NCBI GenBank assembly: GCA_041666915.1 | Contig: JBAYFZ010000001.1 | Location: forward strand, 286,335-350,334 | Origin: Minisyncoccota bacterium | Lineage (GTDB): Bacteria > Patescibacteriota > Minisyncoccia > Phycocordibacterales > PALSA-1337 | Direction of reading: 5' to 3' | DNA length: 64,000 nucleotides | Part shown: in pieces, positions 1-64,000 of the stretch | Layout: every line of letters starts with the position of its first letter | Numbering within the stretch: position 1 is the stretch's first letter | Made by a program: the position numbers and the translations under genes | Notes under the pieces: model-generated | What the model was told of the DNA's origin: nothing | What the model saw: the letters and a program-made list of their open reading frames with translations, nothing else | Database searches by the model: none

Positions 1-8
1 ACAAATCA

Positions 9-35
9 CCAACGTCTCTACCATGGAGACGTTTT
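9..35 (+). terminator. candidate rho-independent terminator (AACGTCTC-N7-GAGACGTT then TTTT)
   Basis: 8-bp inverted repeat followed by a T-run, read directly. Confidence 0.35.
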
Positions 36-77
36 CTATTGTACGCCAGCTATTCCATCTTAGAGGTGTTGCACCTT

Positions 78-166
78 GATAAGCACCTCAAAATCTTTCT
101 TGAGCTTACCCAGATTATTCGGGTTATAAACAGCAACGCAAGGATGATACAACACCACTATATCTC
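78..166. repeat. ~89-bp direct repeat copy 1; duplicate of the 3' coding end of the UDG gene (copy 2 at 1960-2048), one mismatch
   Basis: 81 identical bases gataagcacctcaaaatctttcttgagcttacccagattattcgggttataaacagcaacgcaaggatgatacaacaccac in both places. Confidence 0.9.
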
Positions 167-169
167 TAA

Positions 170-1873
170 TTATTTTCTCGAGACTAGATACGACCCAATC
201 GCTAATACATCAATATCAACCTCAAGAAACGCTTTTAATGCATCATCCGGCGAAAGTACAATTGGTCTACCTTTGATATTGAAAGATGTGTTTATAAACA
301 AAGGTGTACCAGACAAAGCATGATACGCTCTCAATAATTTGAAATATAAACCGTTGTCGCTTTCATTTATTGTCTGTGTTCTTACGGTACCATCAACATG
401 TTGAGCTGCTGGAACTTTTTCTCTAAGGTCTGATTTAATTGATTCAACAATAAGCATAAACGGTGATATGTAACCATGAACCAGCCAATCATTTTTGTAT
501 TCTTCAAGAATAGAGATCGCAAATGGTCTGAAAGATTCCCGTTGTTTTATCTTGTTAAGTCTTTCAACCATGCTATTTTCAACAGCTGGTGCAAGAATAC
601 TTCGTGAACCAAGTGCCCTAGGACCATACTCAAGTCTACCTTGAAAACACGCTACAATCTTTCCATTATTGAGTAATGTTGCTACTTTTTCATGGATCGC
701 ATCTTCTTTCGTAAATGAGACTTCATCTTTGTGAAGCCCTAAAGCATTTATGATTTCATCATCAGAATATTCTGGGCCAAGATAGGCATTGCGCATCTGA
801 CCTGGCTTTTTTCCAACATTAAACTCTTGCTGTAATAGATAGGCAGATCCAATAGACAAACCAGCATCATGTGAAGCGGGTTGAATAAATAAATCTTTAA
901 ATGCACTTTTCTCTAAAATCAACGCATTAACAACCGAGTTTAGACAAACACCGCCAGCCATAACTAAATTTGATTGCTGGGTGCGCTTATACACTTCTGC
1001 TAATTTTTCAAGAATAACTTTTTCTGTAAATACCTGTAGTGTTGCAGCAATATCCCTATGGATTTCTTTATCTTGTCCATGTTCGCAAGACTTTTCACCG
1101 AAAAAATCTTCAAACACTGGCGTAACATGTCCAGCTCCATCTCGATTATCAAAATACTTAGTGTCTGTAACAAACCAATTCGAGTCATTTTCTGGTTTAA
1201 ATGTAATCATTTTTTCAAACTCTTTCATATATTTTGGTCTGCCAAGTGCCGCAAAGGCCATCGTCGTGCCTGCTTTCGCCCACCCAGGTAAAAACCCGCA
1301 ATATTCACTTACGGCACCCCAAAGATTCCCTAAAGAATTAGGATGGTGAAGTGATCCAATTTGATTAACACCATTTTTATAATCAATTTTTCCCCAAATA
1401 CCAACTTCGTATTCTCCTCTACCATCAAGTGTAAAAAATGTAGCCTCATCAAATCCTGATGCATAAAATGCTGAAGCGACATGTGCGTGGTGATGTTTAT
1501 AATATCTTACAGCCACATTAGTATTGAGCTTCCCAATATATTTTTCAAAATCACTCTTGAGGAATAGTGACTTCCAGAATTTTCTCAAGCTATTTTTGAA
1601 CACTTTCCACGGTACATGATATTCAAAGATAAATTCCTTGATCATTCTCATGAACAACATCTCTCTTGGATGCCATGCTATGGCTATACCTTTTATATCC
1701 TGAGAAGTGATTCCAGCCTCTTTGAGACAATATTTGATTGAATTCACAGGAAAGGCATCCTCATGCTTTTTACTGGTAAAACGTTCCTCTTCTACCGCAG
1801 CAATAATTTTTCCGTTCTCATCTATAAGACAAGCACTACTATCATGTGAATATGTATTAAGTCCGAGATACAT
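170..1873 (-). CDS. carbamoyltransferase, NodU/CmcH family
   Basis: 567 aa; N-terminus MYLGLNTYSHDSSACLIDENGKIIAAVEEERF and overall length typical of NodU/CmcH O-carbamoyltransferases. Confidence 0.8.
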   Translation of the reverse strand: MYLGLNTYSHDSSACLIDENGKIIAAVEEERFTSKKHEDAFPVNSIKYCLKEAGITSQDIKGIAIAWHPREMLFMRMIKEFIFEYHVPWKVFKNSLRKFWKSLFLKSDFEKYIGKLNTNVAVRYYKHHHAHVASAFYASGFDEATFFTLDGRGEYEVGIWGKIDYKNGVNQIGSLHHPNSLGNLWGAVSEYCGFLPGWAKAGTTMAFAALGRPKYMKEFEKMITFKPENDSNWFVTDTKYFDNRDGAGHVTPVFEDFFGEKSCEHGQDKEIHRDIAATLQVFTEKVILEKLAEVYKRTQQSNLVMAGGVCLNSVVNALILEKSAFKDLFIQPASHDAGLSIGSAYLLQQEFNVGKKPGQMRNAYLGPEYSDDEIINALGLHKDEVSFTKEDAIHEKVATLLNNGKIVACFQGRLEYGPRALGSRSILAPAVENSMVERLNKIKQRESFRPFAISILEEYKNDWLVHGYISPFMLIVESIKSDLREKVPAAQHVDGTVRTQTINESDNGLYFKLLRAYHALSGTPLFINTSFNIKGRPIVLSPDDALKAFLEVDIDVLAIGSYLVSRK

Positions 1874-1953
1874 AGTGGTTAGTGAATTTTATTGATACTT
1901 TACTATACAATATATTTCTGTATCTTGAAATATCATACGGTCAGATAACCAAC

Positions 1954-2541
1954 CTAGCCGATAAGCACCTCAAAATCTTTCTTGAGCTTACCCAGATTAT
2001 TCGGGTTATAAACAGCAACGCAAGGATGATACAACACCACCATATCTATATCGCCATAACTCGCTTTTGCTTTATAAGACTTCCCATGAGCTTTGCCTAT
2101 CGGTTCCAATTGTGATCCTAAACCAAACTTCTCCATAACATAGCCCATAGCATAACGACCGAGTGCAACTACCACTCTTGGTTGAATGATCTCTATTTGC
2201 TTATCCAAAAATGGTCCGTAAATCTCTATTTCCTTTGGCGTTGGATCACGGTTTTCTGGAGGACGATCTTTGACTATATTAGTTATATAAATAGACTCAC
2301 GCTTAATTTTTACATGTTCCAAAAGCTTATCCAAGACTTTTCCCGCTGCTCCACAAAAAGGTTTACCTGTCTTGGCTTCATTCCTACCCGGAGCTTCTCC
2401 TATAAAAACTATTTCAGCATCATGACTTCCCTCACCTATTACAGGAAAAAAACCGTTGGTTGTACGGTATTCGTAAAGAGGAGATTCTTTGAGGTTAAGA
2501 ATTTTTTCTTCAATTTCTTTCATTCGTCCTTTCTTAGTCAT
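1954..2541 (-). CDS. uracil-DNA glycosylase, family 4 (phage SPO1 Pol-associated type)
   Basis: 195 aa; GEAPGRNEAKTGKPFCGAAG motif and C-terminal HPCVAVYNP typical of family-4 UDG. Confidence 0.8.
   Translation of the reverse strand: MTKKGRMKEIEEKILNLKESPLYEYRTTNGFFPVIGEGSHDAEIVFIGEAPGRNEAKTGKPFCGAAGKVLDKLLEHVKIKRESIYITNIVKDRPPENRDPTPKEIEIYGPFLDKQIEIIQPRVVVALGRYAMGYVMEKFGLGSQLEPIGKAHGKSYKAKASYGDIDMVVLYHPCVAVYNPNNLGKLKKDFEVLIG
1960..2048. repeat. ~89-bp direct repeat copy 2 (inside the UDG 3' coding region)
   Basis: identical to 78-166 apart from one base. Confidence 0.9.
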
Positions 2542-2623
2542 TTCTTAGAAATTAGTAATTAAAAATTAGAAATTAAGTAATTACTAGCAACAAATTCTTT
2601 AATACTTAATCATCAATCTACCC

Positions 2624-3484
2624 TTATTTCGCTTGTTCAATAACAATCTGTGCTTCAGTCAAAACTTTTTCCTGATCTTCTGCCTTTACACCTATTGAAT
2701 TCAAAACTCCCGGATTACCTACGAGATCCAGACAGACCAAAACATTTTGACCAGCCAATTCTCTCTTTTGATCGCGAGTAAGTGTAGTCAGACAAGCAAT
2801 AGGGTGTAAACTATTTTCAAAAATCAATTCGTGTAGATTGCCATGATCTGGATAGTTCCAACCAAGCAATTTCATCTTATTACATTCACCATATTGGATA
2901 GCCTTATCAGTAAACTTGGTATTGGTTATAAGCCAACGCTCAGTAAGTTTTCTTTTTACTCCACCATAGTCATATTCATTTTCTGAAATATCATCATATC
3001 TAGCTTTGACATAAAGACTAACTTTGAGATCCGACTTCAAACCAAATTCATTGTGATATTTTGCTTCAACCATAGCTAGAGAATTGTCTTTCCAAGCAAT
3101 GACATCCACCTCATGTTCCACACATTTTCCCAAGACAACCTGATCTGTAACGGCTTCATATCCCCACATTTTGAAAACTCTGGCTACAAACTTCTCAAAT
3201 GGAAAACCGTCTGGTCCAAGTTCGGTCATTGCTCTTCTTACAGAATATTTCACCGCAACTGGCATAGAATGTTTGCGAAGCAAAGCAAAAGCTCTCCTAT
3301 AAATCTCGGAGGTTGTCATGCCATCTGCAATCTCTTTACCGATCTCATCTGCAACGTCTTCAATTGCTTCCGGTGAAGCCCCAACACGTCTAAGTGAACT
3401 TACAAGCTTCTCTTCTTCGAATAATTGCTTTGTGCCATCTGACTTTGTAATAGAAATTAAGTGGTTCATGACGATATTGTACAT
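2624..3484 (-). CDS. ATP-cone domain fused to a PD-(D/E)xK restriction-endonuclease-like (Mrr-like) domain; start at Met13 or Met18 of the listed ORF is likely
   Basis: N-terminal ITKSDGTKQLFEEEKLVSSLRRVGASPEAIEDV is ATP-cone-like; central EHEVDVIAWKDNSLAMVEAKYH carries the D..E.K nuclease signature. Confidence 0.65.
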   Translation of the reverse strand: MYNIVMNHLISITKSDGTKQLFEEEKLVSSLRRVGASPEAIEDVADEIGKEIADGMTTSEIYRRAFALLRKHSMPVAVKYSVRRAMTELGPDGFPFEKFVARVFKMWGYEAVTDQVVLGKCVEHEVDVIAWKDNSLAMVEAKYHNEFGLKSDLKVSLYVKARYDDISENEYDYGGVKRKLTERWLITNTKFTDKAIQYGECNKMKLLGWNYPDHGNLHELIFENSLHPIACLTTLTRDQKRELAGQNVLVCLDLVGNPGVLNSIGVKAEDQEKVLTEAQIVIEQAK

Positions 3485-3513
3485 GAAAAAGGAAGCGGAA
3501 GCATCTTGTTGTT

Positions 3514-3614
3514 GCGTCATTCCCGCGAAGGCGGGAATCCAGGATTATTACGAACCATAAACTAGTAAATCGAGTGGTAACACACTGGATTCCCGCCTTC
3601 GCGGGAATGACGCA
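3514..3614. repeat. ~100-bp palindromic intergenic element (copy 1) with ~28-bp terminal inverted repeats GCGTCATTCCCGCGAAGGCGGGAATCCAGG; the core is ATTCCC-N8-GGGAAT
   Basis: inverted repeat read directly; second copy at 53276-53374. Confidence 0.8.
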
Positions 3615-3615
3615 A

Positions 3616-4710
3616 CTATATAATCACACCGCCACCAAGACATTTCTCACCATCATAAATAACCAAGGATTGCCCCGAGGATAGAGAATCCTGTGGTCTT
3701 TCAAATTCTATAACTGCTTCGGAAATGTTCGCGGAAATGATCTTTGCATTTTGAAGTGGTTGTCTATAACGGCCACGAACTTGTAGAGGTCTACCTATTT
3801 CAGGCATTTCTCCACTAACCCAATTCATAGAACCAATCCTTATTTGTTTATCAGTACTTGGTAATATCCCACTTTCATCTTTATTAGAAACCGTGATGGT
3901 ATTTTGTTCTGCATCTTTATCAATAATAAAATACGGCGCATCATGGGGTGTTTTTACCGTCAAAGTAAAACCTCGACGTTCACCTTTTGTAAATAACAAA
4001 GCACCAGGATGATTTCCTATAATTTCCCCTTTTTCATTCAAAACATTTCCAGAGGTGGATTTTATATAATGTGACAAAAATTCCTTTACATCCACTTTAC
4101 CAATAAAACACAAACCCTGACTATCTTTCTTTTCTGCATTTGGTAATTTGAATTTCAAAGCCAATTTTCTAACTTCTGGCTTGGTGAGATGACCGACTGG
4201 AAAAAGTATATGTTGTAAATCTTTTTGATTCAGAGTCCAAAGAAAATACGACTGGTCTTTATTTTTGTCTGTACCAGCAAGTAGTGAATAATTGGAATTA
4301 GCGTCACCACTTTGTAGTACCTGTGCGTAATGACCTGTAGCAACGAAATCTGCACCTTGTTCCAAAGCCCATTTTGAGAAAGCACCAAATTTTACGTAAC
4401 GATTACACATCACATCAGGATTTGGAGTCCTACCAACAGAATATTCTTTGACCATATAATCAATGACGTCCTTCTTGTATTCATTGACCAGATCCAAGGT
4501 AACAAAAGGAATATCAAGGTGAGCAGCTGCTCGTATTGCTTCCAAACGTTCCTCCTTCCAATTACATTCTATCCAATCTGGTTGCCAAACTTTGATGAAA
4601 ACACCCGTAACATCAAAACCTGCCCGCTTCAGTAAGCCGGCAGATACAGAACTATCAACCCCACCAGAAAGGCCAACAAAGACTTTTCCTTTTTTTACCC
4701 CTTTTTTCAT
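3616..4710 (-). CDS. mnmA: tRNA 2-thiouridine(34) synthase MnmA
   Basis: 364 aa; PP-loop VGLSGGVDSSVSA at N-terminus and overall MnmA/TrmU architecture. Confidence 0.9.
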   Translation of the reverse strand: MKKGVKKGKVFVGLSGGVDSSVSAGLLKRAGFDVTGVFIKVWQPDWIECNWKEERLEAIRAAAHLDIPFVTLDLVNEYKKDVIDYMVKEYSVGRTPNPDVMCNRYVKFGAFSKWALEQGADFVATGHYAQVLQSGDANSNYSLLAGTDKNKDQSYFLWTLNQKDLQHILFPVGHLTKPEVRKLALKFKLPNAEKKDSQGLCFIGKVDVKEFLSHYIKSTSGNVLNEKGEIIGNHPGALLFTKGERRGFTLTVKTPHDAPYFIIDKDAEQNTITVSNKDESGILPSTDKQIRIGSMNWVSGEMPEIGRPLQVRGRYRQPLQNAKIISANISEAVIEFERPQDSLSSGQSLVIYDGEKCLGGGVII

Positions 4711-4732
4711 CTTTCGAATAGTAACACAAAAT

Positions 4733-5695
4733 CTACGGAATGTACTTGTCCTTATTCACAAGATGACCATTATGATCCACAGCATAATGCATACCACCCT
4801 TACTATCAGATAAATAGAAAAGATAATTTGTCTTCGTCGGCGTCAAAACCGCTTCAATAGAATCAAGACCGGGATTAGAAATAGGCGTTGGTGGTAAACC
4901 AGTATGTTTATAAGTATTATAAGGTGAATCAATAGCGAGATCAGCCAAAGTTATGCCTTCGCCAGCTTTTTTATTGAGAACATAATAAAACGGTACATCA
5001 ACCTGTAACGGCATACCGATCTTTATCCTCTGTAACAATATTCCTGCGATAATCTTTCTATCTTTAGTACTAGAAGCTTCTTTTTCTACAATAGAAGCCA
5101 TTTTTATAACATCTTCCAAAGACTTCCCCGAAGCTTGAATAGCAAGTAACTCTGTTTTAATTTTTTGATTGAAAGTATCACGCAATTGGGCTACAACATC
5201 ATCCGGTTTAACATTTTCATAAAAATAATACGTATCTGGGAACAAATAACCTTCATAAGGCTTAGCTAGCACCAAAAAAGTTTGCAAATCAAATTTTGGA
5301 ATACTTTTTTTAATAGTCTCTCCAATACTCTTGGCAGTACTACCTTCGTAAATAGTAACTTTTATTTTAGGTAGATTTTGAATACCATTTATGAACCTGT
5401 AAGCAACCCTCAAAACTGATTGTGGTTCATCAAAGAGGTAGTCAGCCGCTTTTACACTACGATGACCAGAAAGTAATACTACAAAAATTTTGAACAGTGT
5501 AGGTGATTTTATAATATTATTTTTAGTCAAATTGTCAGCAACTTGAGATAAGTATTGTCCTGATTTTACCGTGATAATAGTTCTATCTGTAGGAAAATCT
5601 TTTGGCGCTATAGAAGCATAGATTCCAACAAAAATAATAACTGTGATTACAGCCAAAGTAGTGATGATAAGTTTTTTGGAAAAAATCTTTAACAT
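4733..5695 (-). CDS. mltG: endolytic murein transglycosylase MltG (YceG-like)
   Basis: 320 aa; N-terminal TM helix, then YceG-like motifs (PYNTYKHTGLPPTPISNPG). Confidence 0.8.
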   Translation of the reverse strand: MLKIFSKKLIITTLAVITVIIFVGIYASIAPKDFPTDRTIITVKSGQYLSQVADNLTKNNIIKSPTLFKIFVVLLSGHRSVKAADYLFDEPQSVLRVAYRFINGIQNLPKIKVTIYEGSTAKSIGETIKKSIPKFDLQTFLVLAKPYEGYLFPDTYYFYENVKPDDVVAQLRDTFNQKIKTELLAIQASGKSLEDVIKMASIVEKEASSTKDRKIIAGILLQRIKIGMPLQVDVPFYYVLNKKAGEGITLADLAIDSPYNTYKHTGLPPTPISNPGLDSIEAVLTPTKTNYLFYLSDSKGGMHYAVDHNGHLVNKDKYIP

Positions 5696-5744
5696 ATATC
5701 TTTAACATACATAAAGTCGCCTTCGCTCTGGCGAGCTTCGACGA

Positions 5745-7022
5745 CTAAATCGGCAAATTGCCTGGTGCCTGTGCTTTCTTGGAAGGAACACGATCCAAGT
5801 TTGGAGTCTGTGCAACCGATCCTGGGAAGTGATAAATCGTAGCCAACTCTTCGGTATTCATAATCAAAGGTTTTGCTTCAAAAGGTGTGTAGAAGTATGA
5901 ACGACGTTTGTAAGCCATCAAAGCCAACATTCCATACCTATTACGTCTCCAATCTTTATAATCAAGCCACGGATCACCAAGTCTAGGATGCCACTTATCT
6001 CCATTTGGTTTGAAACCGTTCAAATGCCCAGCATTAAACTGCTTCATATTTCCAATGATACCCCCAACAGCAAATTGGGTATTAAATATATCTTTTTTGG
6101 CTATATACAAAAATCTAATACCGACATCGTAAGGCAATTTGGTTATTCTTCTTTCAATAGCTGTAATAACTTCTCTTTCACCTTCAGAGATAGTTGGCAT
6201 TTTTGTAAACCCTGACGCTTCATCTTTTGTCCCAGCTATTTTCGTATCTGGATCACGTTTCATTATTTCATTAACCTCTTTTTTTGCTTCATCTTCCCAT
6301 GAATCACCGAGTTCAAAGAGCTTTCCTTTTTTAATTTTATCTTTGACGTGAGCACGAATAAGAATCTGCATCCAAACTTGTTGATTTGGACCCACACTTC
6401 CGAGGAATTCAATCAACGGTAGCATTGGATCAACTTTGAACTCCTCTTTTGGATCTTTGTCCAATCCGTAATCAACGTAAGTTTTCAGAGGATAAGATAC
6501 ATTTTTGTGAGTAAACTTAAATTCAGCACCCCAAATACGGATTTCTTTTGGATCAAAATGAACTGATCTAGTGTAATCTTCAACCTCTTTTATCTCTATC
6601 TCAGGATACTGAGAATATAAGGCCGACATCACACCTTGCTTACGAGCATCCTCAGTCCAAATAAAGAATTTAACAACACCTTCTACTGAAATAAGTTCAA
6701 GTGAATACCATGGTCTAGTTTCACCTTTCCAATATTGATTGTATTTACTACCATCTGCAGTATTGTGAAGTGAATTCAAAAAGACTTCCATAGCTTTTGG
6801 AGACTTGAAAGTGTCCTTTGGTAATTTGAGTTCCAGTAATGTCTTCTTTATTTTCAAAAAGTTTTTACCACGGATATAATCAACCCAAAGTCTCCAAAAA
6901 ATATCACCCAAAAGAAATACAAGAGCGATTGGCGCAAGAGCGATAATGAATTGGATAGACTGAGGAATGAAGGTCGTTTGGAATGACTGGAGTACAGAAG
7001 AAGCTGTTACATCTATAGGCAT
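5745..7022 (-). CDS. hypothetical protein with N-terminal transmembrane anchor
   Basis: 425 aa ORF, host-like composition, hydrophobic N-terminus; no recognisable motif. Confidence 0.55.
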   Translation of the reverse strand: MPIDVTASSVLQSFQTTFIPQSIQFIIALAPIALVFLLGDIFWRLWVDYIRGKNFLKIKKTLLELKLPKDTFKSPKAMEVFLNSLHNTADGSKYNQYWKGETRPWYSLELISVEGVVKFFIWTEDARKQGVMSALYSQYPEIEIKEVEDYTRSVHFDPKEIRIWGAEFKFTHKNVSYPLKTYVDYGLDKDPKEEFKVDPMLPLIEFLGSVGPNQQVWMQILIRAHVKDKIKKGKLFELGDSWEDEAKKEVNEIMKRDPDTKIAGTKDEASGFTKMPTISEGEREVITAIERRITKLPYDVGIRFLYIAKKDIFNTQFAVGGIIGNMKQFNAGHLNGFKPNGDKWHPRLGDPWLDYKDWRRNRYGMLALMAYKRRSYFYTPFEAKPLIMNTEELATIYHFPGSVAQTPNLDRVPSKKAQAPGNLPI

Positions 7023-7076
7023 GGGTATATTATAGCAGAGAGAGAGGGCAAGAGGCTATAAGTGCAAAGTATGGTT

Positions 7077-7190
7077 TAGTGCAAAGTGAAAAGTGCAAAA
7101 TGCAAAGTTGTAGTTATTAGTGAATAGTTAAGGAACTTAATAACTTTTCACTAAAACTTTGCATTTTGCACTTTTCACTTTTAACTAGAT
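7077..7190. repeat. large intergenic palindrome: ~27-bp arms AGTGAAAAGTGCAAAATGCAAAGTT / AACTTTGCATTTTGCACTTTTCACT separated by ~50 bp; partial copy at 53241-53266
   Basis: read directly. Confidence 0.75.
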
Positions 7191-7205
7191 GATTACGCTC
7201 ATCAT

Positions 7206-7247
7206 TTTGCACTAAAAAACATCCCGCATTGTTTCCAACACGGGATG
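7206..7247. terminator. bidirectional rho-independent terminator AAAAAACATCCCG-loop-CGGGATGTTTTTT downstream of the gene ending at 7259
   Basis: 13-bp perfect stem flanked by A-run and T-run. Confidence 0.7.
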
Positions 7248-7258
7248 TTTTTTATATG

Positions 7259-8311
7259 TTAGGCTTTTCCCTTTTCTCCTGCTGGTGAATACTTACCATC
7301 TTTATCTCTCTTGAAATACTTTGGATTTTGGAGGTTGACGATAATGGTATTTTCCTTTACGTATCTTTCTTTCATTACCTTATCAATAACTTCTTCCTTA
7401 GACATTGAACCATTTTTGACCAAGACTGAACGGATGACATCACGGACAACTCCTGGTGCATAACCCCATTCAGCTAGAGCATATAGACCACGACCGACTA
7501 GTACGAAACGAGGATCTTTGATGAGCTCATTGTGAGTAGTAGCAACGTGAGCTTTTTTATCAAACATAGTTGTAATCTGTTTTGCAACTTCACGGAAGTG
7601 AATAGGTGAACCATGCTTTCTAATAACCAAGAATGCATAATCACGCATACCCTTTGCTTTGATATTTGGAGAAGCTGAGACACCCCAATCGCCTAGTGGA
7701 TTTTTACCAATAGCTTTTGAGATCTGCAACCAGCGCTTTACAACTTCTTGATTTTTATAACGTTCAGAAACATCTTCTAAGTGACCGAGGAATTTGTTGA
7801 CCATTTCTGATTCTGGGAGTAGGTCTTGATTGTTGAGGTTGGAATACAATTTTCGGAGAGCTCCTTCAACTTCTTTGGCAAGAGCTTCATTTACATGCCA
7901 GCGATGACGGAATTCATCATCTTCCTTCATCTTACGGAAAGGTTCTCCGACTACTAGCAAAAAGAAGACATGGTTTTGTAGACTCTTGTCTTTTGAAACA
8001 TGTCCGAGGAAATCATCCTCAACGACGATACCACCTAGAGAATGAAGTAGAGTTTCAATCTCACTGAAGACTGCTTTTTCCTTTGTGTAGTCATCAGATT
8101 TGCGAATATTGGAAAGAGCGTAGTTCTCAATCTGACGAACACGTTCACGGGTAATACCGTAAATCTTGCCGATAGCATCGAGAGTCATACGCTTCACATC
8201 TTTACCCAAACCGTAACGATAAATGATAACTTCACGAGCACGGTCAGGTAGAGACGAAAGTAGTCTCTTTACGGTCTGCTTGGGCTTGAATGAAATGGTT
8301 GATGTGGCCAT
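7259..8311 (-). CDS. sigma-70 region-4-like HTH domain protein (function unknown)
   Basis: 350 aa; RAREVIIYRYGL...TLDAIGKIYGITRERVRQIENYAL resembles sigma-70 region 4. Confidence 0.5.
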   Translation of the reverse strand: MATSTISFKPKQTVKRLLSSLPDRAREVIIYRYGLGKDVKRMTLDAIGKIYGITRERVRQIENYALSNIRKSDDYTKEKAVFSEIETLLHSLGGIVVEDDFLGHVSKDKSLQNHVFFLLVVGEPFRKMKEDDEFRHRWHVNEALAKEVEGALRKLYSNLNNQDLLPESEMVNKFLGHLEDVSERYKNQEVVKRWLQISKAIGKNPLGDWGVSASPNIKAKGMRDYAFLVIRKHGSPIHFREVAKQITTMFDKKAHVATTHNELIKDPRFVLVGRGLYALAEWGYAPGVVRDVIRSVLVKNGSMSKEEVIDKVMKERYVKENTIIVNLQNPKYFKRDKDGKYSPAGEKGKA

Positions 8312-8456
8312 ATTTTTTAATTAATAAATAAGTTGAAATTACTCTTATTGTTTTATCATTCTCTTGTATTAAAGTCAATCATGTGTGGATTTACTATAAA
8401 TACAAAACTAAACTGATATGCTCACATTAACACTTTGGGGGGTATTTTGTCAATAC

Positions 8457-11450
8457 TTAGGCAACAACTATGTTTACGAGCTTATTTGGGACTACAATAA
8501 CTTTACGAATCTCCTTCCCTTCCAGCCACTTCTTAACTTCTGGAACTTCTTTGGCTAGTCTTTCTATATCTTCTTTACTTGTATCGGTCGGAGCTGTGAA
8601 TGAACCGCGAATCTTCCCACTAACCTGAACCATGATAGTAACCTCATTTTCCACCACCTTTTTGGGGTCATATACGGGCCATGGTGAGACGTGTATTGAT
8701 TTCTTGTTACCAAGTAAGGACCATAGTTCTTCAGTAAAATGTGGAGCAAATGGTGCGAGCAACTGGAGTATAGTTTCGTACTGTTTGCGACTAATAGAAA
8801 CAGATTTTTCCAATTCGTTTATGGCGATCATAAGAGCACTCACAGCTGTATTGAAACGCATTGCTTCAATATCGTCAGTGATCTTCTTTATAGTTTTATG
8901 GATAATCGCATCCACGTCTGCGCACTCTTTGGGCTGTGCCAGTTTCCCCTTCGTATCAACCTTTTCTCGAAGTTTCCAAACACGTTCAATGAATCTCCTA
9001 GTACCAACTATACTAGATGTACTCCAAGCAATCTGTTGATCAAAAGGACCCATAAACATCTCATAAAGTCTGAGGGAATCGGCTCCGTAATTTCCAACTA
9101 TTTCATCAGGATTGATAACATTTCCAAAACGTTTGGACATTTTTCTACCATCTTCCCCCATGATAAGACCGACATGTTGAAGTTTCAAAAATGGTTCTAT
9201 ATTGGAAACCACGCCGATATCATACAAAAATTTATGCCAAAAGCGAGCATAAATAAGATGTCGAGTAGCATGTTCAGCTCCACCTACATACACATCAACT
9301 GGTGACCAATACTTTTCCTTTTTTGGGTCAACGAGAACTTTGTTATTTTCTGGATCTTCATATCTCAAATAATACCAAGAGGAACCCGCCCATTGTGGCA
9401 TAGTATTGGTCTCTCTTTTGGCTGAACCTTTGCAGACTGGACACTTTACATTTACCCATTTTGAAATAGTAGCGAGTGGAGACTCTCCTGTTCCTGTAGG
9501 TTCATAAGATTTGACTCTTGGCAAAATGACAGGAAGATCTTTTTCTGGTACAGGAACAATGCCTTTTCCTTCAGGATTTATAAGAGCACAATTTTCGCAG
9601 CGAATGACTGGTATTGGTTCACCCCAATAACGTTGGCGAGAGAATACCCAATCTCGTAATTTGAATTTTGTAACCCACTGTCCACCAACCGATTCTGTTA
9701 TTTCTTTCTTAACTGATCCGGAAGATTTACCGTCAAATTTGCCGGAATTGATAAGTTTTCCATCTCCAGTAAAACAATTGGAGTTGGAGATATAAGCATT
9801 CCACATCAATTCAAAAGCAGAAAGATTCAACCAAGTCTTCATATCACTTCTTTTTATCCAAACTGTTTTATGGTTGACAACTTCTTCTTCTTTTACTATT
9901 GATTTTTCCTCATCCAATAATCTAAAAAGTACGCCTTGCCCAAAAGCATACCTATTAACATCCTTATGAGCAGCAAAGAAATGATTATGTTGTTCCATAC
10001 CTAAATCTTTTACATACTCAATATGAATGTATCCTGTTTCTTCTTTTATTTCACGAGCAGCAGCATCTTTATATGATTCACCATCATCAACTCCTCCAAT
10101 TATCCCCGAATGCCAATTAAACTTCTCCCAATCCAAACACAAAAACCTATCATTTTTCTCATCTAATAAAAGAGCGTAAATCGTTTTTCTCTTAACGGTT
10201 TCTTTATCTGGTCTAACATGATCTTTTCCTTCGCTATTAGTAGCGTAAGGTGCAATAACTTGTTTTATCTGTAACCCATACTTCTTTGCAAAAGCAAAAT
10301 CCCTCTCATCATGTGCTGGTACTGCCATGACAGCTCCTGTACCATATTCAGCCAAAACATAATCCGCTATCCAAACAGGAACCTCTTCATTGTTGACAGG
10401 ATTGACTGCTTTGACACCTTTCAACTCAACACCAGTCTTTTCTTTACCAGCATCCGTACGTTCAATATCAGTCTGTTTCTTGGTTTTATTTATATAATCC
10501 TCTACTTCTTGACGATTCTCAATATTTTTCAAAAATTCTGTCACTAACTTATGCTCTGGTGCCAAAACAACATAAGTCACACCAAATAATGTGTCTGGAC
10601 GAGTTGTATATACGTCTATTGTATCGTCATTTTTTATATTTGATTCTTGATTTTTAATTTTGAACTTTATCTCTGCTCCTTCACTTCTTCCTATCCAATT
10701 TCTCTGTAAGATCTTTATTGATTCCGGCCAATCAAGAAGTGGTATATCAAGATTTTTCTTAGCATCCAAATCATTGAGCAATCTCTCTGCGTAATCAGTA
10801 ATACGTAAAACCCACTGCCTCATAGGCTTCTTCTCCACCAACGTACCACAACGTTCACAGTGACCATCTTCTACATCTTCATTTGCCAAACCAGTTTTAC
10901 AAGAAGGACACCAATTGATAGGTTCAAACGATTCATAAGCCAAACCCTTTTTTAACAATTGCAAAAATATCCACTGAGTCCACTTATAATATTTTGGATC
11001 AGTAGTATTAACTTCACGTGACCAATCGTAATCAAAACCCATTATTTCCAATTGTTTTTTGTACCTAGCTACATTCTTTTTAACAGAATCCGCTGGATTG
11101 GTTTTTGTTTTCAAAGCATAATTCTCTGCCGGTAAACCAAAAGCATCAAATCCCATTGGATGAAGGATAGAATATCCAGCCATTCTCTTGTAACGAGAAA
11201 TGATATCGGTAGCTATATAACCTTTTGGATGACCAACATGGAGACCTTCACCAGATGGATATGGGAACATATCTAGCACATAATATTTCGGTTTCTTATT
11301 ATCTTCTTTAGATCTAAAAACCTTGGAACTCTCCCACTTCTTTTGCCACTTTTTCTCTATCTTAGCAGAATCGTAAACCGAAACTTTCGCAGTCACCTTC
11401 TTTGCAACCTTTACGGCTGTCTTTTTGGTTTTTTGGCTAGTCTTCTTCAT
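8457..11450 (-). CDS. leuS: leucyl-tRNA synthetase with an inserted Nudix-hydrolase-like domain
   Basis: 997 aa; HVGHPKG (HIGH), TTRPDTLFG editing motif, KMSKR, LRDWVFSRQRYWGEPIP; Nudix box GGVDDGESYKDAAAREIKEETGY at aa ~452-474. Confidence 0.95.
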   Translation of the reverse strand: MKKTSQKTKKTAVKVAKKVTAKVSVYDSAKIEKKWQKKWESSKVFRSKEDNKKPKYYVLDMFPYPSGEGLHVGHPKGYIATDIISRYKRMAGYSILHPMGFDAFGLPAENYALKTKTNPADSVKKNVARYKKQLEIMGFDYDWSREVNTTDPKYYKWTQWIFLQLLKKGLAYESFEPINWCPSCKTGLANEDVEDGHCERCGTLVEKKPMRQWVLRITDYAERLLNDLDAKKNLDIPLLDWPESIKILQRNWIGRSEGAEIKFKIKNQESNIKNDDTIDVYTTRPDTLFGVTYVVLAPEHKLVTEFLKNIENRQEVEDYINKTKKQTDIERTDAGKEKTGVELKGVKAVNPVNNEEVPVWIADYVLAEYGTGAVMAVPAHDERDFAFAKKYGLQIKQVIAPYATNSEGKDHVRPDKETVKRKTIYALLLDEKNDRFLCLDWEKFNWHSGIIGGVDDGESYKDAAAREIKEETGYIHIEYVKDLGMEQHNHFFAAHKDVNRYAFGQGVLFRLLDEEKSIVKEEEVVNHKTVWIKRSDMKTWLNLSAFELMWNAYISNSNCFTGDGKLINSGKFDGKSSGSVKKEITESVGGQWVTKFKLRDWVFSRQRYWGEPIPVIRCENCALINPEGKGIVPVPEKDLPVILPRVKSYEPTGTGESPLATISKWVNVKCPVCKGSAKRETNTMPQWAGSSWYYLRYEDPENNKVLVDPKKEKYWSPVDVYVGGAEHATRHLIYARFWHKFLYDIGVVSNIEPFLKLQHVGLIMGEDGRKMSKRFGNVINPDEIVGNYGADSLRLYEMFMGPFDQQIAWSTSSIVGTRRFIERVWKLREKVDTKGKLAQPKECADVDAIIHKTIKKITDDIEAMRFNTAVSALMIAINELEKSVSISRKQYETILQLLAPFAPHFTEELWSLLGNKKSIHVSPWPVYDPKKVVENEVTIMVQVSGKIRGSFTAPTDTSKEDIERLAKEVPEVKKWLEGKEIRKVIVVPNKLVNIVVA
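9816..10193 (-). other. Nudix (MutT-like) domain inserted in the CP1/editing region of LeuRS
   Basis: perfect Nudix box G-x5-E-x7-REUxEExGU plus flanking beta-strand pattern. Confidence 0.75.
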
Positions 11451-11458
11451 ATCCGAGA

Positions 11459-11487
11459 ATCATAGCTCAAAATGAAGAATGTTTCAA
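11459..11487 (-). promoter_or_regulatory. sigma70-like promoter of leuS: TTGAAA-17 nt-TATGAT, 8 nt before the ATG (near-leaderless)
   Basis: hexamers and spacing read directly; the whole 58-bp block (11449-11506) is duplicated at 12527-12584. Confidence 0.4.
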
Positions 11488-11514
11488 AAGGAAAATGTGA
11501 TTTATTTTTGTGGT

Positions 11515-12537
11515 TCAATTATTAGCCCCAATTATCTTTTTCACTTCTCTATCAAAATCAGATTCAATATTTTGGTGCTTATTAAATTCCCTGTATTCAA
11601 AAATTGCCTTTGAATCAGCATCGGCTTTAGAAACACGTCCTTTTCCATCAAGGATCTTATACTCATTAAAAGAAAGAAACTTATCTACGCTTTCAGCAAA
11701 TTTTTTCATCGTAAATGTATTGCTTCTTTCAATCAAACCTTCAATATAATCAAAAAAACCTACAACCGTTCGTTCTAACTTCTTAATTTCGTTTTCTTCT
11801 AAATAATTTTTTGCAACGATAACATCAGATTGTAAGATTCTACCTACTGGTGATTTCTTCCACGTCAAAAGACCCATATGTGGTTTTTTAGAGTCTACTT
11901 TATTATAAATTATCTCTGGAGCAGTTTTACCAGTAATTGCAAAGTGAAATTTATTCTGCACCATTGCATAAAACTCATGACTGATACTGGAATCTTTATC
12001 GTAATCAACACTACATTCAGCAAAAATATCTGTTATTTGTTGGTAGATACGACGCTCACTCGCCCTAATTGAGCGAACGCGTTCAAGTAGTTCTTGAAAA
12101 TAGTCTGCATTAAATAACTTTCTACCCTGTTTCAAACGCTCATCATCAAGCACAAACCCTTTAATAATAAATTCACGAAGCACCTGTGTTGCCCAGATAC
12201 GAAAATGTGTAGCTCTTTTAGAATTTACTCTATACCCTACTGCAATAATCGCATCTAAATTGTAATAGGTTAGACTACGCTCAATATCTCTCCCTCCTTC
12301 ATTTTGAACTTGTAAGAAATCCTTACAAGTTGAATCCTTCACTAATTCACCAATTTCATAAACATTCTTCAAATGAAGCGTGATATTTTGTGGTGTAGTA
12401 TCAAAAAGCTCAGCTATCAACTTCTGGGTTAGCCAAATCATTTCTCCTTCTATACGGACTTCGACTTTAGGATCACCATTTTCTGTTGAAAAAATGAGAA
12501 ACTGAGCAGTAGTTTGTAGAAAATTAGTCTTCTTCAT
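11515..12537 (-). CDS. RhuM-family virulence/DNA-binding protein
   Basis: 340 aa; YYNLDAIIAVGYRVNSKRATHFRIWATQVLREF is characteristic of the RhuM family. Confidence 0.8.
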   Translation of the reverse strand: MKKTNFLQTTAQFLIFSTENGDPKVEVRIEGEMIWLTQKLIAELFDTTPQNITLHLKNVYEIGELVKDSTCKDFLQVQNEGGRDIERSLTYYNLDAIIAVGYRVNSKRATHFRIWATQVLREFIIKGFVLDDERLKQGRKLFNADYFQELLERVRSIRASERRIYQQITDIFAECSVDYDKDSSISHEFYAMVQNKFHFAITGKTAPEIIYNKVDSKKPHMGLLTWKKSPVGRILQSDVIVAKNYLEENEIKKLERTVVGFFDYIEGLIERSNTFTMKKFAESVDKFLSFNEYKILDGKGRVSKADADSKAIFEYREFNKHQNIESDFDREVKKIIGANN

Positions 12538-12545
12538 ATCCGAGA

Positions 12546-12574
12546 ATCATAGCTCAAAATGAAGAATGTTTCAA
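12546..12574 (-). promoter_or_regulatory. duplicated copy of the leuS promoter, driving rhuM
   Basis: 58-bp identity (12527-12584 vs 11449-11506) including the first four codons ATGAAGAAGACT. Confidence 0.4.
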
Positions 12575-12621
12575 AAGGAAAACCCCACTGTTCGCTTTCG
12601 CTACTAAGTGGGGTTGTGACG

Positions 12622-13155
12622 CTATTTGGGACTAAAGACAAAATTTCTCCAATAGTAATCGTCGAGCGACATCCATTCTCCTTTATGGAATACATGGGTG
12701 ACTTGTTGAAAAGTGAACTTGGGAAGGTCCACTTTGTGAGTGGAGATTCCAAAAGCCTTGATGACTTTGTAACCGAGGTCAACTGCAAATTCACAAAAAT
12801 GCTTTCCTCGTGGAATTTCCAATGTCCAGTTGAGATCTGATTTTTTTATATGATGACGACGAACAGCAGCCTCATAATACATAGATTTCTCAAATTCCTC
12901 AAAAAGTAACTGGAAGATCCTGGAATTAATCCTCTCAAAAATCTCTCGTGGAATCTCTCCGTCCAATGAAATAGAAAGTTCGACCATACGACCCATCTCC
13001 GATTTTATCTGAATAGCCTTGAGCCTAATTACATGACCAGAGACATTATCTACAAGGTCAGTGAGAACTACAAGGTCAGTGCGAAAACCCTCTCTCAAAC
13101 CTTCAGTCAGATTCCAACTAAACAACGTCTGATTCCAACTTCTGATTTTTTTCAT
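12622..13155 (-). CDS. hypothetical protein
   Basis: 177 aa ORF, no recognisable motif. Confidence 0.4.
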   Translation of the reverse strand: MKKIRSWNQTLFSWNLTEGLREGFRTDLVVLTDLVDNVSGHVIRLKAIQIKSEMGRMVELSISLDGEIPREIFERINSRIFQLLFEEFEKSMYYEAAVRRHHIKKSDLNWTLEIPRGKHFCEFAVDLGYKVIKAFGISTHKVDLPKFTFQQVTHVFHKGEWMSLDDYYWRNFVFSPK

Positions 13156-13524
13156 CTATACTTTCCACTACTCATAGGACTCGAGATTTTATACCTCAAG
13201 CGATTGGATAGTCCAATTCTTTTAAAGAGCAGTTTAGTTTTAGGTTACAATGAGATTGTAGGTGGTGTCAAATTACTGATCCAGATTATTTTAATCTCGA
13301 GATCACTGACCTCTTTCCTTTTACCTAGATTTCCATAAACCTTAAACCCTATTCAGATACCCCCTAGGGGTATCAACTACAGATTTGATCCCCCTCCCCC
13401 GGGAGGGGGGTGATTTTGTGATACAATAACTCTAGAGCTCCATTGCAGATCAAGCTTTAAAAGTGTCGCTGTTAAGTCAGTATTCTGGGCCAACGCCTAC
13501 TCTTTCAAAGCTTCCTGTGTACTT

Positions 13525-13560
13525 ACACCGCCCCGATCTTTCTGGGTGGTGTATTTTTTT
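13525..13560 (+). terminator. candidate rho-independent terminator ACACCGCCC-loop-GGGTGGTGT plus T8
   Basis: stem-loop with one G-U, then an 8-T run; no annotated plus-strand gene upstream. Confidence 0.4.
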
Positions 13561-13562
13561 AT

Positions 13563-13590
13563 CCTAAACTTCGTGACACTACCATCTTCG
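13563..13590. repeat. att-like repeat copy A (tcctaaacttcgtgacactaccatcttc); reverse strand encodes DEDGSVTKFRI
   Basis: similarity to copies B, C, D and to the ychF C-terminus. Confidence 0.55.
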
Positions 13591-13610
13591 TCATATGTTA
13601 TGATACTAGT

Positions 13611-13862
13611 ATGAAATATTTCATATTCAGTATCGTAATTTTGATTAACATTGCGATCCACGCCCTATCTTCTGAAATTTCTGCCATCAGTCCTAATTTG
13701 TGGTTTATAATCCTTGTTCTGTTTTTAATCGGATATACTTACGCAGGGGTTCAATATATTCGACTTAAGAAAAGATACGCTGTCAGTATCATATTTTTTC
13801 TCTTGGCAATCTTTAACATCTTACCAATAATAGGATGGCTGGTTCTACGTTCTAATTTTTAG
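13611..13862 (+). CDS. small two-TM membrane protein (island remnant?)
   Basis: 83 aa, two hydrophobic helices; lies between att-like copies A and B. Confidence 0.3.
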   Translation: MKYFIFSIVILINIAIHALSSEISAISPNLWFIILVLFLIGYTYAGVQYIRLKKRYAVSIIFFLLAIFNILPIIGWLVLRSNF

Positions 13863-13863
13863 A

Positions 13864-13891
13864 TTTTAAACTCTATGACACTACCGTCTCC
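13864..13891. repeat. att-like repeat copy B (ttttaaactctatgacactaccgtctcc); reverse strand encodes GDGSVIEFKI*
   Basis: read directly. Confidence 0.6.
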
Positions 13892-14183
13892 ATAAAGTTG
13901 AAACCCCACCTCTGCTTTCGCTAGATGGTGGGGTTTTCCGTGTCGTTTTCGACCTACTCAGTGCTGTGTGCAATTTTTGCGCACGCAAGTGCTCCGAGAT
14001 AAGTGAACGCAACAAGGATGATTGTAAACCAGATAAACCCAGGCAAATCCGCCATTGTGGAGGACGGAACACCTTGATTCATCAGATGAACATGTATTGC
14101 TATAGGTCCAATCATAAGAACTCCTGGTTAAGGTTGAACTATATGGCACATTACCGTCTAATTTACGCTCTGTCCAGTTTCTT

Positions 14184-14216
14184 ATATCCTAAACTCTATG
14201 ACAGTACCATCTTCTC
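14184..14216. repeat. att-like repeat copy C (tatatcctaaactctatgacagtaccatcttct), candidate attL; reverse strand encodes EDGTVIEFRI*
   Basis: about 28/33 identical to copy D at 51842-51874. Confidence 0.65.
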
Positions 14217-14563
14217 AACACGAGGGCTATATTGTTAAAATAGCCCTATAAATCGGCGTAAACGCCAGTTTGCTCGTCTATTAAGCCCACAAATGCCCTT
14301 TTACGGCCTTAGTAGGCGAGCAAGCCTTTTTTGTTAAATTTTCAATTTGCTTACAACAAGGATTATACCAAGCGGTTGTTACATAGCAAGCTCCTTTGGC
14401 TTGTGTTTTCCCCACCTCACTTTTGCAGCCAAACGACCAATAGTCTGGTAGTGTTTTTTACCATACTTTTTCTTGGTCTTCTGACCGCCCTTTTTACCGA
14501 GCGCTTGTGCTGCCTTGTTCTTCACCAGGTAATTATACCAAGTGCTTCTTATTTCACAAAGGC

Positions 14564-15517
14564 CTATTTTCCTCTAAATTTACGATATCTTTGTTCAGCC
14601 TGTTTTCCATACATCATTGTGTAAACCATTGAGCTCTCAATACAGGAGTGACCGAGAATATTTGTGACGTCAGAGTTCGATCCTCCCTTTTCTATAATAT
14701 TTCTACCCATGTAATGTCTCATTGAGTGAGCATTCATATTCTTTTCAAGACCTGCTTTATTGGAATAGCCTCGAAGCATTTCACAAACACCGCTTTGTTT
14801 GAATCTGTATCCCCTAGTTTTGTTTGCACCAGAGTTATGGATTGATATAAATAATGCATTAGGATCACGCAGGACATTTCCACGCTTGAATCTTTCTCGT
14901 CTTTCAATCCATTTCTGAATCGCCTTGCTGGTTTCTTCAGTCCAGAAAATTTCTCGTAATGGTCTACGAGTTTTTGCCTTTTCAGTTTTAATAAGTGCTT
15001 TGTTGTTTACAAGATCCAAGTCATCCATATCAAGTGCCATAATTTCTCCGTTTCTAGCACCGGTATCCCAGAGCAATCTCACAATTGCTTCGTTTCTTAC
15101 ATTTCTAGGATCAGTATTCTGAGGAATGACACTGAGCAATTTTTTGTACTCCTCCTGAGTCGCAACTCGAGGTATCTTGTATTCCTTCTGAGGAATAGGT
15201 ATCAAGTTTTCGTTGAGGACCCTCCAACCTCTGAGGTTACAGAATTCGAAGAATTTCTTGTATGCCATGCATTTTGAAACGAAGCTATTATGCGACCATC
15301 CGATCTCTTTCATTAAATTCAAATATTCCATCATGTTATTTAACGTGATGTCTTCAATCTGTGGGTTACGCAAAAATAGGCAAAAAAGACGAAGGTCTTT
15401 GTCATTGCCTCTGGTAGTGGTACCGTTTATCTTAAACGTGCGCCAATTTGTAAATTCATCTATAGCATCTTTGAATAGCATATTAGTCAACCAAAAAGTC
15501 CACTCGATGCTAGTCAA
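14564..15517 (-). CDS. tyrosine-type site-specific integrase (phage integrase family)
   Basis: 317 aa; LWDTGARNGE (catalytic R), HSMRHYMG (H-x-x-R), GHSCIESSMVYT (catalytic Y). Confidence 0.9.
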   Translation of the reverse strand: MTSIEWTFWLTNMLFKDAIDEFTNWRTFKINGTTTRGNDKDLRLFCLFLRNPQIEDITLNNMMEYLNLMKEIGWSHNSFVSKCMAYKKFFEFCNLRGWRVLNENLIPIPQKEYKIPRVATQEEYKKLLSVIPQNTDPRNVRNEAIVRLLWDTGARNGEIMALDMDDLDLVNNKALIKTEKAKTRRPLREIFWTEETSKAIQKWIERRERFKRGNVLRDPNALFISIHNSGANKTRGYRFKQSGVCEMLRGYSNKAGLEKNMNAHSMRHYMGRNIIEKGGSNSDVTNILGHSCIESSMVYTMMYGKQAEQRYRKFRGK

Positions 15518-15880
15518 AGTGGACTTTTGGTGACGTCAGCTTCTTAATGAATTAATCGGCTTACGTCATTCCCAAGCTTGGGATACATACCCTTTCGGAT
15601 ATGCATTATCATCTTACTATCCCTACATGAATTAGCAAGATAAATGCTCAGGTCAAGTCCATTGCTAGCATCAGGCTGTTTCAATAGCCTAATCCCTCTC
15701 GGGACAATGGGTTCATATTCGGTTGTGCACTACATCCTAGTGTAGTGATTAGCTATTGTCAAGAAGGACTTTCTATTTTGTAGTGCTGTAAAATGAAAAT
15801 AGTCAAAATGTCAAGCAAAATAAGGGTATTTTGAACATAAAAAATAAAAGTCGCACCGTTTCTTAGGCGATGCGACAGTT

Positions 15881-16897
15881 TTATGCGATTCTTTCTCGCA
15901 TTTGTTCGAGGAAACTCACCACGCCCACATTCCGATACTGCGGAGTGGTCTTGTCACCCACATTTACAGGCATTGATACCCTAGGATACCTTCCCAGGAG
16001 CTCTCCTACCATGATTTCACGTCCCGTATCCCTTCCTATACGATCAAAGAGGCTAATCGCCATCTCTAGAAAGAAGGCGGATAACTCTCGAGCGTTGTCG
16101 GTAGGCAGACTTGTCCATTTCTCAATCATGCCGAATGGCAAGATATATGGAAATGCACAACTATGTCCTTCGACTGTCTGAATTGGTGCAAAGCTGTGAG
16201 CTTTAGGTTCACCAACTACACGTCCGCATCCTGGCATGAATGGAATAAGGTCTCGATCAGCGATCCATTCGACTAGATTCTCAAAGGCGTGAACAATTAC
16301 GAGCTCGCCTTGGAATGCTGGCTGAATGACAGTCCTTGCTCCGTTATCACAGAATCCAAGGATAACAGTTGCAATTTCAACACCTCGATTTTCAAGTTCC
16401 TTAAGAATATAAAGGCAAGTGTTACCCTTGAACACTCCTTCCTTAGCCAGAATTACTGGACGATAAGAAATCTTCCTAGCCAGCTCATCGAACTGACGAT
16501 CCAAATAATCAAATCCAGGACGGGGACCGTACCCGAGCATTTTTCCGTCCGTATCAAACAGTCGGTTAATGCTTAGGTTCAGTTTTTCATCACCGGAATT
16601 CAGGTCAGACATTTCGGAACATGTGACCAGGACTGCGTGCCGGTTGTTACCAGCAATACGACCATGAACTTGCTCCCAGATATTAATTCTGAGCTCATTC
16701 TTATCGATAGGACAAATCGTGACGTTTCCTAACGCTCTGACTACCCTTTCGAGAAGACTCTGGCGCAGTTGCTCAAACATCGGATCTTCTTGGCTTGGGA
16801 CCAGGAGACCCTTTGAGCGGAATGATTGAATACTGTTTGCTACGTCAAAGGAAACCACGCAGGTTCCCTGACCAAGTGCCGAATTGGCAGATTGCAT
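15881..16897 (-). CDS. hypothetical protein, first gene of the GC-rich block (possible degenerate PRTase-like fold)
   Basis: 338 aa; GC about 53 %; PVILAKEGVFKGNT loosely resembles a PRTase motif; no confident assignment. Confidence 0.45.
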   Translation of the reverse strand: MQSANSALGQGTCVVSFDVANSIQSFRSKGLLVPSQEDPMFEQLRQSLLERVVRALGNVTICPIDKNELRINIWEQVHGRIAGNNRHAVLVTCSEMSDLNSGDEKLNLSINRLFDTDGKMLGYGPRPGFDYLDRQFDELARKISYRPVILAKEGVFKGNTCLYILKELENRGVEIATVILGFCDNGARTVIQPAFQGELVIVHAFENLVEWIADRDLIPFMPGCGRVVGEPKAHSFAPIQTVEGHSCAFPYILPFGMIEKWTSLPTDNARELSAFFLEMAISLFDRIGRDTGREIMVGELLGRYPRVSMPVNVGDKTTPQYRNVGVVSFLEQMRERIA

Positions 16898-16985
16898 AGG
16901 AACCTCCTTTTTTATGGTTGTTTAAGTGACTACATTGAAAGAACACACCATGTCTAGTTTATATGAAATAGTAACAGAATACTAA

Positions 16986-17303
16986 TTATTTTTGCTCACC
17001 TTTCATTCTGTCGATCATCATTTTGTAGCCTCCACAACCTTCTTTCAGCCAACGATTAATTTTTGTGATCGTTACTGGAGACTCACCTGATTCTTCTTGT
17101 ATTTGAGAAAATGGAACACCTGCATCTAGTTTCTTTGCAACCTCCCAACGCATAGCAAATTCACGAAGATCTCTTTCACTCATAAGATCTCTGAAAAAAG
17201 CCTTGAGCTCGTCTTCATTCTTGAGCGACAAAAACACCTTGAGCAAGTCTGGAGACTTTTGCTCTAACTCAGACCATATTCCATTTTTTTCTTCATCTGT
17301 CAT
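16986..17303 (-). CDS. TrpR-like DNA-binding protein, YerC/YecD family
   Basis: 105 aa; LREFAMRWEVAKKLDAGVPFSQIQEESGESPVTITKINRWLK matches the YerC/YecD TrpR-like pattern. Confidence 0.6.
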   Translation of the reverse strand: MTDEEKNGIWSELEQKSPDLLKVFLSLKNEDELKAFFRDLMSERDLREFAMRWEVAKKLDAGVPFSQIQEESGESPVTITKINRWLKEGCGGYKMMIDRMKGEQK

Positions 17304-17387
17304 ATTTTTTACTATTATACCATAAAAAAGAGCGGTAACCTTGTTTCCAAAGTTACCGCCCGTGTGTCCATTCTATGGACCAAGGAA

Positions 17388-17705
17388 CTAATTACCGCGA
17401 ATCTTTGCGATCGCGAGGATCGTATCGCCGGATTCGACGATGTCATCGACACTGGCTTCCTGGCCGTTGCGTTGAATCTCGCAACGTTCCAAGTTTTTGA
17501 TGCCGATGACTGCGAAGAGTGCGCCAATCGTGATTTTCTTCGTGAGCGGGACCTCCTGGATTTCTCCAGGGATCTTGCCCACGCTCGCAATGGCGTCCTT
17601 CTGGATGACTGTGCAATCGGGGAGATTTGTCGTCTCGGGCCGATCCAACACTTCCACATGCGGCCGTTCAGCAGTCGCCGCCAACTGATTCATTCTGTTT
17701 TTCAC
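17388..17705 (-). CDS. ubiquitin-like beta-grasp protein (ThiS/MoaD-like) ending ..AKIRGN
   Basis: 105 aa; C-terminal IQRNGQEASVDDIVESGDTILAIAKIRG fits the ThiS/MoaD beta-grasp pattern; lies immediately downstream of the E1-like gene. Confidence 0.5.
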   Translation of the reverse strand: MKNRMNQLAATAERPHVEVLDRPETTNLPDCTVIQKDAIASVGKIPGEIQEVPLTKKITIGALFAVIGIKNLERCEIQRNGQEASVDDIVESGDTILAIAKIRGN

Positions 17706-17732
17706 TGTATTTTCCTTTCAAGGTTCAGAGGT

Positions 17733-18419
17733 TTAGTAGTTCTTGCTGAGAACGATCAGCGGCGAGAGCGAAACGATCGCCTCGTTCGCGAACTTTTTGT
17801 TATTCGCAAAGTTGATCATTGTGAACACCGCCATGCCAGCGAGAGTTGCCACTGTCGGAGCGATTGCTCGCCTCGTGCAGGGGCTTTCTTCCGCCTCAGC
17901 ATCAGAATACAACGTTTTTTCATACGCCGCAATCTGATTTGGCATTGCTGGTTTGATCGCATAAATGCGACCGCCTTCGGCTTCCATCCGTGTCTCAATC
18001 ATCAAGTCAACCTTGAGCTGATAGCGGACAGACGATTCCCAGATCGTCTTGCGGCTCTCCATTGTGTCGGTGAGCACGAAAACGATTCCTTTCAGCGATC
18101 CCTTTGTAAACTTCTTGGAGACCGCTTTGATCTTGATGCCGGTGCCGGCTTCGACCGCCTTAGCCAGCGCGTCGACCTTCTTTTTTCCGACATCCGCAAG
18201 TCCGAAGACCTGATTTGGCAGATTGTGATTCTCCACCTCATCGAAGTCATAGACCGTGATGTCTTTGCACCCCATCTTGGCCAAGAGCCAGACGATGTAG
18301 GAGCCGGTTGCACCGACGCCGATCACCGTGATTGGTTTCTTGAAGTTTGACGGGGCGAAGATGTCGAGCTGTCGCCAGTAGTCAGGTTCGCTTGTCGGCT
18401 TATTTTTTGCGGCCGCCAT
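17733..18419 (-). CDS. ThiF/MoeB/E1-like adenylyltransferase (Ubl-activating enzyme-like)
   Basis: 228 aa; Rossmann ITVIGVGATGSYIVWLLAKMG...DFDEVENHNLPNQ typical of E1-like enzymes. Confidence 0.85.
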   Translation of the reverse strand: MAAAKNKPTSEPDYWRQLDIFAPSNFKKPITVIGVGATGSYIVWLLAKMGCKDITVYDFDEVENHNLPNQVFGLADVGKKKVDALAKAVEAGTGIKIKAVSKKFTKGSLKGIVFVLTDTMESRKTIWESSVRYQLKVDLMIETRMEAEGGRIYAIKPAMPNQIAAYEKTLYSDAEAEESPCTRRAIAPTVATLAGMAVFTMINFANNKKFANEAIVSLSPLIVLSKNY

Positions 18420-19260
18420 ATCCCCCTCCTTTCGAATGGAATGAACCGTTCTTGACCTTGGCCTTGATCTCGTCGGCGATCGTCTTGCGACGGGTATCGT
18501 CTCCGAGGTGCATAAGCCAGGGGCAGTCGGTGATCTTCACCTTCTGCGTATAGTCGAAGAAATCGAAGACGCACTTGCCTCCTCGAGTGAAGATGCCGCG
18601 AATGAAGAACGGATTATGAGCGAAGAGCTCCATCTGTTCATCGTCCTGGCCCGACGGCTCGGTCATGTCTCCCGGGTGCAGATGCCCCCAGAAAAGCATG
18701 GAGTTGAGGACCGACTTGTTCGCGGGGTCCTGCTTCAGCATGTCCGTGTAGAACTTGCCGATGCTCCCCTGATCGAATTCGCAGTGCGCTCCGCTCACCT
18801 GTTGGTTGAAGAGGAACACTTTGCCGATGAGATACCTGTCGCCGTCCAGTTTTTGAACGGTGCCAAGCCACCCCACCTCGTCATTGCCCGCAGCTTCCAT
18901 GATGTAGTGCGTATCGGTGTACGCCTCGAGAGACAGAAGAATGGTCGGGATTTGCATCTCGGTCATCACTTCGATCTTCGCTTCCGCCTCATGCGGAACC
19001 AACGGCTTTATTGCTTCTTCGGCAAAGCCTGGACCGGTGTAGATGTCAGACTGATTTTTCACGTTTTGCTCCTTTCTTGGTTTGTTGAAGTTCGCACTCT
19101 CGGACTCCGAAGCCGCCGTTCCCTTCCAGGAACTGGATGACGTACTCCGGTTCTCCCTGTGCCCATTCTTCGGGAGGTTTGAGGCGGGTGATACGACAGC
19201 GTTTACCGTCGTTGCCGGTATACCCCGATGTGCCGCGATTCGTGTAAACACAAACCACAC
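18400..19260 (-). CDS. JAB/MPN (JAMM) metallopeptidase; true start may be internal
   Basis: 286 aa; E...HLHPGDMTEPSGQDD = E / HxH-x7-S-x2-D JAMM motif; 20-nt overlap with the E1 gene. Confidence 0.75.
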   Translation of the reverse strand: MWFVFTRIAAHRGIPATTVNAVVSPASNLPKNGHRENRSTSSSSWKGTAASESESANFNKPRKEQNVKNQSDIYTGPGFAEEAIKPLVPHEAEAKIEVMTEMQIPTILLSLEAYTDTHYIMEAAGNDEVGWLGTVQKLDGDRYLIGKVFLFNQQVSGAHCEFDQGSIGKFYTDMLKQDPANKSVLNSMLFWGHLHPGDMTEPSGQDDEQMELFAHNPFFIRGIFTRGGKCVFDFFDYTQKVKITDCPWLMHLGDDTRRKTIADEIKAKVKNGSFHSKGGGYGGRKK

Positions 19261-19271
19261 CCATCTGGTAT

Positions 19272-20177
19272 TTATGATTCGGCGTTTTCATTCCGCTTAC
19301 CTCCCTTCTTCTTTTTGGCAACTGGCCAGTTGAATATTTCCGAATACGGACGATACTGATCTGAGCACTCATAGCTCTTGAGGTACTGGATGCATACCGA
19401 TACAGCTGCAGCGTATTTGTGCTCCGCAATCATGTGAGGCAGAACCTCTTGGATATTGCCGAGACAAGGCACGCCGTACGCTTCAATATGTGGATGGTGA
19501 TAGCCATCCGGGGTGCGAGTAAGATTCATCATTCTCACCGCCCCATCCTTGCCGACAGAATCGATCGCGATCTTGAACCGGCCAATGTCATAATCAACCT
19601 GTCGGTAGTTTATGAAAATGGGACCGGTATAAGCCACGATTTTTTTGCCGACAACCTCTAGTCGCTCGATGTCTGGATGCTTCATCAGTTGCTCAAATTC
19701 GTCACCGAACCGAGCAAGTGAAGCTTCATCAGTCCCAGCAACAACTTGTAGCTGTTGCTGTTTTTCTTCCAAGCGACGAAGGAAACCTACTAGCTGTTCT
19801 TGGCATTTCTCAATACCTGCACGCAACTTCGTAGTCTCCTGCTTCAGCTCGCGCACACGCTCGGCCTTGCGGTTGTAGCCGCAGAGCTCCATGTATTTGC
19901 GCTTCAGAATGTCTTGTGAGTTCGCTTTGGGTTTCCCTTTGGCGCTCGTATGACCGTTTTGGCTGAAATGTCCCAGATAGACGCCTTGGTAATCCGTTCG
20001 AACTTTCGTGACTTGGCTTTTGGCCACGCCGAGAATCTCGCAGAGTTCACCAAGGTCTTCCATTTGAACACCGACACATGCGTCACCGTTGATACGGAGA
20101 CGAGTGGTCTTGAGTCCAGCGAGACTTTCGCCTCGTAGACTCCGTTGCGGGAACGCAACAATGGTTCCAGTCTTCAT
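19272..20177 (-). CDS. E2 (UBC)-like ubiquitin-conjugating enzyme with N-terminal HTH/coiled-coil extension
   Basis: 301 aa; HHPHIEAYGVPCLGNI resembles the E2 HPN-x-G-x-C-L active-site motif, preceded by a beta-rich segment. Confidence 0.55.
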   Translation of the reverse strand: MKTGTIVAFPQRSLRGESLAGLKTTRLRINGDACVGVQMEDLGELCEILGVAKSQVTKVRTDYQGVYLGHFSQNGHTSAKGKPKANSQDILKRKYMELCGYNRKAERVRELKQETTKLRAGIEKCQEQLVGFLRRLEEKQQQLQVVAGTDEASLARFGDEFEQLMKHPDIERLEVVGKKIVAYTGPIFINYRQVDYDIGRFKIAIDSVGKDGAVRMMNLTRTPDGYHHPHIEAYGVPCLGNIQEVLPHMIAEHKYAAAVSVCIQYLKSYECSDQYRPYSEIFNWPVAKKKKGGKRNENAES

Positions 20178-20212
20178 TATTTGACCTCTTGACTTTCTTG
20201 ACGTGGTTTTGA

Positions 20213-20455
20213 CTAGTCCTTCAGGCAGACGTCAACCGCCCGAAGCACTTTTTGACCTTGCTCTCCATCCAGAGAGCCAACAAGGAAGGTAACGTTCAGA
20301 CCCTGAGCAAGCTCAAAGTTGTTACGTGTTGAAGCGACGACAAATTTTTGTCCGTCGTGCTCGCTTTGCTGATCTTTGACCCGCACCTTCCAGACCGGCT
20401 TGTCGCGAGAAGCATTTCTGCCCACCACGAATCCTGCATGGCGTTTATGGACCAT
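20213..20455 (-). CDS. hypothetical small protein upstream of the E2-like gene
   Basis: 80 aa ORF in the same GC-rich block and strand; an alternative overlapping ORF 20296-20556 looks spurious. Confidence 0.3.
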   Translation of the reverse strand: MVHKRHAGFVVGRNASRDKPVWKVRVKDQQSEHDGQKFVVASTRNNFELAQGLNVTFLVGSLDGEQGQKVLRAVDVCLKD

Positions 20456-20590
20456 ATGACTTGCTCCTTTGCTGGATAAACCAGCGATTTCAATGACCTT
20501 GCGGCAACGCGCCGCGTGTTCCTAAGGCAATCTTTCAGCCTATGGAATCTGAGCACAACCTAACATAATTAATAGGTTGTGTCAATAATC

Positions 20591-21469
20591 TTACAATGTC
20601 GAATTATAGGATTCCTTAATTAAATCAAAAAGATAATTTACGTCAGTATCGATATCAAATTTTACCATCCCACTATATCCCCATTCATTGCTAGTTATAT
20701 CTTTGACCATCTTCTGCTCATCGCTCGGATATTTTGGATCTCTAAGTAGCACCTGAATCCAAGTCTTTCTAAACTCAAATCTCGTGAAGCTTTTTGTGGT
20801 GCGGTAAGTAATACCAGTCTTTTGTCCGAGTTTTTCCTCAACAGACGCCAATTTCAGAATCAAATCACGGATTTCGTTAAACTTTTTCTGCATTTCCGGA
20901 GTCGTGATTCCAGTGTGATAGGAAAGATTGTATTCTTCTTTTCCCGTTTCAATAGATTGAGCTTTCTTCCCATTTGTCTTCTCTGGCATAGGACTATACT
21001 GAGGTTCTACATGTAGCACGTCTCCATCGTATAAAGTATAGGTTTTCAATTCAACATTAGACATTGTCTGGACCGCAGCTTTTATATATCTATCAAATCC
21101 CTGAGCAATTAAAATCACACGCGGCTGATCCCAGCTCACATGACCTTTATCACCAAGACGATCTTTTACCAGAAGTTCAAAATGCTTCTTATTTTTAAGT
21201 AACCAGTTCAAGTAAAACAAACCCTGAGCTAGCACTTCTTCGTTCTCTTTCCATTTATATTCGATAATGACCGGAGAATCGTTTTCATCAATACCAAGTG
21301 TATCAATCCTTCCGTCAGTAGTTTGGTATTCCTTTGCAAGAAATCTTACCCCGAGAATTTCCTCCAAATTTTCAGCAAAAAAATCACGAAGTTCAAATTC
21401 ATTTCCAAAACCATCACGTTTAAGACTGAGTTGGTTCGCCTTTCTTTGATTTATCTTAAATATCGGCAT
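20591..21469 (-). CDS. PD-(D/E)xK nuclease-like N-terminal domain protein with uncharacterised C-terminal domain
   Basis: 292 aa; GRIDTLGIDENDSPVIIEYKWKEN contains the D..E.K motif. Confidence 0.45.
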   Translation of the reverse strand: MPIFKINQRKANQLSLKRDGFGNEFELRDFFAENLEEILGVRFLAKEYQTTDGRIDTLGIDENDSPVIIEYKWKENEEVLAQGLFYLNWLLKNKKHFELLVKDRLGDKGHVSWDQPRVILIAQGFDRYIKAAVQTMSNVELKTYTLYDGDVLHVEPQYSPMPEKTNGKKAQSIETGKEEYNLSYHTGITTPEMQKKFNEIRDLILKLASVEEKLGQKTGITYRTTKSFTRFEFRKTWIQVLLRDPKYPSDEQKMVKDITSNEWGYSGMVKFDIDTDVNYLFDLIKESYNSTL

Positions 21470-21517
21470 TTCCTTTAATTAAAAGATAATACTACGAAAT
21501 AGAGGCGTTGTCCAGTT

Positions 21518-23278
21518 TTATAGCTCTGAATACTCGAAGCCGAGGAAAGGCTTTGCTCTTGTAAACTCAGCCTTCTTAACTTTTTCTATATCAAATTCAA
21601 AATCTTTTTGAATGCTTTCAAATTCATCCTTATTAATAGTTAGGATGTATTGGAATTGATGTTTTTTTGAAAGGTTGAAAAGATAATTGAGAGAACGAAC
21701 CATATCATCGCGACCAGTAGATGCAAAAATATTGTCATGTATGAGAAATTTAGGGTGTCTCTCAGAAGTGATTTTATTTACCATTAGCAATGTGTCGTAT
21801 ATGAATGTTTTTATCCGATTAATACCGGAGCTTCCATCCAATTTGATTCTATAATCAAATTCAACAAAACTAGCAGAAGATTCGTTAACATTAATTTGAA
21901 ACTGACAGTGCTTGTTCCCCGCTATATAGTCATGCATTTTCTTTAAATCATCTTCGAATGCAGATACTGTAGATTGTATTTTAAAGATTGTCTGCTCGAG
22001 TTCTTCAATTAAACCTTCCTTCTTCTTTTTAAGGGACTTCTGTTGGGATATTTTAGCCTGCAATATTTCATATGTTTGGGAAAGCTTCTCAAGCTCCATG
22101 TTTTTTTCTCGCTCAAGTTTAACGGCTTCTTTAATGCCATTTATGACTTCTTTTGCTTCCGTCTTGGAGTAGATTTTTGCTATTTCATTATCAATTCTTG
22201 AAATTTGTTCATCGACTGCAGTAATCTCAACATTAAGCTCCTTAAGTTTTTCACCCATTAGCGTATTCTGGAAATCGTCGACTTGTTTTTTAAATTCAAC
22301 AACCTGATCGAATGACTTCTGAACCATATCACCAAGCCCGGTCTTAAAATGATTGTATATGATTTGAACCTGTTTTGTATTTATTTTCTCAAGCTGTGGA
22401 AGAGATTTTATCTTTTTTACTAGATATTCCTTGCTTGCTTTTGTAGTCACTAACTTTTCAAGCTGAATTTGAAGATCGTTAAGGCGATCTTTCAGTTGCA
22501 CCATCCCCTCTGATGGATGTAACTCTTCGATGGCCAAATTAAGCTTTTCTATACTGTCCTTCAGCTCATTTATGTGAGAAGCAACCTCTTTTACCTCAAT
22601 TCCAGCATTTCTAAAGTCCTGCCTCAAATCTGCAGTAGTTTTAGATACATTTTTTAGATCTTGGGAAACCTTTTTTATTTTTTCGATAATATCTAAATTG
22701 ATTTGAAAAAGATAAAAATGTGGCTTTAGTAAATCCTCAAAGGAACTGACTGAAGAGCTCCGGTGTGGCTTCAAGATATCGCTATATAGGCTGTCTTCTT
22801 CTCTTATGAGAATTGATAGCAGGCTCCTGAAGGATGGCTTATCAGGATTGGTGTCATCAAGAAGGAGGTACGACAAATATTTCTTTGCTTCTTCAAGTTT
22901 ATCAAAGGTTTTTTCATCATCGTCGACAACAATAATAATTGGATCATTCTCGACTCGATTGCGTTTGATTGTAACTTTTCTGATTCGATTTTTAGACTCA
23001 ACTTCTATATCTAAGCATATGTATATTTTTGGATTGAGACTAATATCAGGTATTTTTGTGATTCTACTTTCATCTGCCCTTTTAAGAAAACAATAATTTA
23101 TAGCCTCGATAAGCAATGATTTACCCACACCATTCATCTTTTCTCGTTCTTTTTTATTTTCTATGTTCTCAGATTTTTCTCCAACAATAAAATTCAAGCC
23201 ACGGTCAAATTCTATGGATTTAAGTTCCTTTTTGTTGAATTCTTTTGGCTCAAATGATAATCGTCGAATTGTAATCAT
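21518..23278 (-). CDS. coiled-coil ABC/SMC-like ATPase (ABC-3C-type ATPase candidate)
   Basis: 586 aa; Walker A MNGVGKSLLIEAINY at N-terminus, long coiled coil, C-terminal PKFLIHDNIFASTGRD (Walker B/D-loop). Confidence 0.75.
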   Translation of the reverse strand: MITIRRLSFEPKEFNKKELKSIEFDRGLNFIVGEKSENIENKKEREKMNGVGKSLLIEAINYCFLKRADESRITKIPDISLNPKIYICLDIEVESKNRIRKVTIKRNRVENDPIIIVVDDDEKTFDKLEEAKKYLSYLLLDDTNPDKPSFRSLLSILIREEDSLYSDILKPHRSSSVSSFEDLLKPHFYLFQINLDIIEKIKKVSQDLKNVSKTTADLRQDFRNAGIEVKEVASHINELKDSIEKLNLAIEELHPSEGMVQLKDRLNDLQIQLEKLVTTKASKEYLVKKIKSLPQLEKINTKQVQIIYNHFKTGLGDMVQKSFDQVVEFKKQVDDFQNTLMGEKLKELNVEITAVDEQISRIDNEIAKIYSKTEAKEVINGIKEAVKLEREKNMELEKLSQTYEILQAKISQQKSLKKKKEGLIEELEQTIFKIQSTVSAFEDDLKKMHDYIAGNKHCQFQINVNESSASFVEFDYRIKLDGSSGINRIKTFIYDTLLMVNKITSERHPKFLIHDNIFASTGRDDMVRSLNYLFNLSKKHQFQYILTINKDEFESIQKDFEFDIEKVKKAEFTRAKPFLGFEYSEL

Positions 23279-23517
23279 TATTTTATGCGATAAATATATG
23301 GCTCATCAAAATCAATTAGTCCGTTCATGTACAAAAAAATTAGAGCATACATTGAATTACTATAATTAAATTGTCTACCACTTTGCTTCAAAATTTCATA
23401 GAGATCGAAAATAGAAATCCTTTCCTGGTTTTTCAACTCTTTCAAAACTAAATAACCAGCATATACGCTTGAGTCTTTTATATCCTGATCTTGTGATATT
23501 AAAATATTGCTTGTCAT
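23278..23517 (-). CDS. small helical protein, candidate ABC-3C middle component
   Basis: 79 aa; stop overlaps ATPase start (ATGA); size and position fit the middle-component role. Confidence 0.45.
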   Translation of the reverse strand: MTSNILISQDQDIKDSSVYAGYLVLKELKNQERISIFDLYEILKQSGRQFNYSNSMYALIFLYMNGLIDFDEPYIYRIK

Positions 23518-23521
23518 ATAT

Positions 23522-24061
23522 TTATTCGAGTGGGTTTGGAAAAACGTTACACTCTATCAGCTGCTTATACAAAAAATACTCGACAGCCTCAGAACTAAAA
23601 CTTTTTTCTGCACTATTTTCAAACTTATCTGCAAATAATTTACATAAGGAATTCAATGCGTCTACGGGATTGTTCTTCTTCTCAGAAAGTATTTGCAAGC
23701 TTAGATTCCTTAAATAACTGCAGAGTTCTTCGTAGGCAAATTCATCTATACCCGAATTGTTCTTAGCCTCATCGTATGAGCTCCGATATAGAACATGCAA
23801 ATTTCCGAATCTAGATTTAAGCGTGTCTTTATATTCAGCAAAACGCTCCTCAATTTTTTTGAAAAAATCCTTTGGGTAATCAATCAGATCGGGTGTAACA
23901 CCTCTTTCGCGAGCAATTTCAGGAATAAGATTAATCACCTGAAGCATTGTATTCACTTCATTCGCAAGCTTTACTTTATTCCCATATTCAACCTTATTGT
24001 CATTTCCAAAAATTATTGGTGACTGGCCGCCTATGGTTTTTTGATCAATATTTGTTGCCAT
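23522..24061 (-). CDS. hypothetical protein, candidate third component of the ABC-3C-like operon
   Basis: 179 aa, 4 nt upstream of the 79-aa gene, same strand. Confidence 0.4.
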   Translation of the reverse strand: MATNIDQKTIGGQSPIIFGNDNKVEYGNKVKLANEVNTMLQVINLIPEIARERGVTPDLIDYPKDFFKKIEERFAEYKDTLKSRFGNLHVLYRSSYDEAKNNSGIDEFAYEELCSYLRNLSLQILSEKKNNPVDALNSLCKLFADKFENSAEKSFSSEAVEYFLYKQLIECNVFPNPLE

Positions 24062-24214
24062 TAATATTTTACTGAGTTTCGATCGCCCATAACGTTTGGT
24101 GACTTATCACCCTTCGTCTTTTGGATTTTCTTAACCCAGTAAAAATGCATTGCAACACCTCCCAACGTCAGACCTATAATAAAGCTAATTGTGACATTTA
24201 AAGTGATTTCCATA
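24062..24214 (-). CDS. small single-TM protein (50 aa), first ORF of the operon (below the ORF-track cutoff)
   Basis: translation MEITLNVTISFIIGLTLGGVAMHFYWVKKIQKTKGDKSPNVMGDRNSVKY; its TAA overlaps the downstream ATG (TAATG). Confidence 0.3.
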
Positions 24215-24294
24215 TAAAAATAATTATAGCACTAATGGCGTGCAATGTTAACTTTTTATTCACCGACTCCCAGACTACTCAAAAGTAGTAATTC

Positions 24295-25056
24295 TTAGAT
24301 TTTTTGAAACACAAATAGATGCTCGTGCATTATTAGCAAAAAATTTGATTCCTTTGATTTTGTAACCCAGAATCCAGTAGCTTTACAGTTGAATTGTCTC
24401 TTTATGATGTCTTCTTTGAGAAGCAATCCTGATTTCAAAAAACGATCCATCACTTTGTATGCGAGTGGCTGGTACAATTTTTTTCGCCTCGTATCTCCCA
24501 TAAGGATTGCACAAAACTTGCCGGGTTTTAGAACCCTATAAAATTCTCTTGCAACTTTTTCCATCTCATCACAAAAGACATCAATATCACTAATGTTTGA
24601 TAGGTCGTCTACTAACTTTCCTTCACTGTACTTAATGATATCTACATATGGTGGATGAGTGAGTACGAAGTCTACAGTATTATCTTTTATTTTTGATAGG
24701 TTACGTGAATCCCACTTGAATCCTCTTTGCCACGCTTTATTATCAACCTTAAAATTTAGAGATTTCTTTGTACGATCAAGTGCTACTTGATTCACGTCAG
24801 AATAAATAATATTTCTATTCAGAATCCTTGCCTCAATTGCTGTAGTACCACCACCAATCATTGAATCAAGTAAAACATCACCTTCTTTTGAGTATCGAAG
24901 AATGAGATTTCGAGCTACTTCTGGGGACCAGTTACCCCGCCAATCTGATGTATGAGTTGCCCAATTACCACGACGAGGAAAAGCCCAGACCGTTGTACAT
25001 TCTAGTTCGAATTCTTCCGGGTGCAGTTTTAATTCTGTAGCTTTCTTTATTGCCAT
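24295..25056 (-). CDS. DNA methyltransferase (N6-adenine/N4-cytosine class), second MTase of the GATC R-M system
   Basis: 253 aa; motif I DSMIGGGTTAIEA and motif IV THPPY. Confidence 0.8.
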   Translation of the reverse strand: MAIKKATELKLHPEEFELECTTVWAFPRRGNWATHTSDWRGNWSPEVARNLILRYSKEGDVLLDSMIGGGTTAIEARILNRNIIYSDVNQVALDRTKKSLNFKVDNKAWQRGFKWDSRNLSKIKDNTVDFVLTHPPYVDIIKYSEGKLVDDLSNISDIDVFCDEMEKVAREFYRVLKPGKFCAILMGDTRRKKLYQPLAYKVMDRFLKSGLLLKEDIIKRQFNCKATGFWVTKSKESNFLLIMHEHLFVFQKI

Positions 25057-25062
25057 GGGTAT

Positions 25063-25920
25063 TTACCATTCTAGTTCATTTAGCGCACCGGATTCGAGCA
25101 TGTTTAGGTTGAATACATACTCGTTATGGTTATATGTTTCTTCAAGTGGTCTCTTGGTTGTGTTCCAGCCTAATCCATCAGTTATCCAGATGAAATCAAT
25201 ATCCTGAGACTTCAGTTCATCATTTAGACTTTTAAATTCTCCACAAACAGCTTTTAATTTTGAGCCACCGCCATTGTAAAAGTTTGCTTCAAATAATTTA
25301 AGCTTTTTATTGCTTGTATTATAAATTGCAAAATCAAAGCTTCTTTCTGACTTGTCTACTTTTATATCAAAACCCCATTTAGCCTTTATCGCACTAGGAC
25401 GTGCCTGTGCAAGACATTCATATCCATTTTTATTACAAAAATCAGTGAGAAATGTTCCTATTATTTCTTCCATCAGAGTACCGCCACGATTCTTACGACC
25501 ATTACTGTCGAGACCGACTTCTACGCCCATAACATAATCAACGAGATTCTTTATACCGTCTTTTTGAAATAGTTTTGCAAGACCTGATTTGCTTAGGAAT
25601 TCAAAATATTTGTCAGCATCCTTTTCTTTACCAGAAAAATCGAAGAATTCGGAGTTCTTTGTAGCCTTATCAAATATTTCTAGTTTGTTTTCTCTAACCG
25701 CTAATAGAACAGGTAGAGCTTTTATTATGTCTGGGTTTGAGCTATATAGTTTTACAAATTCCTCTTTTAAATTTTCCTTACCGAGCAGGTAGTTAAGCTT
25801 ATTTAGAGCTATCTCTAATTCTGAACTGTTAGAAAATACCTTGTTCCAATTGACGAAATAATCCCAAGTTTTAATTGAGCTTTTGAATGTTGTTATTAAG
25901 TTATTAAAATCTTTTTTCAT
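25063..25920 (-). CDS. type II restriction endonuclease, DpnII/MboI family (GATC-specific)
   Basis: 285 aa; lies between two MTase genes in MboI-like order; family assignment from recollection of DpnII-like sequences, not from a search. Confidence 0.6.
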   Translation of the reverse strand: MKKDFNNLITTFKSSIKTWDYFVNWNKVFSNSSELEIALNKLNYLLGKENLKEEFVKLYSSNPDIIKALPVLLAVRENKLEIFDKATKNSEFFDFSGKEKDADKYFEFLSKSGLAKLFQKDGIKNLVDYVMGVEVGLDSNGRKNRGGTLMEEIIGTFLTDFCNKNGYECLAQARPSAIKAKWGFDIKVDKSERSFDFAIYNTSNKKLKLFEANFYNGGGSKLKAVCGEFKSLNDELKSQDIDFIWITDGLGWNTTKRPLEETYNHNEYVFNLNMLESGALNELEW

Positions 25921-25922
25921 GT

Positions 25923-26879
25923 TTAGTAATTTGTTATGAGAACCTCGGTGATTTTTCCTCTACCTGATCCTTTTGAGTTAATGGCTCGGCCAGCCTCAAC
26001 CTTGTTAATTCGTATACCTTTGAAACCTGAATAAATCTTATTTATGAATGGCGTGTCTGAGTTCGAGAGCATTACGTAGCAACCTCGCTTATTCAATTCT
26101 AGGAACGTATCTCTGAGTTCTATTTGTTCTTTATCAAGGAATGATTCTGCTGTGTACGATGTGAACGATGCCGTCTTGCTTACTGGATAATATGGAGGAT
26201 CAAAGTATATAAAATCACCTTTTTTTGCAGTCTTGAGTACCGCTTTGTAATCTTGGTGCTTTATATCAATGTCCTGTAGTGCCTTGGAAACCTTTCTTAA
26301 ATTATCCTGATCGCAAATCAAAGGATTAGTATGTTTGCCGTAAGGGACATTAAATCCACCTTTACTATTCACTCTGTACATTCCATTGAAACAAGTTCGA
26401 TTCAAAAAGATAAATCTAGAAGCAACATCAACATCATTAAGTGTTTTCCAATCTAGCGCACGAATCTTCAAAAAATAATCTTTATCAATATCATGCTTCT
26501 TGAGTGCAACAATTAATTTCTCAACATCGTTTTTAATGACATTATAGGTTGTAACAAGCTCTTTATTTAAATCAGATAGGTATCCTTCTGCTGGAAGAAG
26601 GTCAAAAAACACAGCACCACCACCGACAAATGGTTCATAATATTTTCCTGTCTTAATATCAAACTTTTCTGGGGGATATAAATTTAATCCACGAAATTGT
26701 GCAAGTAACTGACGCTTGCCGCCCACCCACTTTATAAAAGGCTTTGGTTTTTCTGAAATAATTCTTGCAACATCGTCAAAAAGATTTGTTTTATCGGCAA
26801 GAAGAAACGCTCTATGTGCAAAAATAGCATTTACATCAAACTTTGATTGTATTTCCTTAATAGCTTGCTGTGTAGTCAT
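25923..26879 (-). CDS. Dam-family N6-adenine DNA methyltransferase (GATC)
   Basis: 318 aa; KWVGGKRQLL, EPFVGGGAVFF, NRTCFNGMYRVNSKGGFNVPYG, DPPY. Confidence 0.9.
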   Translation of the reverse strand: MTTQQAIKEIQSKFDVNAIFAHRAFLLADKTNLFDDVARIISEKPKPFIKWVGGKRQLLAQFRGLNLYPPEKFDIKTGKYYEPFVGGGAVFFDLLPAEGYLSDLNKELVTTYNVIKNDVEKLIVALKKHDIDKDYFLKIRALDWKTLNDVDVASRFIFLNRTCFNGMYRVNSKGGFNVPYGKHTNPLICDQDNLRKVSKALQDIDIKHQDYKAVLKTAKKGDFIYFDPPYYPVSKTASFTSYTAESFLDKEQIELRDTFLELNKRGCYVMLSNSDTPFINKIYSGFKGIRINKVEAGRAINSKGSGRGKITEVLITNY

Positions 26880-27049
26880 TGGTTATATTTTATCATTTAA
26901 TTTGTTTTTACTAAAGGCCTGCAAAAACCTGCTTACATAAGCCTTATTTATAAACACACACGAACATACCGGAAGCTTTTTGGGAAGTCTAGGCAACAAC
27001 AAAAAACCTAGTACTTTGTTAAGTTATAGGTTTTGTTGATTTATCTTGA

Positions 27050-27226
27050 TTACTTTCCGGCAAAAGGTTGAGTATTGTCACCCTTATTTGAGAAGTAGAA
27101 CGATGATGCGGCTATGGCGAGGATCATGAATTGATCTACTGGTAGCTTTCCCATGACAAAGCCTGCACATGCCGTAATAGTAAGTAAAACGAAGACTAAT
27201 TTTGATGCTGATTGATATATTTGCAT
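27050..27226 (-). CDS. small hydrophobic protein (58 aa) downstream of the endolysin; possible lysis accessory
   Basis: translation MQIYQSASKLVFVLLTITACAGFVMGKLPVDQFMILAIAASSFYFSNK...; below the ORF-track cutoff. Confidence 0.25.
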   Translation of the reverse strand: MQIYQSASKLVFVLLTITACAGFVMGKLPVDQFMILAIAASSFYFSNKGDNTQPFAGK

Positions 27227-27230
27227 ACGT

Positions 27231-27836
27231 TTAAAGTTGATTAAGTAAGCTGATAATTTGAGACTTGATTCCCTCTTTACTTACCGGTGGGACTGGAAAG
27301 AGTCGCTTGAGAAGTTCTGAACGAACAATCTCAGGCTTTTCTTTGTAATAGGCAATGTCGCCGTGAATGATGATATTTTTTTCATTAAGCACGAATGCCG
27401 TATCAGGATTATTTGCAAAAGATTTTACGAGCTCGGTAAGCTGTTGGTATTGCCACTCTGTAATGTCATTCTCGTTTGGTTCGACCACACCATCTTGATC
27501 CACGTCATATCCGGCTGCGAGCTCGATTCCGATCGTGTACTGATTCGGATTTACCCACGAGCTGTCTAGATTCTTTTTCATCACTCGCTTAGCTCGATCG
27601 TTTGGGTTACTGATTACGCCTGCATGCCATGCAATGTCAGTTATTTTCACAAGTTGAGTAATTTCTCCTTCTTTTCGTCCAATCACAAAGTGAGATGACG
27701 ATCGGTTCGTCCGATTGGCGTTCATGAGCCAACTCACCGCCCCAAGATATGAGCCAAGGGTGAAATGAAGGACAATAACACCCTTCTTTGTGGGACCGGC
27801 TACATAGTTTGGAGTCTGCTGAAATGGTATGTTCAT
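27231..27836 (-). CDS. N-acetylmuramoyl-L-alanine amidase (Amidase_2/PGRP) endolysin
   Basis: 201 aa; HFTLGS, SSHFVIG, AWHAG, IGIELA motifs. Confidence 0.85.
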   Translation of the reverse strand: MNIPFQQTPNYVAGPTKKGVIVLHFTLGSYLGAVSWLMNANRTNRSSSHFVIGRKEGEITQLVKITDIAWHAGVISNPNDRAKRVMKKNLDSSWVNPNQYTIGIELAAGYDVDQDGVVEPNENDITEWQYQQLTELVKSFANNPDTAFVLNEKNIIIHGDIAYYKEKPEIVRSELLKRLFPVPPVSKEGIKSQIISLLNQL

Positions 27837-27840
27837 AAAT

Positions 27841-28029
27841 TTATTTGATCATTAGGTTAATAATTCCAGTGATCAGACCAGCGATTGATGCCGAGCTGAC
27901 GATCCAGAAGAATTTCATGATCCACTCCTGGTTTGTCTTCACAACAGCAAGATCCTCTTGAATATGGCTCAAGTGATTGTCTTTGATTTCTCTGATTTGA
28001 TCTTCGATTTTTTCGATTCTCTTTTCCAT
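27841..28029 (-). CDS. holin candidate
   Basis: 62 aa with C-terminal TM helix, immediately upstream of the endolysin. Confidence 0.45.
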   Translation of the reverse strand: MEKRIEKIEDQIREIKDNHLSHIQEDLAVVKTNQEWIMKFFWIVSSASIAGLITGIINLMIK

Positions 28030-28174
28030 GATGCTTTGGTTGAAGGATATTTGCTTTGATTCTTTTTCTATGGGTACATAGTGTTTATGTACTATGTTTT
28101 GATTTGTATTCTGCTTTTCGTTTTCATATTTATCGGCGGTGCATACCTCGGATTGGTTGGTATTGTTATAGGGG

Positions 28175-30229
28175 CTATTCTTGCGTTCCTGGTGACTGCT
28201 GGTCTAGCTGTTCTTTTGGCGTACTTAGGAATTGGTTGACCCCTTTCACACCTTGAGAGTTCAAAATCTGAACCCAGTACTTTGCAGTGTTCAAACTACC
28301 GATCTCCATCAGCTTTTCTGCCAGTTTCGCTTTCTGAACGGCCTGGAGTGTGTTGTACCAAGTGCTATTCAAAAGCGATGTAAGTCCGACTGCCACGCTT
28401 CCGCCAGTAAGTGATCCGACGACTGTGCCGACGGGACCGCCGATAAACGTTCCGGCAGTACCGCCTGCCGTTGCTCCGCTACTTCCCACGACTGTGTTGA
28501 ACCATGAAATAAGAGGGCGAGCTTCTCGACGCTTCGCAGTCTCATCGAGAATATCGAAGAGTCTTGAGTTCAGGGTGTAGGCTTTGTTGATCTTCTCGTA
28601 ATCAGGATTATTTGTGTTGAGAAGATTTCTAATTGCCCCATCGACCTTTCGTACTTGCGAGAGCATGCCGTTGTCGTCGACTGTCTTCAAGCTCTTTCGA
28701 GTCTCATAGACAACATCGCCGTAATCCTGGGCAAGTTCTCGAAGATCCTGCTGATAAGCACTCGTAGGCTGGTTATAGAGGTGCAGGGCTTCGATATCGG
28801 CACGAAGCTTCTTGAGCTGATTAATTCTCGAGGAGTTAACTGAGATTGGCTTTTGCGGTATCGCTTCAGCGACCACATGCTTAAGTGTTCGACTATATTC
28901 GTCGAGGCTGTCCATTTTGGAGAGATCGAGATTGTCGATAAGATCTCCGATATCATTTATTCCGTTGTGACGGAGCTGATCGACAATGTTTTTCTTTGAA
29001 TCGGCAATGATCGCAGAAACACCCCCGGCTTTCTTAATCTGTTTTGCCATTGCCGGATCATCGATAATCTGTGCGGCAGTTTTGAGATGGTTGTCGATGG
29101 TGGTTTGAATAGCATTTGTCTTTTCCGTGAATGCTCGACCACCTTGTGAGTAATTCCCTATCTCGTCATCAATTTTTTGTAGCAATCCATCTGTACCGAC
29201 AGTTCCTTGAAGCTCTCCGAGCTTTGCATATTCATCGTTCGAGAGTCTGATTCCACTCTCTGCTTTTTTAATAAGCTGTTTCTTTGTACCCCATGTCTTC
29301 TCATCAAGAAGATCAGGAATAATCTTGTCGGCCTGCTCTTTATATTTCTCCTTTGTGGCATTGAGGCCTCGCTTATAGCTTTCGATCGCCTCTTTTTTCA
29401 AAGTCTCAGGACTTACATTTCTCATATTTGCAAAACCTGAAAGCGTGCCACCAATTACACCAGACACGCCTGCACTTGTAAGCGATTTTTTCAAAATAGT
29501 AGGAATATCCTCATCAGCTTGCATTGATGCTGAAGCTCCATAGCCTGCGCCAATCGGGACCGCAGTCTTTGTACCCTCAAGAAAACCTTTCCCGAATGCT
29601 GCAAGTTTTGATGTAGCGGTAGGTACAGTTTTTTGGAAGACTGTTGATGCGCCTTCCGGTAATGCCTTTGCAAGAACACCGCTCATTTTTCCTGATACAA
29701 GAAGTTTGCCTGTCTTCGCTCCTTTTGCTGCGTTGCCATAAGTTCCAAAAGATGCGATGTCTGTTGCTACTCCGAGACCTTCACCGAATATCTGCTTGGC
29801 ACTTTTATTCACGCTCGCATTTGTTTCATTTATATCGATCGGTGGCTTGCTAGTATCTTTGAGATGCTGTTGAAGTGCTTCCTGCAAGCGAGTTGTATCC
29901 TCACCTCGAGCTTTCTTTTCTTTGATTGTTTTCAAGAGATTATTAGCGATATCCTCATGTTGCTTCATGAGCTCCTCATTCTGTTTATTTGTCCATGCCG
30001 CACTTCCAGGAACGAACGAGGGTAGAGCATCGGCTATGCTTTTCCCGAATTTAAGCTCGCTCGAAATAAGAGCCTTGCCTATTTTTTTAAATACTCCATC
30101 TTTCTTTGGAGACTCCACGGTCGCTGATTGCTTGGGCAAAGAATCAAGCCACTCCTGAATTTCATCGTGGCTCGCACCCTGGCTTTCAAGTGCATTTATA
30201 TTTTCCTCAATTTGTTCTTTGGTAAGCAT
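28175..30229 (-). CDS. large virion protein (tape-measure-like / internal virion protein) with Gly-rich hydrophobic C-terminus; start set at Met28 of the listed ORF
   Basis: 684 aa; Ala/Gly/Lys-rich; using Met28 avoids an 80-nt overlap with the upstream gene. Confidence 0.45.
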   Translation of the reverse strand: MLTKEQIEENINALESQGASHDEIQEWLDSLPKQSATVESPKKDGVFKKIGKALISSELKFGKSIADALPSFVPGSAAWTNKQNEELMKQHEDIANNLLKTIKEKKARGEDTTRLQEALQQHLKDTSKPPIDINETNASVNKSAKQIFGEGLGVATDIASFGTYGNAAKGAKTGKLLVSGKMSGVLAKALPEGASTVFQKTVPTATSKLAAFGKGFLEGTKTAVPIGAGYGASASMQADEDIPTILKKSLTSAGVSGVIGGTLSGFANMRNVSPETLKKEAIESYKRGLNATKEKYKEQADKIIPDLLDEKTWGTKKQLIKKAESGIRLSNDEYAKLGELQGTVGTDGLLQKIDDEIGNYSQGGRAFTEKTNAIQTTIDNHLKTAAQIIDDPAMAKQIKKAGGVSAIIADSKKNIVDQLRHNGINDIGDLIDNLDLSKMDSLDEYSRTLKHVVAEAIPQKPISVNSSRINQLKKLRADIEALHLYNQPTSAYQQDLRELAQDYGDVVYETRKSLKTVDDNGMLSQVRKVDGAIRNLLNTNNPDYEKINKAYTLNSRLFDILDETAKRREARPLISWFNTVVGSSGATAGGTAGTFIGGPVGTVVGSLTGGSVAVGLTSLLNSTWYNTLQAVQKAKLAEKLMEIGSLNTAKYWVQILNSQGVKGVNQFLSTPKEQLDQQSPGTQE

Positions 30230-30230
30230 A

Positions 30231-31847
30231 TTAATTCGGGAGGTTATATGACTGACCGCTTTTACTTGTGAAAGTCGAGGGCTGAGCTGAAGAAGTCGGA
30301 CTCGATCCATATCCCAATTCTGATTTCAATGAAGTCGCTTTGGCATTAAGACCGGTATAAATAGATTCAAATCGAGACACATCACGCTGACCAGCAGCCA
30401 TTGAGTTGAGCTGGCTTGCAAGTGATCGCGTTGCAATGTCGAGCGTCATTGCCATGACTGCCTTATTCACATCTGTCGTACTTCGAAGATTTGCGATTGT
30501 GCGCGAATAGTTCTCAATATCAGCATCTGTAAGCACACCTACTTCGCCATAGACTCCACGAGCAAGTTTTGGCACGATTGCAGTGATCGCCGCTTTCATC
30601 TGCTGCGCTTTAGTGTCGTATGGGTTATTACTCTTGATAATGCCGACGATTGGACCGGTATCGACACTATTAATGAGACTTGTGATGGTATCCGCCTGAC
30701 TTACGATTGTTTGAATATCAGTGATTGGTTTGAGTTCACCCTGAGTCATTACTCTGCCACCTTTCGATTTACGGATTGCATCAAGTGTGTAATTCGGATC
30801 ATCGTATCCTAGAGTTGTGCCAGGCGTTCCAGTTGTGCCAGGTGCGTATGTTTTTGCACGAGATGCTACGAGCTTAGCAGTGCCTGTTGCAGGATCGTAA
30901 ACATAGCGACCTTCGCCTTCGCTTAATTCAAATTGATTGACTTCATTTTTTGCTTTTTCTGCATCAGCTTTTGTTTTTTCAAGATCTGCGGCTGATTTTG
31001 CAGATTCCTGTTCGGCAGTAGCTTTTTGAGTTTTGGCATCACTATAAAGTGAGATCAGTTGATCCTTGCTGAAACCGTATTGATCCTGGAGTTTTTCAAA
31101 ATCAGAATCGCTGAGTTCTGTTGGATCAACTCCGAGTGCGAGCATGTTTTTAATGAATGCGCTGACCTGATCTCTCTTTTGTTTTCCTTGGTTGTCCAAG
31201 AATTCAAAATATTTATCCGCACCCTCTTTGATTGCCGCACGCTTTGCCTCAATTTCGCTTTGTGCATCACGAGTTGCCGCACCAAGAAGAGAGGAGATTT
31301 TTACATTCGCTTCACTTCGATACGTCTGTTCTTCCTGATTGTTGTAATTTTCAGTTGTCTGGAATTCTGACTCGCCTGTAGCACTTCCGATTCGACCGCC
31401 GGCTGCCGCAAGGGCGTAACTTTGCCCTTGGCGGTTCTTGCCTGTGGTATTCCTGAAATTGGCAATTTGATCGCTCACAGCGGCATTTATAGCGTCGATT
31501 TGCCCCTGAATACGTGATCTTGTGGCAGCCCTGATCGCTTCCTCGTCTATGCTTTGAGTGGCCTGCGATTTGTAGTTATTACCGATCTGAGTGGCAGTTT
31601 TATCTTCGACATACGTCGGGACCGTCACCTTTGCTACCTGAGCTATGGTTTGCTTAGCTGGAGTTGTGGCAGGAGCTGGTGCTGGCGTTGGAGCCACTGA
31701 AGTTCCTAACGACAAAGTACGCCCAGCATATATTTTGTTGGGATCAGTGATAGACGGATTTAGACGCATCAGCTCCTGGATGCTTTTTCCTGTCTTTGAT
31801 GCGATTCCGCTTAAGGTATCGCCGTATTGTATCGTGTAGGAATTCAT
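30231..31847 (-). CDS. LysM-domain virion protein
   Basis: 538 aa; N-terminal YTIQYGDTLSGIASKTGKSIQELMRLNPSITDPNKIYAGRTLSL is a LysM motif. Confidence 0.6.
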   Translation of the reverse strand: MNSYTIQYGDTLSGIASKTGKSIQELMRLNPSITDPNKIYAGRTLSLGTSVAPTPAPAPATTPAKQTIAQVAKVTVPTYVEDKTATQIGNNYKSQATQSIDEEAIRAATRSRIQGQIDAINAAVSDQIANFRNTTGKNRQGQSYALAAAGGRIGSATGESEFQTTENYNNQEEQTYRSEANVKISSLLGAATRDAQSEIEAKRAAIKEGADKYFEFLDNQGKQKRDQVSAFIKNMLALGVDPTELSDSDFEKLQDQYGFSKDQLISLYSDAKTQKATAEQESAKSAADLEKTKADAEKAKNEVNQFELSEGEGRYVYDPATGTAKLVASRAKTYAPGTTGTPGTTLGYDDPNYTLDAIRKSKGGRVMTQGELKPITDIQTIVSQADTITSLINSVDTGPIVGIIKSNNPYDTKAQQMKAAITAIVPKLARGVYGEVGVLTDADIENYSRTIANLRSTTDVNKAVMAMTLDIATRSLASQLNSMAAGQRDVSRFESIYTGLNAKATSLKSELGYGSSPTSSAQPSTFTSKSGQSYNLPN

Positions 31848-31854
31848 TTGTTTT

Positions 31855-33936
31855 CTAATCTACCGCTAGAAACATGTGATCGATCATTGCGACCCGAGAC
31901 ACGCTGTCGTTGCTTTTTATCTTCAGTCCGAATTCTTCTTTATTTATTGGAAGGTCGACTACAATTTTCTGTATGAAGCCTGGATCAGTCTTCGTGAAGG
32001 TTCCAACAAGATCGTCTCCGTTGTACAAATCAAAACTAAATGGCTTGTCGCTGAATACCGCAATCGACCCATTTGCATGGTTATCAGTAGTCATAAAGAA
32101 TGTGACTCCGTTGCAATTTATAGGATCGCCAATTTGCGGAAAACTTTGATATTGCTGGCGGCGATAGATCGGTGCTTCGCCGAGATTTTCATTCCATCCG
32201 ATGCCCCTACACATCATATTTGTGGTCGTGAGTATGCCGTTGATCAGAGTTACTTTTGCCCCTGAGATTCGAGTACTTTCGTAGCGATAGACATAGAAAC
32301 TGGTCGCATCGACCGGCTTGACGTACATAAGGCCGTTACCCCATTGATCAGAGGGATAATAGCTGCTGCTTGCAAGAGTCGTGTTCGTTCCCGATATGCT
32401 GAGAAGACCGAACTTCTGACGATCACGTCCTTGAAACTGCACCGTACCCCAATGAGCAAAGAATACGAATGTGTCTGTTGTGAGTTGATGCAGGAATTGA
32501 TATCGATACGAATAATTTGTGTCGAAACTAATCTGCACACCTGCTTGTACCGTAATTGTACTTCCTGAAGTCGTCACCACAGCCGAGTACCATCCACCTG
32601 AGCCGATGTAGGCAATCTGACACTTATCCGTTCCGTTTGGCGCAAGTTGAGGTTTTGATGTGGAAGCAATGCTTGCAAGTGATCCGTAAGACGGGACCGT
32701 TCCCGATACTGAAATACAGTAAAGGTTAATCGCTCCACCAGTCTCAAAGGCAATGATGGCTTTGTCGGTCCCTACTTTTACGAGCTGTTTATAACTTGGA
32801 GCAATAGCTACAATCTGGACCGGCGTATTAAGAGCTATACCGGTTCCAGAAATTGTCAGAACTGCTGTGTGAATATAATTTGACGCACCATTTGGAAGCG
32901 CCATCAAAACTTTGTCAGTGTTTATAACTACTGCATCGAAGTTATCGTTGTACCAGTCGACTGTGTACATGAGAAGTGGCGCACCCCAAGTAATCGTCCC
33001 ATTCACATTTGTATTTCCCACCACCGCATAGATTCCAGTTGTACCTGCCTGCTGACGATAAAAAGCAATGAAGCGAGATGAATCAAGTTCAAGAGTTTTG
33101 AATACGGCATTACCAGTGCTTTTTGCAAATGGAGACGACAATATTTGACTTTCAATATCACGAAGTTTTGTGTACACCGAGATAGTTTTGACAGTCCTAA
33201 TACGACGTTCAAGAAAATTTGGAGACCACATTTTTCTTGTAGCACCTGCACTAATCCAATAATCTCCATCAGGAAATTCTCGAACGATGTCTTGCTGGAT
33301 ACCGAACGCCCGATCCTCATCTCCGTCCCACGAGCTTCGGCCGATATAACATAATTCTCGGTTGGCGTACTGCTGTCCAGTAGAAGTATTGAACGCGCCT
33401 CGATAAGCTGGCATGATTACTGAATCAGCGTCACTTGCTACAGCACCTGCTCGATAGGTTCCGAGTGTCGCCGCATCAAAGGCATTCGGAGATACAAGGG
33501 TCGAAGTTGAGGTGATTGAATTGCCAGAAGTACCACCGACTTTTGCGGTGACAATAACGTCATTACCAATAATAGCAGTCGCCTCCACATCCCCATTGAG
33601 AGAGGTTGCTGATGCATATTGGCTTCCTGGAAGACCTGAGAGATTTATTGCTGCCATAACATTGGCACGAGTTGCTGCAACATTTCCACCGATTACGATC
33701 TGGCCGTCCGTGTTGGTGACAAGACTTGCAACAAAGGAGTAGGTCTTTGTACCTATCGTTATGGTTTCGCCGGCTGTCGGCTGATTTTGAAGTGTCAACT
33801 TCCCTTGTGCTTTAATTGCTGGCCACAGAAAGAGTCCGGGTTTATTCCACTCCACATATCTTGGAAGCGGAGAAATCTGTTGGCCCTTTACGGTTGTTGT
33901 TTTATCTATTCTTCGATCTACTTGTAAATTAATCAT
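31855..33936 (-). CDS. tail fibre / receptor-binding protein candidate
   Basis: 693 aa, Thr/Ser/Gly-rich beta-type composition in the tail module. Confidence 0.45.
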   Translation of the reverse strand: MINLQVDRRIDKTTTVKGQQISPLPRYVEWNKPGLFLWPAIKAQGKLTLQNQPTAGETITIGTKTYSFVASLVTNTDGQIVIGGNVAATRANVMAAINLSGLPGSQYASATSLNGDVEATAIIGNDVIVTAKVGGTSGNSITSTSTLVSPNAFDAATLGTYRAGAVASDADSVIMPAYRGAFNTSTGQQYANRELCYIGRSSWDGDEDRAFGIQQDIVREFPDGDYWISAGATRKMWSPNFLERRIRTVKTISVYTKLRDIESQILSSPFAKSTGNAVFKTLELDSSRFIAFYRQQAGTTGIYAVVGNTNVNGTITWGAPLLMYTVDWYNDNFDAVVINTDKVLMALPNGASNYIHTAVLTISGTGIALNTPVQIVAIAPSYKQLVKVGTDKAIIAFETGGAINLYCISVSGTVPSYGSLASIASTSKPQLAPNGTDKCQIAYIGSGGWYSAVVTTSGSTITVQAGVQISFDTNYSYRYQFLHQLTTDTFVFFAHWGTVQFQGRDRQKFGLLSISGTNTTLASSSYYPSDQWGNGLMYVKPVDATSFYVYRYESTRISGAKVTLINGILTTTNMMCRGIGWNENLGEAPIYRRQQYQSFPQIGDPINCNGVTFFMTTDNHANGSIAVFSDKPFSFDLYNGDDLVGTFTKTDPGFIQKIVVDLPINKEEFGLKIKSNDSVSRVAMIDHMFLAVD

Positions 33937-33950
33937 GGTAAAAAATTTAA

Positions 33951-34724
33951 TTAATGGATAATGCTTGTGATCCTTCCCTCGACATCTCTAATTGACCATT
34001 TCTTCACTCCGTCATAGATGCTTCGAAGTAGTTGATTGTCGTCATACTCGAACACGAAGGTCTTTCCGTTCACGTTGTCGTGAAGAGACCTCACGCTGCC
34101 ATCTGCATTTATCGCAACATCGACATACTCAAGTCCCGCTTGAATACCAGAAAGAGCTGCAGCCATGAGCTGAGAAAGTGTTACGGGCTGTGATGCACTC
34201 ACCGCATTTGGAACATTTGGTGAATTGATAAAATTATTGTTGCCTGAAAAAGTATTATTGCCGTTTGTCGATGCTTTTCCTGCAAGATTAGTGTCTACAT
34301 ATCCTTTCGAAACGACTTGTTTTGAATCATTAAAAGCAGGGTCTGCATCGTATTTAATTGGCTTTGTGGAATCGAGAGTATCATCACCATTTAGGATATC
34401 AACAATGATTTTGAGGTTCACGAAATCTGTCAGATAGCATTTTGATCCAGCTCTATGCCCGTTTAAGTTTTGGACTCCGGCGGTTTGGACACCTTGTCTC
34501 GAAACACTGAAAATACTAGTCATAGTTGTACCTGAGAGGTCAAACAAGAGATGCTCTTCATCACCAGTTCCTCGGTCGATAATCATGCAATATCTGCCTA
34601 CTGGCAGGTTTACGCCGTTCTTATCTGTGATGCTAGTTAGAGCTCCTGAAGTAGCACCGCTTGCAAGCTTTGTAGCAAGTGATGTTTCGAAGTTTGCGAT
34701 TACTTTTGTGAGTTTGCTCGACAT
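33951..34724 (-). CDS. tail fibre protein candidate
   Basis: 257 aa; ASQPVTLSQLMAAAL motif common in fibre proteins. Confidence 0.45.
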   Translation of the reverse strand: MSSKLTKVIANFETSLATKLASGATSGALTSITDKNGVNLPVGRYCMIIDRGTGDEEHLLFDLSGTTMTSIFSVSRQGVQTAGVQNLNGHRAGSKCYLTDFVNLKIIVDILNGDDTLDSTKPIKYDADPAFNDSKQVVSKGYVDTNLAGKASTNGNNTFSGNNNFINSPNVPNAVSASQPVTLSQLMAAALSGIQAGLEYVDVAINADGSVRSLHDNVNGKTFVFEYDDNQLLRSIYDGVKKWSIRDVEGRITSIIH

Positions 34725-34744
34725 GGTTTAATTATTTACTCTAA

Positions 34745-34770
34745 AAAATGTGAAAAAGTGTGTGCAATCA
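34745..34770 (-). promoter_or_regulatory. conserved 26-nt motif AAAATGTGAAAAAGTGTGTGCAATCA (copy 1), 20 nt upstream of the tail-fibre gene start
   Basis: identical 26-mer also at 39630-39655 and 42910-42935. Confidence 0.5.
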
Positions 34771-36669
34771 TTGATCCACATCTTTGCCATCTAGGCTCAC
34801 ATGTTCCTTTTGTCTATAGACTTTTGGTAGTTTGTCTTCATAGGTCAGGATGTCCCAATCTATCGATTCCATAATGCTCACGTACCCGATACCTTTAGCT
34901 ACAAATCGAATACTTCTTCGTCTAAATTTGGGTATTTTCATTGCTTTTATCTGAAGCTCATATGGGTATACCTGAGCTGCACCATCGCCACCGATAGCCG
35001 CTTCACCGATCATCGTCGTTCCCACACTTGATGGGCTTGATCGGTTAACGTACGTTCCATCGCCTCGAATCGTTCCAACAAGAGCGTATCCGGCGCCATC
35101 AAAGTCGGCATATACTTCTACATACTGAGCAGGATCTATTTCGCCTCGATAACGCAAGCGACGGTATTTTTTGAGTCGTCGAACACCATAAGTCTCATAT
35201 TTGCTATCCCAGTTATTTTGGATTACATAACTATCATCATCGAAGCCATTCAGGATTTTATAGACAGTTTGAGTGTGGGGACTTCCGCCATAGAGGACAC
35301 CAGAATCCTTGATGAGTGCTTTCATTCCGTAGTTTGAGATGTCCACAGTATTTTTTACTATGTCGATAACGAGAGTGCGATCGTTTACAATGCTTGATTG
35401 GGCGCGACAAGAGAGGACAATAAATTGTCCGTAGGTTTCCATCACCGCATCCGAATAATCAAATTTCTCCCATGCAAAATGTGGAATGAGTTCAGTCGCA
35501 AGAATGTCATCGCCGAGAGGATTCTTTTCGAGAACCGTGAGTTGAGGGCGATCTGGGTTTGCGGTATTTATAAAAACGACACCTCGGCCAGTTGTGACTG
35601 AGCTTTTTCGTGTAAGAACACCAATATTTCTTCGGACCACCTGGTTGTTAAATGTCTTATCATCGTCAGTGTATTTGTGCTGATACGCACTTTGCTTTTT
35701 TAGTGAGTAGTAGTTTCCATCGATACCAATCACGAGCTGTTGGATTGCATCACCACCTTCATCCTGACGGATTACGTCACCTTCACCCGCAAGACGAGAT
35801 GCGCTGTAAGTAAAATCTGCAACCCCTTTGCTTGTACTATTTTCCCAGACATAGTCTGCCTTGATATTATTCGCTGAGGCTGAAGGTATGGTTACGAAAG
35901 TGACGCTCCATGCACCTGTAATGTAATTTATAGTTCCTACGCCTCCAGCAGTTCCCTTAAGGTTTCCATTTTTATCATCAGTAAATATTTCACCTCCACC
36001 GTCAGTACACTTGATAGTTACGAGTCCGCAGTTTCGCTTCGGCTGACCTGACTTAAATAGAAGAGTGCCAGTGAATATTGTCTGTGATCCGTTTCCACTT
36101 CCGACATTCTCGTTTGATATTTGTGTAAAGCTTGTGCCGTCGCGCTGTACGTCAACATAACTTCGATAAAGTGCTGTCGCATCTTTTGCAATGCCCCAGA
36201 GATACATGCGAGCCTTGTCAATCAGAGGAAAACCGCAGAAAAAGTCAGTCGTAGTATAAAGCTGAATAAAGTTGCTGGGATTTGCGTTAGCAAATTTAAA
36301 TAATCCTCCAGGACCGCCTGCAAATGTCCATGCCCCGGTCAGTGAGCTGTAGTTTGTAAAAATGTAGATATCGTTTGGATTGAGACCAGTGACGACATCT
36401 ATCCAAGTAGTGCCATTCAGATACTGAATGGCTGTCGCTACTTTTCTCCAAAGAATGCCTGTACCATTTGCTTTGTATCCGACATGAATTGCAGGACATG
36501 AACCTGCTGCACCCTCGCTTCCGACTGTCACCTTCCCTCTGGCGAGTTCAAGCTTCCCATCAATGGTCACCCAATTGAGGGAGTCTCTAGCACTATCTTT
36601 TGGAGTATCCTCGTTATCTTCACGATTATGTACTCCCGATGCAAATTTTTTGATTTCATGATCTGCCAT
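34768..36669 (-). CDS. phage structural (tail) protein
   Basis: 633 aa, position between capsid and fibre genes. Confidence 0.4.
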   Translation of the reverse strand: MADHEIKKFASGVHNREDNEDTPKDSARDSLNWVTIDGKLELARGKVTVGSEGAAGSCPAIHVGYKANGTGILWRKVATAIQYLNGTTWIDVVTGLNPNDIYIFTNYSSLTGAWTFAGGPGGLFKFANANPSNFIQLYTTTDFFCGFPLIDKARMYLWGIAKDATALYRSYVDVQRDGTSFTQISNENVGSGNGSQTIFTGTLLFKSGQPKRNCGLVTIKCTDGGGEIFTDDKNGNLKGTAGGVGTINYITGAWSVTFVTIPSASANNIKADYVWENSTSKGVADFTYSASRLAGEGDVIRQDEGGDAIQQLVIGIDGNYYSLKKQSAYQHKYTDDDKTFNNQVVRRNIGVLTRKSSVTTGRGVVFINTANPDRPQLTVLEKNPLGDDILATELIPHFAWEKFDYSDAVMETYGQFIVLSCRAQSSIVNDRTLVIDIVKNTVDISNYGMKALIKDSGVLYGGSPHTQTVYKILNGFDDDSYVIQNNWDSKYETYGVRRLKKYRRLRYRGEIDPAQYVEVYADFDGAGYALVGTIRGDGTYVNRSSPSSVGTTMIGEAAIGGDGAAQVYPYELQIKAMKIPKFRRRSIRFVAKGIGYVSIMESIDWDILTYEDKLPKVYRQKEHVSLDGKDVDQ

Positions 36670-36672
36670 AAA

Positions 36673-37296
36673 TTAGACGAGTTTAAATCTGGCATCTCGG
36701 AGCTTCATATTCTTCATGTAACGCTGGTACTGGACCGCATTGTCCTGCATATTGCTGCGAGCCTTTTCAGACTTCTTTATAATTTCCTCATCAATAAGCA
36801 TCGAAAAGACAATCATTGGATGATATTCAGGTGGCAACTTGGGAGACGTGCCGACTGCAATGTCATCAGGACTGGTTTTGTAATCAAATTCATACGAAGC
36901 TCCTGCACCTGGGCTTTGTGCAAAGTTTATTTTTCCATCCGATGGATCTATCCAACAAACATTGCAGAATTGATTGGCATTTCTCTGTCCCATTGGCACA
37001 AAGTAATAAGGGCTTCTCTGGCTTCCTATAAAAATGACTTTGAGAATAGGTTCATTCTGATCTTCGCTGTAGTTTTCCATCAACTCGTCAAAGTCAGCTG
37101 GTACAGTAATCTTTCCATCACTTTCAACTACACCAGTCTTTTTTCTTCGTAGAAATTCCCACGGCTGTTCCATGTAAATGAGACGCAGTTTGTCATTCGC
37201 AAGAATAAGCTCCTCATCGCTCGACAGATCAGTTGTGTCGTCTGTATAAAGCTCGAAGCGTTCTATGATTTGTTGTCCTGTAAGTGGTGTTGCCAT
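36673..37296 (-). CDS. hypothetical phage structural protein (head-tail connector region)
   Basis: 207 aa, position only. Confidence 0.35.
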   Translation of the reverse strand: MATPLTGQQIIERFELYTDDTTDLSSDEELILANDKLRLIYMEQPWEFLRRKKTGVVESDGKITVPADFDELMENYSEDQNEPILKVIFIGSQRSPYYFVPMGQRNANQFCNVCWIDPSDGKINFAQSPGAGASYEFDYKTSPDDIAVGTSPKLPPEYHPMIVFSMLIDEEIIKKSEKARSNMQDNAVQYQRYMKNMKLRDARFKLV

Positions 37297-37386
37297 ATTT
37301 TTTATGCTTCCCAGTGGCAGAAGTAGTCCATTAGCAGTTCTACTTCTGCCACTGAGCCCCAGCGTGAGCTGAGGTCAGCGGAATCC

Positions 37387-38589
37387 TTAAGACTGAACTT
37401 GAACGTCTAGATATTGAGGCTTACCGTCGGCAAAGGTGAAGATTCCGTAGATAGCATCGGATCGAATGATCTTTGCTCGCTGATACGGATCGTCGACCAT
37501 TTCGACTTCGGCAGTGTCTTGAATAACCACGTCTATCGCACCCTTCTTACCGTAGTAAGAGTGGATGAGGTTCTTGGTCAGCGTGTAGGTAGCGTTTCCA
37601 CCAAATACAAGGCGACCTGAACCAGTTCCAGTAATAGTGATCTGATCAGTCGTATCGTTGTCGACAGCAGCAAGCTGAAGATCTACCCAGTTTGACTGGT
37701 CATAACCAGGATCAACGTCAGTCCATGCGACGTACTTCGTACCGGCTGTGCCAGTAGTTTGGTGAATCGCATCGATCAGGTTGTCTCGAGTGGCATCAAC
37801 GCCTGCTTCGATAAGCACGTTACCTGGCGTAGCACCAATTGCGGCCACGAATGTGTACACGAAGCCGTTGATCGAGAATGTCTCGCCAGCTGATGGATTT
37901 GCTGCCATCGTGATGATCGCTTCAGCGAGAAGGTTCTCGGAGAGATAAAGCTCCGCACCGCCCACGGGACCCGCATATCCGTTTTTGAATGCGGCAGCAG
38001 CGAGATCAATGTTTTTCGACATGACGTACTGCTCAATCACCGATCCGCCATAACTGTCGATAACAAGAGCAAGATTGGTGAGATCCTGATTCGCTCGGCG
38101 CAACTTCGCACGACCCTGAGCCAAAAGCTGAGGAATGTTTGTAGTGGAGAGAACGATCGGAGTTCCGTTCGATGTCATTGTGGTGAGGTCGCCGGTATCG
38201 AATGCTTGCTGAGCATTCTTAACCTGAGCGAACACATCGGCATCAATGTATCGAGAGAGCTTCTTAGCAACTTCTGCACCGATTGTCTCGGCAGGATTCA
38301 AGGGACCAGCCTGAATCATTTCCTTCTTCGAGACACGGAAGTCTGCACCCTTGTTCTTGTTCACGAGTAAGGTTTCGCCGGAGTCATTGAGCTGGTCAAT
38401 GGTTCGGTTTACTCCAATCGTGATGTTACGAACACGAATTGGCGCAAGAGAATACTTCACACGCTTTACGCTCGCACCGTAGTCGAGCTTTTTTTCAAGG
38501 CGCGTGTTTGCGATCTCCATCGCAACGAGTACCTTGTCGAACACAGCCTGATAGGCGTTGTCGAACTGTTCTTTAAATACTGCTAACAT
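37387..38589 (-). CDS. major capsid protein candidate
   Basis: 400 aa, directly downstream of the scaffold-like gene. Confidence 0.55.
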   Translation of the reverse strand: MLAVFKEQFDNAYQAVFDKVLVAMEIANTRLEKKLDYGASVKRVKYSLAPIRVRNITIGVNRTIDQLNDSGETLLVNKNKGADFRVSKKEMIQAGPLNPAETIGAEVAKKLSRYIDADVFAQVKNAQQAFDTGDLTTMTSNGTPIVLSTTNIPQLLAQGRAKLRRANQDLTNLALVIDSYGGSVIEQYVMSKNIDLAAAAFKNGYAGPVGGAELYLSENLLAEAIITMAANPSAGETFSINGFVYTFVAAIGATPGNVLIEAGVDATRDNLIDAIHQTTGTAGTKYVAWTDVDPGYDQSNWVDLQLAAVDNDTTDQITITGTGSGRLVFGGNATYTLTKNLIHSYYGKKGAIDVVIQDTAEVEMVDDPYQRAKIIRSDAIYGIFTFADGKPQYLDVQVQS

Positions 38590-38635
38590 AAGAGGAATAA
38601 AATTAAGTGAATAAATTTACCCTCTCAGATATCAA

Positions 38636-39502
38636 CTACTTATTCTTGTGACGTGAACGCTGGGTAAGGCGATCGATCAGGCTCTCCTGATACTTATCAA
38701 ATTCCTTACCGCCCTTTTCTCGGGATTCAGCAATGCGCTTGTGATCCTCATCCGTAGGTTTGGTGTAATCCGGTTCCTTTGGATGATTACCTCCCTGCGA
38801 GCTGTAGCCTTCCATTCCTGGTTCAGGCTTTTCTGCATCGCCATAGAGTTCCTCGAGGATGTCTTCCATCGTGCGTTTGAGGTTTTCCTCGCTCGACATG
38901 ATGTACTTCCTGACGGCTTCTTTTTTGGCGATCTTTCCTAGCTCTGGGTTTTCGGCAATTACTCGGTCAAACTCTTTCGAGATTGCTCCTGCAATCTGAG
39001 CGGCATTGATCTCCTTTGACTGGGCTTCAGTCTTGGACTTAATGTCTTTGATGTCTGAAAGGTACTCGTCCTCGAATTGCTTCTTGGACTTTGAGAGGAG
39101 TGCATTCGCAAGCTTTCGAGTAAACTCGGGATCTGCACTTCCTTCGATGAGCGCTTCGATTTCGTCTTTAGCGTCAGCTCCGCGCGAACCTCCCTTCTTG
39201 ATCTGCTCCTGCAAATCTTTGATGGTAGGAATGACCTCATCTCGGATCATTTTTTTCATCTCACGATTCTCCTTCTTGAGATCGTCAAGGAGTTCATCTT
39301 TCTCGATCTCTGCCCGATTCCTTCGTGGTTTCGAATCGCCTGGCTTTGACCCTTCTCCCTCTGCAATCTGTGCAATCGATTGACCATTTGTAGGGTTGTC
39401 TGAATCTTTCTTGCCGTTCTTATCGATTGGCTGAGATTCCCCTGCGGCTTTTCCTGACTTGTCGTCAGCGGGTGCGGCTTCCGTATGATTTTGTTTGTTC
39501 AT
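38636..39502 (-). CDS. scaffolding protein candidate
   Basis: 288 aa, highly charged (K/E/D), helical. Confidence 0.5.
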   Translation of the reverse strand: MNKQNHTEAAPADDKSGKAAGESQPIDKNGKKDSDNPTNGQSIAQIAEGEGSKPGDSKPRRNRAEIEKDELLDDLKKENREMKKMIRDEVIPTIKDLQEQIKKGGSRGADAKDEIEALIEGSADPEFTRKLANALLSKSKKQFEDEYLSDIKDIKSKTEAQSKEINAAQIAGAISKEFDRVIAENPELGKIAKKEAVRKYIMSSEENLKRTMEDILEELYGDAEKPEPGMEGYSSQGGNHPKEPDYTKPTDEDHKRIAESREKGGKEFDKYQESLIDRLTQRSRHKNK

Positions 39503-39629
39503 AATTGTTTACGTTTTTATGCAATGGTTTTCGCCCCATTGATGCTCGATTGAAACGCAGAGCATTAGCGCCGTTACCTTTTTATTAATAAGAGGTTGGC
39601 CCCTCTATGCTTATAAGTGTGTAGCACTA

Positions 39630-39655
39630 AAAATGTGAAAAAGTGTGTGCAATCA
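39630..39655 (-). promoter_or_regulatory. conserved 26-nt motif copy 2, just downstream of a bidirectional terminator and upstream of the scaffold/capsid module
   Basis: identical 26-mer. Confidence 0.5.
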
Positions 39656-39663
39656 ATTAAAGA

Positions 39664-39694
39664 AAAATCACCGGTTAACCGATGATTTTTTCTT
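39664..39694. terminator. near-palindromic terminator AAAAATCACCGGTTAACCGATGATTTTT
   Basis: read directly. Confidence 0.5.
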
Positions 39695-39726
39695 GATAAT
39701 TCCTTTACTTTTTCTTTATCTTTTCT

Positions 39727-40119
39727 TTATTTTGCCAAATCCGCCGAGGCACTAGGCCGCTTTCGTGCAAGCTCGTTGAGCAAGATATCCAAGTCTTCAT
39801 CCGCCCCTATAAAACGTCTGAGCATTTGCACAGAGGCTTCAAAGCGAGCAATGACCGATATCAACTTGCCAAGCTCGGGGCTATCGTGAAGAACCGCAAA
39901 GAGTTCATTCATTGCCTTACGAGATTCATTCTGAAGACGATCAATGGTGTCTTTGCCGGCAGGAGTTCTAGACCATGAGATTAAATCTTGCGATACATCA
40001 ATGGCTTTATTGAGTTCTTCAACTTCGGCTTCCTCTGCCTGTTGTTTTTCTTGATCTAATTCCTGTGCCGCGTCGTGCGGACCAGTGAGATCTGCTTGTG
40101 TGTCTGGTTGTTCACTCAT
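39727..40119 (-). CDS. hypothetical acidic phage protein
   Basis: 130 aa ORF. Confidence 0.4.
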   Translation of the reverse strand: MSEQPDTQADLTGPHDAAQELDQEKQQAEEAEVEELNKAIDVSQDLISWSRTPAGKDTIDRLQNESRKAMNELFAVLHDSPELGKLISVIARFEASVQMLRRFIGADEDLDILLNELARKRPSASADLAK

Positions 40120-40490
40120 AGTTTTAATTGTTTACGGACCAGCGTATTTTCCTTTTCAAGCGTTCGGAGAATACTTTTCGCCTGCAATTCCTGATCCTTG
40201 AATTGCTTAGCTTTGTTTTCCTGCATCGCAAGCATGGTGAGAGCGAATCGCTTTTTTGGCGATAGCTTCTTGATGTATGCGACAAGCTCGGGATTTGCGC
40301 GACGAATATTTTCTGCCAGGGCATTCTGAAGCTTTGCGTTCGCTTCCATTTCCCTCGCCTGCTTTTTGATCTGGTCAATATTGCGAGCCATTTCTCGCAG
40401 AGAAAATTCAGCAACTTGCCCATGTTTTGTGATTCGATAGTCGCCTTTATCCTTAGCTTTCCTCTCGATTTTATAAGTAAATGCTGGCAT
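40116..40490 (-). CDS. hypothetical coiled-coil phage protein
   Basis: 124 aa ORF, 4-nt overlap with downstream gene. Confidence 0.4.
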   Translation of the reverse strand: MPAFTYKIERKAKDKGDYRITKHGQVAEFSLREMARNIDQIKKQAREMEANAKLQNALAENIRRANPELVAYIKKLSPKKRFALTMLAMQENKAKQFKDQELQAKSILRTLEKENTLVRKQLKL

Positions 40491-40507
40491 GGTATGACAA
40501 CGAGATA

Positions 40508-40831
40508 TTAATTCGTTCCTATACCATCAGGACTTGATGCCGACCCCGCATCTAGTCCACCTTCAGGAGAGGTGTTTCCTGCATCAGCAGACTCCGGAGC
40601 TGTTGGAGCTACGGGAGCAGTTGTCTCCGTTCCTGTCGGAACAGATTCTTGAGATTCGACATCAGGTGCAGGAGCTTGTGGCTGTCCGCCATTAATATTG
40701 TAATCTTCACGAGCCTGTCGCTCTGTGTCGAATTCTGGGCTTCTAAAAATAACCGATCCTTGTTCGTCGTAACGCTTCCATAGCCACTTGCCGTTAGCTT
40801 CGACGAACTTTACATTGTTTGATTCTGACAT
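40508..40831 (-). CDS. YegP/DUF1508-like domain protein with low-complexity tail
   Basis: 107 aa; KFVEANGKWLWKRYDEQGSVIFRSPEFDTERQAREDY resembles the DUF1508 repeat. Confidence 0.45.
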   Translation of the reverse strand: MSESNNVKFVEANGKWLWKRYDEQGSVIFRSPEFDTERQAREDYNINGGQPQAPAPDVESQESVPTGTETTAPVAPTAPESADAGNTSPEGGLDAGSASSPDGIGTN

Positions 40832-40861
40832 AATTTTATTGATTAAATTAAATAATAATTG

Positions 40862-42886
40862 CTACGTTGTAAGCGCAGCCGTTTCTGCCGTCCGAGTGGC
40901 AGGATCGCCAAGCGCGACTTTTCCATTTGCTGCAAGATCAGGGTTATCGAGTGCGGCTCCATCGACCATTCCGCGCCCTGTACCACTGATCAAGCCTTCT
41001 TTGGAAACTTGCGACATCACCGAACGTGCAGCATTTCGCTCCACAATCGGAACGATCTGGTCGATGTATGCAAAGACTGCGTTATGCTGTTCGGAAGAGA
41101 GTTCGTGATCAAACTTGTCAGACTTATCGATGAGTCTTTGGAGATACGCTGTGTTGGCATCTTTGTAGAAAGGAACTTTGCGACCTGCAATGAGAAGTTG
41201 GAACACTTCTTCAGCTTTTGAAATAACCTCGGAATAAGAGTAGTCGCTCAAATCAAGCAGACTGTTCACTGTATCGTCTTCGATTCCTGCGATGACCGCT
41301 TGAGTTTTGAATAAGACTTTTTGATTTATATTCTGATCACCTTTGTAAGCGCCGAGAAATGTGAGCTTGTTTTTGCTGTCAGCAAGATTGCTCTGGGCTT
41401 CAGCGATGCTTGATTCAACGAGGATGTCATAGTCGTCTTGAAATGGTTTCAAATCTCTTGCACTCACCATTTCTATCTCAAGACCCATTGAGCCTACGAT
41501 CTTGACAGCCATTTTCTTTTTCAAATCCTGCATCACACCCTCTTTGTGCAAAACAGCGAAGCGATAGTAACCCTCTGCATAGCTTTTATTCAAAAGTCCG
41601 AAACGATCACCTGCTTGCTCAAGATTTCCCTCGTAAATTCCAAGCGTATCTTCATCGCTCGTACCTTTGACACTTGAAGTAACTCCGCTTTCAGATTCCA
41701 CGATTGTCTCGAGCTTGTCATACACCGAGAACGGACCTTGTATCGGAGGAGTCTGTCGTGTCTGAAGCACCTTGTTTACGTCGATATTGCCTTCGATTTC
41801 AATGTAGCCGTCTTTTCGATAGCGTACCTGTGCAAGGTTGCGAACATAATCAACGTTCACGGCAGTCTGAGGTCGGTTGATCTGTTCGGAGTTGTCGAGC
41901 GACTGGTTGATGCTCTTTTCCTGCGCCATGAATATACCTCGGGCATAATCGCAGTAAGATGGTGTCCAAAATTCACGAGGATCTGGGAATGCCGCCCATG
42001 TCCATATCGGATACTTCTCGCTCTTTCGGATATCTTTCCAAGGCTCACATCGAATGCATTCGCCGGATGGAGTTAGTACCAAATAATAACGGTCATCATT
42101 CTCGTCTGTCGTTATCCATGTGTAAAAAACAAATTGATTCTCGTTTTTGAAACGCTCTCGGGGAGCTCCATTGATCTTTCGATTGTCTTTATCAAGATCC
42201 TGTTGAGTCTTTGCTGTGTTATTGCCTCCACCATCAAGCAAACCCTCCACGACTTTCTTGTAGTAGATTCCATCTTTGACACCTTGTGTGAGCTGAGCTC
42301 GTGTGAGTTTCGTATTCCACCATCCAAGGTATGAAGCTTTCTCGACTCCGCTTCCATCTTCTTCTTCAGTACATAAACCGCCAACATCAGGATCAATGAG
42401 AAAGTCTTTCGGATCTATCAAATTCAAAAGGCTTTTATAAATTCCTTTGTCGTTTCTGGTGAGATATAAATAAATGGTGCGACCATAAATCGCCGCATCG
42501 CGCTTTCCCATCAGGTCTTTGAAATTCCAACGTCCGACTTTTGAGTCCTTGTCTCTGATCGCATTCATCAAATCTGCCTTCTTCATGTCTCCAGATTCAC
42601 CTTTGACGTATTTAAATGTGAGAGGGCTGTCTATTTTTGAGAGGATCGTATGCACAAAGCCATGCATCTTGAAAAGTGGAACTTGGGCTCTCGTATCGCC
42701 TGCCTGCTGATAAGTACTACCGCCATATGGAGAAGTCACACTCGGATTGGCACGATCGGGATTCATCATGTCTTCGTTTTTATTCCACGAAGACATTCGT
42801 GCTTTCTTATAGCGATATGAATAATCAATCTCCTTGAGGGATTGTGATGCGAGTGTGTCTCGGGTTTTATAGTGCGCTAACGACAT
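40862..42886 (-). CDS. portal protein candidate
   Basis: 674 aa directly downstream of TerL. Confidence 0.55.
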   Translation of the reverse strand: MSLAHYKTRDTLASQSLKEIDYSYRYKKARMSSWNKNEDMMNPDRANPSVTSPYGGSTYQQAGDTRAQVPLFKMHGFVHTILSKIDSPLTFKYVKGESGDMKKADLMNAIRDKDSKVGRWNFKDLMGKRDAAIYGRTIYLYLTRNDKGIYKSLLNLIDPKDFLIDPDVGGLCTEEEDGSGVEKASYLGWWNTKLTRAQLTQGVKDGIYYKKVVEGLLDGGGNNTAKTQQDLDKDNRKINGAPRERFKNENQFVFYTWITTDENDDRYYLVLTPSGECIRCEPWKDIRKSEKYPIWTWAAFPDPREFWTPSYCDYARGIFMAQEKSINQSLDNSEQINRPQTAVNVDYVRNLAQVRYRKDGYIEIEGNIDVNKVLQTRQTPPIQGPFSVYDKLETIVESESGVTSSVKGTSDEDTLGIYEGNLEQAGDRFGLLNKSYAEGYYRFAVLHKEGVMQDLKKKMAVKIVGSMGLEIEMVSARDLKPFQDDYDILVESSIAEAQSNLADSKNKLTFLGAYKGDQNINQKVLFKTQAVIAGIEDDTVNSLLDLSDYSYSEVISKAEEVFQLLIAGRKVPFYKDANTAYLQRLIDKSDKFDHELSSEQHNAVFAYIDQIVPIVERNAARSVMSQVSKEGLISGTGRGMVDGAALDNPDLAANGKVALGDPATRTAETAALTT

Positions 42887-42909
42887 GATTATTTAAGTGT
42901 AGATACAAA

Positions 42910-42935
42910 AAAATGTGAAAAAGTGTGTGCAATCA
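42910..42935 (-). promoter_or_regulatory. conserved 26-nt motif copy 3, overlapping the TerL stop codon and 23 nt upstream of the portal start
   Basis: identical 26-mer. Confidence 0.5.
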
Positions 42936-44621
42936 AATGCCGATGTCTGGATATTGCGGACCTTCATCCACCAGTTCGTCTTCATATGCAGGTTTCACTT
43001 TTCCATATGGAGTGTCGATCAAGCGTTCAGGTCGGGCATCTCGGGGCTTTTCCGTTCCGGCAGGTCGTGCGATATCGCTTTGATACGCTGTCGCATCGCT
43101 TATGTCGTCATGATCGGCATCGGGAAAACGCACGAGCTCGTTTTCAAGGTCTTTGCATTCGCCTTGCAGGTGATACACGCTCCTGGTCTCGTAGCGGTAC
43201 AAGAGTCCGGTGCGAATGCGATCTTGTTTTGATCGACCCTCATGCTTGAGCCACGTCAAAGGTAGGAAAGTTTGCCGCACTCTCTGTTCGTGTCGAAGCA
43301 TCGGCTCAAGCCCACGAGTGAATGCAGTATCTTCCCATCCCATCTTCAAAGGAGGCGTGCCTGATTGTATAAGAAAATTATAAATGCCGAACATTTTCTC
43401 AATGATTCCAGTGGGACCGAGTTTCTCTCTCCAAGCTTTCAGATGCCACTTTCCCTCTCGGTCGATCCAATTGATGCAGAAGCCGACAAAGTCTCCGCCT
43501 GCGGTTACTACGCCATCTTCTTTTCTGCTCGGTGTGTCGATCGTGACGTATGCCGCAAGTTTCTTTTCAAGTAGAGCTTCCCATGAGATCGGCATAAACC
43601 ACTCTCGCTTAAAGAGGGCTTTCATTTCATCTATCGGCTGACAAAGCATTTCCGCTTGGAAGTCCATGTCGCCTTCTTCTGGTGTCCACATAGATCTTCT
43701 TTTCGCATCAATGCTTGTTTTGTTTGTAGCTTCCGCTTCGGCATCGGTCATCACCCATCTTTGCGGCCACGATGGTGTATGCAATCCGGACATGAGCGTT
43801 CCTTGGCAAATCGGGACGATGCGAACCTTGAGTTCAGGATCATGCTTGGCACGCTCTATCGTACTTTGTACATTTCCGTATTCGCTCAGGATATTTCCAA
43901 GATACATAACCCTGCGACGTTTTGAGTCGAGACCTCGCTTGAATTCTTGGATGTGCATGCGTACCTGACTTGTTGCCGCTTCGCTTCTTAGTGTCTTCTT
44001 TGTTTCAAAATCATCGAGCAAGACGAAGCCTGGGCGCATCGCTCCATGCACTCGACCTCGCACGCTTTCTTGTGTGCTGTGTGCTTCAACACGGATGCCT
44101 GCTTTTATGATCCTTCCGTATTCATCTTTCTTGGGATTGGTGACGAAATCTTTTACGCGCTTTTGAGTTATCTGATCCTTTGAACGCTTCACGTTGTACA
44201 GCTCACCAAAATCATTGATGAAGCGACTGTTGGTTTGAAGCTCCCAGACAACGTCAAAAAGGATACGTTCGGAGTTGGTGCTATCAAAAGCATCGACGTT
44301 TATGTACGGCTCTATCTCATAGGCGATCATGTAAAGAATAAGCGCCTTAGCAAAACTCGTCTTTGCACTTTCGCCGAACATAAACCATGCGACTTCTCTC
44401 ACTTTGAAATCAAGGAGGTCATGCACATCCCTCATCATGTCGTAATGGAACGACGCAAACTCGCTCCAGATATAATGCTGGAGATAATAAGTGACAAAGT
44501 AGCCGAAGTGCCTACGCAGTGCCTTCGTACGCGCCGCTATGTTGCTCCCCTTGAGGAATTGGATTCCCTGTTGGTTGATCGGAGATGCTACTTCCAGTAG
44601 TTGGTCGTTTATCGTTTCCAT
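42933..44621 (-). CDS. terminase large subunit
   Basis: 562 aa; ATPase Walker B VLLDDFET and terminase nuclease-type C-terminus; start uncertain (110-nt overlap with upstream ORF). Confidence 0.8.
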   Translation of the reverse strand: METINDQLLEVASPINQQGIQFLKGSNIAARTKALRRHFGYFVTYYLQHYIWSEFASFHYDMMRDVHDLLDFKVREVAWFMFGESAKTSFAKALILYMIAYEIEPYINVDAFDSTNSERILFDVVWELQTNSRFINDFGELYNVKRSKDQITQKRVKDFVTNPKKDEYGRIIKAGIRVEAHSTQESVRGRVHGAMRPGFVLLDDFETKKTLRSEAATSQVRMHIQEFKRGLDSKRRRVMYLGNILSEYGNVQSTIERAKHDPELKVRIVPICQGTLMSGLHTPSWPQRWVMTDAEAEATNKTSIDAKRRSMWTPEEGDMDFQAEMLCQPIDEMKALFKREWFMPISWEALLEKKLAAYVTIDTPSRKEDGVVTAGGDFVGFCINWIDREGKWHLKAWREKLGPTGIIEKMFGIYNFLIQSGTPPLKMGWEDTAFTRGLEPMLRHEQRVRQTFLPLTWLKHEGRSKQDRIRTGLLYRYETRSVYHLQGECKDLENELVRFPDADHDDISDATAYQSDIARPAGTEKPRDARPERLIDTPYGKVKPAYEDELVDEGPQYPDIGI

Positions 44622-45120
44622 TTTCTTGTGATGTTGTTTTTGACGGCAGTAATTTTCTGAATCCGAACAATTCTTCTATACGAAGATCGTCTTCATCGGT
44701 GACGAGCATTGTGCCGGCAAGTCTCTCGCCCTTGCTTGTTAGATCAATGTGCTGTGGTGGTCTTCCATCGAGATATGCCCATACGAGCTGAATCATTTTC
44801 GGATCGCCTTCAATCGCCAGTTTTACAATCTTCTGCGCAAGAGCTTCTTCAAGCGGTAGTGGATTGCCAAACTCATCTTTTGCTTCAAGGGCGAGAAGCC
44901 TTTCTCGTACCCTGTGCGTGAGCTGTTTTATTCCTGACGGGCGACCTGTGGGATTTCCTGAAAAGCCTGGCTTGAAGCGACCAGAATCATCCCTTACCTG
45001 ATCTTTTCCTGATGTATCAGGTGGAACGACATCGGACTTGATGTCCTGCTTCACCTGTTCTTGCCCTGTTACAGGCGGTATCAGGAGCGGTTTATCGTTA
45101 TTATTTTCTTGATTATTCAT
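44512..45120 (-). CDS. terminase small subunit-like protein (DUF5681-like)
   Basis: 202 aa; RFKPGFSGNPTGRPSG motif; position immediately upstream of TerL. Confidence 0.45.
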   Translation of the reverse strand: MNNQENNNDKPLLIPPVTGQEQVKQDIKSDVVPPDTSGKDQVRDDSGRFKPGFSGNPTGRPSGIKQLTHRVRERLLALEAKDEFGNPLPLEEALAQKIVKLAIEGDPKMIQLVWAYLDGRPPQHIDLTSKGERLAGTMLVTDEDDLRIEELFGFRKLLPSKTTSQENGNDKRPTTGSSISDQPTGNPIPQGEQHSGAYEGTA

Positions 45121-46420
45121 GTGTCGTTTTTAGCCAGTTTTCCGGCTGACCGTTTTTAATGATCGATTCGATTCCGGTGTAGTCGACCCATCGCTGAACC
45201 ACTACATCCACAAACTTCGGATCAAGCTCAATGCCTGCACACGCTCGGCTCGTTTTGTGGCAGGCAATGAGAGTACTTCCGCTTCCAAGAAACGGATCGG
45301 CAATCAGGTCATCGACCTTTGAGCTATTGAATAGTGCATAAGTGATGAGTTCCACTGGCTTTTGAGTCGGATGCTTGTATTCGCTCACTCGATCACGCTT
45401 CATCGTCCATATCGTGAGCTTTCCCTCTGTCTCGAGCTTACGCTGTCGCTTCGCCCAGTTGAGAATCTTCTGATCGCTGTCATGAAAGTTCAGGACCGTA
45501 TGATTTCTTCGATCCCCGTAGAAGACAGCTTTCACTCCTTCCTTTGAAACGTAGAAGAACGGCTCATGCTTCCATCGGTAATCTCCCCAGCCCATAGATG
45601 CCGTTGGCTTATTCCATATGAGTTGGTTATGGACCGACATTCCCTGCTTCTTCAGAGCTGATTCAAACTGCGCCTGCGTTGAGGTTGAGTGGAAGACGTA
45701 CCATCCGGCTCCGCCTTTTGCAGACTCGGCTATCCGAGCGAACACGGCTTCGAGGAATGTATCGAATGCCACATCTGCCATATTGTCGTTGAGAATTTTC
45801 TGGCTGGTATTCTCGCCACGCCCCGAATAATTGACGTTGTATGGCGGATCAGTAAAAACGCAATCAGCTTTTCTGCCCTGCATTATTTTCTTCCATGATT
45901 CTTCCTCGGTTGAGTCTCCGCATGCGATCGTGTGCGGACCGAGCTGATACACGTCGCCTATCTTGCTCTTAGGCTCTACAGGAGTTTCAGGCACGACATC
46001 ATCTTTCTCATCGTCTTCAACAAGCAGGTCTTTGGTGAAGCCGGTGATTGTTATGTCGAAGCCTGCAATTTGCAGTAACTTTAGGTCAGTGATGACTAGT
46101 CCCATGATCCAGTCGCTCTCATTGAGCTTGTTGTCCGCTAATCTGTAGGCAGTCTCTTGTGCTTCAGTGAGAGGAGCTGTCTCGGGACCGCCAAACACAT
46201 TTTTTCCGATGTCGTCCATGATCCATATCGGCTTCAGCTCGTCTTTGTATTTTTCCCATGTCGCAAATCTTCCGTGACCTACAACGATCACACCTTGCTG
46301 ATTCACAATTACAGGCTGTCTCCAGCCTACCTCCTTCACGATTGCGGCGAGCTTGGTGAGCTGTTCGACAGGATGCTCTTTGGCATTATTTTTGTATGGT
46401 TTTATGTCAGTGATTTGCAT
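45113..46420 (-). CDS. ParB-like nuclease domain fused to DNA methyltransferase (N6A/N4C)
   Basis: 435 aa; N-terminal ParB-like region, FTDPPYN (motif IV), DPFLGSGST (motif I). Confidence 0.85.
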   Translation of the reverse strand: MQITDIKPYKNNAKEHPVEQLTKLAAIVKEVGWRQPVIVNQQGVIVVGHGRFATWEKYKDELKPIWIMDDIGKNVFGGPETAPLTEAQETAYRLADNKLNESDWIMGLVITDLKLLQIAGFDITITGFTKDLLVEDDEKDDVVPETPVEPKSKIGDVYQLGPHTIACGDSTEEESWKKIMQGRKADCVFTDPPYNVNYSGRGENTSQKILNDNMADVAFDTFLEAVFARIAESAKGGAGWYVFHSTSTQAQFESALKKQGMSVHNQLIWNKPTASMGWGDYRWKHEPFFYVSKEGVKAVFYGDRRNHTVLNFHDSDQKILNWAKRQRKLETEGKLTIWTMKRDRVSEYKHPTQKPVELITYALFNSSKVDDLIADPFLGSGSTLIACHKTSRACAGIELDPKFVDVVVQRWVDYTGIESIIKNGQPENWLKTTHE

Positions 46421-46424
46421 ATAT

Positions 46425-46832
46425 TTATATTTTTTCCATCCAACTGATCATGCTCGACTCATTGCATGCTCCGCCTTTTCCGTTGTCGTCGATGTATTCG
46501 TATGCAGGCTTGCCACTCTTTTGTGCGAGTATTCCGATGACAAGCCTCTCATCGCCTTTTCGATTTCTGCATATTGTGCCGAATGTGTAGGTCATGCGCT
46601 GATCAACATTCCTTTTTTCCCAGTGATGCCGGAGGGCTGCGAAGAATTCGCCCTGGACCGTTTCAAGGTATGCAGTGATAGCTTCTTTATGTTCGGATTT
46701 GAAAATAGGAAGCAGGCTATGAGCTCCAATGATCCACGCTCCGACAAAGTCGGGACGTGCTGAAAGAAACCGAGCCGACAAGCTCAATGGATTCGGTTCT
46801 TGTTTTTTTATTTTATTTTTATCTTTAGTCAT
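46425..46832 (-). CDS. hypothetical phage protein
   Basis: 135 aa ORF. Confidence 0.4.
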   Translation of the reverse strand: MTKDKNKIKKQEPNPLSLSARFLSARPDFVGAWIIGAHSLLPIFKSEHKEAITAYLETVQGEFFAALRHHWEKRNVDQRMTYTFGTICRNRKGDERLVIGILAQKSGKPAYEYIDDNGKGGACNESSMISWMEKI

Positions 46833-46837
46833 GTTTA

Positions 46838-47257
46838 TTAAATTTGTTGATGATTAATCGAATCTGATTCAAGGATCTTTCCGCAAAAGCTACATCTTTT
46901 TATCCATCGAATATGCTGACAATTTTTGTGACGTTGTTGCTCTGCTAAGTTGCGAATGTACTCGTACGAACCCTCGACCAACTTTTTCTTTGTTTGTTTT
47001 GTATCTCTGTAAGTAATATGGAGATACTTTGTCTTCTTTGCCTTGCTGTAAACCTTTGCAACTTTGTCAGGCAGAACAGTTTTAACTTTTACTTTTCTCA
47101 CCCATCCTTTCGATCTGACGTGGTAGTGAATCGTACTGTGGTATATCCGATAGAACACCGATATCCATTTAATTTTCCACCCATAATCTTCAAAAGATTT
47201 ACGGATCTCTTTTAACTTTTGGGGAGATAGTTTGTAGCATCGATGTTTTGCTTTCAT
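46838..47257 (-). CDS. hypothetical Cys/His-rich (zinc-ribbon-like) protein
   Basis: 139 aa; C-terminal CQHIRWIKRCSFCGK. Confidence 0.35.
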   Translation of the reverse strand: MKAKHRCYKLSPQKLKEIRKSFEDYGWKIKWISVFYRIYHSTIHYHVRSKGWVRKVKVKTVLPDKVAKVYSKAKKTKYLHITYRDTKQTKKKLVEGSYEYIRNLAEQQRHKNCQHIRWIKRCSFCGKILESDSINHQQI

Positions 47258-48393
47258 AGGAGTTTTTGGACAATCGCTTGGACCGTATTAACGGTCACAG
47301 CATTGCCGAGACACTTGTACCTTTGCGTGTCGCTTATTCCCTCAGTCCATCCGTCAGGAAATCCTTGGAGGCGTTCACATTCCGTTGGTGTGAGTCTGCG
47401 GATCTTTATCTTCTTGGACCAGACTATCGGTGTCTGACCTCCGCCCATTCCTGCCGCCTGTGTGACTGTCGGAGAAATGCCATCTTTTCGTGGTTTCTGG
47501 TGGGCTTGCAGTCCGCCCACTGCGTACAAGCCTGTCTTTGCCCCGAGTCCTCCTGCCTGGCTTGCGATCGTGGTTGAAATTCCTTTCGGATCGTAGACTC
47601 GGTTTCCCTGGCTACCGCCTATGATTTGACGTGGCGATCTTTTACCAACATAAGTTCCGTTCGAGTCTGCGGTAACACGTGTCGTGATGGTTGGTAGGAC
47701 AATATCCTCGCTGTTGTTTTCGGTGAAAGGAAATACTTTCGGTCGGGTCGTGCCTCTAAGATGTCCAACAATGAACACGCGCTCCCGATTCTGAGGGACT
47801 CCGAAATTCTTAGAGTTAAGCACCTGCCACTGAACGTCGTACCCCAGTTTAGTAAGCGTGGCGATGATGATCTTGAAAGTACTGCCATTGTCATGAGATA
47901 GCAGTCCTTTGACGTTTTCCAGAAGGAATAGTCTTGGCTTTTTACTTCGGAGAATGCGTGCAATGTCAAAAAACAGCGTTCCTCGTGTATCTTTAAAGCC
48001 CTTCCTTTTTCCAGCAATTGAGAAAGCTTGGCACGGAAATCCTCCGACCAGTAGATCGAAGTCGGGTAGCTTATTTGGTTTGATTTTTGTGATGTCGTCA
48101 TAATTTTTATGTTCTGGGAAATGCCTCTGGTAGATTTCGACTGCGTACTTGTCGATTTCCGAGTAACCCGCACAAGTAAGCGGTTCTTGTCGTGAGCTGC
48201 TGCGGTGATCGTGTTTGCCAGATCGTCCTCTCTCGGGACCAATGCTTTGAGATTTCTTGTATCCTTTACCACACCCAGTCTTCTCAAGCGCTTGGCTTCT
48301 TCTGTTCTTCTTTCCGTTAGCTGTTTCCACATATGCGTTGTGTATTCCGAGCTCGAATCCGCCAATGCCGGAGAATAAGCTTAGATACTTCAT
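47254..48393 (-). CDS. DNA (cytosine-5)-methyltransferase
   Basis: 379 aa; FSGIGG (motif I), GGFPCQAFS (PCQ), ENVKGL (ENV). Confidence 0.85.
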   Translation of the reverse strand: MKYLSLFSGIGGFELGIHNAYVETANGKKNRRSQALEKTGCGKGYKKSQSIGPERGRSGKHDHRSSSRQEPLTCAGYSEIDKYAVEIYQRHFPEHKNYDDITKIKPNKLPDFDLLVGGFPCQAFSIAGKRKGFKDTRGTLFFDIARILRSKKPRLFLLENVKGLLSHDNGSTFKIIIATLTKLGYDVQWQVLNSKNFGVPQNRERVFIVGHLRGTTRPKVFPFTENNSEDIVLPTITTRVTADSNGTYVGKRSPRQIIGGSQGNRVYDPKGISTTIASQAGGLGAKTGLYAVGGLQAHQKPRKDGISPTVTQAAGMGGGQTPIVWSKKIKIRRLTPTECERLQGFPDGWTEGISDTQRYKCLGNAVTVNTVQAIVQKLL

Positions 48394-48809
48394 CAGGCAT
48401 TAATGTTGATACTTATTTCTACTCGACCTTTTGAATCTGGCGCATAATCAGACTCGAAACTACCATCTAGAAATTTATCGTTTTTGAATAGAGCGTCAGC
48501 GATACCCTTGAAGACATTGTCAGGGTCGGCGTGCAGTCCATTCATCCAGTAAATCTTTATATCCATTCGTGCTTTTTCTGATGCAGTAGTTGTTAGTGGT
48601 TGATCGTCTAGGAGAATTTGTTTACCATCGCACATTACAAATTCTGGGTAGTCTTTATAGAAACATCTACGGACATAACTTTTCCATGCGTGGTATTTCT
48701 TTGCTCCTGGAAGCCACAAAGCTCTACCAACTACACGAACGTAAGGGACCGGATTACCATAAATATCTTCTGGATTCCCTTTTATAGTGAATTGAATTGT
48801 TTTCTTCAT
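48393..48809 (-). CDS. RusA-like Holliday junction resolvase
   Basis: 138 aa; HADPDNVFKGIADAL resembles the RusA D-x-D-N catalytic motif. Confidence 0.55.
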   Translation of the reverse strand: MKKTIQFTIKGNPEDIYGNPVPYVRVVGRALWLPGAKKYHAWKSYVRRCFYKDYPEFVMCDGKQILLDDQPLTTTASEKARMDIKIYWMNGLHADPDNVFKGIADALFKNDKFLDGSFESDYAPDSKGRVEISININA

Positions 48810-48813
48810 TTTT

Positions 48814-49374
48814 TTAATAGTTATTTTTATTAATGCTCATGTGTCTTGTGATTTCCCCTATGCGTTCCTTGAAGTTATCCACAGGATGCCTAATACTAGG
48901 TTTCTCTTTTTTCTCTAGGTTTTGTGTGTTAAATCTTTTAACCAGTTTTGGTAAAGAGCGTTTACCACTTTTGGTTAACTCTCTTAACTGGTTAATTTCG
49001 TTTACTACTTTATCCACATCCATATGCAGGTTTAATTTGTAGCGATTTCCTTTGGACCGTTGCTGTACAGAAATAACTCCAACCTTGATAAGATTTTGAA
49101 GAGCGGAGTTTACTGAGGGTCTAGATAATCCAGTACCAAAATCTAGGCGTTTACCTTGGCTAGTCTTGATACCATTTTCAAACTGAGAAAAACTTATATT
49201 GTCTTCGTCTTTATGGAATCCGAAAGTGCGCCTGCATATGTAAAGTAAACATCGAGCTTCCGCCTCAGAGATTCGAGGAAGAACGAGATCCAAAATAATA
49301 TTTGGAATCTGCGAACTGTTTGGTATTAAATTTTGTTTTTGGTCGTCCATAGTTTTTTGAAGAGAGAGAAGCAT
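48814..49374 (-). CDS. replication initiator / replisome-organiser-like winged-helix protein
   Basis: 186 aa, position upstream of RusA and downstream of the ATPase. Confidence 0.4.
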   Translation of the reverse strand: MLLSLQKTMDDQKQNLIPNSSQIPNIILDLVLPRISEAEARCLLYICRRTFGFHKDEDNISFSQFENGIKTSQGKRLDFGTGLSRPSVNSALQNLIKVGVISVQQRSKGNRYKLNLHMDVDKVVNEINQLRELTKSGKRSLPKLVKRFNTQNLEKKEKPSIRHPVDNFKERIGEITRHMSINKNNY

Positions 49375-49478
49375 CGATTGCTCGATGTTTCTTCTCTGGT
49401 TATTGAGGGCTTAGCCCCCGATCTCAGCCCTCATACCACTGCGATCAGGGCTGAGTCAGTGGCCAAGCTACTTAGTTT

Positions 49479-50666
49479 TTACTTGCCACTCTTTTCTCCA
49501 GCCTTTGCTGTTGATTTCTTTGGCTTCTCGACCTTTGAATCTCTGAGCTCCTTATCAAACTTCTGGTCAGGCGTTAGTTCAGGCGGAAGTTCGTTTTTTG
49601 TTTCGGCAATCTTCTTTTGAACAAATTCCTGAACCCTTGCATATCCATCTTCTAGAACATCTGGTCGCATTGCTTCAATCGCTGACCAGCTTCTTGTCTG
49701 GAAGGCATACTCAAGTGCATCAGTTTTGTTTTTCTTTTCCTGAGCACCACTACTTGGCCAGACTGATACTAGATATCCCTCTATCTCCTCAAGCCATCGT
49801 TTTCTCTCAAGGACCCATTTACGCTTGTCTTCCTCGGTTCGGATCAGCTCTCCGGCATCCCTCTCCGTGGGGCTAAAACGGGCTATTACGGGGTTTTTGA
49901 TGACTGCCTCGATTGCTGGTGCGAAGTCCTCGTAGGTTGGGTTTTTGAAGACCTTTCCATCAAGGAGATTTCCTCGCCCTTTGAGGACCGTTGCTTGTCG
50001 CCAAACCTCACGCTTTTTGCTTTGAATGAGTTCGTGTCGTTCCATAAGTACCAAGACATCGAATTCGTATGCTGCATTCTTTTCCGCTTGCATCTTTACT
50101 CCTGTCTTAGTAAATTCTTTGCGACCATCCTCATCTACTTCCTGCTCCATTCGGTCCGACACGCGCCCTGTGGCGATGATGTGGATCGGCGACTGGACCA
50201 TTGGGATCGAGAAGTTTCTATTCCAGTCGGACTTGATTGCCATCCAGTCCTGGATCTGAAATGTTTGGCGGTTGAGCTTGCGCTTGTACGCCTCTTGGAA
50301 ATCCATCCAGATGTGAGTGATACTGTCGATTACCATCACATCGGAATAACCTTCCGTGCAGAGCTTCATTGCTGTTACCAAATCAGCTAGTGAATGTGTC
50401 TCTCTGACCATTGCAGTAATCCCATGTTCCTCAAAAAGAGGCACAAGAAATTTTGCAGCTTTCTCGGTATCAATGAGCACTACTGGTTTCTTACTTCCGA
50501 TCTTCTTGTGAAGACCGATTGCTACTAATGCGGCAGACCAACTTTTACCTGTACCTGGCTCTCCTTCAAATGCCGCCTTGAAGTAGGGCTTTGTGTTTCC
50601 GATGGCCGTGAAGAAGTTTTCTTCTTTTGTTGCGATCGGAACGTGACTTCGTTCTTGTGTTTGCAT
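49479..50666 (-). CDS. RecA-fold P-loop ATPase (replicative helicase/recombinase-like)
   Basis: 395 aa; Walker A GEPGTGKS, Walker B VMVIDS. Confidence 0.65.
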   Translation of the reverse strand: MQTQERSHVPIATKEENFFTAIGNTKPYFKAAFEGEPGTGKSWSAALVAIGLHKKIGSKKPVVLIDTEKAAKFLVPLFEEHGITAMVRETHSLADLVTAMKLCTEGYSDVMVIDSITHIWMDFQEAYKRKLNRQTFQIQDWMAIKSDWNRNFSIPMVQSPIHIIATGRVSDRMEQEVDEDGRKEFTKTGVKMQAEKNAAYEFDVLVLMERHELIQSKKREVWRQATVLKGRGNLLDGKVFKNPTYEDFAPAIEAVIKNPVIARFSPTERDAGELIRTEEDKRKWVLERKRWLEEIEGYLVSVWPSSGAQEKKNKTDALEYAFQTRSWSAIEAMRPDVLEDGYARVQEFVQKKIAETKNELPPELTPDQKFDKELRDSKVEKPKKSTAKAGEKSGK

Positions 50667-50740
50667 AATTTTTGCTTGACTCGACGAAGGGTTTCTTGAT
50701 ACTATGTATCTGTCATAAGGACTCCCTCGTCGGGGGTCTT

Positions 50741-51037
50741 TTATTTTTTAAATAACTTAGTAATTCTTTTGTCAGCCTCTGCTAACATCGTTTTGTTAAT
50801 CTGACTCATGATTTCTGTGAACAATCCGTCACGAATAATTCCGTGTGCCATTACGATTGCTTTCTCGTTTTCGGCATCGAGATTGGTCAGCTTTCCCATG
50901 ATGTCTCCGGTGAATTCCGCTACTTCGTCGAGCATGTGAGCGAGGATTTGTTCATCAACAATTGCTGGTGCTTTATCCTTCACTAACTTCACCGCCTCCC
51001 TCGACAAAGTTTTCATTTTTTCTTGTGATGGTGTCAT
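50741..51037 (-). CDS. hypothetical phage early protein
   Basis: 98 aa ORF; 65-nt overlap with the upstream ORF, start uncertain. Confidence 0.35.
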   Translation of the reverse strand: MTPSQEKMKTLSREAVKLVKDKAPAIVDEQILAHMLDEVAEFTGDIMGKLTNLDAENEKAIVMAHGIIRDGLFTEIMSQINKTMLAEADKRITKLFKK

Positions 51038-51287
51038 TTAATGATTCTTGGATTCGTTGCTTTCTGAGTTCCTCTTTTTCCTTGAGCTGTATTTGTCTCT
51101 CTCGGCTAAAGGGCACATTCTTCTTCAATCGAATCTCTTTAGGTTGATAATCGATATCGACTAGATCACCTATGATCAATCGATATTTTTCTGTGAGCCA
51201 TTTACCTTCGAGTATTAAGGCTGGTATGCCATATCTTCGATAAGTAACGACTCGAGTGGTTCTTAGTTTTTGTTTCATTGCTAGCAT
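50973..51287 (-). CDS. hypothetical small DNA-binding-like protein (possible AbrB/MazE-like fold)
   Basis: 104 aa; YRRYGIPALILEGKWL...GDLVDIDY pattern. Confidence 0.35.
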   Translation of the reverse strand: MLAMKQKLRTTRVVTYRRYGIPALILEGKWLTEKYRLIIGDLVDIDYQPKEIRLKKNVPFSRERQIQLKEKEELRKQRIQESLNDTITRKNENFVEGGGEVSEG

Positions 51288-51331
51288 CTGCCATGTACCT
51301 TGGCTGATCCCTTTTGGGACAATGATTTTGA

Positions 51332-51694
51332 TTACCTACACTTCTTTCGAATATCGAGGGATTGAGGATAGAGTCCTTTTTCCTTAAACAAGAGATCTAC
51401 CAAGTGAGCGTCACCTTTTATCCCGACATGCCACTGGTTTACCTCGTGGATCGGACGATATTCTTTGTAGTCGTATATGGTTAGAACCATTGGGCGTTTC
51501 TTGTTTGTCGACTTGAAAGCCCATTCAACCCGAGTCTTTTCATCAGAGGACTGCCATTCTCCCTCTTGAGTACGGTCATGAGGCATCCCCAACTTATCCA
51601 CAAGCTCGGGATACGAGATGTGCAAGTATCCATGAAAGCTTGAGTGGATCGTGTCTCTGTTTGTGGCTGGTTTGAACTTCGATGTAGATTTCAT
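51332..51694 (-). CDS. hypothetical phage protein (first gene inside the right prophage end)
   Basis: 120 aa ORF. Confidence 0.4.
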   Translation of the reverse strand: MKSTSKFKPATNRDTIHSSFHGYLHISYPELVDKLGMPHDRTQEGEWQSSDEKTRVEWAFKSTNKKRPMVLTIYDYKEYRPIHEVNQWHVGIKGDAHLVDLLFKEKGLYPQSLDIRKKCR

Positions 51695-51841
51695 AATCGT
51701 TTAATTTTGCTAATAAATTTTCGACCTTTTTAGACGAGTTACTGATATGCAAAAAGCACACAGTTTTTCTGTGCGCTTACGTTCGATTTATTTGTTTTTA
51801 GCCTAGTTTTTCCTCACTTTGGCCTTAGAAGATGGTGGTGT

Positions 51842-51874
51842 TATATCTTAAACTCTATGAGACCTCCATCTTCT
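51842..51874. repeat. att-like repeat copy D (tatatcttaaactctatgagacctccatcttct), candidate attR; reverse strand encodes EDGGLIEFKI*
   Basis: about 28/33 identical to copy C. Confidence 0.65.
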
Positions 51875-51930
51875 AAACTTGACTATCTAGCATATTAATG
51901 CTACTATTTCAGGTAGAAAGGAGGTGTGAC

Positions 51931-52041
51931 ATGCAACTTACCTACAAACATGGTGCGAAGTTTTGTCTCGTGATGATAGTCCTGCTTGGTATAGCAGCAA
52001 TCGTCATCATGGCAACACCTTGGGTCAAACTCATTTGGTGA
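51931..52041 (+). CDS. 36-aa hydrophobic peptide with strong RBS (AAGGAGGTGTGAC-ATG)
   Basis: translation MQLTYKHGAKFCLVMIVLLGIAAIVIMATPWVKLIW; GGAGG 7 nt upstream; sits between att-like copy D and ychF. Confidence 0.35.
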   Translation: MQLTYKHGAKFCLVMIVLLGIAAIVIMATPWVKLIW

Positions 52042-52099
52042 AGCCAGTCAGATCCTAAAACCGTATGGTTCGCCCAGCGGTTTTCGTTTTAGAAAAAGT

Positions 52100-53248
52100 C
52101 TAGATCTTAAACTCCACAACATCCCCGTCCTTGACCACATACTCCTTCCCTTCAGTTCTGAGTAAACCTCTCTCTCTAGCTATAGCGTATGAACCCGCAT
52201 TGAGTAATGTATCCCATTCAATAACCTCAGCACGAACAAACTTATCTTTGAAATCAGTATGAATAGCCGTACCAGCTAGAGGCGCAGTCCAACCTTTTTT
52301 GATTGTCCAAGCCCTACTCTCATCTTCTCCAGTCGTGAAATAGGTTATAAGTCCAAGGATTTTATAACCATTGGTAATGAGTGCGTCTATACCATCCTCC
52401 TTCGCTAAGTCTTCTGTGGATGAATTCCCCTTACCAGTCAATGCTTGTCGCATCTCTTTTTTCTCTTTATCATCAAAATCTTTTAATTCATGTTCAATAC
52501 CAGCGTCAACGATAACAAAACCAGAATCATTATCTTTCAAAAACTTCATCAACCTATTCCACCTCTCATCTTTTAATTCATCCAAATTCTTTGAACCCGC
52601 TTTTTTATTTAATACATACAAGAAAGGCTTTGCTGTAATCAAACAAAGTTGTTTCAAAAATGGTTCTTCGTACTCATCAGGTTTGATGGTTGAAGCCAAA
52701 TTCCCCGCTTCCAGAGCTGGAAGTAATTTCTCAATAAGTCCCATTTCAATAATAGCTTCCTTTTTGCCAGCCTTTACTTCTTTACCAAGAGTATTTTTGC
52801 GTTTAGTTACAGTCTGAATATCAGCTAAAACCAATTCCAGATTTATAACTTCAATATCTTTGAGTGGATCAATCTTCCCGTCAACATGAATGACATTATC
52901 ATCTTCAAAAATCCTGACGACTTGTGCGATGGCGTCCGTCTCACGGATATGCGACAAAAATTGATTGCCTAATCCTTCACCTTCTGAAGCACCTTTGACA
53001 AGACCTGCAATATCCACGAATTCAACCGCTGCAGGTACAGTCTTTGCTGACTTAGAGAAAGCTGAGAGTTTCCAAAGACGTTCATCTGGCACTGCCACGA
53101 CGCCCACCGAAGGATCTATTGTACAGAATGGGTAATTCTCTGCTGGCACACTCTTCTTTGTAAGCGCATTGAAAAGCGTTGATTTGCCAACGTTTGGGAG
53201 ACCTACGATGCCGATGGATAAGGACATGGGATTTAGTTTACAGTGCAA
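52100..53248 (-). CDS. ychF: ribosome-binding ATPase YchF (Obg-family GTPase with C-terminal TGS domain)
   Basis: 382 aa; G1 [16 protein letters not shown]-terminal ..[15 protein letters not shown]. Confidence 0.9.
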
Positions 53249-53275
53249 AGTGCAAAATGCAAAGTTTTATTACGT

Positions 53276-53374
53276 TGCGTCATTCCCGCGAAGGCGGGAA
53301 TCCAGGATTATTACGAACAAACAGTTACTTTACTTTGTGGTAACCATGGATTCCCGCCTTCGCGGGAATGACAC
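53276..53374. repeat. palindromic intergenic element copy 2 (GCGTCATTCCCGCGAAGGCGGGAATCCAGGATTATTACGAAC ... GGATTCCCGCCTTCGCGGGAATGAC)
   Basis: 44 bp identical to 3511-3556 plus the matching inverted arm. Confidence 0.8.
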
Positions 53375-53395
53375 ACACGCAAGAATGACGCGACT

Positions 53396-54847
53396 TTATA
53401 TAACCTCCTTCGCTCCTTTCTCATAAACCTTCAACGGTAACTTCCCCCAATTCTCCAAAATAGGCGTTACAAATTCCCATGAAGCCATGATTTCTGCTGT
53501 GGAAGCAAAGAGTGTCTGGTCACCAATGAAAGCATCGTGGAGAAGACGTTCGTAATCATTACGAATAACATTGAAACTAGGAACATCAGAATATTTGAAT
53601 TTCAAAGTCTTGGCTTCAGTAGCAAAATTGTAACCAGGTGTCTTTACGAAGAATTTTATCTTGATACATTCATCAGGTTGAATACGAAAAGTCAGAATAT
53701 TCTGATCTTCCAGACAAGTCTTCCTTTCACCTTCTGGAGTGATGATGGAACATTTCTTGCCATTTTTGAAATAGACATCAATCTCGGTCTTGGCTTCCTG
53801 CAAAGCTTTGCCATTTTCCAAGAAAAAAGGAACTCCCTTCCAACGAGGATTGTTTATAGAAGTAGCGATGCGGAAATATGTCTCTGTAGTTGATGTAGGA
53901 GAAACACCTGCCTCATTTTTGTAACCTTCATACTGACCACGCAAGACATTTGTAGAGACCTGTCTTGGTGTCATCTTATTCAAGGCTTTGAGAACAGCTA
54001 CTCTTTCTTTGCGAATATCGTTGGCCTTGAGCGAACGTGGTTCATCCATAGTGATGAGTGCCAACATCTGAAGCATATGATTTTGACCGACATCTTTGAG
54101 AGCACCGATAGGGTCATAGAAAGGACCGCGACCTTCCATGCCCATCTTTTCATAAAGTTTGATGTGAACCTTGTCTATATATTTGTTATTCCACATTGGC
54201 AAGAAAATCGGATTGGTAAAACGAAAAGCAATAATATTTTGCAAAGCCTCTTTTGCCAAATAATGATCTATACGAAAGATCTGTTCCTCTTTGAAAAGTT
54301 TTCCTAGAAGTTTATCCAATGAACGTGCAGTGGCAATATCATTACCAAAAGGTTTTTCTATGAGAATCCTCGTCCAACCACTTTTATCATCACAAGGTAG
54401 AGTTAATTTAGAATTGGCCAAATCTTTCAAAATACCTTCATAGAGGTTTGGTGGAACTGAAAGATGAAAAAGTTTATTGGAACATTGACCCCAGTTGTCA
54501 TCTATAGATTTCAATTTCTCAGCCAACCTGCTATATGCAACTGCTGAATCAAAAAAACCTTGCTCATACGACATGTGATCCAGAAAGTGTTTGACATCTT
54601 CTTCATTGAACTGACCGGGATGAATATTCATCTTACTTCTAATGAGCTCACGGAATTCTTCACGACTGAAAGATCTTCTAGAAAATCCGACAATAGCAAA
54701 GCGTGGTGGTAAAAGCTTTTTTACGAATAGGGCCAAAAGAGCTGGTAAAAGTTTTCTAGCTGCAAGGTCACCAGTGATACCAAAAATTACAAAGATAGTT
54801 GGATGCAAAGCGAGAGGAGCTATAGTTTTATTGGGTGTTATTTCCAT
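53396..54847 (-). CDS. zwf: glucose-6-phosphate 1-dehydrogenase
   Basis: 483 aa; IFGITGDLAARKLLPAL NADP-binding motif, RIDHYLAKE active-site motif. Confidence 0.9.
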   Translation of the reverse strand: MEITPNKTIAPLALHPTIFVIFGITGDLAARKLLPALLALFVKKLLPPRFAIVGFSRRSFSREEFRELIRSKMNIHPGQFNEEDVKHFLDHMSYEQGFFDSAVAYSRLAEKLKSIDDNWGQCSNKLFHLSVPPNLYEGILKDLANSKLTLPCDDKSGWTRILIEKPFGNDIATARSLDKLLGKLFKEEQIFRIDHYLAKEALQNIIAFRFTNPIFLPMWNNKYIDKVHIKLYEKMGMEGRGPFYDPIGALKDVGQNHMLQMLALITMDEPRSLKANDIRKERVAVLKALNKMTPRQVSTNVLRGQYEGYKNEAGVSPTSTTETYFRIATSINNPRWKGVPFFLENGKALQEAKTEIDVYFKNGKKCSIITPEGERKTCLEDQNILTFRIQPDECIKIKFFVKTPGYNFATEAKTLKFKYSDVPSFNVIRNDYERLLHDAFIGDQTLFASTAEIMASWEFVTPILENWGKLPLKVYEKGAKEVI

Positions 54848-55161
54848 ATTGGAATTATAATCGTTAATATCATTTTCAGCTAATCGTGCGAGGTCGTCCG
54901 CCAGCTGGTGGAGCGGATCGCTAATTTCTACAATTTCTCACCCCATTCAGTCCATTTTGGATACAAACTACCAGCGACAAAGACACATGGCAATATGATG
55001 ATTCCACAAAAAATCCAGAGTATGAAAAAAAATGCCCTTGGCAACCATTCCTTGAGGATCTTAAACATTTCCTTCCAAACCTCCCATAAGGCCGAAAATA
55101 ACTCTGTAACTGTTTCCATAGCACGATATACTAATCTATTTTTGGCAATAGTGCAATCTTG

Positions 55162-55234
55162 TGGACCATGCCGGACTCGAACCGGCCACCTCACCCATGC
55201 CATGGGTGCGCTCTACCAGATGAGCTAATGGCCC
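55162..55234 (-). tRNA. tRNA-Ala (anticodon GGC)
   Basis: cloverleaf GGGCCATTAGCTCATCTGGTAGAGCGCACCCATGGCATGGGTG..GGTTCGAGTCCGGCATGGTCCA with G3:U70. Confidence 0.85.
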
Positions 55235-55288
55235 AAAATTACTTACCAGAAAATCCTATCATAAATAGTACCCCCTGTGTATAACCAG

Positions 55289-55319
55289 TTGACATTTGAT
55301 TTCCTAATCCTGCTATAAT
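55289..55319 (+). promoter_or_regulatory. sigma70-like promoter TTGACA-19 nt-TATAAT upstream of the DUF378 gene
   Basis: hexamers read directly; spacer is 19 nt, slightly long. Confidence 0.4.
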
Positions 55320-55357
55320 TGTAGAGGTATTATCAATTACAAGTAATAACAAATAAC

Positions 55358-55600
55358 ATGAAAGCATTACATGGCGTTTCATTTGTGCTCTTAGTAATCG
55401 GAGGTTTGAACTGGCTCCTAGTCGGAGTTGGTTCATGGTTCGGCGGTAACTGGAACATTGTTACCCTTATCCTAGGAAGTATCTCTTGGTTGGAAAACCT
55501 CGTATACGTTCTAGTCGGTTTGGCAACAATTGTCATCCTTCTTTCTCACAAGAAGTCATGCAAAGAGTGTGACAAGGTTGCTCCAGCTCCACAAATGTAA
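55358..55600 (+). CDS. DUF378-family small membrane protein
   Basis: 80 aa; GGLNWLLVGVGSWFGGNW motif typical of DUF378. Confidence 0.65.
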   Translation: MKALHGVSFVLLVIGGLNWLLVGVGSWFGGNWNIVTLILGSISWLENLVYVLVGLATIVILLSHKKSCKECDKVAPAPQM

Positions 55601-55739
55601 TCTATCGTAATCACGAACAAAAAATCTCGAGTATTCCTCGGGATTTTTTGTTATATAAATTGAACCAATTAAATAAGTTCAAATAATCGTATAAATTTAC
55701 TTTTTTTCTATTTTAAGCTACTATATTGGTTCAGTACGA

Positions 55740-55812
55740 GGGCCTGTAGCTCATCTGGTAGAGCGCCGCTTTTGCAAAGCGGAGGCAAGCGGTTCGAGCC
55801 CGCTCAGGTCCA
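55740..55812 (+). tRNA. tRNA-Ala (anticodon UGC)
   Basis: GGGCCTGTAGCTCATCTGGTAGAGCGCCGCTTTTGCAAAGCGGAGGCAAGCGGTTCGAGCCCGCTCAGGTCCA; G3:U70 identity pair; T-arm GGTTCGAGCC. Confidence 0.9.
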
Positions 55813-56030
55813 CTGATGTAAATCCTACGCTGAGACTATTACATGTTAAGTGGCGTGTGCCGTCACCGAAGCATAGGTAATCTTGAAAAGCCCTGAGGGG
55901 CTTTTCTGCTTTATGAGTACATCAAATTTTCCAATCTAGGAAAAATATTGACACATTATATATAAGTATTATAGAATAAAAAAAGACAAAAACCGCTAGT
56001 CAACTAGCACAACAAAAAGGAAAGTTAATT

Positions 56031-56906
56031 ATGAACATTAACAATTCAGTCAAGGTAGCGCTGGCATGCTTTATGGGTGCCTTCATTGGCGCTTTGGTAG
56101 CACTTCAATTCCACTATGTTTGGTGGATCGGTGTTCTCATCGGTGGTATGGTTGGTTATATCAGTTACAATCTGGATGAAATCCCCTGCGCAGTAAAAAA
56201 GGTATGGGTAAATCTATCCGAGATAAAGACTGCTACAAAGGCATTCTTTGAAGACAGAGAATCTATAGTTGAAATTATAGGTCTAACGACCTTTTTATCT
56301 ATAGGATCTTTCTTACTGATATCATTACTTGCCTCAGCTATTCAGTCCATAGAATCAACATTTATTCTATGGAACAACTTGTTACAAAATAACCAATTAA
56401 ATTATCTTAATCCTCGTTCTCTTGAAGGAAAAGAACTAAATGGTTTAATTTTCTTAAACATTAATATTATTGTGATAGGGCTAATATTCTTGTTAATATC
56501 TCTCCTCTGGAGATTGAAAGCTCGTAATAATAGGACTAAATCTCGCAACGATCTTATTAAAAATTCTAATTCATTTCTCATCTCTGGACTTGTTTATATT
56601 TGCTTAGCCCCAATAGTGGCACCAGTAGTTATAGTCTTGGTATCGTTAATATTTTCTGCGGTAGTTATTTATGTCTCCGCAAAAATCTCATTGAAAGTTG
56701 TGTGGGGTACATTCAAGCTCATTCACTCTGATATTCGTATCTTGTGCATGACAGACGCGATGATCGGAGCAACAATCGGATACTATTCTGGTAATGCTCT
56801 ATTCGGAGGTATCGTCGGTGCAATATTCGGTGTTCTAAATTACGAAATCATATCAAAACGCTGGTTCAAACTCGTGACAGTCTCAAAAGAAATCTCACAA
56901 GCCTAA
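56031..56906 (+). CDS. hypothetical polytopic membrane protein
   Basis: 291 aa, multiple hydrophobic helices, AT-rich. Confidence 0.5.
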   Translation: MNINNSVKVALACFMGAFIGALVALQFHYVWWIGVLIGGMVGYISYNLDEIPCAVKKVWVNLSEIKTATKAFFEDRESIVEIIGLTTFLSIGSFLLISLLASAIQSIESTFILWNNLLQNNQLNYLNPRSLEGKELNGLIFLNINIIVIGLIFLLISLLWRLKARNNRTKSRNDLIKNSNSFLISGLVYICLAPIVAPVVIVLVSLIFSAVVIYVSAKISLKVVWGTFKLIHSDIRILCMTDAMIGATIGYYSGNALFGGIVGAIFGVLNYEIISKRWFKLVTVSKEISQA

Positions 56907-56963
56907 TCTAAAAATCTCAAAAAGCCGTTCACTATAAGGTGGACGGTTTTCTTCATATAGATA

Positions 56964-57950
56964 CTAGTGCTTCCTCACCAACCCCAAAAGATGATCCACC
57001 AATTCATGTAAATCACTACCTATAGCACGAAGGGCTTTTGGTACAAGAGATTCTTTTGTAAGACCTGGGAGAGTGTTGACCTCCAGAGCATAAATTCCTC
57101 TCTTTGGATGAATGATAAAATCTGATCTAGAATAATGTCTCAAACCAAAAGCCTGATGAATCTTGCGAGCCAGCTCTTCAACTTCCCTTTTCGTTTCATT
57201 AGAAAAAGTGGCTGGCACTATCTCATGAGATTTATTTGCATACTTTGCGTCATAATCAAAAAAATCTGTAAAAGGACGGATTTCAACTGGTGGCAAAGCG
57301 TATAATTCTTGTGAACGAAAACCTTGGATGACACCACAGGTTGTCTCTATTCCAGAAATATATTCCTCCAAAATAACTGATGGACTATAGTGAGAAGCTC
57401 TCTCCAAAGCTGAGGCCAATTCATCGTAACTACGAATAATAGAAACTCCCACAGATGAGCCACCAGAAGTTGGTTTGACCACTCCAGGTAAGACGAATGA
57501 CTTGAAAAGATGCTTTACCAAACCCTCAGAATTGTTTTTTATTTCTTTTGAAGGAATCTCAATCCAGTGAGGACTCTTGATACCATGATCTTTGAAAACC
57601 TTTTTTGAAATAGCCTTATTCATACCCATAGCTGAACCAACCGAACCAGAACCAGTAAAAGGTATGCCATGAGCTTCTAGTAAATGTTGGACTTTACCAT
57701 CCTCACCATATGTACCATGCAGAGCGTTGAAAGCTATATCTATCCTATGATGAAGTCCGTTTATTGAAACAGGTACACCGTCTATATGCCAAGCACCATT
57801 ACGATCTATGAAAATATCATGAACTTGATATTTGTGTCCGAGATTATCTTGAATAACTTTAATGACAGCAAGACCAGAGTTCATGGAGACTTCGTATTCC
57901 GAACTAGGTCCACCTCGGAGAACACCTACACGTGTGAGAATATTTGGCAT
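56964..57950 (-). CDS. ddl: D-alanine--D-alanine ligase (start at internal MPNILTRVGVLRGG; upstream part of the listed ORF looks like an artefactual extension)
   Basis: VGVLRGGPSSEYEVS N-terminus, ATP-grasp body, EVNTLPGLT C-terminal motif. Confidence 0.85.
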   Translation of the reverse strand: MPNILTRVGVLRGGPSSEYEVSMNSGLAVIKVIQDNLGHKYQVHDIFIDRNGAWHIDGVPVSINGLHHRIDIAFNALHGTYGEDGKVQHLLEAHGIPFTGSGSVGSAMGMNKAISKKVFKDHGIKSPHWIEIPSKEIKNNSEGLVKHLFKSFVLPGVVKPTSGGSSVGVSIIRSYDELASALERASHYSPSVILEEYISGIETTCGVIQGFRSQELYALPPVEIRPFTDFFDYDAKYANKSHEIVPATFSNETKREVEELARKIHQAFGLRHYSRSDFIIHPKRGIYALEVNTLPGLTKESLVPKALRAIGSDLHELVDHLLGLVRKH

Positions 57951-58212
57951 ACCTACATTGTATCGTAAAAGAAGAGACCCCACCAACTTCGCGCGAAGAA
58001 GTAGTGGGGTCAAGGGTCGACATCCAGTTGGAGGTACAAAGGATGTCTTATGGACCGGGAGGAAAGTTCTTTGACGCAAGTCTCGAGCGGTTCCGGTAGT
58101 ATACTAGCATAACCATAGATAAAAGTAAAGAGGGGTTAGAAATAACCAAACACCAATAATCAATAACCAACCACCCATCGTGGCATTTTGGTTATTGGTG
58201 TTTGATTATTGG

Positions 58213-59463
58213 TTATTTCCTAATAATTACTCTCAACCTTCTTAGTCTGTGGTATCTGATAGCAAAACGATGTGCTTCAGCATTCAAAGCAATAATGTCT
58301 TTTTCGTACTTATCAATTAGATCCTGATTCCCTATCAACTTGTCTGCTTTATGATGTTCGTCTTTTGTAACAGCAATTACAGGAATATTTATCCTCCTTA
58401 CTTTCAAAAGATTTTCAGCTGTCCGCATTTGAACTTCATTTCCATCAACAACGATAATATCTGGATAAGTCCATTCCGAATGATTCAATCTTCTTTCCAA
58501 AATTTCAGCCAGACCGGCATTATCATTATTCGCTTCCTTTGATATTTTAAATTTGCGATATTCACTATTTGCCAATTGTCCATTTACAGAGACCGTCATA
58601 GCACCAACAACGTTGGTACCAGAAATATGAGCCACATCATAAGCTTCAATACGAAATTCTTTTCCATTTGTATTCAAAGAATTATCGCTATTTGATTCAT
58701 TTCTCTTTTTTATAAGAGCAATGTCGTTTATATGATCCAGAGCATAGAGCAATCTTTTGGAATGACCAGCCTCCTCAAAACGAAGTTCTTTGATTTCAAT
58801 TTCCATATTCTTTTCAATACTTCTACGCAACTTTTTTGTATTACCTTCAAAAAATAAGACGAGATATCTGATCGTTTGCAAATAGACTTTCCTTGCGCCA
58901 TCACTATCTCTTTCTGGTGAACGGCCAATAGCTTGATAAAAAGCTTCATGTCTAGGATCGTGAGATTTTTTATCTCTAAAAGGAAACATTTTGCGTAAGA
59001 TTTTCAAAGCTTCTTTTATAAGACCAGAATCAGTAAAAGGACCGAATGATTTTAATATTTTAAATTCAATAGTTCCATCAAAAATTGATTTTTCCAAATC
59101 CCTAGCTCTAACCAAAAAAACTCTTGGCCACGACTCATCGGTGATGACTATATATTGGTCACTCTTATCATCTCTTTCATCAACATTGTATATAGGTTGA
59201 TAACGCTTGATGAGAGCACTTTCCAAAATGATTGCTTCCAAGACTGAACCAGTCACCTCACATGTCAAAGATTTGGCTTTTGTGACCATATCTACAATAC
59301 GTGGCCCACGGGTTTCAATAAGATCATTACTAAAATAACTCTTTGTACGATCTTTCAAAGAGGTGGCACGACCTATATATAGAGGACGTTTACGATAATC
59401 CCTGAATATATAGATACCGGGAGATTCCGGCAGTTTGAGTTTTTCTAGGTATTGACGTTTCAT
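58213..59463 (-). CDS. uvrC: excinuclease ABC subunit C, short form lacking C-terminal HhH (start at MKRQYLEKLKLPESPGIYIF)
   Basis: GIY-YIG PGIYIFRDYRKRPLYIGRATSLKDR, UvrBC-interaction region, RNaseH-like endonuclease domain; the first 73 codons of the listed ORF are low-complexity and likely not coding. Confidence 0.8.
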   Translation of the reverse strand: MKRQYLEKLKLPESPGIYIFRDYRKRPLYIGRATSLKDRTKSYFSNDLIETRGPRIVDMVTKAKSLTCEVTGSVLEAIILESALIKRYQPIYNVDERDDKSDQYIVITDESWPRVFLVRARDLEKSIFDGTIEFKILKSFGPFTDSGLIKEALKILRKMFPFRDKKSHDPRHEAFYQAIGRSPERDSDGARKVYLQTIRYLVLFFEGNTKKLRRSIEKNMEIEIKELRFEEAGHSKRLLYALDHINDIALIKKRNESNSDNSLNTNGKEFRIEAYDVAHISGTNVVGAMTVSVNGQLANSEYRKFKISKEANNDNAGLAEILERRLNHSEWTYPDIIVVDGNEVQMRTAENLLKVRRINIPVIAVTKDEHHKADKLIGNQDLIDKYEKDIIALNAEAHRFAIRYHRLRRLRVIIRK

Positions 59464-59518
59464 AATATATAAGATATCATTTGATACAGATAGTTTCAAC
59501 CTCAACAACAAAGGAAAA

Positions 59519-59881
59519 ATGAAGATTATAATGATACATAGAATGGGTGAAATGCGACAAAGTATAGGAAAAATCATCAAACCAGAACATGAATTCCTAC
59601 ATTTTGAAGATGCGAGCGCCAATATTCTAGCCTTTTTAGTATTAACCAAGCCAGATCTGGTAATAATACAACTAAGTATCATTCAGGCAATGGCGACGAC
59701 GGATTTCATAACCACATTAAAAAATATGACATCAGCCGAAGTTTGGATTGTAAGTGGTGCCCTGGATGATGTCGCTATTCAAAACATGAATCTACCCTGG
59801 GTGGATAAAGCTTTGAACACAACGGATATCATTAATGCCCTAAGAGAAAAAGAGCTATTAAGGGCACAGATAACGCAATAG
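59519..59881 (+). CDS. hypothetical protein with degenerate receiver (REC)-like pattern
   Basis: 120 aa; DLVIIQLSI.. pattern without a clear phospho-acceptor Asp. Confidence 0.3.
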   Translation: MKIIMIHRMGEMRQSIGKIIKPEHEFLHFEDASANILAFLVLTKPDLVIIQLSIIQAMATTDFITTLKNMTSAEVWIVSGALDDVAIQNMNLPWVDKALNTTDIINALREKELLRAQITQ

Positions 59882-59945
59882 AACTACCCGCACATTGATA
59901 AAAATTGATGTGCGGTTTTATTTTATCTTAGTTAACAATGATCCT

Positions 59946-62576
59946 TTATTTTATTTTAAGCACCTTCTTCAAATATTTTCCAGTATAACTCTTCTCATTA
60001 TTAGCAATATCCTCAGGAGTACCGCGAGCCACGATGTTACCTCCCTTTTCTCCACCTTCAGGACCAATATCTATGACATAGTCAGCATTCTTGATGAGAT
60101 CAAGGTTATGTTCAATGACTACAACAGTATTACCTTTATCTACAAGCTTCGTAAGTATTTCTATAAGTTTTTTCACATCTTCATAATGCAAACCAACTGT
60201 TGGTTCATCCAAAAGATAAATAGTCTTTTGCATATGGGCACGATAGAGTTCAGAAGAAATTTTGACACGTTGAGCTTCTCCGCCAGAAAGAGTCGTAGCG
60301 GATTGACCAAGTTTGACATAACCCAAACCTACATCAAGCAAAGTCTGGAGACGATCTTCTACAGCTGGAATATCTTTGAAGAATTCCAAAGCTTCTTCTA
60401 TGGTCAATTCCAAAACTTCATGAATATTTTTCTTACGATATTTTATATCCAAAGTCTCCTTCATAAAACGTTTACCATTACAGACGTCGCAAGTAACATA
60501 AACGGTTGGCAAGAAATGCATTTCTACAGCAATTTCACCGTTACCTTCACAAGCCTCACAACGACCACCAGCTCTATTGAATGAGAATCTACTAGCACTC
60601 CAACCACGAGCACGTGCCTCTGGTTCAGATGCAAAAAGCTCACGAATATGTGTCCATGATCCGGTATATGTAGCAGGATTGGATCTAGGAGTCCTTCCTA
60701 TCGGCGATTGGTCAATGAGAATCACGCGACCAATATATTCTGAACCAGAAAAACTCTTGCAGTTGATAAGTTCATTTGAACGAAGACGAGCCTCATAACG
60801 AGCTTGGAGGTTGCGATATAAAATCTCATACATGAGTGATGATTTACCAGAACCAGAAACACCGGTTATGACATTCAAACAAGAAAGTGGTATATCAACA
60901 TCCATATTTTTTATATTGAAAACATGACCACCACGTATCATGATCTTACCTTTTGGTTCACGGCGAGATGTAGAAAAAGGAATAACTTTTTCACCACGAA
61001 GATATGCCAAGGTTGCTGAATTAGAAGTATTTTTCTTGGCAGTCAAAAGTTCATCAAGATATCCAGAAACGACGACTTTACCACCATGAACGCCAGCTCC
61101 AGGACCGATGTCTATCATATAATCAGAAGCGAACATTGTATCTTCGTCATGCTCAACAACGATAATAGTATTACCGAGGTCGCGAAGACGGACGAGTGTA
61201 TTGATGAGTCTGTCGTTATCACGTTGATGCAGACCGATAGTTGGTTCGTCTAGTACATATAAAGCACCGACGAGACCAGAACCGAGCTGTGAAGCTAGAC
61301 GAATACGTTGAGCTTCTCCACCAGAGAGAGTATGGGCACGGCGATCTAGTGTCAGATATTCAATACCAACATTTACCATAAATGAAAGACGATCGGATAT
61401 CTCACGTAAAACGACTTTGGCAATTTCTTTTTCTGATTCAGAAAGTTTAATAGCTTTGAAATATACTACGGCTTTTTCTATGGACATTCCCGTAATTTCA
61501 ACGATATTTTTTCCGTCTACGATGACATGCAGAGCTTCATCACGAAGACGAGCACCTTTACAAGTCAGACAAGGTTTGTCACTAAAAATACTTTCTGTTC
61601 CGAGACCATTACAAGCAGAACAAGCACCGTAAGGTGAATTGAATGAGAATAATCTAGGCTCTATCTCTGGGTATGAAAAACCATCGTAAGGACACATGAA
61701 TTTTACGGACATGAGGACTTCATTTGCGCCAGGATACTCAACTCTGATCAAACCATCAGCTTCTTGAATAGCCCTCTCCAAAGCTTCAGACAATCTCTCA
61801 CGAGCATTATCAGCTTGTTTGGTATCTTTTGTTTGTCCTGAGCTTGTCGAACGGGTTTGTTTGAATTCACTAACGAAAATTTCATCAACCAAAACGTCAA
61901 TGTCATGTTTCTTATTTTTATCAAGAATAATCTGATCGCGAAGTTTATGGACAACACCATCAATACGAACACGTTCATAACCTTTACTGAGCATATCGTA
62001 AAGCATTTGATAATATTCTCCTTTGCGACCAAGAACGACCGGAGCATAAATACGAATCTTTGCATCAGAAATATCTACACCATAAACTTTTTTTGCTTTA
62101 GAAACACGAGTAGTAACAGTATTCAAAATAGTTTCCATGATTTCTTCTTTGGAAACACGGTTGATGGGACGATCACAAACGAGACAATGAGGCTTGCCAA
62201 CACGAGCAAAAAGAACGCGTAAGTAATCATAAATCTCGGTTATGGTAGCAACGGTAGAACGAGGATTATTGGAACGAGACTTTTGGTCAATGGAAATGGC
62301 TGGGGAAAGTCCGGTGATCTCATCAACGTCAGGCTTCTGCATTTTATGTAAAAATTGGCGGGCATAAGCAGAAAGTGACTCCACATAACGACGTTGTCCC
62401 TCTGCAAATATGGTATCAAAAGCTAAAGAAGATTTTCCTGAACCAGAAAGACCAGTGATAGCGATCATTGTGTTTCTAGGCATCTCAACCGTGATATTCT
62501 TGAGATTATGAGTCCTTGCTCCTTTGACTATGATCTTGTCTTCACCGACTATTTTTGGTCTTTTTGATGCGGGCAT
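59946..62576 (-). CDS. uvrA: excinuclease ABC subunit A
   Basis: 876 aa; two ABC ATPase modules (GLSGSGKSSLAFDT, GVSGSGKSSLMYE), zinc fingers CxxC. Confidence 0.95.
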   Translation of the reverse strand: MPASKRPKIVGEDKIIVKGARTHNLKNITVEMPRNTMIAITGLSGSGKSSLAFDTIFAEGQRRYVESLSAYARQFLHKMQKPDVDEITGLSPAISIDQKSRSNNPRSTVATITEIYDYLRVLFARVGKPHCLVCDRPINRVSKEEIMETILNTVTTRVSKAKKVYGVDISDAKIRIYAPVVLGRKGEYYQMLYDMLSKGYERVRIDGVVHKLRDQIILDKNKKHDIDVLVDEIFVSEFKQTRSTSSGQTKDTKQADNARERLSEALERAIQEADGLIRVEYPGANEVLMSVKFMCPYDGFSYPEIEPRLFSFNSPYGACSACNGLGTESIFSDKPCLTCKGARLRDEALHVIVDGKNIVEITGMSIEKAVVYFKAIKLSESEKEIAKVVLREISDRLSFMVNVGIEYLTLDRRAHTLSGGEAQRIRLASQLGSGLVGALYVLDEPTIGLHQRDNDRLINTLVRLRDLGNTIIVVEHDEDTMFASDYMIDIGPGAGVHGGKVVVSGYLDELLTAKKNTSNSATLAYLRGEKVIPFSTSRREPKGKIMIRGGHVFNIKNMDVDIPLSCLNVITGVSGSGKSSLMYEILYRNLQARYEARLRSNELINCKSFSGSEYIGRVILIDQSPIGRTPRSNPATYTGSWTHIRELFASEPEARARGWSASRFSFNRAGGRCEACEGNGEIAVEMHFLPTVYVTCDVCNGKRFMKETLDIKYRKKNIHEVLELTIEEALEFFKDIPAVEDRLQTLLDVGLGYVKLGQSATTLSGGEAQRVKISSELYRAHMQKTIYLLDEPTVGLHYEDVKKLIEILTKLVDKGNTVVVIEHNLDLIKNADYVIDIGPEGGEKGGNIVARGTPEDIANNEKSYTGKYLKKVLKIK

Positions 62577-62663
62577 AGTGGGTGGATATTAACATGAAAA
62601 TGAGCAAAATAAAAGCCCCACATTGCTGTGAGGCCGAGATTACATTCAATCTCGAAAGTTGGG

Positions 62664-63056
62664 TTAATTCTTGATTTTCTTTTGAGCAACACGCACCGTC
62701 TGATAAGTACCCAATTCCTCTTTATACGTGAATCTTGCCACCTGAACAGTATCACCCACAGCAAGTTTTTCACCAACAGAAGAGATGGCGACATATTTAC
62801 CAAAACCACCAATTGAATCACCGTCGAGAACCTTCACTATCTGGGTAATAAAATTGGTTCCTGTAGGAGTCAGCACTTCTACGACAGTTGCTCCATAAAC
62901 TTCTTCTGCCCAGTACATCGTATTACCAGCACGTGTTTCAGTGACCTTTGGCGATTTACATTTATCAACATACACCGCAAATGTCATAATCATGACCATC
63001 GACGCAAACGCAAATACCATCACCGCACTTAAAAGAAAAGTTCTAAACCATCTCAT
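62664..63056 (-). CDS. hypothetical membrane-anchored/secreted protein
   Basis: 130 aa with N-terminal hydrophobic segment. Confidence 0.4.
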   Translation of the reverse strand: MRWFRTFLLSAVMVFAFASMVMIMTFAVYVDKCKSPKVTETRAGNTMYWAEEVYGATVVEVLTPTGTNFITQIVKVLDGDSIGGFGKYVAISSVGEKLAVGDTVQVARFTYKEELGTYQTVRVAQKKIKN

Positions 63057-63553
63057 ACAATAATCTTTCTACATTGTTTTCTGTGGCTCCGTTATTGGCC
63101 ACATCTTTCAAGACTCAGTAAGCCCTAAAAGATGTGGTCAATTCAAAAGAAAATGTCAAAAAACTATACTAACACAATGATAGCACTATATATGCAAAAT
63201 GTCAAGCAATCCACAAACAAAAAACCGCTAGCATCCACACAACCTGTGTGAACACTAACGGTTAGTTATCTGCTAAACCATCTGGCACTTAGCTGGCCGG
63301 ACGATCTTCGCCGATGCCGACGGAGACGTTGAGGTTGAGGTTGAAATTAATTCCGGACTGGCACGTTGCGTTTTTCGGAGGTCCATTCATATGAGGCCTT
63401 TTATTTGGTTGTTTTTCAGAATAATCAGTTTAACTCCACGTTATTACGTGATACAAGTTAAACTTTCTAAATCATTCTGAGACAAAGCTTAGCACACTAT
63501 GATTTTAATGTCAAGTACCTAAAAATACCGTAAAAAACACCCTGAAATCATTA

Positions 63554-64000
63554 TTATTTCCCCTGTCCTACCATTTCTTGCATAACCATATGATTTGAAC
63601 CCTTTTGTTTCTTCTTAACTTCAAAACTAAACTTATCAGCTTTGTAATCAACAGTAATGCGACCACCCTTCGTCACTTCCTCGGCAATGAGCAGGTTGGC
63701 GACTGGAGTCAATATCTTATTTTGAATGAGACGCTTCAAAGGACGAGCACCGTACTGAGGGTTGTAACCTTCTTTTGCCAAATAATCATAAACAGCTGGA
63801 GTGAGGATGAGATCAATATTTTTATCAACAAGACGTTTAACGACTTCGCCAACCTGTATCTCCACAATCTTCTTTATAGATTCACGAGACAAAATATCAA
63901 AAATCATTATGTCATCTACACGATTCAAGAATTCTGGTCTGAAGAAATCTTTCAAAGCTGAATTGATCTTATTTTTGGCTTCTTCATAATTGTCACGATC
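63554..64000 (-). CDS. Clp/Hsp100-family ATPase (ClpB/ClpC-like), C-terminal part only; gene continues beyond the window end
   Basis: FRPEFLNRVDDIMIFD and GARPLKRLIQ are the D2-small domain motifs; the listed Met is really a TTG Leu codon in a frame that stays open to position 64000. Confidence 0.7.
   Translation of the reverse strand, partial: DRDNYEEAKNKINSALKDFFRPEFLNRVDDIMIFDILSRESIKKIVEIQVGEVVKRLVDKNIDLILTPAVYDYLAKEGYNPQYGARPLKRLIQNKILTPVANLLIAEEVTKGGRITVDYKADKFSFEVKKKQKGSNHMVMQEMVGQGK

What the first reader, a model, noticed from the sequence alone, without database searches (positions are those of the whole stretch)
78..2048. Carbamoyltransferase gene bracketed by an ~89-bp duplication of the UDG 3' end
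The last roughly 27 codons of the family-4 UDG gene (1960-2048) reappear at 78-166, just beyond the stop of the carbamoyltransferase gene (170-1873). The carbamoyltransferase, which has somewhat higher GC than its neighbours, is thus flanked by direct repeats of host sequence. As with rhuM, this is an insertion signature with an unusually long target duplication. It could reflect a cassette-insertion mechanism or recombination between duplicated gene ends.
Basis: seen in the sequence. Interest (0 to 1): 0.5.

Follow-up and report, generated by a model that had tools for sequence, protein, structure and literature searches.

The report
Gene insertion duplicating UDG gene end
In a tiny-genome (CPR/Paceibacterota) bacterium, a single carbamoyltransferase gene was recently inserted just behind a DNA-repair gene, and the insertion copied that gene's last 91 bases so the repair gene stayed intact; this is a real but fairly ordinary recombination scar, with no mobile-element enzyme nearby.

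Summary
Window 78-168 and 1960-2050 are a 91-nt direct repeat (89/91 identical) bracketing a one-gene O-carbamoyltransferase (CTase) unit on the minus strand. Three assemblies support the junctions. A third, shorter copy (58 nt, 91%) lies 1.5 kb beyond the window's left edge. So the UDG 3' end occurs three times, with three different tails, in a nested series.

Relatives share a conserved backbone ending UDG-[variable]-AlaRS, so this is an insertion hotspot. The CTase unit (about 62 nt of promoter-like DNA plus the ORF) sits in unrelated contexts in other genomes. Its GC equals its neighbours', so the "higher GC" claim fails. No integrase, transposase, terminal inverted repeats or attC were found, and successive events do not share breakpoints.

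rhuM shows the mirror image: a perfect 58-nt duplication of the leuS promoter and first four codons, fused in frame.

Best explanation (about 0.5): integrase-independent recombination anchored on the conserved gene end, with one illegitimate joint (Campbell- or HFIR-like). Only duplicating insertions survive, because they keep the flanking housekeeping genes intact. Rivals are an integrase acting in trans, or a staggered break or template switch. It is a new member of a known kind, of modest interest.

The parts
1954..2541 (-). Family-4 uracil-DNA glycosylase gene (195 aa), intact. Its present last codon and stop (GGC TAG) come from the inserted DNA.
   Evidence: Pfam UDG 2.8e-32. NCBIfam UDG_fam4 189.5 bits, above cutoff. 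Homologs are at most 82% identical and mostly end …DFE[VI]LKKYV.
1960..2050 (-). Repeat copy 1: the last 30 sense codons (minus the final Gly) of the functional UDG.
   Evidence: 91 nt, 89/91 identical to 78-168.
1937..1959 (-). 23-nt junction filler GGCTAGGTTGGTTATCTGACCGTAT of unknown origin. It supplies UDG's new Gly-stop tail.
   Evidence: Unique in the window. It lies between the end of repeat identity and the start of homology with the L063 CTase unit.
1874..1936 (-). Promoter-like leader that travels with the CTase gene.
   Evidence: DNA homology to the 87%-identical CTase locus L063 starts at L001 9939, about 62 nt upstream of the ATG. Weak sigma-70-like match ATGATA-16-TATATT.
170..1873 (-). 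O-carbamoyltransferase (567 aa, NodU/CmcH/TobZ type): the inserted cargo.
   Evidence: Carbam_trans_N 1.2e-57 and Carbam_trans_C 1.1e-59. PDB matches to 7xb6 (deposited as 'Carbamoyltransferase', best hit), TobZ, GdmN and the novobiocin carbamoyltransferase, down to 8.8e-79. Homologs at 70-87% sit in other contexts.
78..168 (-). Repeat copy 2: a non-functional remnant of the UDG 3' end, starting 2 nt after the last base of the CTase stop codon. It keeps the family-typical Ile (ATA) where the live gene has Met (ATG).
60..77 (-). Earlier UDG tail (…IKVQHL*, AAGGTGCAACACCTCTAA), now stranded behind the CTase.
   Evidence: It shares AAGGTGCAAC with copy 3's tail.
11..33 (.). Bidirectional terminator-like hairpin AACGTCTC…GAGACGTT that followed the earlier UDG tail.
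   Evidence: Terminator scan, both strands (L001 11841-11863).
11438..11495 (-). leuS-proximal copy of a perfect 58-nt repeat: promoter-like TTGAAA-N17-TATGAT, 5' UTR and the first 13 nt of leuS (MKKT).
11515..12537 (-). rhuM (340 aa), a relocated accessory gene fused in frame to leuS's first four codons. It is a second insertion-duplication in the same genome.
   Evidence: Pfam Virulence_RhuM 4.1e-106. Relatives start M[DE]KDN[IL]PQKNTTAQ… while ours starts MKKT|NFLQTTAQ. The closest relative sits VKOR-RhuM-Fic, and DNA homology covers only the ORF body 12513..11519.
12525..12582 (-). Distal copy of the 58-nt leuS promoter and start repeat, now driving rhuM.
   Evidence: 100% identical to 11438-11495.

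Best explanation
What is shown:
- The stretch between UDG and AlaRS is a gene-gain hotspot in this Paceibacterota lineage.
- A one-gene O-carbamoyltransferase unit, carrying its own roughly 62-nt leader, was recently inserted there.
- In gene orientation the locus now reads: UDG, repeat copy 1, a new 2-codon tail, filler, the CTase unit, repeat copy 2, the earlier tail and terminator, a 1.5-kb older insert, repeat copy 3, the original terminator hairpin, then the cytidine deaminase gene.
- The structure is nested and no recombinase gene is nearby.

What is inferred:
- Each insertion was made by general recombination rather than a dedicated mobile-element enzyme.
- Incoming DNA came from a related genome that carried the UDG 3' end followed by different downstream genes.
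- One joint was homologous, within the UDG 3' end. The other was illegitimate, next to the cargo ORF.
- This could be Campbell-type integration of a circularised fragment, or the equivalent homology-facilitated illegitimate recombination.
- Either route leaves the homologous segment duplicated on both sides of the insert.
- In a compact genome, only events that duplicate the gene end (or, at rhuM/leuS, the promoter and start codon) keep the flanking housekeeping genes working. That would explain why these are the events seen.
- DNA uptake by natural transformation is plausible for this group of bacteria.
For: Insertion at a hotspot:
- Six relative lineages share the backbone LeuRS-sigma70-DUF8128-YceG-MnmA-ATPcone/Mrr-UDG-[variable]-AlaRS. 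The variable slot holds different contents in each, and never CTase.
- The CTase unit's homology with L063 runs from 62 nt upstream of the start to the stop codon. That nearly coincides with the inner edges of the repeats.
- Other close homologs sit after NUDIX, or in HAD-CTase-150aa trios at unrelated sites.

Nested series:
- There are three copies with three different tails (IG*, IKVQHL*, IKVQP*).
- All 3 differences between copies 2 and 3 in the shared coding block are synonymous. That is expected of two functional UDG alleles, meaning one came in with donor DNA, and not of random decay.

No dedicated machinery:
- Pfam lists for the 21.7 kb of L001 around the CTase show no integrase, recombinase or transposase.
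- No terminal inverted repeats were found.
- Repeat lengths vary (91, 58, 58, 30 nt). Both boundaries differ between event 1 and event 2.
- The UDG and leuS repeats share no motif.

Other support:
- The mirror-image rhuM/leuS case has an in-frame fusion at codon 5, where the two genes' starts are similar (about 9 of 13 nt against L072's start). That fits a microhomology joint.
- CTase composition equals the host's, fitting a closely related donor.
- Repeat lengths are in the range usable by RecA-type recombination (my knowledge of minimal processing segments, not tested here).
- Natural competence is demonstrated in Saccharibacteria, and com genes are conserved across CPR phyla (PMC10633639).
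Against: - No donor arrangement was found, meaning UDG ending …EVLIG* followed by CTase without copy 2.
- No empty-site allele was found either. The UDG's 90% cluster has a single member.
- The copy 1/copy 2 and rhuM repeats are 98-100% identical, which equally fits an in-situ target duplication.
- Classical HFIR usually gives deletions rather than duplications (my knowledge).
- Microhomology at the CTase/copy 2 joint is only 1-2 nt.
- One of the two copy 1/copy 2 mismatches (ATA to AGA, Ile to Arg) would not be expected in a functional donor allele.
- Competence is not shown for Paceibacterota, and com genes were not looked for in this genome.
Confidence: 0.5

Rival explanations
1. Site-specific integration by a tyrosine or serine integrase acting in trans. 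On this view the UDG 3' end is an attB. The CTase unit and the older 1.5-kb segment are integrase-less, att-flanked remnants that accreted in tandem, like cis-mobilisable elements (CIMEs) next to ICEs, or cargo-only modules in tRNA-proximal islands.
For: - The target is the 3' end of a conserved gene, and the gene is restored by element-borne sequence.
- There are tandem nested copies of the same gene end.
- The original UDG end carries an 8-bp-arm palindrome, ATCAAGGT-GCA-ACCTTGAT, and both right-hand breakpoints fall inside or at its foot.
- A prophage-like region elsewhere in the window means a phage integrase may exist in the genome.
Against: - No integrase lies in the 21.7 kb of L001 around the CTase.
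- Both boundaries of identity differ between the two nested events.
- The palindrome scores as an ordinary intrinsic terminator. In L068 it is replaced by an unrelated stem-loop at the same place.
- It is absent elsewhere in the window.
- The rhuM event has a different target with no shared motif. It is also an in-frame 5' fusion, which is atypical for integrases.
- Two viral-contig scans found no element carrying the UDG end.
Confidence: 0.2
2. In-situ target duplication. Foreign DNA was captured at a staggered double-strand break, with nicks 58-91 nt apart that were filled in. Alternatively, a replication template switch left the chromosome, copied a gene-sized foreign template, and returned upstream of its departure point. 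Either way the duplication is made from the recipient's own sequence. An unknown enzyme could also be responsible.
For: - The rhuM repeat is 100% identical and the CTase repeat 98% identical.
- Repeat length is variable.
- Insert edges fit tightly around single ORFs.
- A 23-nt filler of unknown origin sits at one junction, and fillers are typical of end-joining or template switching.
Against: - The synonymous-only differences between copies 2 and 3 argue for an imported allele in the older event.
- The identity between copies 1 and 2 ends exactly where conserved UDG coding gives way to the lineage-variable tail. That is expected if a donor allele diverged there, and would be a coincidence for a random nick.
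- No evidence of end-joining genes was sought or found.
Confidence: 0.2
3. Assembly artefact or strain chimera. On this view the repeat reflects mis-joining of two strains' contigs, or a free circular CTase molecule collapsed into the chromosome.
For: - The data are metagenomic.
- The Logan contig L002 breaks inside both repeat copies, showing branches in that sample's assembly graph.
Against: - The assembly k (141) exceeds the repeat length.
- JGI contig L004 independently spans UDG body, copy 1 and CTase at 99.98%.
- L002 contains both junction sequences at 100%.
- Copy-specific mismatches are linked to their own flanks.
Confidence: 0.03
4. The 78-166 copy is the end of a complete second UDG paralogue.
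For: None beyond the sequence similarity itself.
Against: - The copy is the 3' end of a minus-strand gene, and its 5' side abuts the CTase stop codon inside the window.
- The contig beyond the window edge shows only an 18-nt tail, a terminator and non-coding DNA.
Confidence: 0

Closest known systems
Insertion-duplication by Campbell-type single crossover, and homology-facilitated illegitimate recombination (HFIR), in naturally transformable bacteria
   Same: Foreign DNA is integrated using one short stretch of homology plus one illegitimate joint. No element-encoded recombinase is needed. Campbell-type products carry the homologous segment as a direct repeat on both sides of the insert. HFIR is described in three naturally competent species and in E. 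coli conjugation (abstract of PMC3240628, listed).
   Different: These are known mainly from laboratory constructs and selection experiments. Here it would be a natural, repeated route of single-gene gain in an uncultured CPR bacterium. Typical HFIR products carry deletions rather than duplications (my knowledge). No donor was identified.
Integrase-less att-flanked islands and tandem accretion at the 3' end of a conserved gene (CIME-type elements beside ICEs; the small integrase-less microcin H47 island of E. coli)
   Same: There are direct repeats of a gene-end sequence flanking cargo that lacks its own recombinase, and tandem arrays at one site. The H47 island lacks a site-specific recombinase and recombines between short direct repeats (abstracts of PMC3191183 and PMC5426353, listed).
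   Different: Those repeats are fixed att cores used by a known integrase or a defined site. Here the boundaries differ between events, no integrase is nearby, and a second locus (rhuM/leuS) uses an unrelated sequence.
Transposon or IS target-site duplications
   Same: A direct duplication of target sequence flanks inserted DNA.
   Different: Such duplications are short (2-15 bp) and of fixed length per element, and come with terminal inverted repeats and a transposase. Here the repeats are 30-91 nt and variable, with no inverted repeats and no transposase.
TobZ/GdmN/NovN/NodU-type O-carbamoyltransferases (the cargo gene)
   Same: The two-domain architecture is the same (Kae1/TsaD-like N-terminal domain plus YrdC-like C-terminal domain). 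Full-length matches to solved structures reach 8.8e-79.
   Different: The substrate is unknown. NodU equivalog score is 169 bits against a cutoff of 1000, so it is not NodU itself. In more distant relatives it sits with a HAD hydrolase and a 150-aa protein that are missing here.

Membership tests
Integrase-mediated genomic island / CIME-type accretion | Direct repeats (attL/attR) of the target flank the element | tested here: met
   91-nt repeat around the CTase and 58-nt repeat around the older segment.
Integrase-mediated genomic island / CIME-type accretion | An integrase or recombinase gene in the element or in an adjacent element at the same site | tested here: not met
   No recombinase, integrase or transposase Pfam family among the called genes in the 21.7 kb of L001, which holds 10 kb on either side of the CTase. 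The small ORFs have no family hits.
Integrase-mediated genomic island / CIME-type accretion | Successive integrations use the same crossover core | tested here: not met
   Copy 1/2 identity runs from -91 to …CTTATC. Copy 2/3 identity runs from about -58 to …CTTATCAAGGTGCAAC. Both edges differ.
Integrase-mediated genomic island / CIME-type accretion | Excision to a circular form and re-integration | not testable with these tools
   This needs reads or an experiment.
Transposon / insertion sequence | Terminal inverted repeats and a transposase, with a short fixed-length target duplication | tested here: not met
   No inverted repeats at the insert ends. No transposase. The duplication is 91 nt, and 58 and 30 nt elsewhere.
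Integron gene cassette | An attC recombination site at the cassette end and an IntI integrase with attI nearby | tested here: not met
   The repeated sequence is UDG coding DNA, not an attC-like imperfect palindrome. No integrase is present. No Rfam match was found in L001 9000-14500.
Campbell-type / HFIR insertion-duplication | The insert is flanked by a direct duplication of a segment homologous to the recipient target | tested here: met
.
Campbell-type / HFIR insertion-duplication | One joint is illegitimate, at microhomology | tested here: inconclusive
   The CTase/copy 2 joint allows only 1-2 nt of ambiguity. At the rhuM/leuS joint the two gene starts match at about 9 of 13 nt, comparing L072's ATGGAAAAAGACA with leuS's ATGAAGAAGACTA.
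Campbell-type / HFIR insertion-duplication | A donor exists in which the homologous segment and the cargo are adjacent | tested here: not met
   No UDG-CTase adjacency in any other locus retrieved. The databases hold no UDG closer than 82%.
Family-4 uracil-DNA glycosylase | Score above the curated cutoff of the family-4 model | tested here: met
   TIGR00758 UDG_fam4 189.5 bits against a cutoff of 125.3.
NodU/CmcH/TobZ O-carbamoyltransferase | Both Carbam_trans_N and Carbam_trans_C domains over the full length | tested here: met
   196.3 and 201.3 bits against cutoffs of 24 and 27. Full-length matches to 7xb6, TobZ, GdmN and the novobiocin carbamoyltransferase.

The most novel reading that the evidence does not exclude
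CPR/Paceibacterota bacteria might have a dedicated but unrecognised way of adding single genes. It would be a duplicative insertion process, either an unknown nicking or integrating activity or a transformation-coupled pathway. It would create variable 30-90-nt duplications of the neighbouring gene's 3' end, or of its promoter and start codon. Genes could then be slotted between tightly packed housekeeping genes without breaking them. The UDG-AlaRS and leuS sites would be two examples of this.
Probability: 0.1. Interest if true: 0.7.

Novelty: new member of a known kind. Interest (0 to 1): 0.35.

Why it matters
CPR bacteria have very small, tightly packed genomes, and how they gain accessory genes is poorly documented. 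This locus gives a clean, dated series: three nested copies of one gene end, plus a mirror-image case at leuS in the same 64 kb. Single genes entered between housekeeping genes with no mobile-element enzyme in sight. Each time, the duplicated gene end or promoter kept the neighbours functional.

If this is general, such duplications would be a simple sequence signature for finding recent gene gains and hotspots in metagenome-assembled CPR genomes. The repeats should also allow the cargo to loop out again. That predicts presence/absence polymorphism for the CTase in natural populations.

Tried and rejected
- **Metagenome scan:** the scan for the 18-mer common to all three copies (GATTTTGAGGTGCTTATC) returned 26 loci. 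All were chance matches with no UDG context.
- **Viral-contig scans:** one used the 18-mer and one a degenerate YHPCVAVYNPNN pattern. Neither found anything.
- **Species-representative genomes:** 22 UDG loci at no more than 78% identity, none with a duplicated UDG end.
- **Hairpin as a recombination site or dispersed repeat:** I considered this for AAGGTGCAACCTT and rejected it as the main explanation. It is absent elsewhere in the window. It scores as an intrinsic terminator. L068 has an unrelated stem-loop at the same position.
- **L016 repeats:** these are low-complexity intergenic hairpin and promoter elements, not gene-end duplications.
- **28-nt triple repeat at 34.7-42.9 kb:** this is a motif between phage structural genes, not an insertion scar.
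- **The 1.5-kb segment between copies 2 and 3:** no Rfam family beyond a spurious hit, no tRNA, and no phage DNA match. The ORFs tested there (the 80-aa and 81-aa ORFs) had no Pfam or PHROG hits, and the 80-aa ORF no NCBIfam hit. There is no remnant of PepM3 or of any other gene found in the relatives' slots.
- **GC-rich stretch upstream of the L063 CTase:** no Rfam match.
- **Shared motif between the UDG and leuS repeats:** none above the shuffle level.
- **Pre-insertion UDG allele:** I considered an exact-sequence lookup and dropped it, because the UDG's 90% cluster has a single member.
Full report
**1. The observation**

The window holds a 91-nt direct repeat at 78-168 and 1960-2050, 89/91 identical, with a spacing of 1882 nt. 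Both genes lie on the minus strand.
- UDG runs 2541..1954. Pfam UDG scores 2.8e-32. NCBIfam UDG_fam4 scores 189.5 bits against a cutoff of 125.3.
- The carbamoyltransferase (CTase) runs 1873..170. It has both Carbam_trans_N and Carbam_trans_C, and full-length matches to solved carbamoyltransferases (7xb6, TobZ, GdmN, the novobiocin enzyme) down to 8.8e-79.

In gene orientation, copy 1 is the last 30 sense codons of UDG minus its final Gly and stop. Copy 2 begins 2 nt after the last base of the CTase stop codon. The two mismatches lie within 10 nt of the CTase-proximal edge. One of them is ATG (Met) in the live gene against ATA (Ile) in the remnant, and Ile is the residue in most of the 119 other homologs inspected.

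The claim of higher GC fails. CTase GC is 0.370 and GC3 0.269. Neighbouring genes range 0.336-0.406 and 0.252-0.342.

**2. It is real, and not a second paralogue**

- The source is a 450,810-bp MEGAHIT k141 contig, ERZ27249449, so k exceeds the repeat length.
- A JGI contig from another sample (L004) matches at 99.98% across UDG body, copy 1 and CTase.
- A Logan contig from a third data set (L002) matches at 100%. It covers the end of copy 1 and its junction with the CTase unit, the whole CTase, and the CTase-copy 2 junction.
The copy is the 3' end of a minus-strand gene, so the rest of a paralogue would have to lie where the CTase is.
- The contig beyond the window's left edge shows only an 18-nt tail (…IKVQHL*), a bidirectional terminator-like hairpin and non-coding DNA.

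**3. The extension: a nested series**

About 1.5 kb beyond copy 2, outside the window (L001 13300-13357), lies a third copy of the UDG end. It is 58 nt and 91% identical to copy 2.

In gene orientation the locus reads:
1. UDG with copy 1
2. tail 1 (IG*)
3. a 23-nt filler
4. the CTase unit
5. copy 2
6. tail 2 (IKVQHL*) and a terminator
7. about 1.45 kb holding one unannotated 80-aa ORF on the opposite strand
8. copy 3
9. tail 3 (IKVQP*), which overlaps a stem-loop ATCAAGGT-GCA-ACCTTGAT that scores as an intrinsic terminator
10. the cytidine deaminase gene

Identity between copies 1 and 2 ends at …CTTATC. Identity between copies 2 and 3 runs 10 nt further, to …AAGGTGCAAC. The upstream edges also differ, at about -91 and -58. 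Within the coding block shared by copies 2 and 3, all three differences are synonymous (Leu, Leu, Lys). Two functional alleles would look like that; a decaying fragment would not.

**4. Comparative context**

The closest UDG homologs in 5.8 billion proteins are no more than 82% identical, and the UDG's 90% cluster has a single member. So no empty-site allele is available.

Contexts of six relative lineages show a conserved backbone: LeuRS, sigma70, DUF8128, YceG, MnmA, ATP-cone/Mrr, UDG, a variable slot, then AlaRS. The slot holds:
- PepM3 alone
- two small opposite-strand ORFs plus PepM3
- an IS66 fragment

In our genome the slot holds about 7.5 kb of accessory genes: CTase, the 1.45-kb segment, cdd, a 171-aa ORF, HIT, two small ORFs and an aldo-keto reductase. 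PepM3 is absent, and no remnant of it is detectable.

The L057 lineage also carries duplications in this slot:
- A 30-nt repeat of the UDG-end hairpin brackets a 936-nt insert.
- A 60-nt repeat (hairpin, promoter-like stretch and ATGAAA) precedes both PepM3 and AlaRS.

None of 22 more distant UDG loci has a duplicated UDG end.

**5. The cargo is a relocatable one-gene unit**

- The closest CTase homolog (87% protein identity, L063) shares DNA with ours from L001 9939 to the stop codon. That start is about 62 nt upstream of the ATG and includes a weak promoter-like match. Its flanks are unrelated.
- Homologs at 70-76% follow a NUDIX gene, or sit in HAD-CTase-150aa trios at two unrelated chromosomal sites. 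None is next to UDG.
- The unit's edges nearly coincide with the inner edges of the repeats.
- Between copy 1 and the unit lies a 23-nt filler. It is unique in the window and supplies UDG's new Gly-stop.

**6. A second case in the same window**

rhuM (12537..11515) is flanked by a perfect 58-nt repeat, at 11438-11495 and 12525-12582. The repeat contains a promoter-like TTGAAA-N17-TATGAT, the 5' UTR and the first 13 nt of leuS.
- Relatives of RhuM start M[DE]KDN[IL]PQKNTTAQFLIF. Ours starts MKKT|NFLQTTAQFLIF, so leuS's first four codons are fused in frame.
- The closest RhuM homolog (82%) sits between VKOR and Fic genes. DNA homology with ours covers only the ORF body.
- The UDG and leuS repeats share no motif above the shuffle level.
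- Across 73.8 kb of this genome these are the only gene-end duplications.
- Across 350 kb of related loci, only the L057 lineage shows the like. L016's repeats are low-complexity intergenic elements.

**7. What is absent**

- No integrase, recombinase or transposase family is present among the called genes of L001, which holds 10 kb on either side of the CTase.
- There are no terminal inverted repeats at the insert ends.
- No tRNA, and no credible Rfam family, was found.
- No viral contig carries the UDG end.
- The 1.5-kb segment has no phage DNA match.
- The hairpin is not dispersed in the window. A relative (L068) has an unrelated stem-loop at the same place. It is therefore best read as UDG's terminator.

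**8. Mechanism**

*Shown:* a recent insertion of a one-gene unit at a hotspot, with duplication of the adjacent gene end. It is nested on an older event of the same type, and a mirror case exists at leuS. No dedicated machinery is nearby, and breakpoints are not shared.

*Inferred (about 0.5):* general recombination anchored on the conserved gene end plus one illegitimate joint, either Campbell-type integration of a circularised fragment or the HFIR equivalent. The donor DNA would come from related genomes. Three points support this:
- the synonymous-only differences between copies 2 and 3
- the host-like composition of the cargo
- the fact that copy 1/2 identity ends exactly where conserved UDG coding gives way to the lineage-variable tail

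Natural competence is demonstrated in Saccharibacteria, and com genes are conserved across CPR phyla (PMC10633639). It has not been shown for this organism.

Selection explains the pattern. In a genome where genes abut, only insertions that duplicate the gene end, or the promoter and start codon, leave both neighbours functional.

*Rivals:*
- An integrase acting in trans, with CIME-like accretion (about 0.2)
- In-situ duplication at a staggered break or by template switching (about 0.2), favoured by the 98-100% identity of the two young repeats and by the filler
- An assembly artefact (about 0.03)

**9. Comparison and verdict**

The structure works like laboratory insertion-duplication or HFIR, and superficially resembles att-flanked integrase-less islands. 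It fails the defining tests for transposons, integron cassettes and integrase-borne islands. The donor required by the favoured model was not found.

It is a new, well-resolved instance of a known kind of recombination scar in an under-studied group. It is of modest interest (0.35). There is a small chance (about 0.1) that it reflects a dedicated duplicative gene-insertion process in CPR bacteria.

Noticed in passing
L001 13300-13357 (about 1.43-1.48 kb left of window position 1): Third, older copy of the UDG 3' end (58 nt, 91% to copy 2; …NLGKLKKDFEVLIKVQP*). It overlaps a terminator hairpin, just upstream of a cytidine deaminase gene. All three differences in the shared coding block are synonymous.
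   Followed up: yes
window 11438-12582: rhuM is flanked by a perfect 58-nt duplication of the leuS promoter, 5' UTR and first four codons. rhuM is fused in frame to leuS's start, and its closest relative sits in a VKOR-RhuM-Fic context.
   Followed up: yes
window about 31855-44621 (minus-strand genes): Phage-like structural module, judged by eye from the ORF translations and not tested against any family library. It includes a 562-aa terminase-like ORF, a 674-aa portal-like ORF, a 400-aa capsid-like ORF and large tail or fibre-like ORFs. A perfect 28-nt motif AAAAATGTGAAAAAGTGTGTGCAATCA sits in three intergenic gaps (34743, 39629, 42908) and is probably a repeated phage promoter. This may be a prophage in a CPR genome.
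   Followed up: partly
window 3511-3616, 53274-53384; also 7077-7187 and 53231-53269: GC-rich palindromic element (GTTGCGTCATTCCCGCGAAGGCGGGAATCCAG with a perfect 32-nt inverted partner), and an A/T-rich 'GTGCAAA' inverted-repeat element. Each is present at two places about 46-50 kb apart, and the two are adjacent to each other at about 53.2 kb. These could be REP-like elements or the boundaries of something larger.
   Followed up: no
L057 8576-8605, 9512-9577, 11391-11452: In a relative (UDG 78% identical) the UDG-end hairpin GCCGAGGT-GCA-ACCTCGGC recurs before PepM3 and, with its loop inverted, before AlaRS. At both sites it is followed by the same 37-nt promoter-like stretch running up to ATGAAA. 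The stem differs from ours by paired changes that keep the pairing.
   Followed up: partly
L063 about 700-930: A GC-rich, structured-looking stretch of roughly 230 nt lies immediately upstream of the 87%-identical CTase unit, on an otherwise AT-rich contig. It has no Rfam match, and could be an unrecognised RNA gene or a foreign fragment.
   Followed up: partly
L001 12057-12293 (left of the window): A 37-nt inverted repeat (81% complementary) encloses 163 nt within the gene-less 1.1-kb stretch between copies 2 and 3. It is MITE-like or a structured element, and its identity is unknown.
   Followed up: no
window 8457-11450 (LeuRS) and relatives L056, L068: The leucyl-tRNA synthetase carries an inserted NUDIX domain (997 aa here). 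In relatives it is 1127-1347 aa, with two NUDIX hits and, in L068, a Ser_hydrolase hit. This is an unusual domain accretion in a housekeeping enzyme.
   Followed up: no
UDG homologs P0001-P0120: The UDG C-terminal tail after …DFE[VI]L is highly variable among close homologs (KKYV, PRCNLGN, QRCDLDN, ITEASPQR, IQYTHL and others). In some, the tail is a read-through of a downstream hairpin, which suggests repeated remodelling of this gene end.
   Followed up: partly

Follow-up and report, generated by a model that had tools for sequence, protein, structure and literature searches.

A rhuM gene bracketed by direct repeats of the leuS start region in a Candidatus Paceibacterota genome: a probable insertion with target duplication

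Background

The insertion sequences IS1549 and IS1634 are flanked by direct repeats of 8-514 bp that arise by an unexplained mechanism (PMC2266710). In S. pneumoniae, insertion into an essential gene during transformation selects for duplications of 100-900 kb, which leave one intact and one interrupted copy, are reversible, arise only where IS-derived repeats already exist and were obtained by laboratory selection (PMC3784515). Integrative islands with att sites at tRNA 3′ ends rely on a dedicated integrase and a fixed att site common to all copies of the element, and the duplicated gene end that flanks the insert keeps the interrupted gene functional. In promoter capture, as known for integron cassettes behind Pc and for genes served by upstream IS promoters, a promoterless accessory gene uses the signals of its insertion site.

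The locus described here, a rhuM gene placed directly in front of leuS in a tiny-genome CPR bacterium (Candidatus Paceibacterota), can be compared with each of these systems. As in IS1549 and IS1634, the insert is flanked by locus-specific, target-derived direct repeats, whose length varies widely between loci, but those elements are autonomous, with a DDE transposase and defined ends, whereas here a bare cargo gene with arbitrary breakpoints is found. The survival of an essential gene through target duplication is shared with pneumococcal merodiploidy and Campbell-type integration, yet the leuS duplication is natural, is 58 bp long, comprises exactly the expression signals and is fused in frame to the cargo. 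Integrative islands likewise keep the interrupted gene functional, but the repeats considered here differ from locus to locus, the unit contains no integrase and the cargo is truncated. In promoter capture the resident promoter is shared or hijacked; at leuS it has instead been duplicated, and with it the start codon and four codons, and neither attC nor attI is present; the codons would have to be included because initiation appears to be leaderless.

Proteins of the RhuM family are encoded within R-M and defence neighbourhoods and have been predicted to be toxins (PMC3710099). A gene with the PDC-S05/RhuM domain reduces the EOP of T7 and T5 about 1000-fold in E. coli and also protects against T4 (bioRxiv 10.1101/2024.09.26.614923). 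The RhuM protein studied here is a candidate single-gene phage defence or predicted toxin. No mention of target duplications bracketing rhuM genes was found in the literature searched. The leuS locus would offer a concrete solution to two questions, how lone defence genes move without visible mobility machinery and how they are expressed where they land: an insertion that duplicates the start module of its neighbour, so that the newcomer is presumably expressed at once and the essential gene is restored.

Organization of the rhuM-leuS locus

The window, i.e. the whole 64-kb stretch of DNA that was analyzed, carries the following features at this locus:

12581..12615, minus strand: intrinsic-terminator-like hairpin, AACCCCACU...AGUGGGGUU (-16.9 kcal/mol, z = -2.8)
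12525..12582, minus strand: upstream 58-nt copy, heading rhuM; putative -35 box TTGAAA 12574-12569, putative -10 box TATGAT 12551-12546, then an 8-nt spacer, ATG 12537-12535 and AAG AAG ACT A
12537..11515, minus strand: rhuM CDS, 340 aa, MKKTNF... (PF13310, E=4e-106; PADLOC PDC-S05)
11496..12524, minus strand: unique inserted DNA, 1029 nt, from the second base of rhuM codon 5 to the stop codon plus 19 nt of 3′ flank (11514-11496)
11438..11495, minus strand: downstream 58-nt copy, heading leuS; putative -35 box 11487-11482, putative -10 box 11464-11459, ATG 11450-11448
11450..8457, minus strand: leuS CDS, 997 aa, MKKTSQ..., with a NUDIX domain inserted at residues 421-537

The gene rhuM is bracketed by an exact direct repeat of 58 nt (58/58 identical; 11438-11495 and 12525-12582 in plus-strand coordinates), the copies being spaced 1087 nt start to start. 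Both copies, seen on the minus strand, have the form TTGAAA-17-TATGAT-8-ATGAAGAAGACTA; written out over the whole length they are TTTTCC-TTTTGAAA(-35 TTGAAA)-17 nt-TATGAT-TCTCGGAT-ATGAAGAAGACT-A. The initial annotation had reported the identical repeat correctly but placed it at 11449-11506 and 12527-12584; its remark that LeuRS (MKKTSQ..) and RhuM (MKKTNF..) begin with the same four codons behind the same promoter is borne out, both lying within the repeat. With up to 3 mismatches allowed, the block occurs exactly twice in the window, with no third, att-like copy, and none of 100 dinucleotide-preserving shuffles gave a match.

The duplicated block reaches as far as the first base of rhuM codon 5 and includes codons 1-4 (MKKT); the remainder is RhuM, whereas leuS is intact and has its native first four codons within the downstream copy. 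In spite of this chimeric start the protein retains the conserved N-terminal and core residues of the family: it matches PF13310 at full length (profile positions 1-249 of 252, E = 4e-106) and the PDC-S05 models over residues 9-336 (E = 3e-149), and in an alignment of 40 sequences near-invariance begins at F13 and L14, past the junction at residue 5, which falls in a variable tail. RhuM is the sole Pfam match of the protein, no significant PDB sequence match was obtained, and a Foldseek search with a model of moderate confidence gave no match at E <= 0.001; by these three approaches no similarity to nucleases, transposases or recombinases was detectable.

The only gene in the 1029-nt insert is rhuM, and the insert has no promoter or terminator of its own, no transposase or recombinase gene and no terminal inverted repeats. 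No structure is predicted between rhuM and the second 58-nt copy (-5.3 kcal/mol, z = 0.14). A tyrosine recombinase gene (PF00589, E = 2e-26) is located 2 kb upstream, at 14564-15517, outside the repeat-bounded unit.

The repeat is not an assembly artefact. Its two-copy state is supported by three independent assemblies. The source contig was assembled at k=141 (contig name k141_), a value longer than the repeat; an independent JGI contig (L003) contains both copies and differs from the window by 1 nt in 2026; and a k=31 contig from a third sample (L182), 100% identical to the window, ends exactly 30 nt (k-1) into the block, where a two-copy repeat predicts a break at this k. At k=31, then, the assembly stops at the two-copy block of L182 and passes through the block of the relative L084, described below. 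With metagenomic data, and with a repeat length that equals k-1 for k=59, a value in the MEGAHIT default k list, one might suspect that collapsed or chimeric strains were misassembled or that both genes happen to be preceded by a widespread promoter or REP-like element. Against an error stand the final k, which exceeds the repeat, the identical structure in the JGI assembly and the position at which L182 ends; against a generic element stand the presence of only two copies in 64 kb, the absence of the block from all 80 reference LeuRS loci and the absence of exact 26-mer matches from the metagenome collection scanned. Such an explanation is hardly conceivable, and the generic repeat that the initial annotation had named as its own refutation did not materialize. 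Dispersed copies of the kind left by a REP, a MITE or a mobile promoter were sought and not found (two in the window, one in L084 and none in the 80 leuS loci).

The duplicated block as a predicted start module

The putative promoter TTGAAA-17-TATGAT has 10/12 matches. A sigma-70-type leaderless start was taken to require 16-18 nt between the hexamers and about 6-9 nt from the -10 box to ATG; the block has 17 nt and 8 nt, respectively. Shine-Dalgarno (SD) sites are rare in this genome (3/48 genes), and a TANNNT motif ending 5-10 nt before ATG is present in 16 of 53 genes, compared with 3-7 in control bins, so that many operon-leading genes seem to have the -10 box at this distance, in what we infer to be a leaderless arrangement. 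The scarcity of SD sites and the proximity of the -10 box to ATG therefore predict that the 58-bp block is a complete leaderless expression module.

Composed of a -35 box, a -10 box, ATG and four codons, the block would be self-sufficient for the start of both transcription and translation. The upstream copy would drive the chimeric MKKT-RhuM in frame, only the variable N-terminal tail of RhuM being replaced, while the downstream copy would keep leuS intact and expressed. The activity of the block as a promoter, the start without a leader and the expression of RhuM are predictions from sequence; strong constitutive expression of rhuM from the captured signals is plausible. Transcripts from the upstream copy may also read through into leuS, since no terminator lies in between.

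Direction of capture and the empty site

The LeuRS orthologues of this lineage nearly all begin with MKK followed by a Lys-rich tail, which makes MKKT native to leuS. The closest RhuM proteins (best homologue at 82% amino-acid identity) begin with MEKDNIPQKNTTAQFLIF, as opposed to MKKTNFLQTTAQFLIF here, and RhuM relatives have a longer, different N-terminus (MEKDNIPQKN...) behind a promoter of their own; the conserved upstream promoter region of the homologues, common to the different contexts L088 and L091, is absent from the present locus. With MKK native to LeuRS and a different start in the RhuM relatives, rhuM has therefore probably shed its original 5′ end and taken over the signals of leuS. 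None of the 80 reference LeuRS loci has rhuM adjacent to leuS, and among 55 rhuM contexts only this one has leuS downstream. The direction of capture, from leuS to rhuM, is thus supported by these comparisons.

The hairpin at 12581..12615 closes the upstream variable region, and its U-tract UUUUCCUUUU extends into the start of the upstream repeat copy; no such hairpin precedes the leuS copy. In L084, a relative without rhuM, a terminator hairpin is followed by a single 58-nt block (57/58 identical) and then by leuS, and removal of one copy together with rhuM (1087 bp) from the window yields exactly this arrangement. By sequence comparison the L084 locus is an empty site for the rhuM insertion. 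It is the sole empty-site sequence, and it comes from a diverged, mosaic relative (~55-95% identity in blocks) rather than from the same species. Homology between the window and L084 begins exactly at the hairpin, beyond which the region is variable between relatives; identity is 95-100% from -77 to +111 around ATG, ~55-65% for the next ~700 nt and ~93% thereafter. The proposal in the initial annotation that rhuM was inserted with duplication of the leuS signals is supported by the MKK start of LeuRS, the N-termini of RhuM proteins, L084 and the 80 leuS loci, the comparison it had suggested with a relative lacking rhuM having revealed the empty site.

Recurrence of the footprint

A second event was found in the same window, where a 91-nt duplication of the 3′ end of a UDG gene surrounds a carbamoyltransferase gene that is absent in syntenic relatives. 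The two 91-nt copies differ at 2 positions. The cargo being a different one, the process is not specific to rhuM.

Locus-specific bracketing direct repeats of 20-138 nt were detected in 10 of 55 independent rhuM contexts (6/55 at a stricter cut-off), and bracketing repeats in inverted orientation in 1/55. Ordinary control ORFs, which are mostly core genes and not matched accessory genes, had bracketing repeats in 3/354 cases (p = 2e-7 vs rhuM), and neighbouring ORFs in 0/45 (p = 0.002 vs rhuM). Each of the surveyed repeats occurs exactly twice within its locus, and from one rhuM locus to the next both sequence and length change, with no core in common. In L139 (62 nt, 98%), L136 and L115 the downstream gene contributes its initial 3-6 codons to the repeat. 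No TIRs, shared termini or conserved ends were seen across the 10 rhuM events and the UDG event, and the ends of the inserts are arbitrary with respect to rhuM (-13 to +200 at the 5′ side). An insert with a long target duplication thus appears to be a general footprint, recurrent around rhuM genes in many other bacteria: about one fifth of the independent contexts carry it, several of them with the in-frame design of "borrowed first codons". Like the rhuM gene studied here, its close CPR homologues are lone and lie directly upstream of translation genes (leuS, rpsB, gatB-like), not in R-M operons.

Some of the repeats in the survey are short or ambiguous. The blocks of L136 and L160 are found also at rhuM 5′ ends of other loci, and L160 has an equally good inverted match.

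Origin of the insertion

We consider it probable that a 5′-truncated, promoterless rhuM was inserted 13 nt into leuS with a target duplication of 58 bp (from about -45 to +13 of ATG) that provides a leaderless module, and that no recombinase was responsible. The route itself, an illegitimate "duplicative" insertion, is favoured and is the least certain part of this reading. The two ends of a foreign fragment would have been joined at positions staggered by 58 bp, perhaps through fill-in at a staggered break, interchromatid joining or template switching. The filter would then be selection: an insertion or deletion at this place may be survivable only when the start of the essential gene is regenerated, and the cargo may be kept only when it lands in frame behind working signals. 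Because the repeats are perfect, the insertion should be precisely reversible by homologous recombination.

A homology-assisted origin, by homology-facilitated illegitimate recombination or Campbell-type integration of a circle, seems unlikely but deserves attention, since Campbell-type integration is the textbook route to an insert between two copies of a homologous segment and CPR bacteria are thought to take up DNA. Donor DNA from a relative with rhuM just upstream of the leuS promoter would have been anchored by homology in the 58 bp and the leuS 5′ region; an illegitimate junction of its other end 13 nt into leuS, a point "behind" the anchor, would have duplicated the 58 bp. The locus has clearly recombined between lineages, as the identity blocks of L084 (95-100%, ~55-65%, ~93%) indicate; identity is high around ATG although the N-terminal tail is the least conserved part of LeuRS, and the 2 differences between the 91-nt UDG repeats could reflect divergence of donor and recipient. 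Yet no such donor was met with among the 55 rhuM contexts or upstream of leuS in the 80 reference loci, the two 58-nt copies are identical to each other while that of the nearest relative differs, and an earlier, unexplained insertion of rhuM at leuS would still be required in the donor.

Mobility enzymes offer two further routes. In one of them, which we regard as improbable, the 58 bp would be an att core and the 1087-bp unit an integrase-less, CIME-like cassette that carries a replacement for the interrupted gene end, in the manner of tRNA-targeting islands, and was mobilized by a tyrosine recombinase acting in trans, for instance the one encoded at 14564-15517. Elements that integrate at the end of a gene and rebuild it from a long identical att segment are familiar, and the recombinase gene lies in a region variable between relatives. 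However, it is placed outside the repeat-bounded unit, the 5′-truncated and in-frame-fused rhuM resembles a random breakpoint and not a designed element end, the repeats at the other rhuM loci (20-138 nt) share neither core nor termini, the repeat of the second event, 91 nt from the 3′ end of a gene, is unrelated in sequence, and the 58-bp block has no third, att-like copy. Transposition with long target-site duplications of variable length, by IS1549/IS1634 acting in trans or by RhuM itself as the mobilizer, is disfavoured and very improbable. The 8-514 bp range of these elements does cover the 20-138 nt observed, and bracketing repeats are a property of rhuM that its neighbours do not share, but the unit has no transposase, no TIRs and arbitrary insert ends, RhuM lacks detectable similarity to nucleases, transposases and recombinases, and the same footprint surrounds a non-rhuM cargo in this genome.

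Extending the recombinase-independent duplicative insertion to the family as a whole is possible but doubtful: RhuM/PDC-S05 cassettes might spread by such a hitherto unrecognised process, with a preference for the first codons or 5′ boundary of a gene and with copying of ~20-140 bp of its start, and the process might be a general mode of acquisition in small, SD-poor, leaderless genomes. If so, the cargo would be wired to proven expression signals and the resident, often essential, gene regenerated. Given recurrence, borrowed codons and a second cargo, the footprint is a candidate, open to testing, for a route by which genes are repeatedly gained; such a route may matter most in CPR bacteria with their tightly packed essential genes and leaderless initiation, and a long locus-specific repeat around a single gene is a searchable signature. 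As pure speculation, the size of the duplication (~-45 to +13) approximates the RNA-polymerase footprint on a promoter, and staggered breaks may fall at the edges of the bound polymerase; in four strong cases the duplications are 53-69 bp long.

The rhuM and leuS genes share a duplicated putative start module

Two adjacent minus-strand genes of the window are each headed by the same block of putative promoter, ATG and first four codons (positions in plus-strand numbering):

12537..11515, minus strand: rhuM, 340 aa, RhuM family (PF13310, E = 4e-106)
11450..8457, minus strand: leuS, LeuRS, 997 aa
11438-11495 and 12525-12582: the block, an exact 58-nt direct repeat, copies 1087 nt apart

Read on the minus strand, the block consists of TTTTCC TTTTGAAA (with the -35 motif TTGAAA), 17 nt, TATGAT, TCTCGGAT and ATG AAG AAG ACT A. 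The upstream copy runs into ATTTTCTAC... and the remainder of the RhuM-family protein, the downstream copy into GCCAAAAAACC... and the remainder of LeuRS, so both proteins open with MKKT encoded by the block. The initial annotation was thus correct about the common first four codons and about the content of the repeat, which it had placed at 11449-11506 and 12527-12584, that is 11 and 2 nt off. The junction falls within codon 5 of rhuM (AAT), whose first base belongs to the repeat and whose other two come from the insert. A search of the 64 kb that tolerated ≤3 mismatches located the block exactly twice, and 100 dinucleotide-preserving shuffles gave no match; a third, degenerate copy 5′ of the recombinase gene, as in a tandem-island model, is absent at this tolerance. 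An exact scan of the metagenome collection with a 26-mer of the block (GAGCTATGATTCTCGGATATGAAGAA) gave no match, hence no more occupied, empty or alternative sites there. An RNA element (T-box, riboswitch or sRNA) was rejected, as scanning the window at Rfam gathering thresholds returned two tRNA-Ala genes only; ARAGORN gave no match near the rhuM-leuS locus.

The two-copy repeat is not an assembly artefact. The window is part of a 450-kb contig that was assembled at k=141 (ERZ27249449) and carries the NCBI annotation Candidatus Paceibacterota. An independent JGI contig (L003, sample 3300037810) contains both copies, with a single-nucleotide difference from the window over 2026 nt. In a third sample, a Logan contig (L182, SRR6484324) matches window 14131-12553 at 100% identity and ends exactly 30 nt inside the block. 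Since Logan assemblies presumably use k=31, it stops k-1 bases into the block, as a de Bruijn assembler does where a sequence has two different left contexts.

Expression signals

An SD-like motif precedes only 3 of the 48 called genes of the window. Of 53 genes, 16 have a TANNNT hexamer whose end lies 5-10 nt 5′ of the ATG, as against 5, 7 and 3 in equal-width control bins further upstream; this position is the presumptive signature of leaderless mRNAs. For the whole window, the near absence of SD motifs and the common -10-like hexamer suggest that initiation in this Paceibacterota genome is mostly leaderless or SD-independent. In a leaderless gene the promoter and ATG would be the entire expression signal, so that 58 bp would suffice, and the in-frame MKKT-RhuM fusion would follow from the need of a captured ORF to join at or after the ATG. 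Directly 5′ of the upstream block copy lies a terminator-like hairpin (-16.9 kcal/mol, z = -2.8) followed by UUUUCCUUUU. Between the rhuM stop and the leuS block copy there are only 19 unstructured nt (-5.3 kcal/mol, z = 0.14), and leuS should therefore also receive read-through transcription.

Origin of the block and direction of capture

Nearly all LeuRS orthologues of the lineage (60-72% identity) open with MKK and a Lys-rich extension (MKKA.., MKKS.., MKKV.., MKKTKKKGKK..), which makes MKKT native to leuS. The closest RhuM proteins (≤82% identity) have the N-terminus MEKDNIPQKNTTAQFLIF or variants of it, as against MKKTNFLQ--TTAQFLIF in the window RhuM, and the first nearly invariant RhuM residues, F13 and L14, lie downstream of the block/insert junction. 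Close rhuM homologues also possess an upstream region of their own (AACTCTTTATTTTTTCTTGATAGGCATATGCTAGAATG...), common to two loci in different contexts (L088 and L091) and missing in the window.

An empty site was found on a Logan contig of a diverged relative (L084), in the order unrelated upstream gene, hairpin with compensatory changes, one block copy (57/58) and leuS, whose first 26 codons are the same as in the window. In BLAST, L084 156-245 aligns to the upstream block copy and hairpin, and L084 188-747 to the downstream copy and leuS; removal of one block copy and rhuM (1087 bp) from the window thus gives the L084 arrangement. Because the L084 contig runs unbroken through the block where L182 breaks, only one copy of the block exists in that population. 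No species-level relatives were found: identity is 68-72% to the closest full-length LeuRS and 65% for the best match in a reference genome, so the diverged L084 is the only empty site. Among 80 reference-genome leuS loci none has rhuM adjacent and none has any piece of the block. Together, the N-termini of LeuRS and RhuM, the separate upstream region of rhuM homologues, the single block directly ahead of leuS in the relative lacking rhuM and the 80 leuS loci support the view of the initial annotation that rhuM entered the 5′ end of leuS and that the target was duplicated in the process, and we consider this architecture and the direction of capture, from leuS to rhuM, very probable.

LeuRS residues 421-537 (window 9840-10190) form an inserted NUDIX domain (PF00293, E = 2e-10), found also in most of the closest Paceibacterota LeuRS, many of which are 1100-1550 aa long and additionally have HAD or alpha/beta-hydrolase domains.

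Bracketing repeats around rhuM and other cargo

For a survey of recurrence 90 rhuM loci were fetched and de-replicated to 55 testable contexts, and the zone -500..+45 around the start was compared with the zone -45..+500 around the stop. A bracketing direct repeat was present in 10 of the 55 contexts at score ≥18 and in 6 at ≥25, while the inverted-orientation control gave 1 of 55. Control ORFs of 250-450 aa from leuS loci, mostly core genes and not matched accessory genes, gave 3/354 and 0/354 at the two thresholds (Fisher p = 1.9e-7 and 4.6e-6), and similar-sized neighbour ORFs of the same rhuM loci gave 0/45 (p = 0.002). The repeats of the ten contexts (138, 69, 62, 58, 53, 53, 36, 29, 26 and 24 nt) each have their own sequence, in exactly two copies per locus. 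The window's apparent design is repeated at three loci: in L139 a 62-nt repeat (98% identity) extends from the end of one glycosyltransferase gene into the next, of which it includes the first four codons (ATGGTACTCTCT), in L136 the MEN start of both rhuM and the downstream Fic gene comes from the repeat, and in L115 the first six codons of hsdR are copied 31 nt upstream of rhuM. The blocks of L136 and L160 occur at rhuM 5′ ends of other loci too, which leaves their ownership ambiguous, and in L160 the inverted match is as strong as the direct one.

A second duplication surrounds a different gene in the same window:

170-1873 and 1954-2541, minus strand: carbamoyltransferase / UDG-family insertion locus
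78-168 and 1960-2050: 91-nt repeat, 89/91 identical

This repeat corresponds to the last 30 codons of the UDG-family gene and brackets a single carbamoyltransferase gene (PF02543/PF16861) with 86 nt of that gene's upstream DNA. Copy A ends ...EVLIG*, its final codon and stop being supplied by the insert, and copy B continues ...EVLIKVQHL* into a hairpin; homologues terminate ...EVLKKYV*. In syntenic relatives (L177-L179) UDG is followed directly by peptidase M3 and AlaRS, without the carbamoyltransferase. The insertion process is thus not rhuM-specific in the window genome.

Route of insertion

No recombinase or transposase gene lies inside the repeat-bounded units, and they have neither terminal inverted repeats nor common termini. 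In the rhuM units the end of the upstream repeat varies between 13 nt within the ORF and 200 nt 5′ of the ATG, and the start of the downstream repeat between 10 nt ahead of the stop and 427 nt beyond it. Such arbitrary ends, with the lack of recombinase and shared termini, speak against both a dedicated transposase and a fixed att site. We tentatively propose, with slightly more doubt than confidence, that a foreign fragment was joined illegitimately at two positions with a stagger of tens of base pairs; at the start of an essential gene the duplicating outcome alone would be viable. Insertions into essential genes have been recovered as duplications in pneumococcal transformation, on a far larger scale (PMC3784515).

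A homology-assisted variant of this insertion is possible. Identity between the window and L084 is 95-100% from -77 to +111 of leuS, ~55-65% to +830 and ~93% thereafter, so recombination has occurred at the leuS locus, but no donor with rhuM adjoining leuS is seen: leuS lies downstream in 0/55 rhuM contexts and rhuM is adjacent in 0/80 leuS loci. Action in trans of the tyrosine recombinase encoded at 14564-15517 is disfavoured by the truncated cargo and the diverse repeats. Long target duplications of variable length (8-514 bp) are otherwise known only from IS1549 and IS1634, which have no accepted mechanistic model for them (PMC2266710) and which, unlike the rhuM unit, are autonomous IS elements. 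RhuM was also considered as its own mobilising enzyme: a PDB sequence search gave 0 significant matches and no solved homologue, and its AlphaFold2 model, of moderate confidence only (pLDDT 66.5, pTM 0.38), gave nothing in Foldseek against PDB at E ≤ 0.001, so these searches offer no pointer to a nuclease or recombinase activity. A 1108-bp contig (P0007), examined in case it was a 'cycle' contig of the L084 sample, was discarded, since it derives from another sample and its ends do not overlap.

Across window 8457-12614 leuS is a mosaic of two lineages, in which blocks 93-100% identical to L084 (among them the terminator hairpin, the promoter and the CDS up to nt 111) are interspersed with one of ~55-65%; this indicates that diverged alleles of an essential gene have recombined.

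Target-duplicating insertion and promoter capture are known kinds of event. The papers returned by our literature search offered no description of a duplicated complete leaderless start module, of an in-frame borrowed N-terminus or of recurrence around a defence-gene family.

RhuM as cargo

The window RhuM matches the PADLOC single-gene candidate PDC-S05 (E = 3e-149). RhuM-like domains have been predicted to be toxins in R-M-linked defence loci (PMC3710099), and one PDC-S05/RhuM-domain gene in E. coli lowered plating of T7 and T5 ~1000-fold and of T4 ~10-fold (bioRxiv 10.1101/2024.09.26.614923). Close CPR homologues lie directly upstream of translation genes (rpsB, a gatB-like gene, an L10-like gene), more distant ones within R-M operons. 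At L092-L096, L109 and L180 a lone rhuM stands 14-35 nt 5′ of essential translation genes, in the arrangements RF-1 - rhuM - rpsB - tsf and rhuM followed by a gatB-like MAYKATIGLEIH... ORF; no bracketing repeat is detectable at these loci.

Other features of the window

The variable region 5′ of the leuS terminator hairpin is unrelated to L084 and may be what earlier insertions at this position left behind:

12615-15517: variable region, with a 177-aa ORF without family match and two similar CTTGGTATAAT promoter-like sites
14564-15517: tyrosine recombinase
~13905-13935: second, stronger copy (-22.9 kcal/mol, z = -5.5) of the hairpin family CCCCAC..TAGCGAAAGC..GTGGGG

A family of 34-36-nt motifs (minus strand ...GATGGTAGTGTCATAGAGTTTAGGATA...) has three copies ~300-320 nt apart in this region (13554-13589, 13856-13891, 14179-14214) and a fourth 37 kb off (51838-51871). 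The conserved motif TGATTGCACACACTTTTTCACATTTTT (minus strand; 34727-34770, 39612-39655, 42892-42935), located ~20-25 nt 5′ of the ATG in at least two long genes (33951-34724, 40862-42886), looks like a putative shared operator or promoter element. Paired palindromic repeats with ATTCCCGCGAAGGCGGGAAT (ATTCCC-N8-GGGAAT) occupy two intergenic regions (3511-3614, 53274-53375), each pair flanking ~70 nt of partly similar sequence; they are reminiscent of Neisseria dRS3-type repeats. In base composition 17200-19400 is a foreign segment, with a GC content of 0.50-0.56 where the 14 kb around it have 0.32-0.42.

What the first reader, a model, noticed from the sequence alone, without database searches (positions are those of the whole stretch)
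13563..52135. Array of att-like repeats that mimic the ychF 3' end; tandem integration hotspot with remnants
Four imperfect ~30-bp direct repeats lie at 13563-13590, 13864-13891, 14184-14216 and 51842-51874. On the reverse strand each encodes a surrogate YchF C-terminus (DEDGSVTKFRI.., GDGSVIEFKI*, EDGTVIEFRI*, EDGGLIEFKI*). The real ychF gene (52100-53248) ends ..DGDVVEFKI* and shares the terminal GAGTTTAAGAT with copy D. Copies C and D bracket the 37.7 kb prophage, with the integrase next to C. Copies A-B and B-C enclose about 300-bp remnants, one with an 83-aa two-TM ORF. D-to-ychF encloses a 225-bp piece with a 36-aa RBS-equipped ORF. This looks like repeated site-specific integration into the 3' end of a protein-coding gene, ychF rather than a tRNA, with older elements decayed to remnants.
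Basis: seen in the sequence. Interest (0 to 1): 0.6.

Follow-up and report, generated by a model that had tools for sequence, protein, structure and literature searches.

The report
Phage attachment-site array at ychF end
A 37.6-kb prophage of an uncultured ultra-small (Patescibacteria/CPR) bacterium sits at the last codons of the GTPase gene ychF, next to three tiny integrase-less gene modules bounded by further copies of the same attachment site: a new example of a well-known way that mobile DNA enters genomes.

Summary
Four ~33-nt direct repeats (A 13557-13589, B 13859-13891, C 14182-14214, D 51841-51873) resemble the ychF 3' end (Y 52100-52132). A matrix built from such sites hits only these five places in the window.

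C and D bracket a complete prophage with a Xer-like tyrosine integrase next to C. Every integrase at least 68% identical that I examined has one such site 300-450 nt downstream, four of them on contigs in the unintegrated attP arrangement. Two other genomes carry related prophages fused directly to an intact ychF.

The site is a dyad: two arms around AGTTTAAG, where the crossover is inferred. Integration therefore replaces only the last codons. The "surrogate C-termini" are mostly the integrase's left-arm binding site, not coding sequence.

The three small intervals (259, 323, 302 bp) are compact one-gene modules, not pseudogene debris. They end in a hairpin plus phage-type left arm, as similar modules in other genomes do. 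They fit integrase-less, att-flanked modules (CIME- or SCC-like accretion) better than randomly decayed prophages, but mobility is untested.

Verdict: new member of a known kind (new target gene, new host phylum), moderate interest. An integron-like cassette exchange is not excluded.

The parts
52100..53227 (-). ychF (redox-regulated ATPase YchF), intact. Its last 33 nt (52100-52132) are att site Y: host left arm GGGGATGTTGTGG, core AGTTTAAG, right arm ATCTAGACTTTTT.
   Evidence: TIGR00092 420 bits; Pfam PF06071 covers residues 300-382; matrix score 37.5-38.2 bits across the three matrix versions.
51874..52099 (.). Module 1 (Y to D, 259 bp stop-to-stop). It holds a weak hairpin after ychF, a sigma-70-like promoter TTGACT-17-TACTAT at 51879-51907 (+), an RBS and a 36-aa hydrophobic ORF at 51931-52041 (+). 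No integrase.
   Evidence: The roughly 100 nt next to D resemble the sequence upstream of the att copy in viral contigs L086/L087.
51826..51876 (-). att site D (33-mer 51841-51873) with its dyad: AGAAGATGGaGG ... CCaCCATCTTCT around AGTTTAAG. The right arm ATATAACACCACC is the phage-type arm. This is the ychF-proximal prophage junction (attL-like).
   Evidence: 47.2 bits; 15 of 19 arm positions complementary, centre AGTT|TAAG; fold z = -4.2; aligns with L222 attP from the site rightwards.
14215..51840 (-). Prophage, about 37.6 kb. On the - strand, from D to C: terminator 51745-51775; 120-aa ORF 51332-51694; Sak4-like/AAA_24 49479-50666; replication O-like 48814-49374; DNA methylases; terminase large subunit 42933-44621; SU10-type portal 40862-42886; major head protein 37387-38589; tail genes; endolysin/amidase 27231-27836; cargo/defence genes at about 15.9-26.9 kb; integrase.
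   Evidence: GC is 0.42-0.50 over the structural and replication region (about 27-51 kb) against about 0.34-0.42 in the flanks; the 21-27 kb cargo stretch is host-like at 0.32-0.36. The same prophage at the same place occurs in a second sample (L002).
14564..15517 (-). Xer-like tyrosine integrase, with a SAM-like N-terminal domain and a catalytic domain and no separate arm-binding domain detected. It is followed by a 48-aa basic ORF (14379-14525) and a hairpin (about 14222-14246) before site C.
   Evidence: PF00589, 93 bits. (full-length alignments to XerA/XerC/XerD, all below family cut-offs). (more than 440 relatives, the named ones from Patescibacteria). (P arm 73% identical to phage contig L222).
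14182..14214 (-). att site C, the integrase-side prophage junction (attR-like). Phage left arm GGTACTGTCATAG, core AGTTTAGG, non-phage right arm ATATAAGAAACTG.
   Evidence: 47.5 bits; homology with L222 attP ends at ...GATATAA.
13892..14181 (-). Module 2 (C to B, 323 bp). It holds an RBS, a 53-aa hydrophobic ORF (13954-14115, -) and a strong hairpin at 13900-13937 directly before site B.
   Evidence: fold z = -5.5. Hairpin plus left arm are homologous to the sequence before copy c1 of L224.
13859..13891 (-). att site B: left arm GGTAGTGTCATAG, core AGTTTAAA, right arm ATCTAAAAATTAG.
   Evidence: (44.1 bits).
13590..13858 (+). Module 3 (B to A, 302 bp), almost filled by an 83-aa ORF with two hydrophobic stretches (13611-13862, +). 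Its stop overlaps site B.
   Evidence: no Pfam family.
13557..13589 (-). att site A, the most decayed copy (EDGSVTKFRIK, no stop) and the distal end of the recognisable array.
   Evidence: (38.2 bits).
12580..13556 (-). Possible further module without a surviving att copy: a 177-aa ORF (12622-13155, -) followed by a hairpin (12580-12614). The hairpin is 94% identical over 36 nt to the one preceding att copy c1 in L224.
   Evidence: z = -3.2. No matrix hit here, so membership is uncertain.

Best explanation
The window holds a temperate phage of a Patescibacteria (Paceibacteria-like) host. It integrated through its own Xer-like tyrosine recombinase at an attachment site formed by the last codons of ychF.

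The functional site is a simple, lox/dif-like dyad: a left arm, a central AGTTTA[AG]G, and a right arm. In attP the right arm (ATATAACACCACCATCT) is the inverted repeat of the left arm (AGATGGTGGTGnnATAn). In attB the left arm is the ychF coding sequence ...GAT GGN GAT GTN ATH G.

Strand exchange in or next to the central 8 bp (inferred) leaves ychF intact. Only about the last Ile codon and the stop become phage-derived, and a phage terminator follows. The phage's ychF-like left arm moves to the far junction, next to the integrase. That is why each copy looks like a YchF C-terminus.

D (module left arm + phage right arm) and C (phage left arm + non-phage right arm) are the two junctions of the 37.6-kb prophage. 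Y, B and A delimit three integrase-less modules of 259-323 bp. Each carries one small, mostly hydrophobic ORF. Module 2 ends in a strong hairpin plus left arm of the kind seen in phage P arms and in other genomes' modules; all three end in a phage-family left arm.

The modules are most likely att-flanked units left or captured during earlier recombination by the same integrase family (accretion). In principle a resident phage integrase could excise or co-mobilise them.

Shown here: the repeats, the prophage, attP in relatives, attL at ychF in other genomes, the dyad, and the shared module ends. Inferred: the exact crossover position, integrase binding to the arms, and any mobility of the modules.
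For: Repeats.

Prophage: (terminase, portal, head, endolysin, replication genes, integrase).

attP in relatives: all seven contexts with an integrase at least 68% identical have one matrix hit 300-450 nt downstream of the integrase (window, L084, L221, L222, L223, L239, L240). In L221-L223 the site is followed by phage early genes, which is the unintegrated arrangement. Integrases at 56-57% identity have no such site.

Junction mapping: L222 attP aligns with the window C flank on the left and the D flank on the right. The switch lies inside the 33-mer.

Independent attL: in L226-228 and L230-233 a full-length ychF (72-74% identical protein) ends ...TTTAAGATATAA/G, followed at once by CACTACCATCTTCT and the 120-aa, AAA_24 and rep_O genes of related prophages that are about 75% identical in DNA.

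Empty sites: about 30 Patescibacteria species have a single ychF end and no extra copy. In L005, ychF lies about 1.9 kb from leuS, against 40.6 kb in the window.

Dyad: 13-15 of 19 arm positions are complementary, with the best centre exactly at AGTT|TAAG, in 8 of 10 sites that have a phage right arm. Sites without one give 5-8 of 19. The arms differ in a matched way between phages: GGCACCG/CGGTCCC, GGTGGTG/CACCACC, GGGGATG/CAACCCC.

Element origin of the copies: the L176 copy is 33/34 identical to window D although the two ychF genes are only 71% identical in DNA. The L005 copy matches L222 attP.

Modules: shared hairpin plus left-arm ends across genomes with different cargo. A second array of 5-6 copies lies next to a related prophage in L224.
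Against: No read-level or experimental evidence for excision, a circular form or an empty site of this particular prophage.

The crossover position is inferred from symmetry and arm patterns only. In attL of L226 and L230 the central 8-mer differs from the family consensus (AATTTAAG, AGTTCAAG). That fits exchange slightly to the right of the centre, or phages with matching cores.

The order of events in the array cannot be reconstructed. Module 1 may have inserted after the phage, or the phage may have entered a pre-existing copy.

Module 1 resembles the sequence upstream of the att copy in viral contigs L086/L087. It might therefore travel with the phage rather than being a separate event.

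In L224 the array lies next to a related prophage but no ychF is found within 6 kb, so the site is not always attached to ychF.

The dyad could also serve as an RNA 3' stem-loop for ychF.
Confidence: 0.82

Rival explanations
1. One reading: each small interval is the randomly decayed remnant of a full-size prophage that once integrated at ychF. Nothing about the intervals is organised or mobile.
For: The left arms at their distal ends are of the phage attP family, and module 2 also ends in a hairpin as phage P arms do. Phage P arms do carry a small ORF between the integrase and attP: 48 aa in the window, 70 aa in L084, 62 aa in L223. Module sizes in L224 are broad: 141, 248, 355 and 1118 bp.
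Against: No pseudogene fragments of phage genes were found. Each interval is a compact unit: promoter or RBS, one intact small ORF and, in module 2, a hairpin. Seven intervals in five genomes fall between 259 and 352 bp. Their ychF-proximal ends lack the conserved phage right arm CACCACCATCT, which an internal deletion should leave behind. The same distal ends are joined to different cargo in different genomes.
Confidence: 0.3
2. Integron-like reading: the modules are independent gene cassettes. A phage-encoded Xer-like integrase excises them as small circles and inserts them at any att copy, including a phage attP. ychF then serves as a cassette platform and phages exchange cassettes.
For: A simple dyad site and a Xer-like integrase with no arm-binding domain detected suggest that any two direct copies could recombine. 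One-gene modules with conserved ends recur with different cargo in the window, L005, L009, L022, L176 and L224. Module 1 resembles the DNA upstream of the att copy in L086/L087.
Against: No phage contig in attP form has two copies flanking a module. No circle junctions or positional polymorphism were seen. ORF orientation is mixed and the modules have their own promoters, unlike integron cassettes. The integrase scores 52.7 bits against the integron-integrase model, whose cut-off is 265. Only a few arrays are known.
Confidence: 0.25
3. The repeats are host sequence: local tandem duplications of the ychF terminator region or a regulatory RNA element, unrelated to the prophage.
For: Four related genomes have ychF plus one extra copy and no integrase within 6 kb, or within the 0.7 kb available for L176. 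The D dyad folds well as RNA (z = -4.2).
Against: The copies resemble one another and phage attP sites more than the resident ychF (EDG[GTS].IEF against KDGDV.EF). The L176 copy is 33/34 identical to window D across hosts whose ychF DNA differs by 29%. The copies lie exactly at the prophage junctions, and the site is present next to the integrase on unintegrated phage contigs. No Rfam family matches the region.
Confidence: 0.03

Closest known systems
Phage 21 and e14 integrating into the 3' end of icd in E. coli. From my own knowledge; not checked in a paper here.
   Same: A tyrosine integrase targets the 3' end of a housekeeping protein gene. The element carries a look-alike of the gene's end, so the gene stays functional after integration. 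An imperfect duplicate of the gene end is left at the far junction.
   Different: There the phage-borne segment replaces a substantial coding stretch and is translated. Here exchange is inferred in the last three codons, so almost none of the look-alike is translated. The target gene (ychF), the host phylum (Patescibacteria) and the Xer-like integrase with a simple dyad site also differ.
SCCmec and SCC composite islands at the 3' end of rlmH (orfX) in staphylococci. From my own knowledge.
   Same: The attachment site lies in the last codons of a conserved housekeeping gene. Tandem arrays of elements and small pseudo-elements are separated by repeated copies of the integration-site sequence. 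Elements without recombinase genes sit beside complete ones.
   Different: SCC elements use large serine recombinases (Ccr) and are not phages. Here the agent is a tyrosine recombinase on a tailed phage, and the modules are much smaller (0.14-1.1 kb).
ICESt1/ICESt3 and CIMEs (cis-mobilisable elements) at the 3' end of fda in Streptococcus thermophilus: the accretion-mobilisation model. From my own knowledge.
   Same: Integrase-less elements flanked by att sites are accreted in tandem with an integrase-bearing element at the 3' end of a protein gene. That is structurally what Y-D, C-B and B-A are.
   Different: CIMEs are several kb and derive from conjugative elements, and their cis-mobilisation has been shown by experiment. 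Here mobility is untested and the partner is a phage.
Xer/dif recombination and elements that exploit it (IMEX such as CTX phage; pdif modules on Acinetobacter plasmids). From my own knowledge.
   Same: The recombinase aligns over its full length with XerA/XerC/XerD. The site is a short dyad with a central spacer. Small modules bounded by repeated recombinase sites recall pdif modules.
   Different: The recombinase is phage-encoded, not the host XerCD. The site is in a gene end rather than at the terminus (GC skew is negative in 59 of 64 one-kb bins, with no lasting sign change). The arms are longer (13-19 nt) around 8 bp rather than 11-6-11.
Other published uses of ychF as a landmark for mobile elements: a pneumococcal prophage with attB upstream of ychF (PMC6375853, PMC8637289), and pipolins with large serine recombinases integrated at ychF (PMC11551731).
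   Same: ychF is a recurrent neighbour or target of integrative elements.
   Different: The pneumococcal site lies in the promoter region between dnaN/DUF951 and ychF, not in the 3' coding end. The pipolins use serine recombinases in Actinomycetota. My three full-text searches found no report of tyrosine-integrase integration into the ychF 3' end, and none in Patescibacteria.

Membership tests
Temperate phage integrated by a tyrosine recombinase at the 3' end of a protein gene | Tyrosine recombinase gene at one end of the element, next to an att copy | tested here: met
   PF00589 scores 93 bits. The integrase stop is 348 nt from site C.
Temperate phage integrated by a tyrosine recombinase at the 3' end of a protein gene | Complete phage gene set between the two att copies | tested here: met
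   Terminase large subunit, SU10 portal, major head protein, endolysin, replication O-like and Sak4-like genes.
Temperate phage integrated by a tyrosine recombinase at the 3' end of a protein gene | Related unintegrated genomes carry the site as attP, and attP equals one flank of each junction | tested here: met
   L221-L223 have integrase, one att copy, then early genes; L084 has integrase then a dyad att copy near the contig end. L222 aligns with the C left flank and the D right flank.
Temperate phage integrated by a tyrosine recombinase at the 3' end of a protein gene | Unoccupied target in related genomes, and the target gene stays intact after integration | tested here: met
   About 30 species have a single ychF end. 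ychF in the window is full length. Clean ychF|phage junctions occur in L226 and L230.
Temperate phage integrated by a tyrosine recombinase at the 3' end of a protein gene | Excision to a circle and reconstitution of attB for this very prophage | not testable with these tools
   No read data. L003 ends 57 nt after ychF and is uninformative.
Accretion arrays with integrase-less att-flanked elements (CIME / SCC-like) | Elements without a recombinase, bounded by att copies in direct orientation, in tandem with an integrase-bearing element | tested here: met
   Y-D, C-B and B-A contain no recombinase and are bounded by matrix hits of 38-47 bits, all on the - strand.
Accretion arrays with integrase-less att-flanked elements (CIME / SCC-like) | Mobilisation of the small elements by the neighbouring element's integrase | not testable with these tools
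   Only indirect evidence: shared module ends with different cargo in other genomes.
Integron | IntI-type integrase (with the extra IntI-specific domain) beside attI and a cassette promoter | tested here: not met
   TIGR02249 scores 52.7 bits against a cut-off of 265, and PRK15417 scores 25 against 435. The integrase lies inside a prophage, not at the head of the array.
Integron | attC sites: cassette-specific imperfect palindromes with R''/L''-L'/R' boxes; cassettes mostly promoterless and co-oriented | tested here: not met
   The copies are direct repeats of one target sequence. Only the sites with phage right arms are dyads. ORF orientation is mixed, and one module has its own promoter-like site.
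Xer/dif site or IMEX | Use of host XerCD at the chromosomal dif site in the terminus region | tested here: not met
   The element encodes its own recombinase. GC skew is negative in 59 of 64 one-kb bins with no lasting sign change. XerC/XerD model scores (112-114 bits) are far below the cut-offs of about 330.

The most novel reading that the evidence does not exclude
The ychF end in these Patescibacteria is a cassette platform. Short one-gene modules (0.14-1.1 kb) each end in a hairpin plus att left arm. Phage-encoded Xer-like integrases acting on a simple lox-like site excise, capture and swap them between chromosomes and phage genomes. This would be an integron-like gene-shuffling system run by temperate phages in a phylum where mobile-element biology is almost unknown.
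Probability: 0.25. Interest if true: 0.7.

Novelty: new member of a known kind. Interest (0 to 1): 0.4.

Why it matters
Prophages and their integration chemistry are poorly documented for Patescibacteria/CPR, a large group of tiny, mostly uncultured bacteria. This locus gives a concrete phage family that can be searched for by sequence. It has a defined attP, a defined attB (the last codons of ychF), a dyad site and a Xer-like integrase.

That has three uses. It links uncultured phages to CPR hosts. It helps in finding prophage boundaries in metagenome-assembled genomes, where contigs often break at such sites. It offers a compact recombinase/site pair that could become a genetic tool for organisms that currently have none.

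The small att-flanked modules are candidates for lysogeny-associated accessory genes (function inferred only), and they give a testable case of accretion or cassette exchange. None of this overturns current understanding, because integration into the 3' ends of protein genes and tandem accretion are both established.

Tried and rejected
1. Metagenome scan for two copies 281-341 nt apart. Only L176 was relevant, so no census of arrays was possible.

2. Viral-contig scan with a degenerate att pattern. It found three contigs only, so IMG/VR holds few of these phages.

3. Viral-contig search with the 120-aa ORF. It returned only distant hits of 31-44% identity and missed L086; not useful.

4. Exact look-up of the 83-aa module protein. 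It is not on record, so its distribution could not be traced.

5. Integrases at 56-57% identity (P0033, P0041). They have no ychF-type site nearby, so ychF targeting was seen only among the closer integrases examined (at least 68% identical), not the wider Patescibacteria Xer-like family.

6. dif-site idea. Rejected: GC skew is negative in 59 of 64 one-kb bins with no lasting sign change, and the recombinase is phage-borne.

7. Known RNA family in the modules or the dyad. None found in Rfam.

8. Module cargo. None of the 36-, 53-, 83- and 177-aa ORFs matches a Pfam family.

9. Homology between the modules themselves. None beyond the att copies and hairpins, so they are not tandem duplicates of one another.

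10. Similarity of the C right arm to the native ychF downstream sequence of L020 (45 nt at 87%). Noted but too short to support capture of host DNA.

Full report
**1. The observation**

The repeat finder returns a four-copy family at 13557-13594 (A), 13859-13896 (B), 14182-14219 (C) and 51841-51878 (D), at 76-84% identity over 38 nt. A five-copy family adds the end of ychF at 52101-52129 (alignment).

Read on the reverse strand and aligned at the stop codon, the 33-mers translate as follows:

| Site | Translation |
|---|---|
| Y | [10 protein letters not shown] |
| D | EDGGLIEFKI* |
| C | EDGTVIEFRI* |
| B | GDGSVIEFKI* |
| A | EDGSVTKFRIK |

ychF is genuine and complete. NCBIfam TIGR00092 scores 420 bits against a cut-off of 279, and the Pfam YchF C-terminal domain covers residues 300-382.

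I built a position weight matrix from the copies. It hits only these five places in the 64-kb window, even at a lax threshold. In about 0.8 Mb of other ychF loci, both strands, it hits nothing except ychF ends and three extra copies.

**2. Host and prophage**

The flanking genes and the closest YchF relatives place the window in Patescibacteria. The best matches are MAGs labelled Saccharibacteria, Taylorbacteria and Paceibacteria, at 60-81% YchF identity. The window matches a 450-kb ENA metagenome contig (L001). A second sample (L002) has the same arrangement at 100% identity.

Between C and D lie about 37.6 kb, with GC of 0.42-0.50 over the structural and replication region against about 0.34-0.42 in the flanks. 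The genes are as follows:
- a tyrosine integrase (14564-15517, -);
- a cargo block with an E1-like ThiF protein, PDC-S18, a DUF2326/LmuB-like ATPase and a DpnII restriction-modification system;
- endolysin and tail genes;
- major head protein, SU10-type portal and terminase large subunit;
- two DNA methylases, a replication O-like protein and a Sak4-like/AAA_24 protein.

This is a complete-looking tailed prophage.

**3. The site belongs to the phage family**

The integrase has more than 440 relatives; the few that carry a source name are from Patescibacteria. I examined every context I could afford, with these results:
- All seven contexts with an integrase at least 68% identical have exactly one matrix hit 300-450 nt downstream of the integrase. 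These are the window, L084, L221, L222, L223, L239 and L240.
- In L221-L223 the site is followed by phage early genes (DnaA_C/RusA, or AAA_24/SSB). That is the arrangement expected of an unintegrated genome carrying attP.
- Integrases at 56-57% identity have no such site.
- The phage contig closest in integrase (L222, 94% over a partial protein) aligns with the window's C flank on the left, through the 33-mer, and then with the D flank on the right. C diverges immediately after ...GATATAA.

So attP equals C-left plus D-right, and the junction lies inside the repeat.

**4. The site is ychF in other genomes too**

I searched for homologues of the 120-aa ORF that follows D and looked up their contigs.
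- In two unrelated sample sets (L226-228 and L230-233), a full-length ychF (72-74% protein identity to the window's) ends ...TTTAAGATATAA/G. It runs straight into CACTACCATCTTCT, the 120-aa ORF, AAA_24 and rep_O of prophages about 75% identical in DNA. These are clean attL junctions at ychF.
- About 30 other Patescibacteria species have a single ychF end with no extra copy.
- In L005, ychF lies about 1.9 kb from leuS, against 40.6 kb in the window.

**5. Anatomy of the site and inferred mechanism**

I laid 25 sites side by side. Each splits into a left arm, an almost invariant AGTTTA[AG]G, and a right arm.
- Every site whose right side is phage DNA has the right arm ATATA[AG]CA[CA]NNCC-ATCT. 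This is the inverted repeat of the left arm.
- For sites with a phage right arm, 13-15 of 19 arm positions are complementary. The best symmetry centre falls exactly at AGTT|TAAG in 8 of 10 such sites. Sites without a phage right arm give 5-8 of 19.
- The arms differ between phages in a matched way: GGCACCG/CGGTCCC, GGTGGTG/CACCACC, GGGGATG/CAACCCC.
- The integrase aligns over its full length with XerA, XerC and XerD models, below their cut-offs, and no separate arm-binding domain was detected.

I therefore infer a simple lox/dif-like site, with exchange in or beside the central 8 bp. On that model integration keeps the whole ychF reading frame. It swaps only about ATATAA (Ile plus stop) and the downstream terminator (51745-51775) for phage sequence.

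The ychF-like left arm of attP is needed because the integrase must bind the same sequence in attB. It ends up at the integrase-side junction and is not translated. The copies are not joined to any ychF body, and the L084 attP even has an internal stop. In L240 and L084, weak similarity to about 30 YchF codons survives. That suggests the arm descends from a captured gene end.

**6. The small intervals**

Y-D, C-B and B-A measure 259, 323 and 302 bp and contain no integrase and no recognisable gene fragments. Each is a compact unit.
- Module 1 has a sigma-70-like promoter, an RBS and a 36-aa hydrophobic ORF.
- Module 2 has an RBS, a 53-aa hydrophobic ORF and a strong hairpin (z = -5.5).
- Module 3 is filled by an 83-aa ORF.

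Similar single modules of 318-352 bp follow ychF in L005, L009, L022 and L176, without any integrase in the available downstream sequence. L224 has five or six copies delimiting modules of 141-1118 bp beside a related prophage.

The distal ends of modules recur across genomes with different cargo.
- The hairpin plus left arm GGTAGTGTCAT occurs in window B and in L224 c1.
- The left arm GGAGGTCTCATAG occurs in window D, in L176 (33/34 identical, although the two ychF genes are only 71% identical in DNA) and in L224 c4.
- The left arm GGTGGTGCGAT occurs in L005 and in the L222 attP.

The proximal ends never carry the phage right arm. These features fit integrase-less, att-flanked modules accreted at the site (as with CIMEs or SCC composites) better than random decay of whole prophages. 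I have no evidence that they move, and the order of events in the array cannot be recovered. The similarity of module 1 to the DNA upstream of the att copy in L086/L087 leaves open that a module can travel with a phage.

**7. Comparison with what is known**

Integration of a tyrosine-recombinase phage into the 3' end of a protein gene, with a look-alike of the gene end on the element, is classical (phage 21 and e14 at icd). So are tandem arrays at such sites (SCC at rlmH; ICESt/CIME at fda). I state these from my own knowledge.

ychF itself has been reported as a neighbour or target in two settings:
- for a pneumococcal prophage whose attB lies upstream of the gene (PMC6375853, PMC8637289);
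- for pipolins with serine recombinases (PMC11551731).

My three full-text searches found no report of the ychF 3' end as a tyrosine-integrase site, and none for Patescibacteria. The locus fails the defining tests for an integron and for a Xer/dif element.

**8. Verdict**

It is a new member of a known kind: a new target gene, a new host phylum and a well-defined dyad site.

Two corrections apply. The repeats are recombinase-site arms rather than spare protein ends. The small intervals are organised modules rather than demonstrable debris.

Interest is moderate (0.4). The most novel reading still open is an integron-like cassette exchange run by phage integrases at ychF, which I put at about 0.25.

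Noticed in passing
window 11438-11495 and 12525-12582 (RhuM gene 11515-12537, -): A perfect 58-nt direct repeat flanks a 1,087-bp segment carrying a RhuM-family gene (Pfam PF13310, 354 bits). The repeat duplicates the leuS leader, start codon and first four codons (MKKT), so RhuM and LeuRS begin identically. It looks like a recent insertion or duplication at the 5' end of leuS, separate from the ychF array.
   Followed up: partly
window 8457-11450 (-), LeuRS residues 421-537: The leucyl-tRNA synthetase carries an inserted NUDIX hydrolase domain after the editing domain (PF00293, 41 bits). The L005 orthologue shows a Nudix box (ELREETGY) at the corresponding place in its translation.
   Followed up: partly
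window 15881-26879 (-), inside the prophage: A cargo block lies between the integrase and the lysis genes, with mixed GC (0.50-0.55 at 18-20 kb, 0.32-0.36 at 21-27 kb). It holds a TrpR-like protein, an E1-like ThiF protein (PADLOC E1-E2 models) with three unassigned neighbours, PDC-S18, a DUF2326/PDC-M68B/LmuB-like ATPase, and a DpnII restriction enzyme with two methylases. The TrpR, 333-aa protein and integrase order recurs beside a 56%-identical integrase in L236-238.
   Followed up: partly
window 34727-34770, 39612-39655, 42892-42935: A 44-nt repeat ending AAAAATGTGAAAAAGTGTGTGCAATCA lies in the intergenic gaps next to the start codons of three prophage structural-gene blocks (tail, head, terminase). 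It is possibly a phage late promoter or regulator site (family D3).
   Followed up: no
L224 3390-5852 (ERZ15185090 NODE_3, 569 kb): Five clear att copies and one decayed one lie upstream of a related prophage. The modules include a TrmB-like regulator and a 68-aa ORF behind a consensus-like promoter. There is no ychF within 6 kb: UvrA, a 124-aa ORF and an 86-aa ORF precede the array.
   Followed up: partly
L240 4321-4419; L084 4276-4353: In two phage attP regions, weak similarity to YchF extends over about 30 C-terminal codons (for example AYAEAQEIGKLR against [12 protein letters not shown]). This hints that the attP left arm began as a captured piece of ychF.
   Followed up: partly
L088-L207 (metagenome contigs, mostly the Ga0075108/9, Ga0208768, Ga0208413 and Ga0222648 sample series): The two-copy pattern scan was dominated by an unrelated family of repeats about 330 nt apart that end ...GAGTTTAGGGTNTAR (EFRV*). 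One contig has up to four per 3.4 kb (L126). It has no relation to ychF and its nature is unknown.
   Followed up: no
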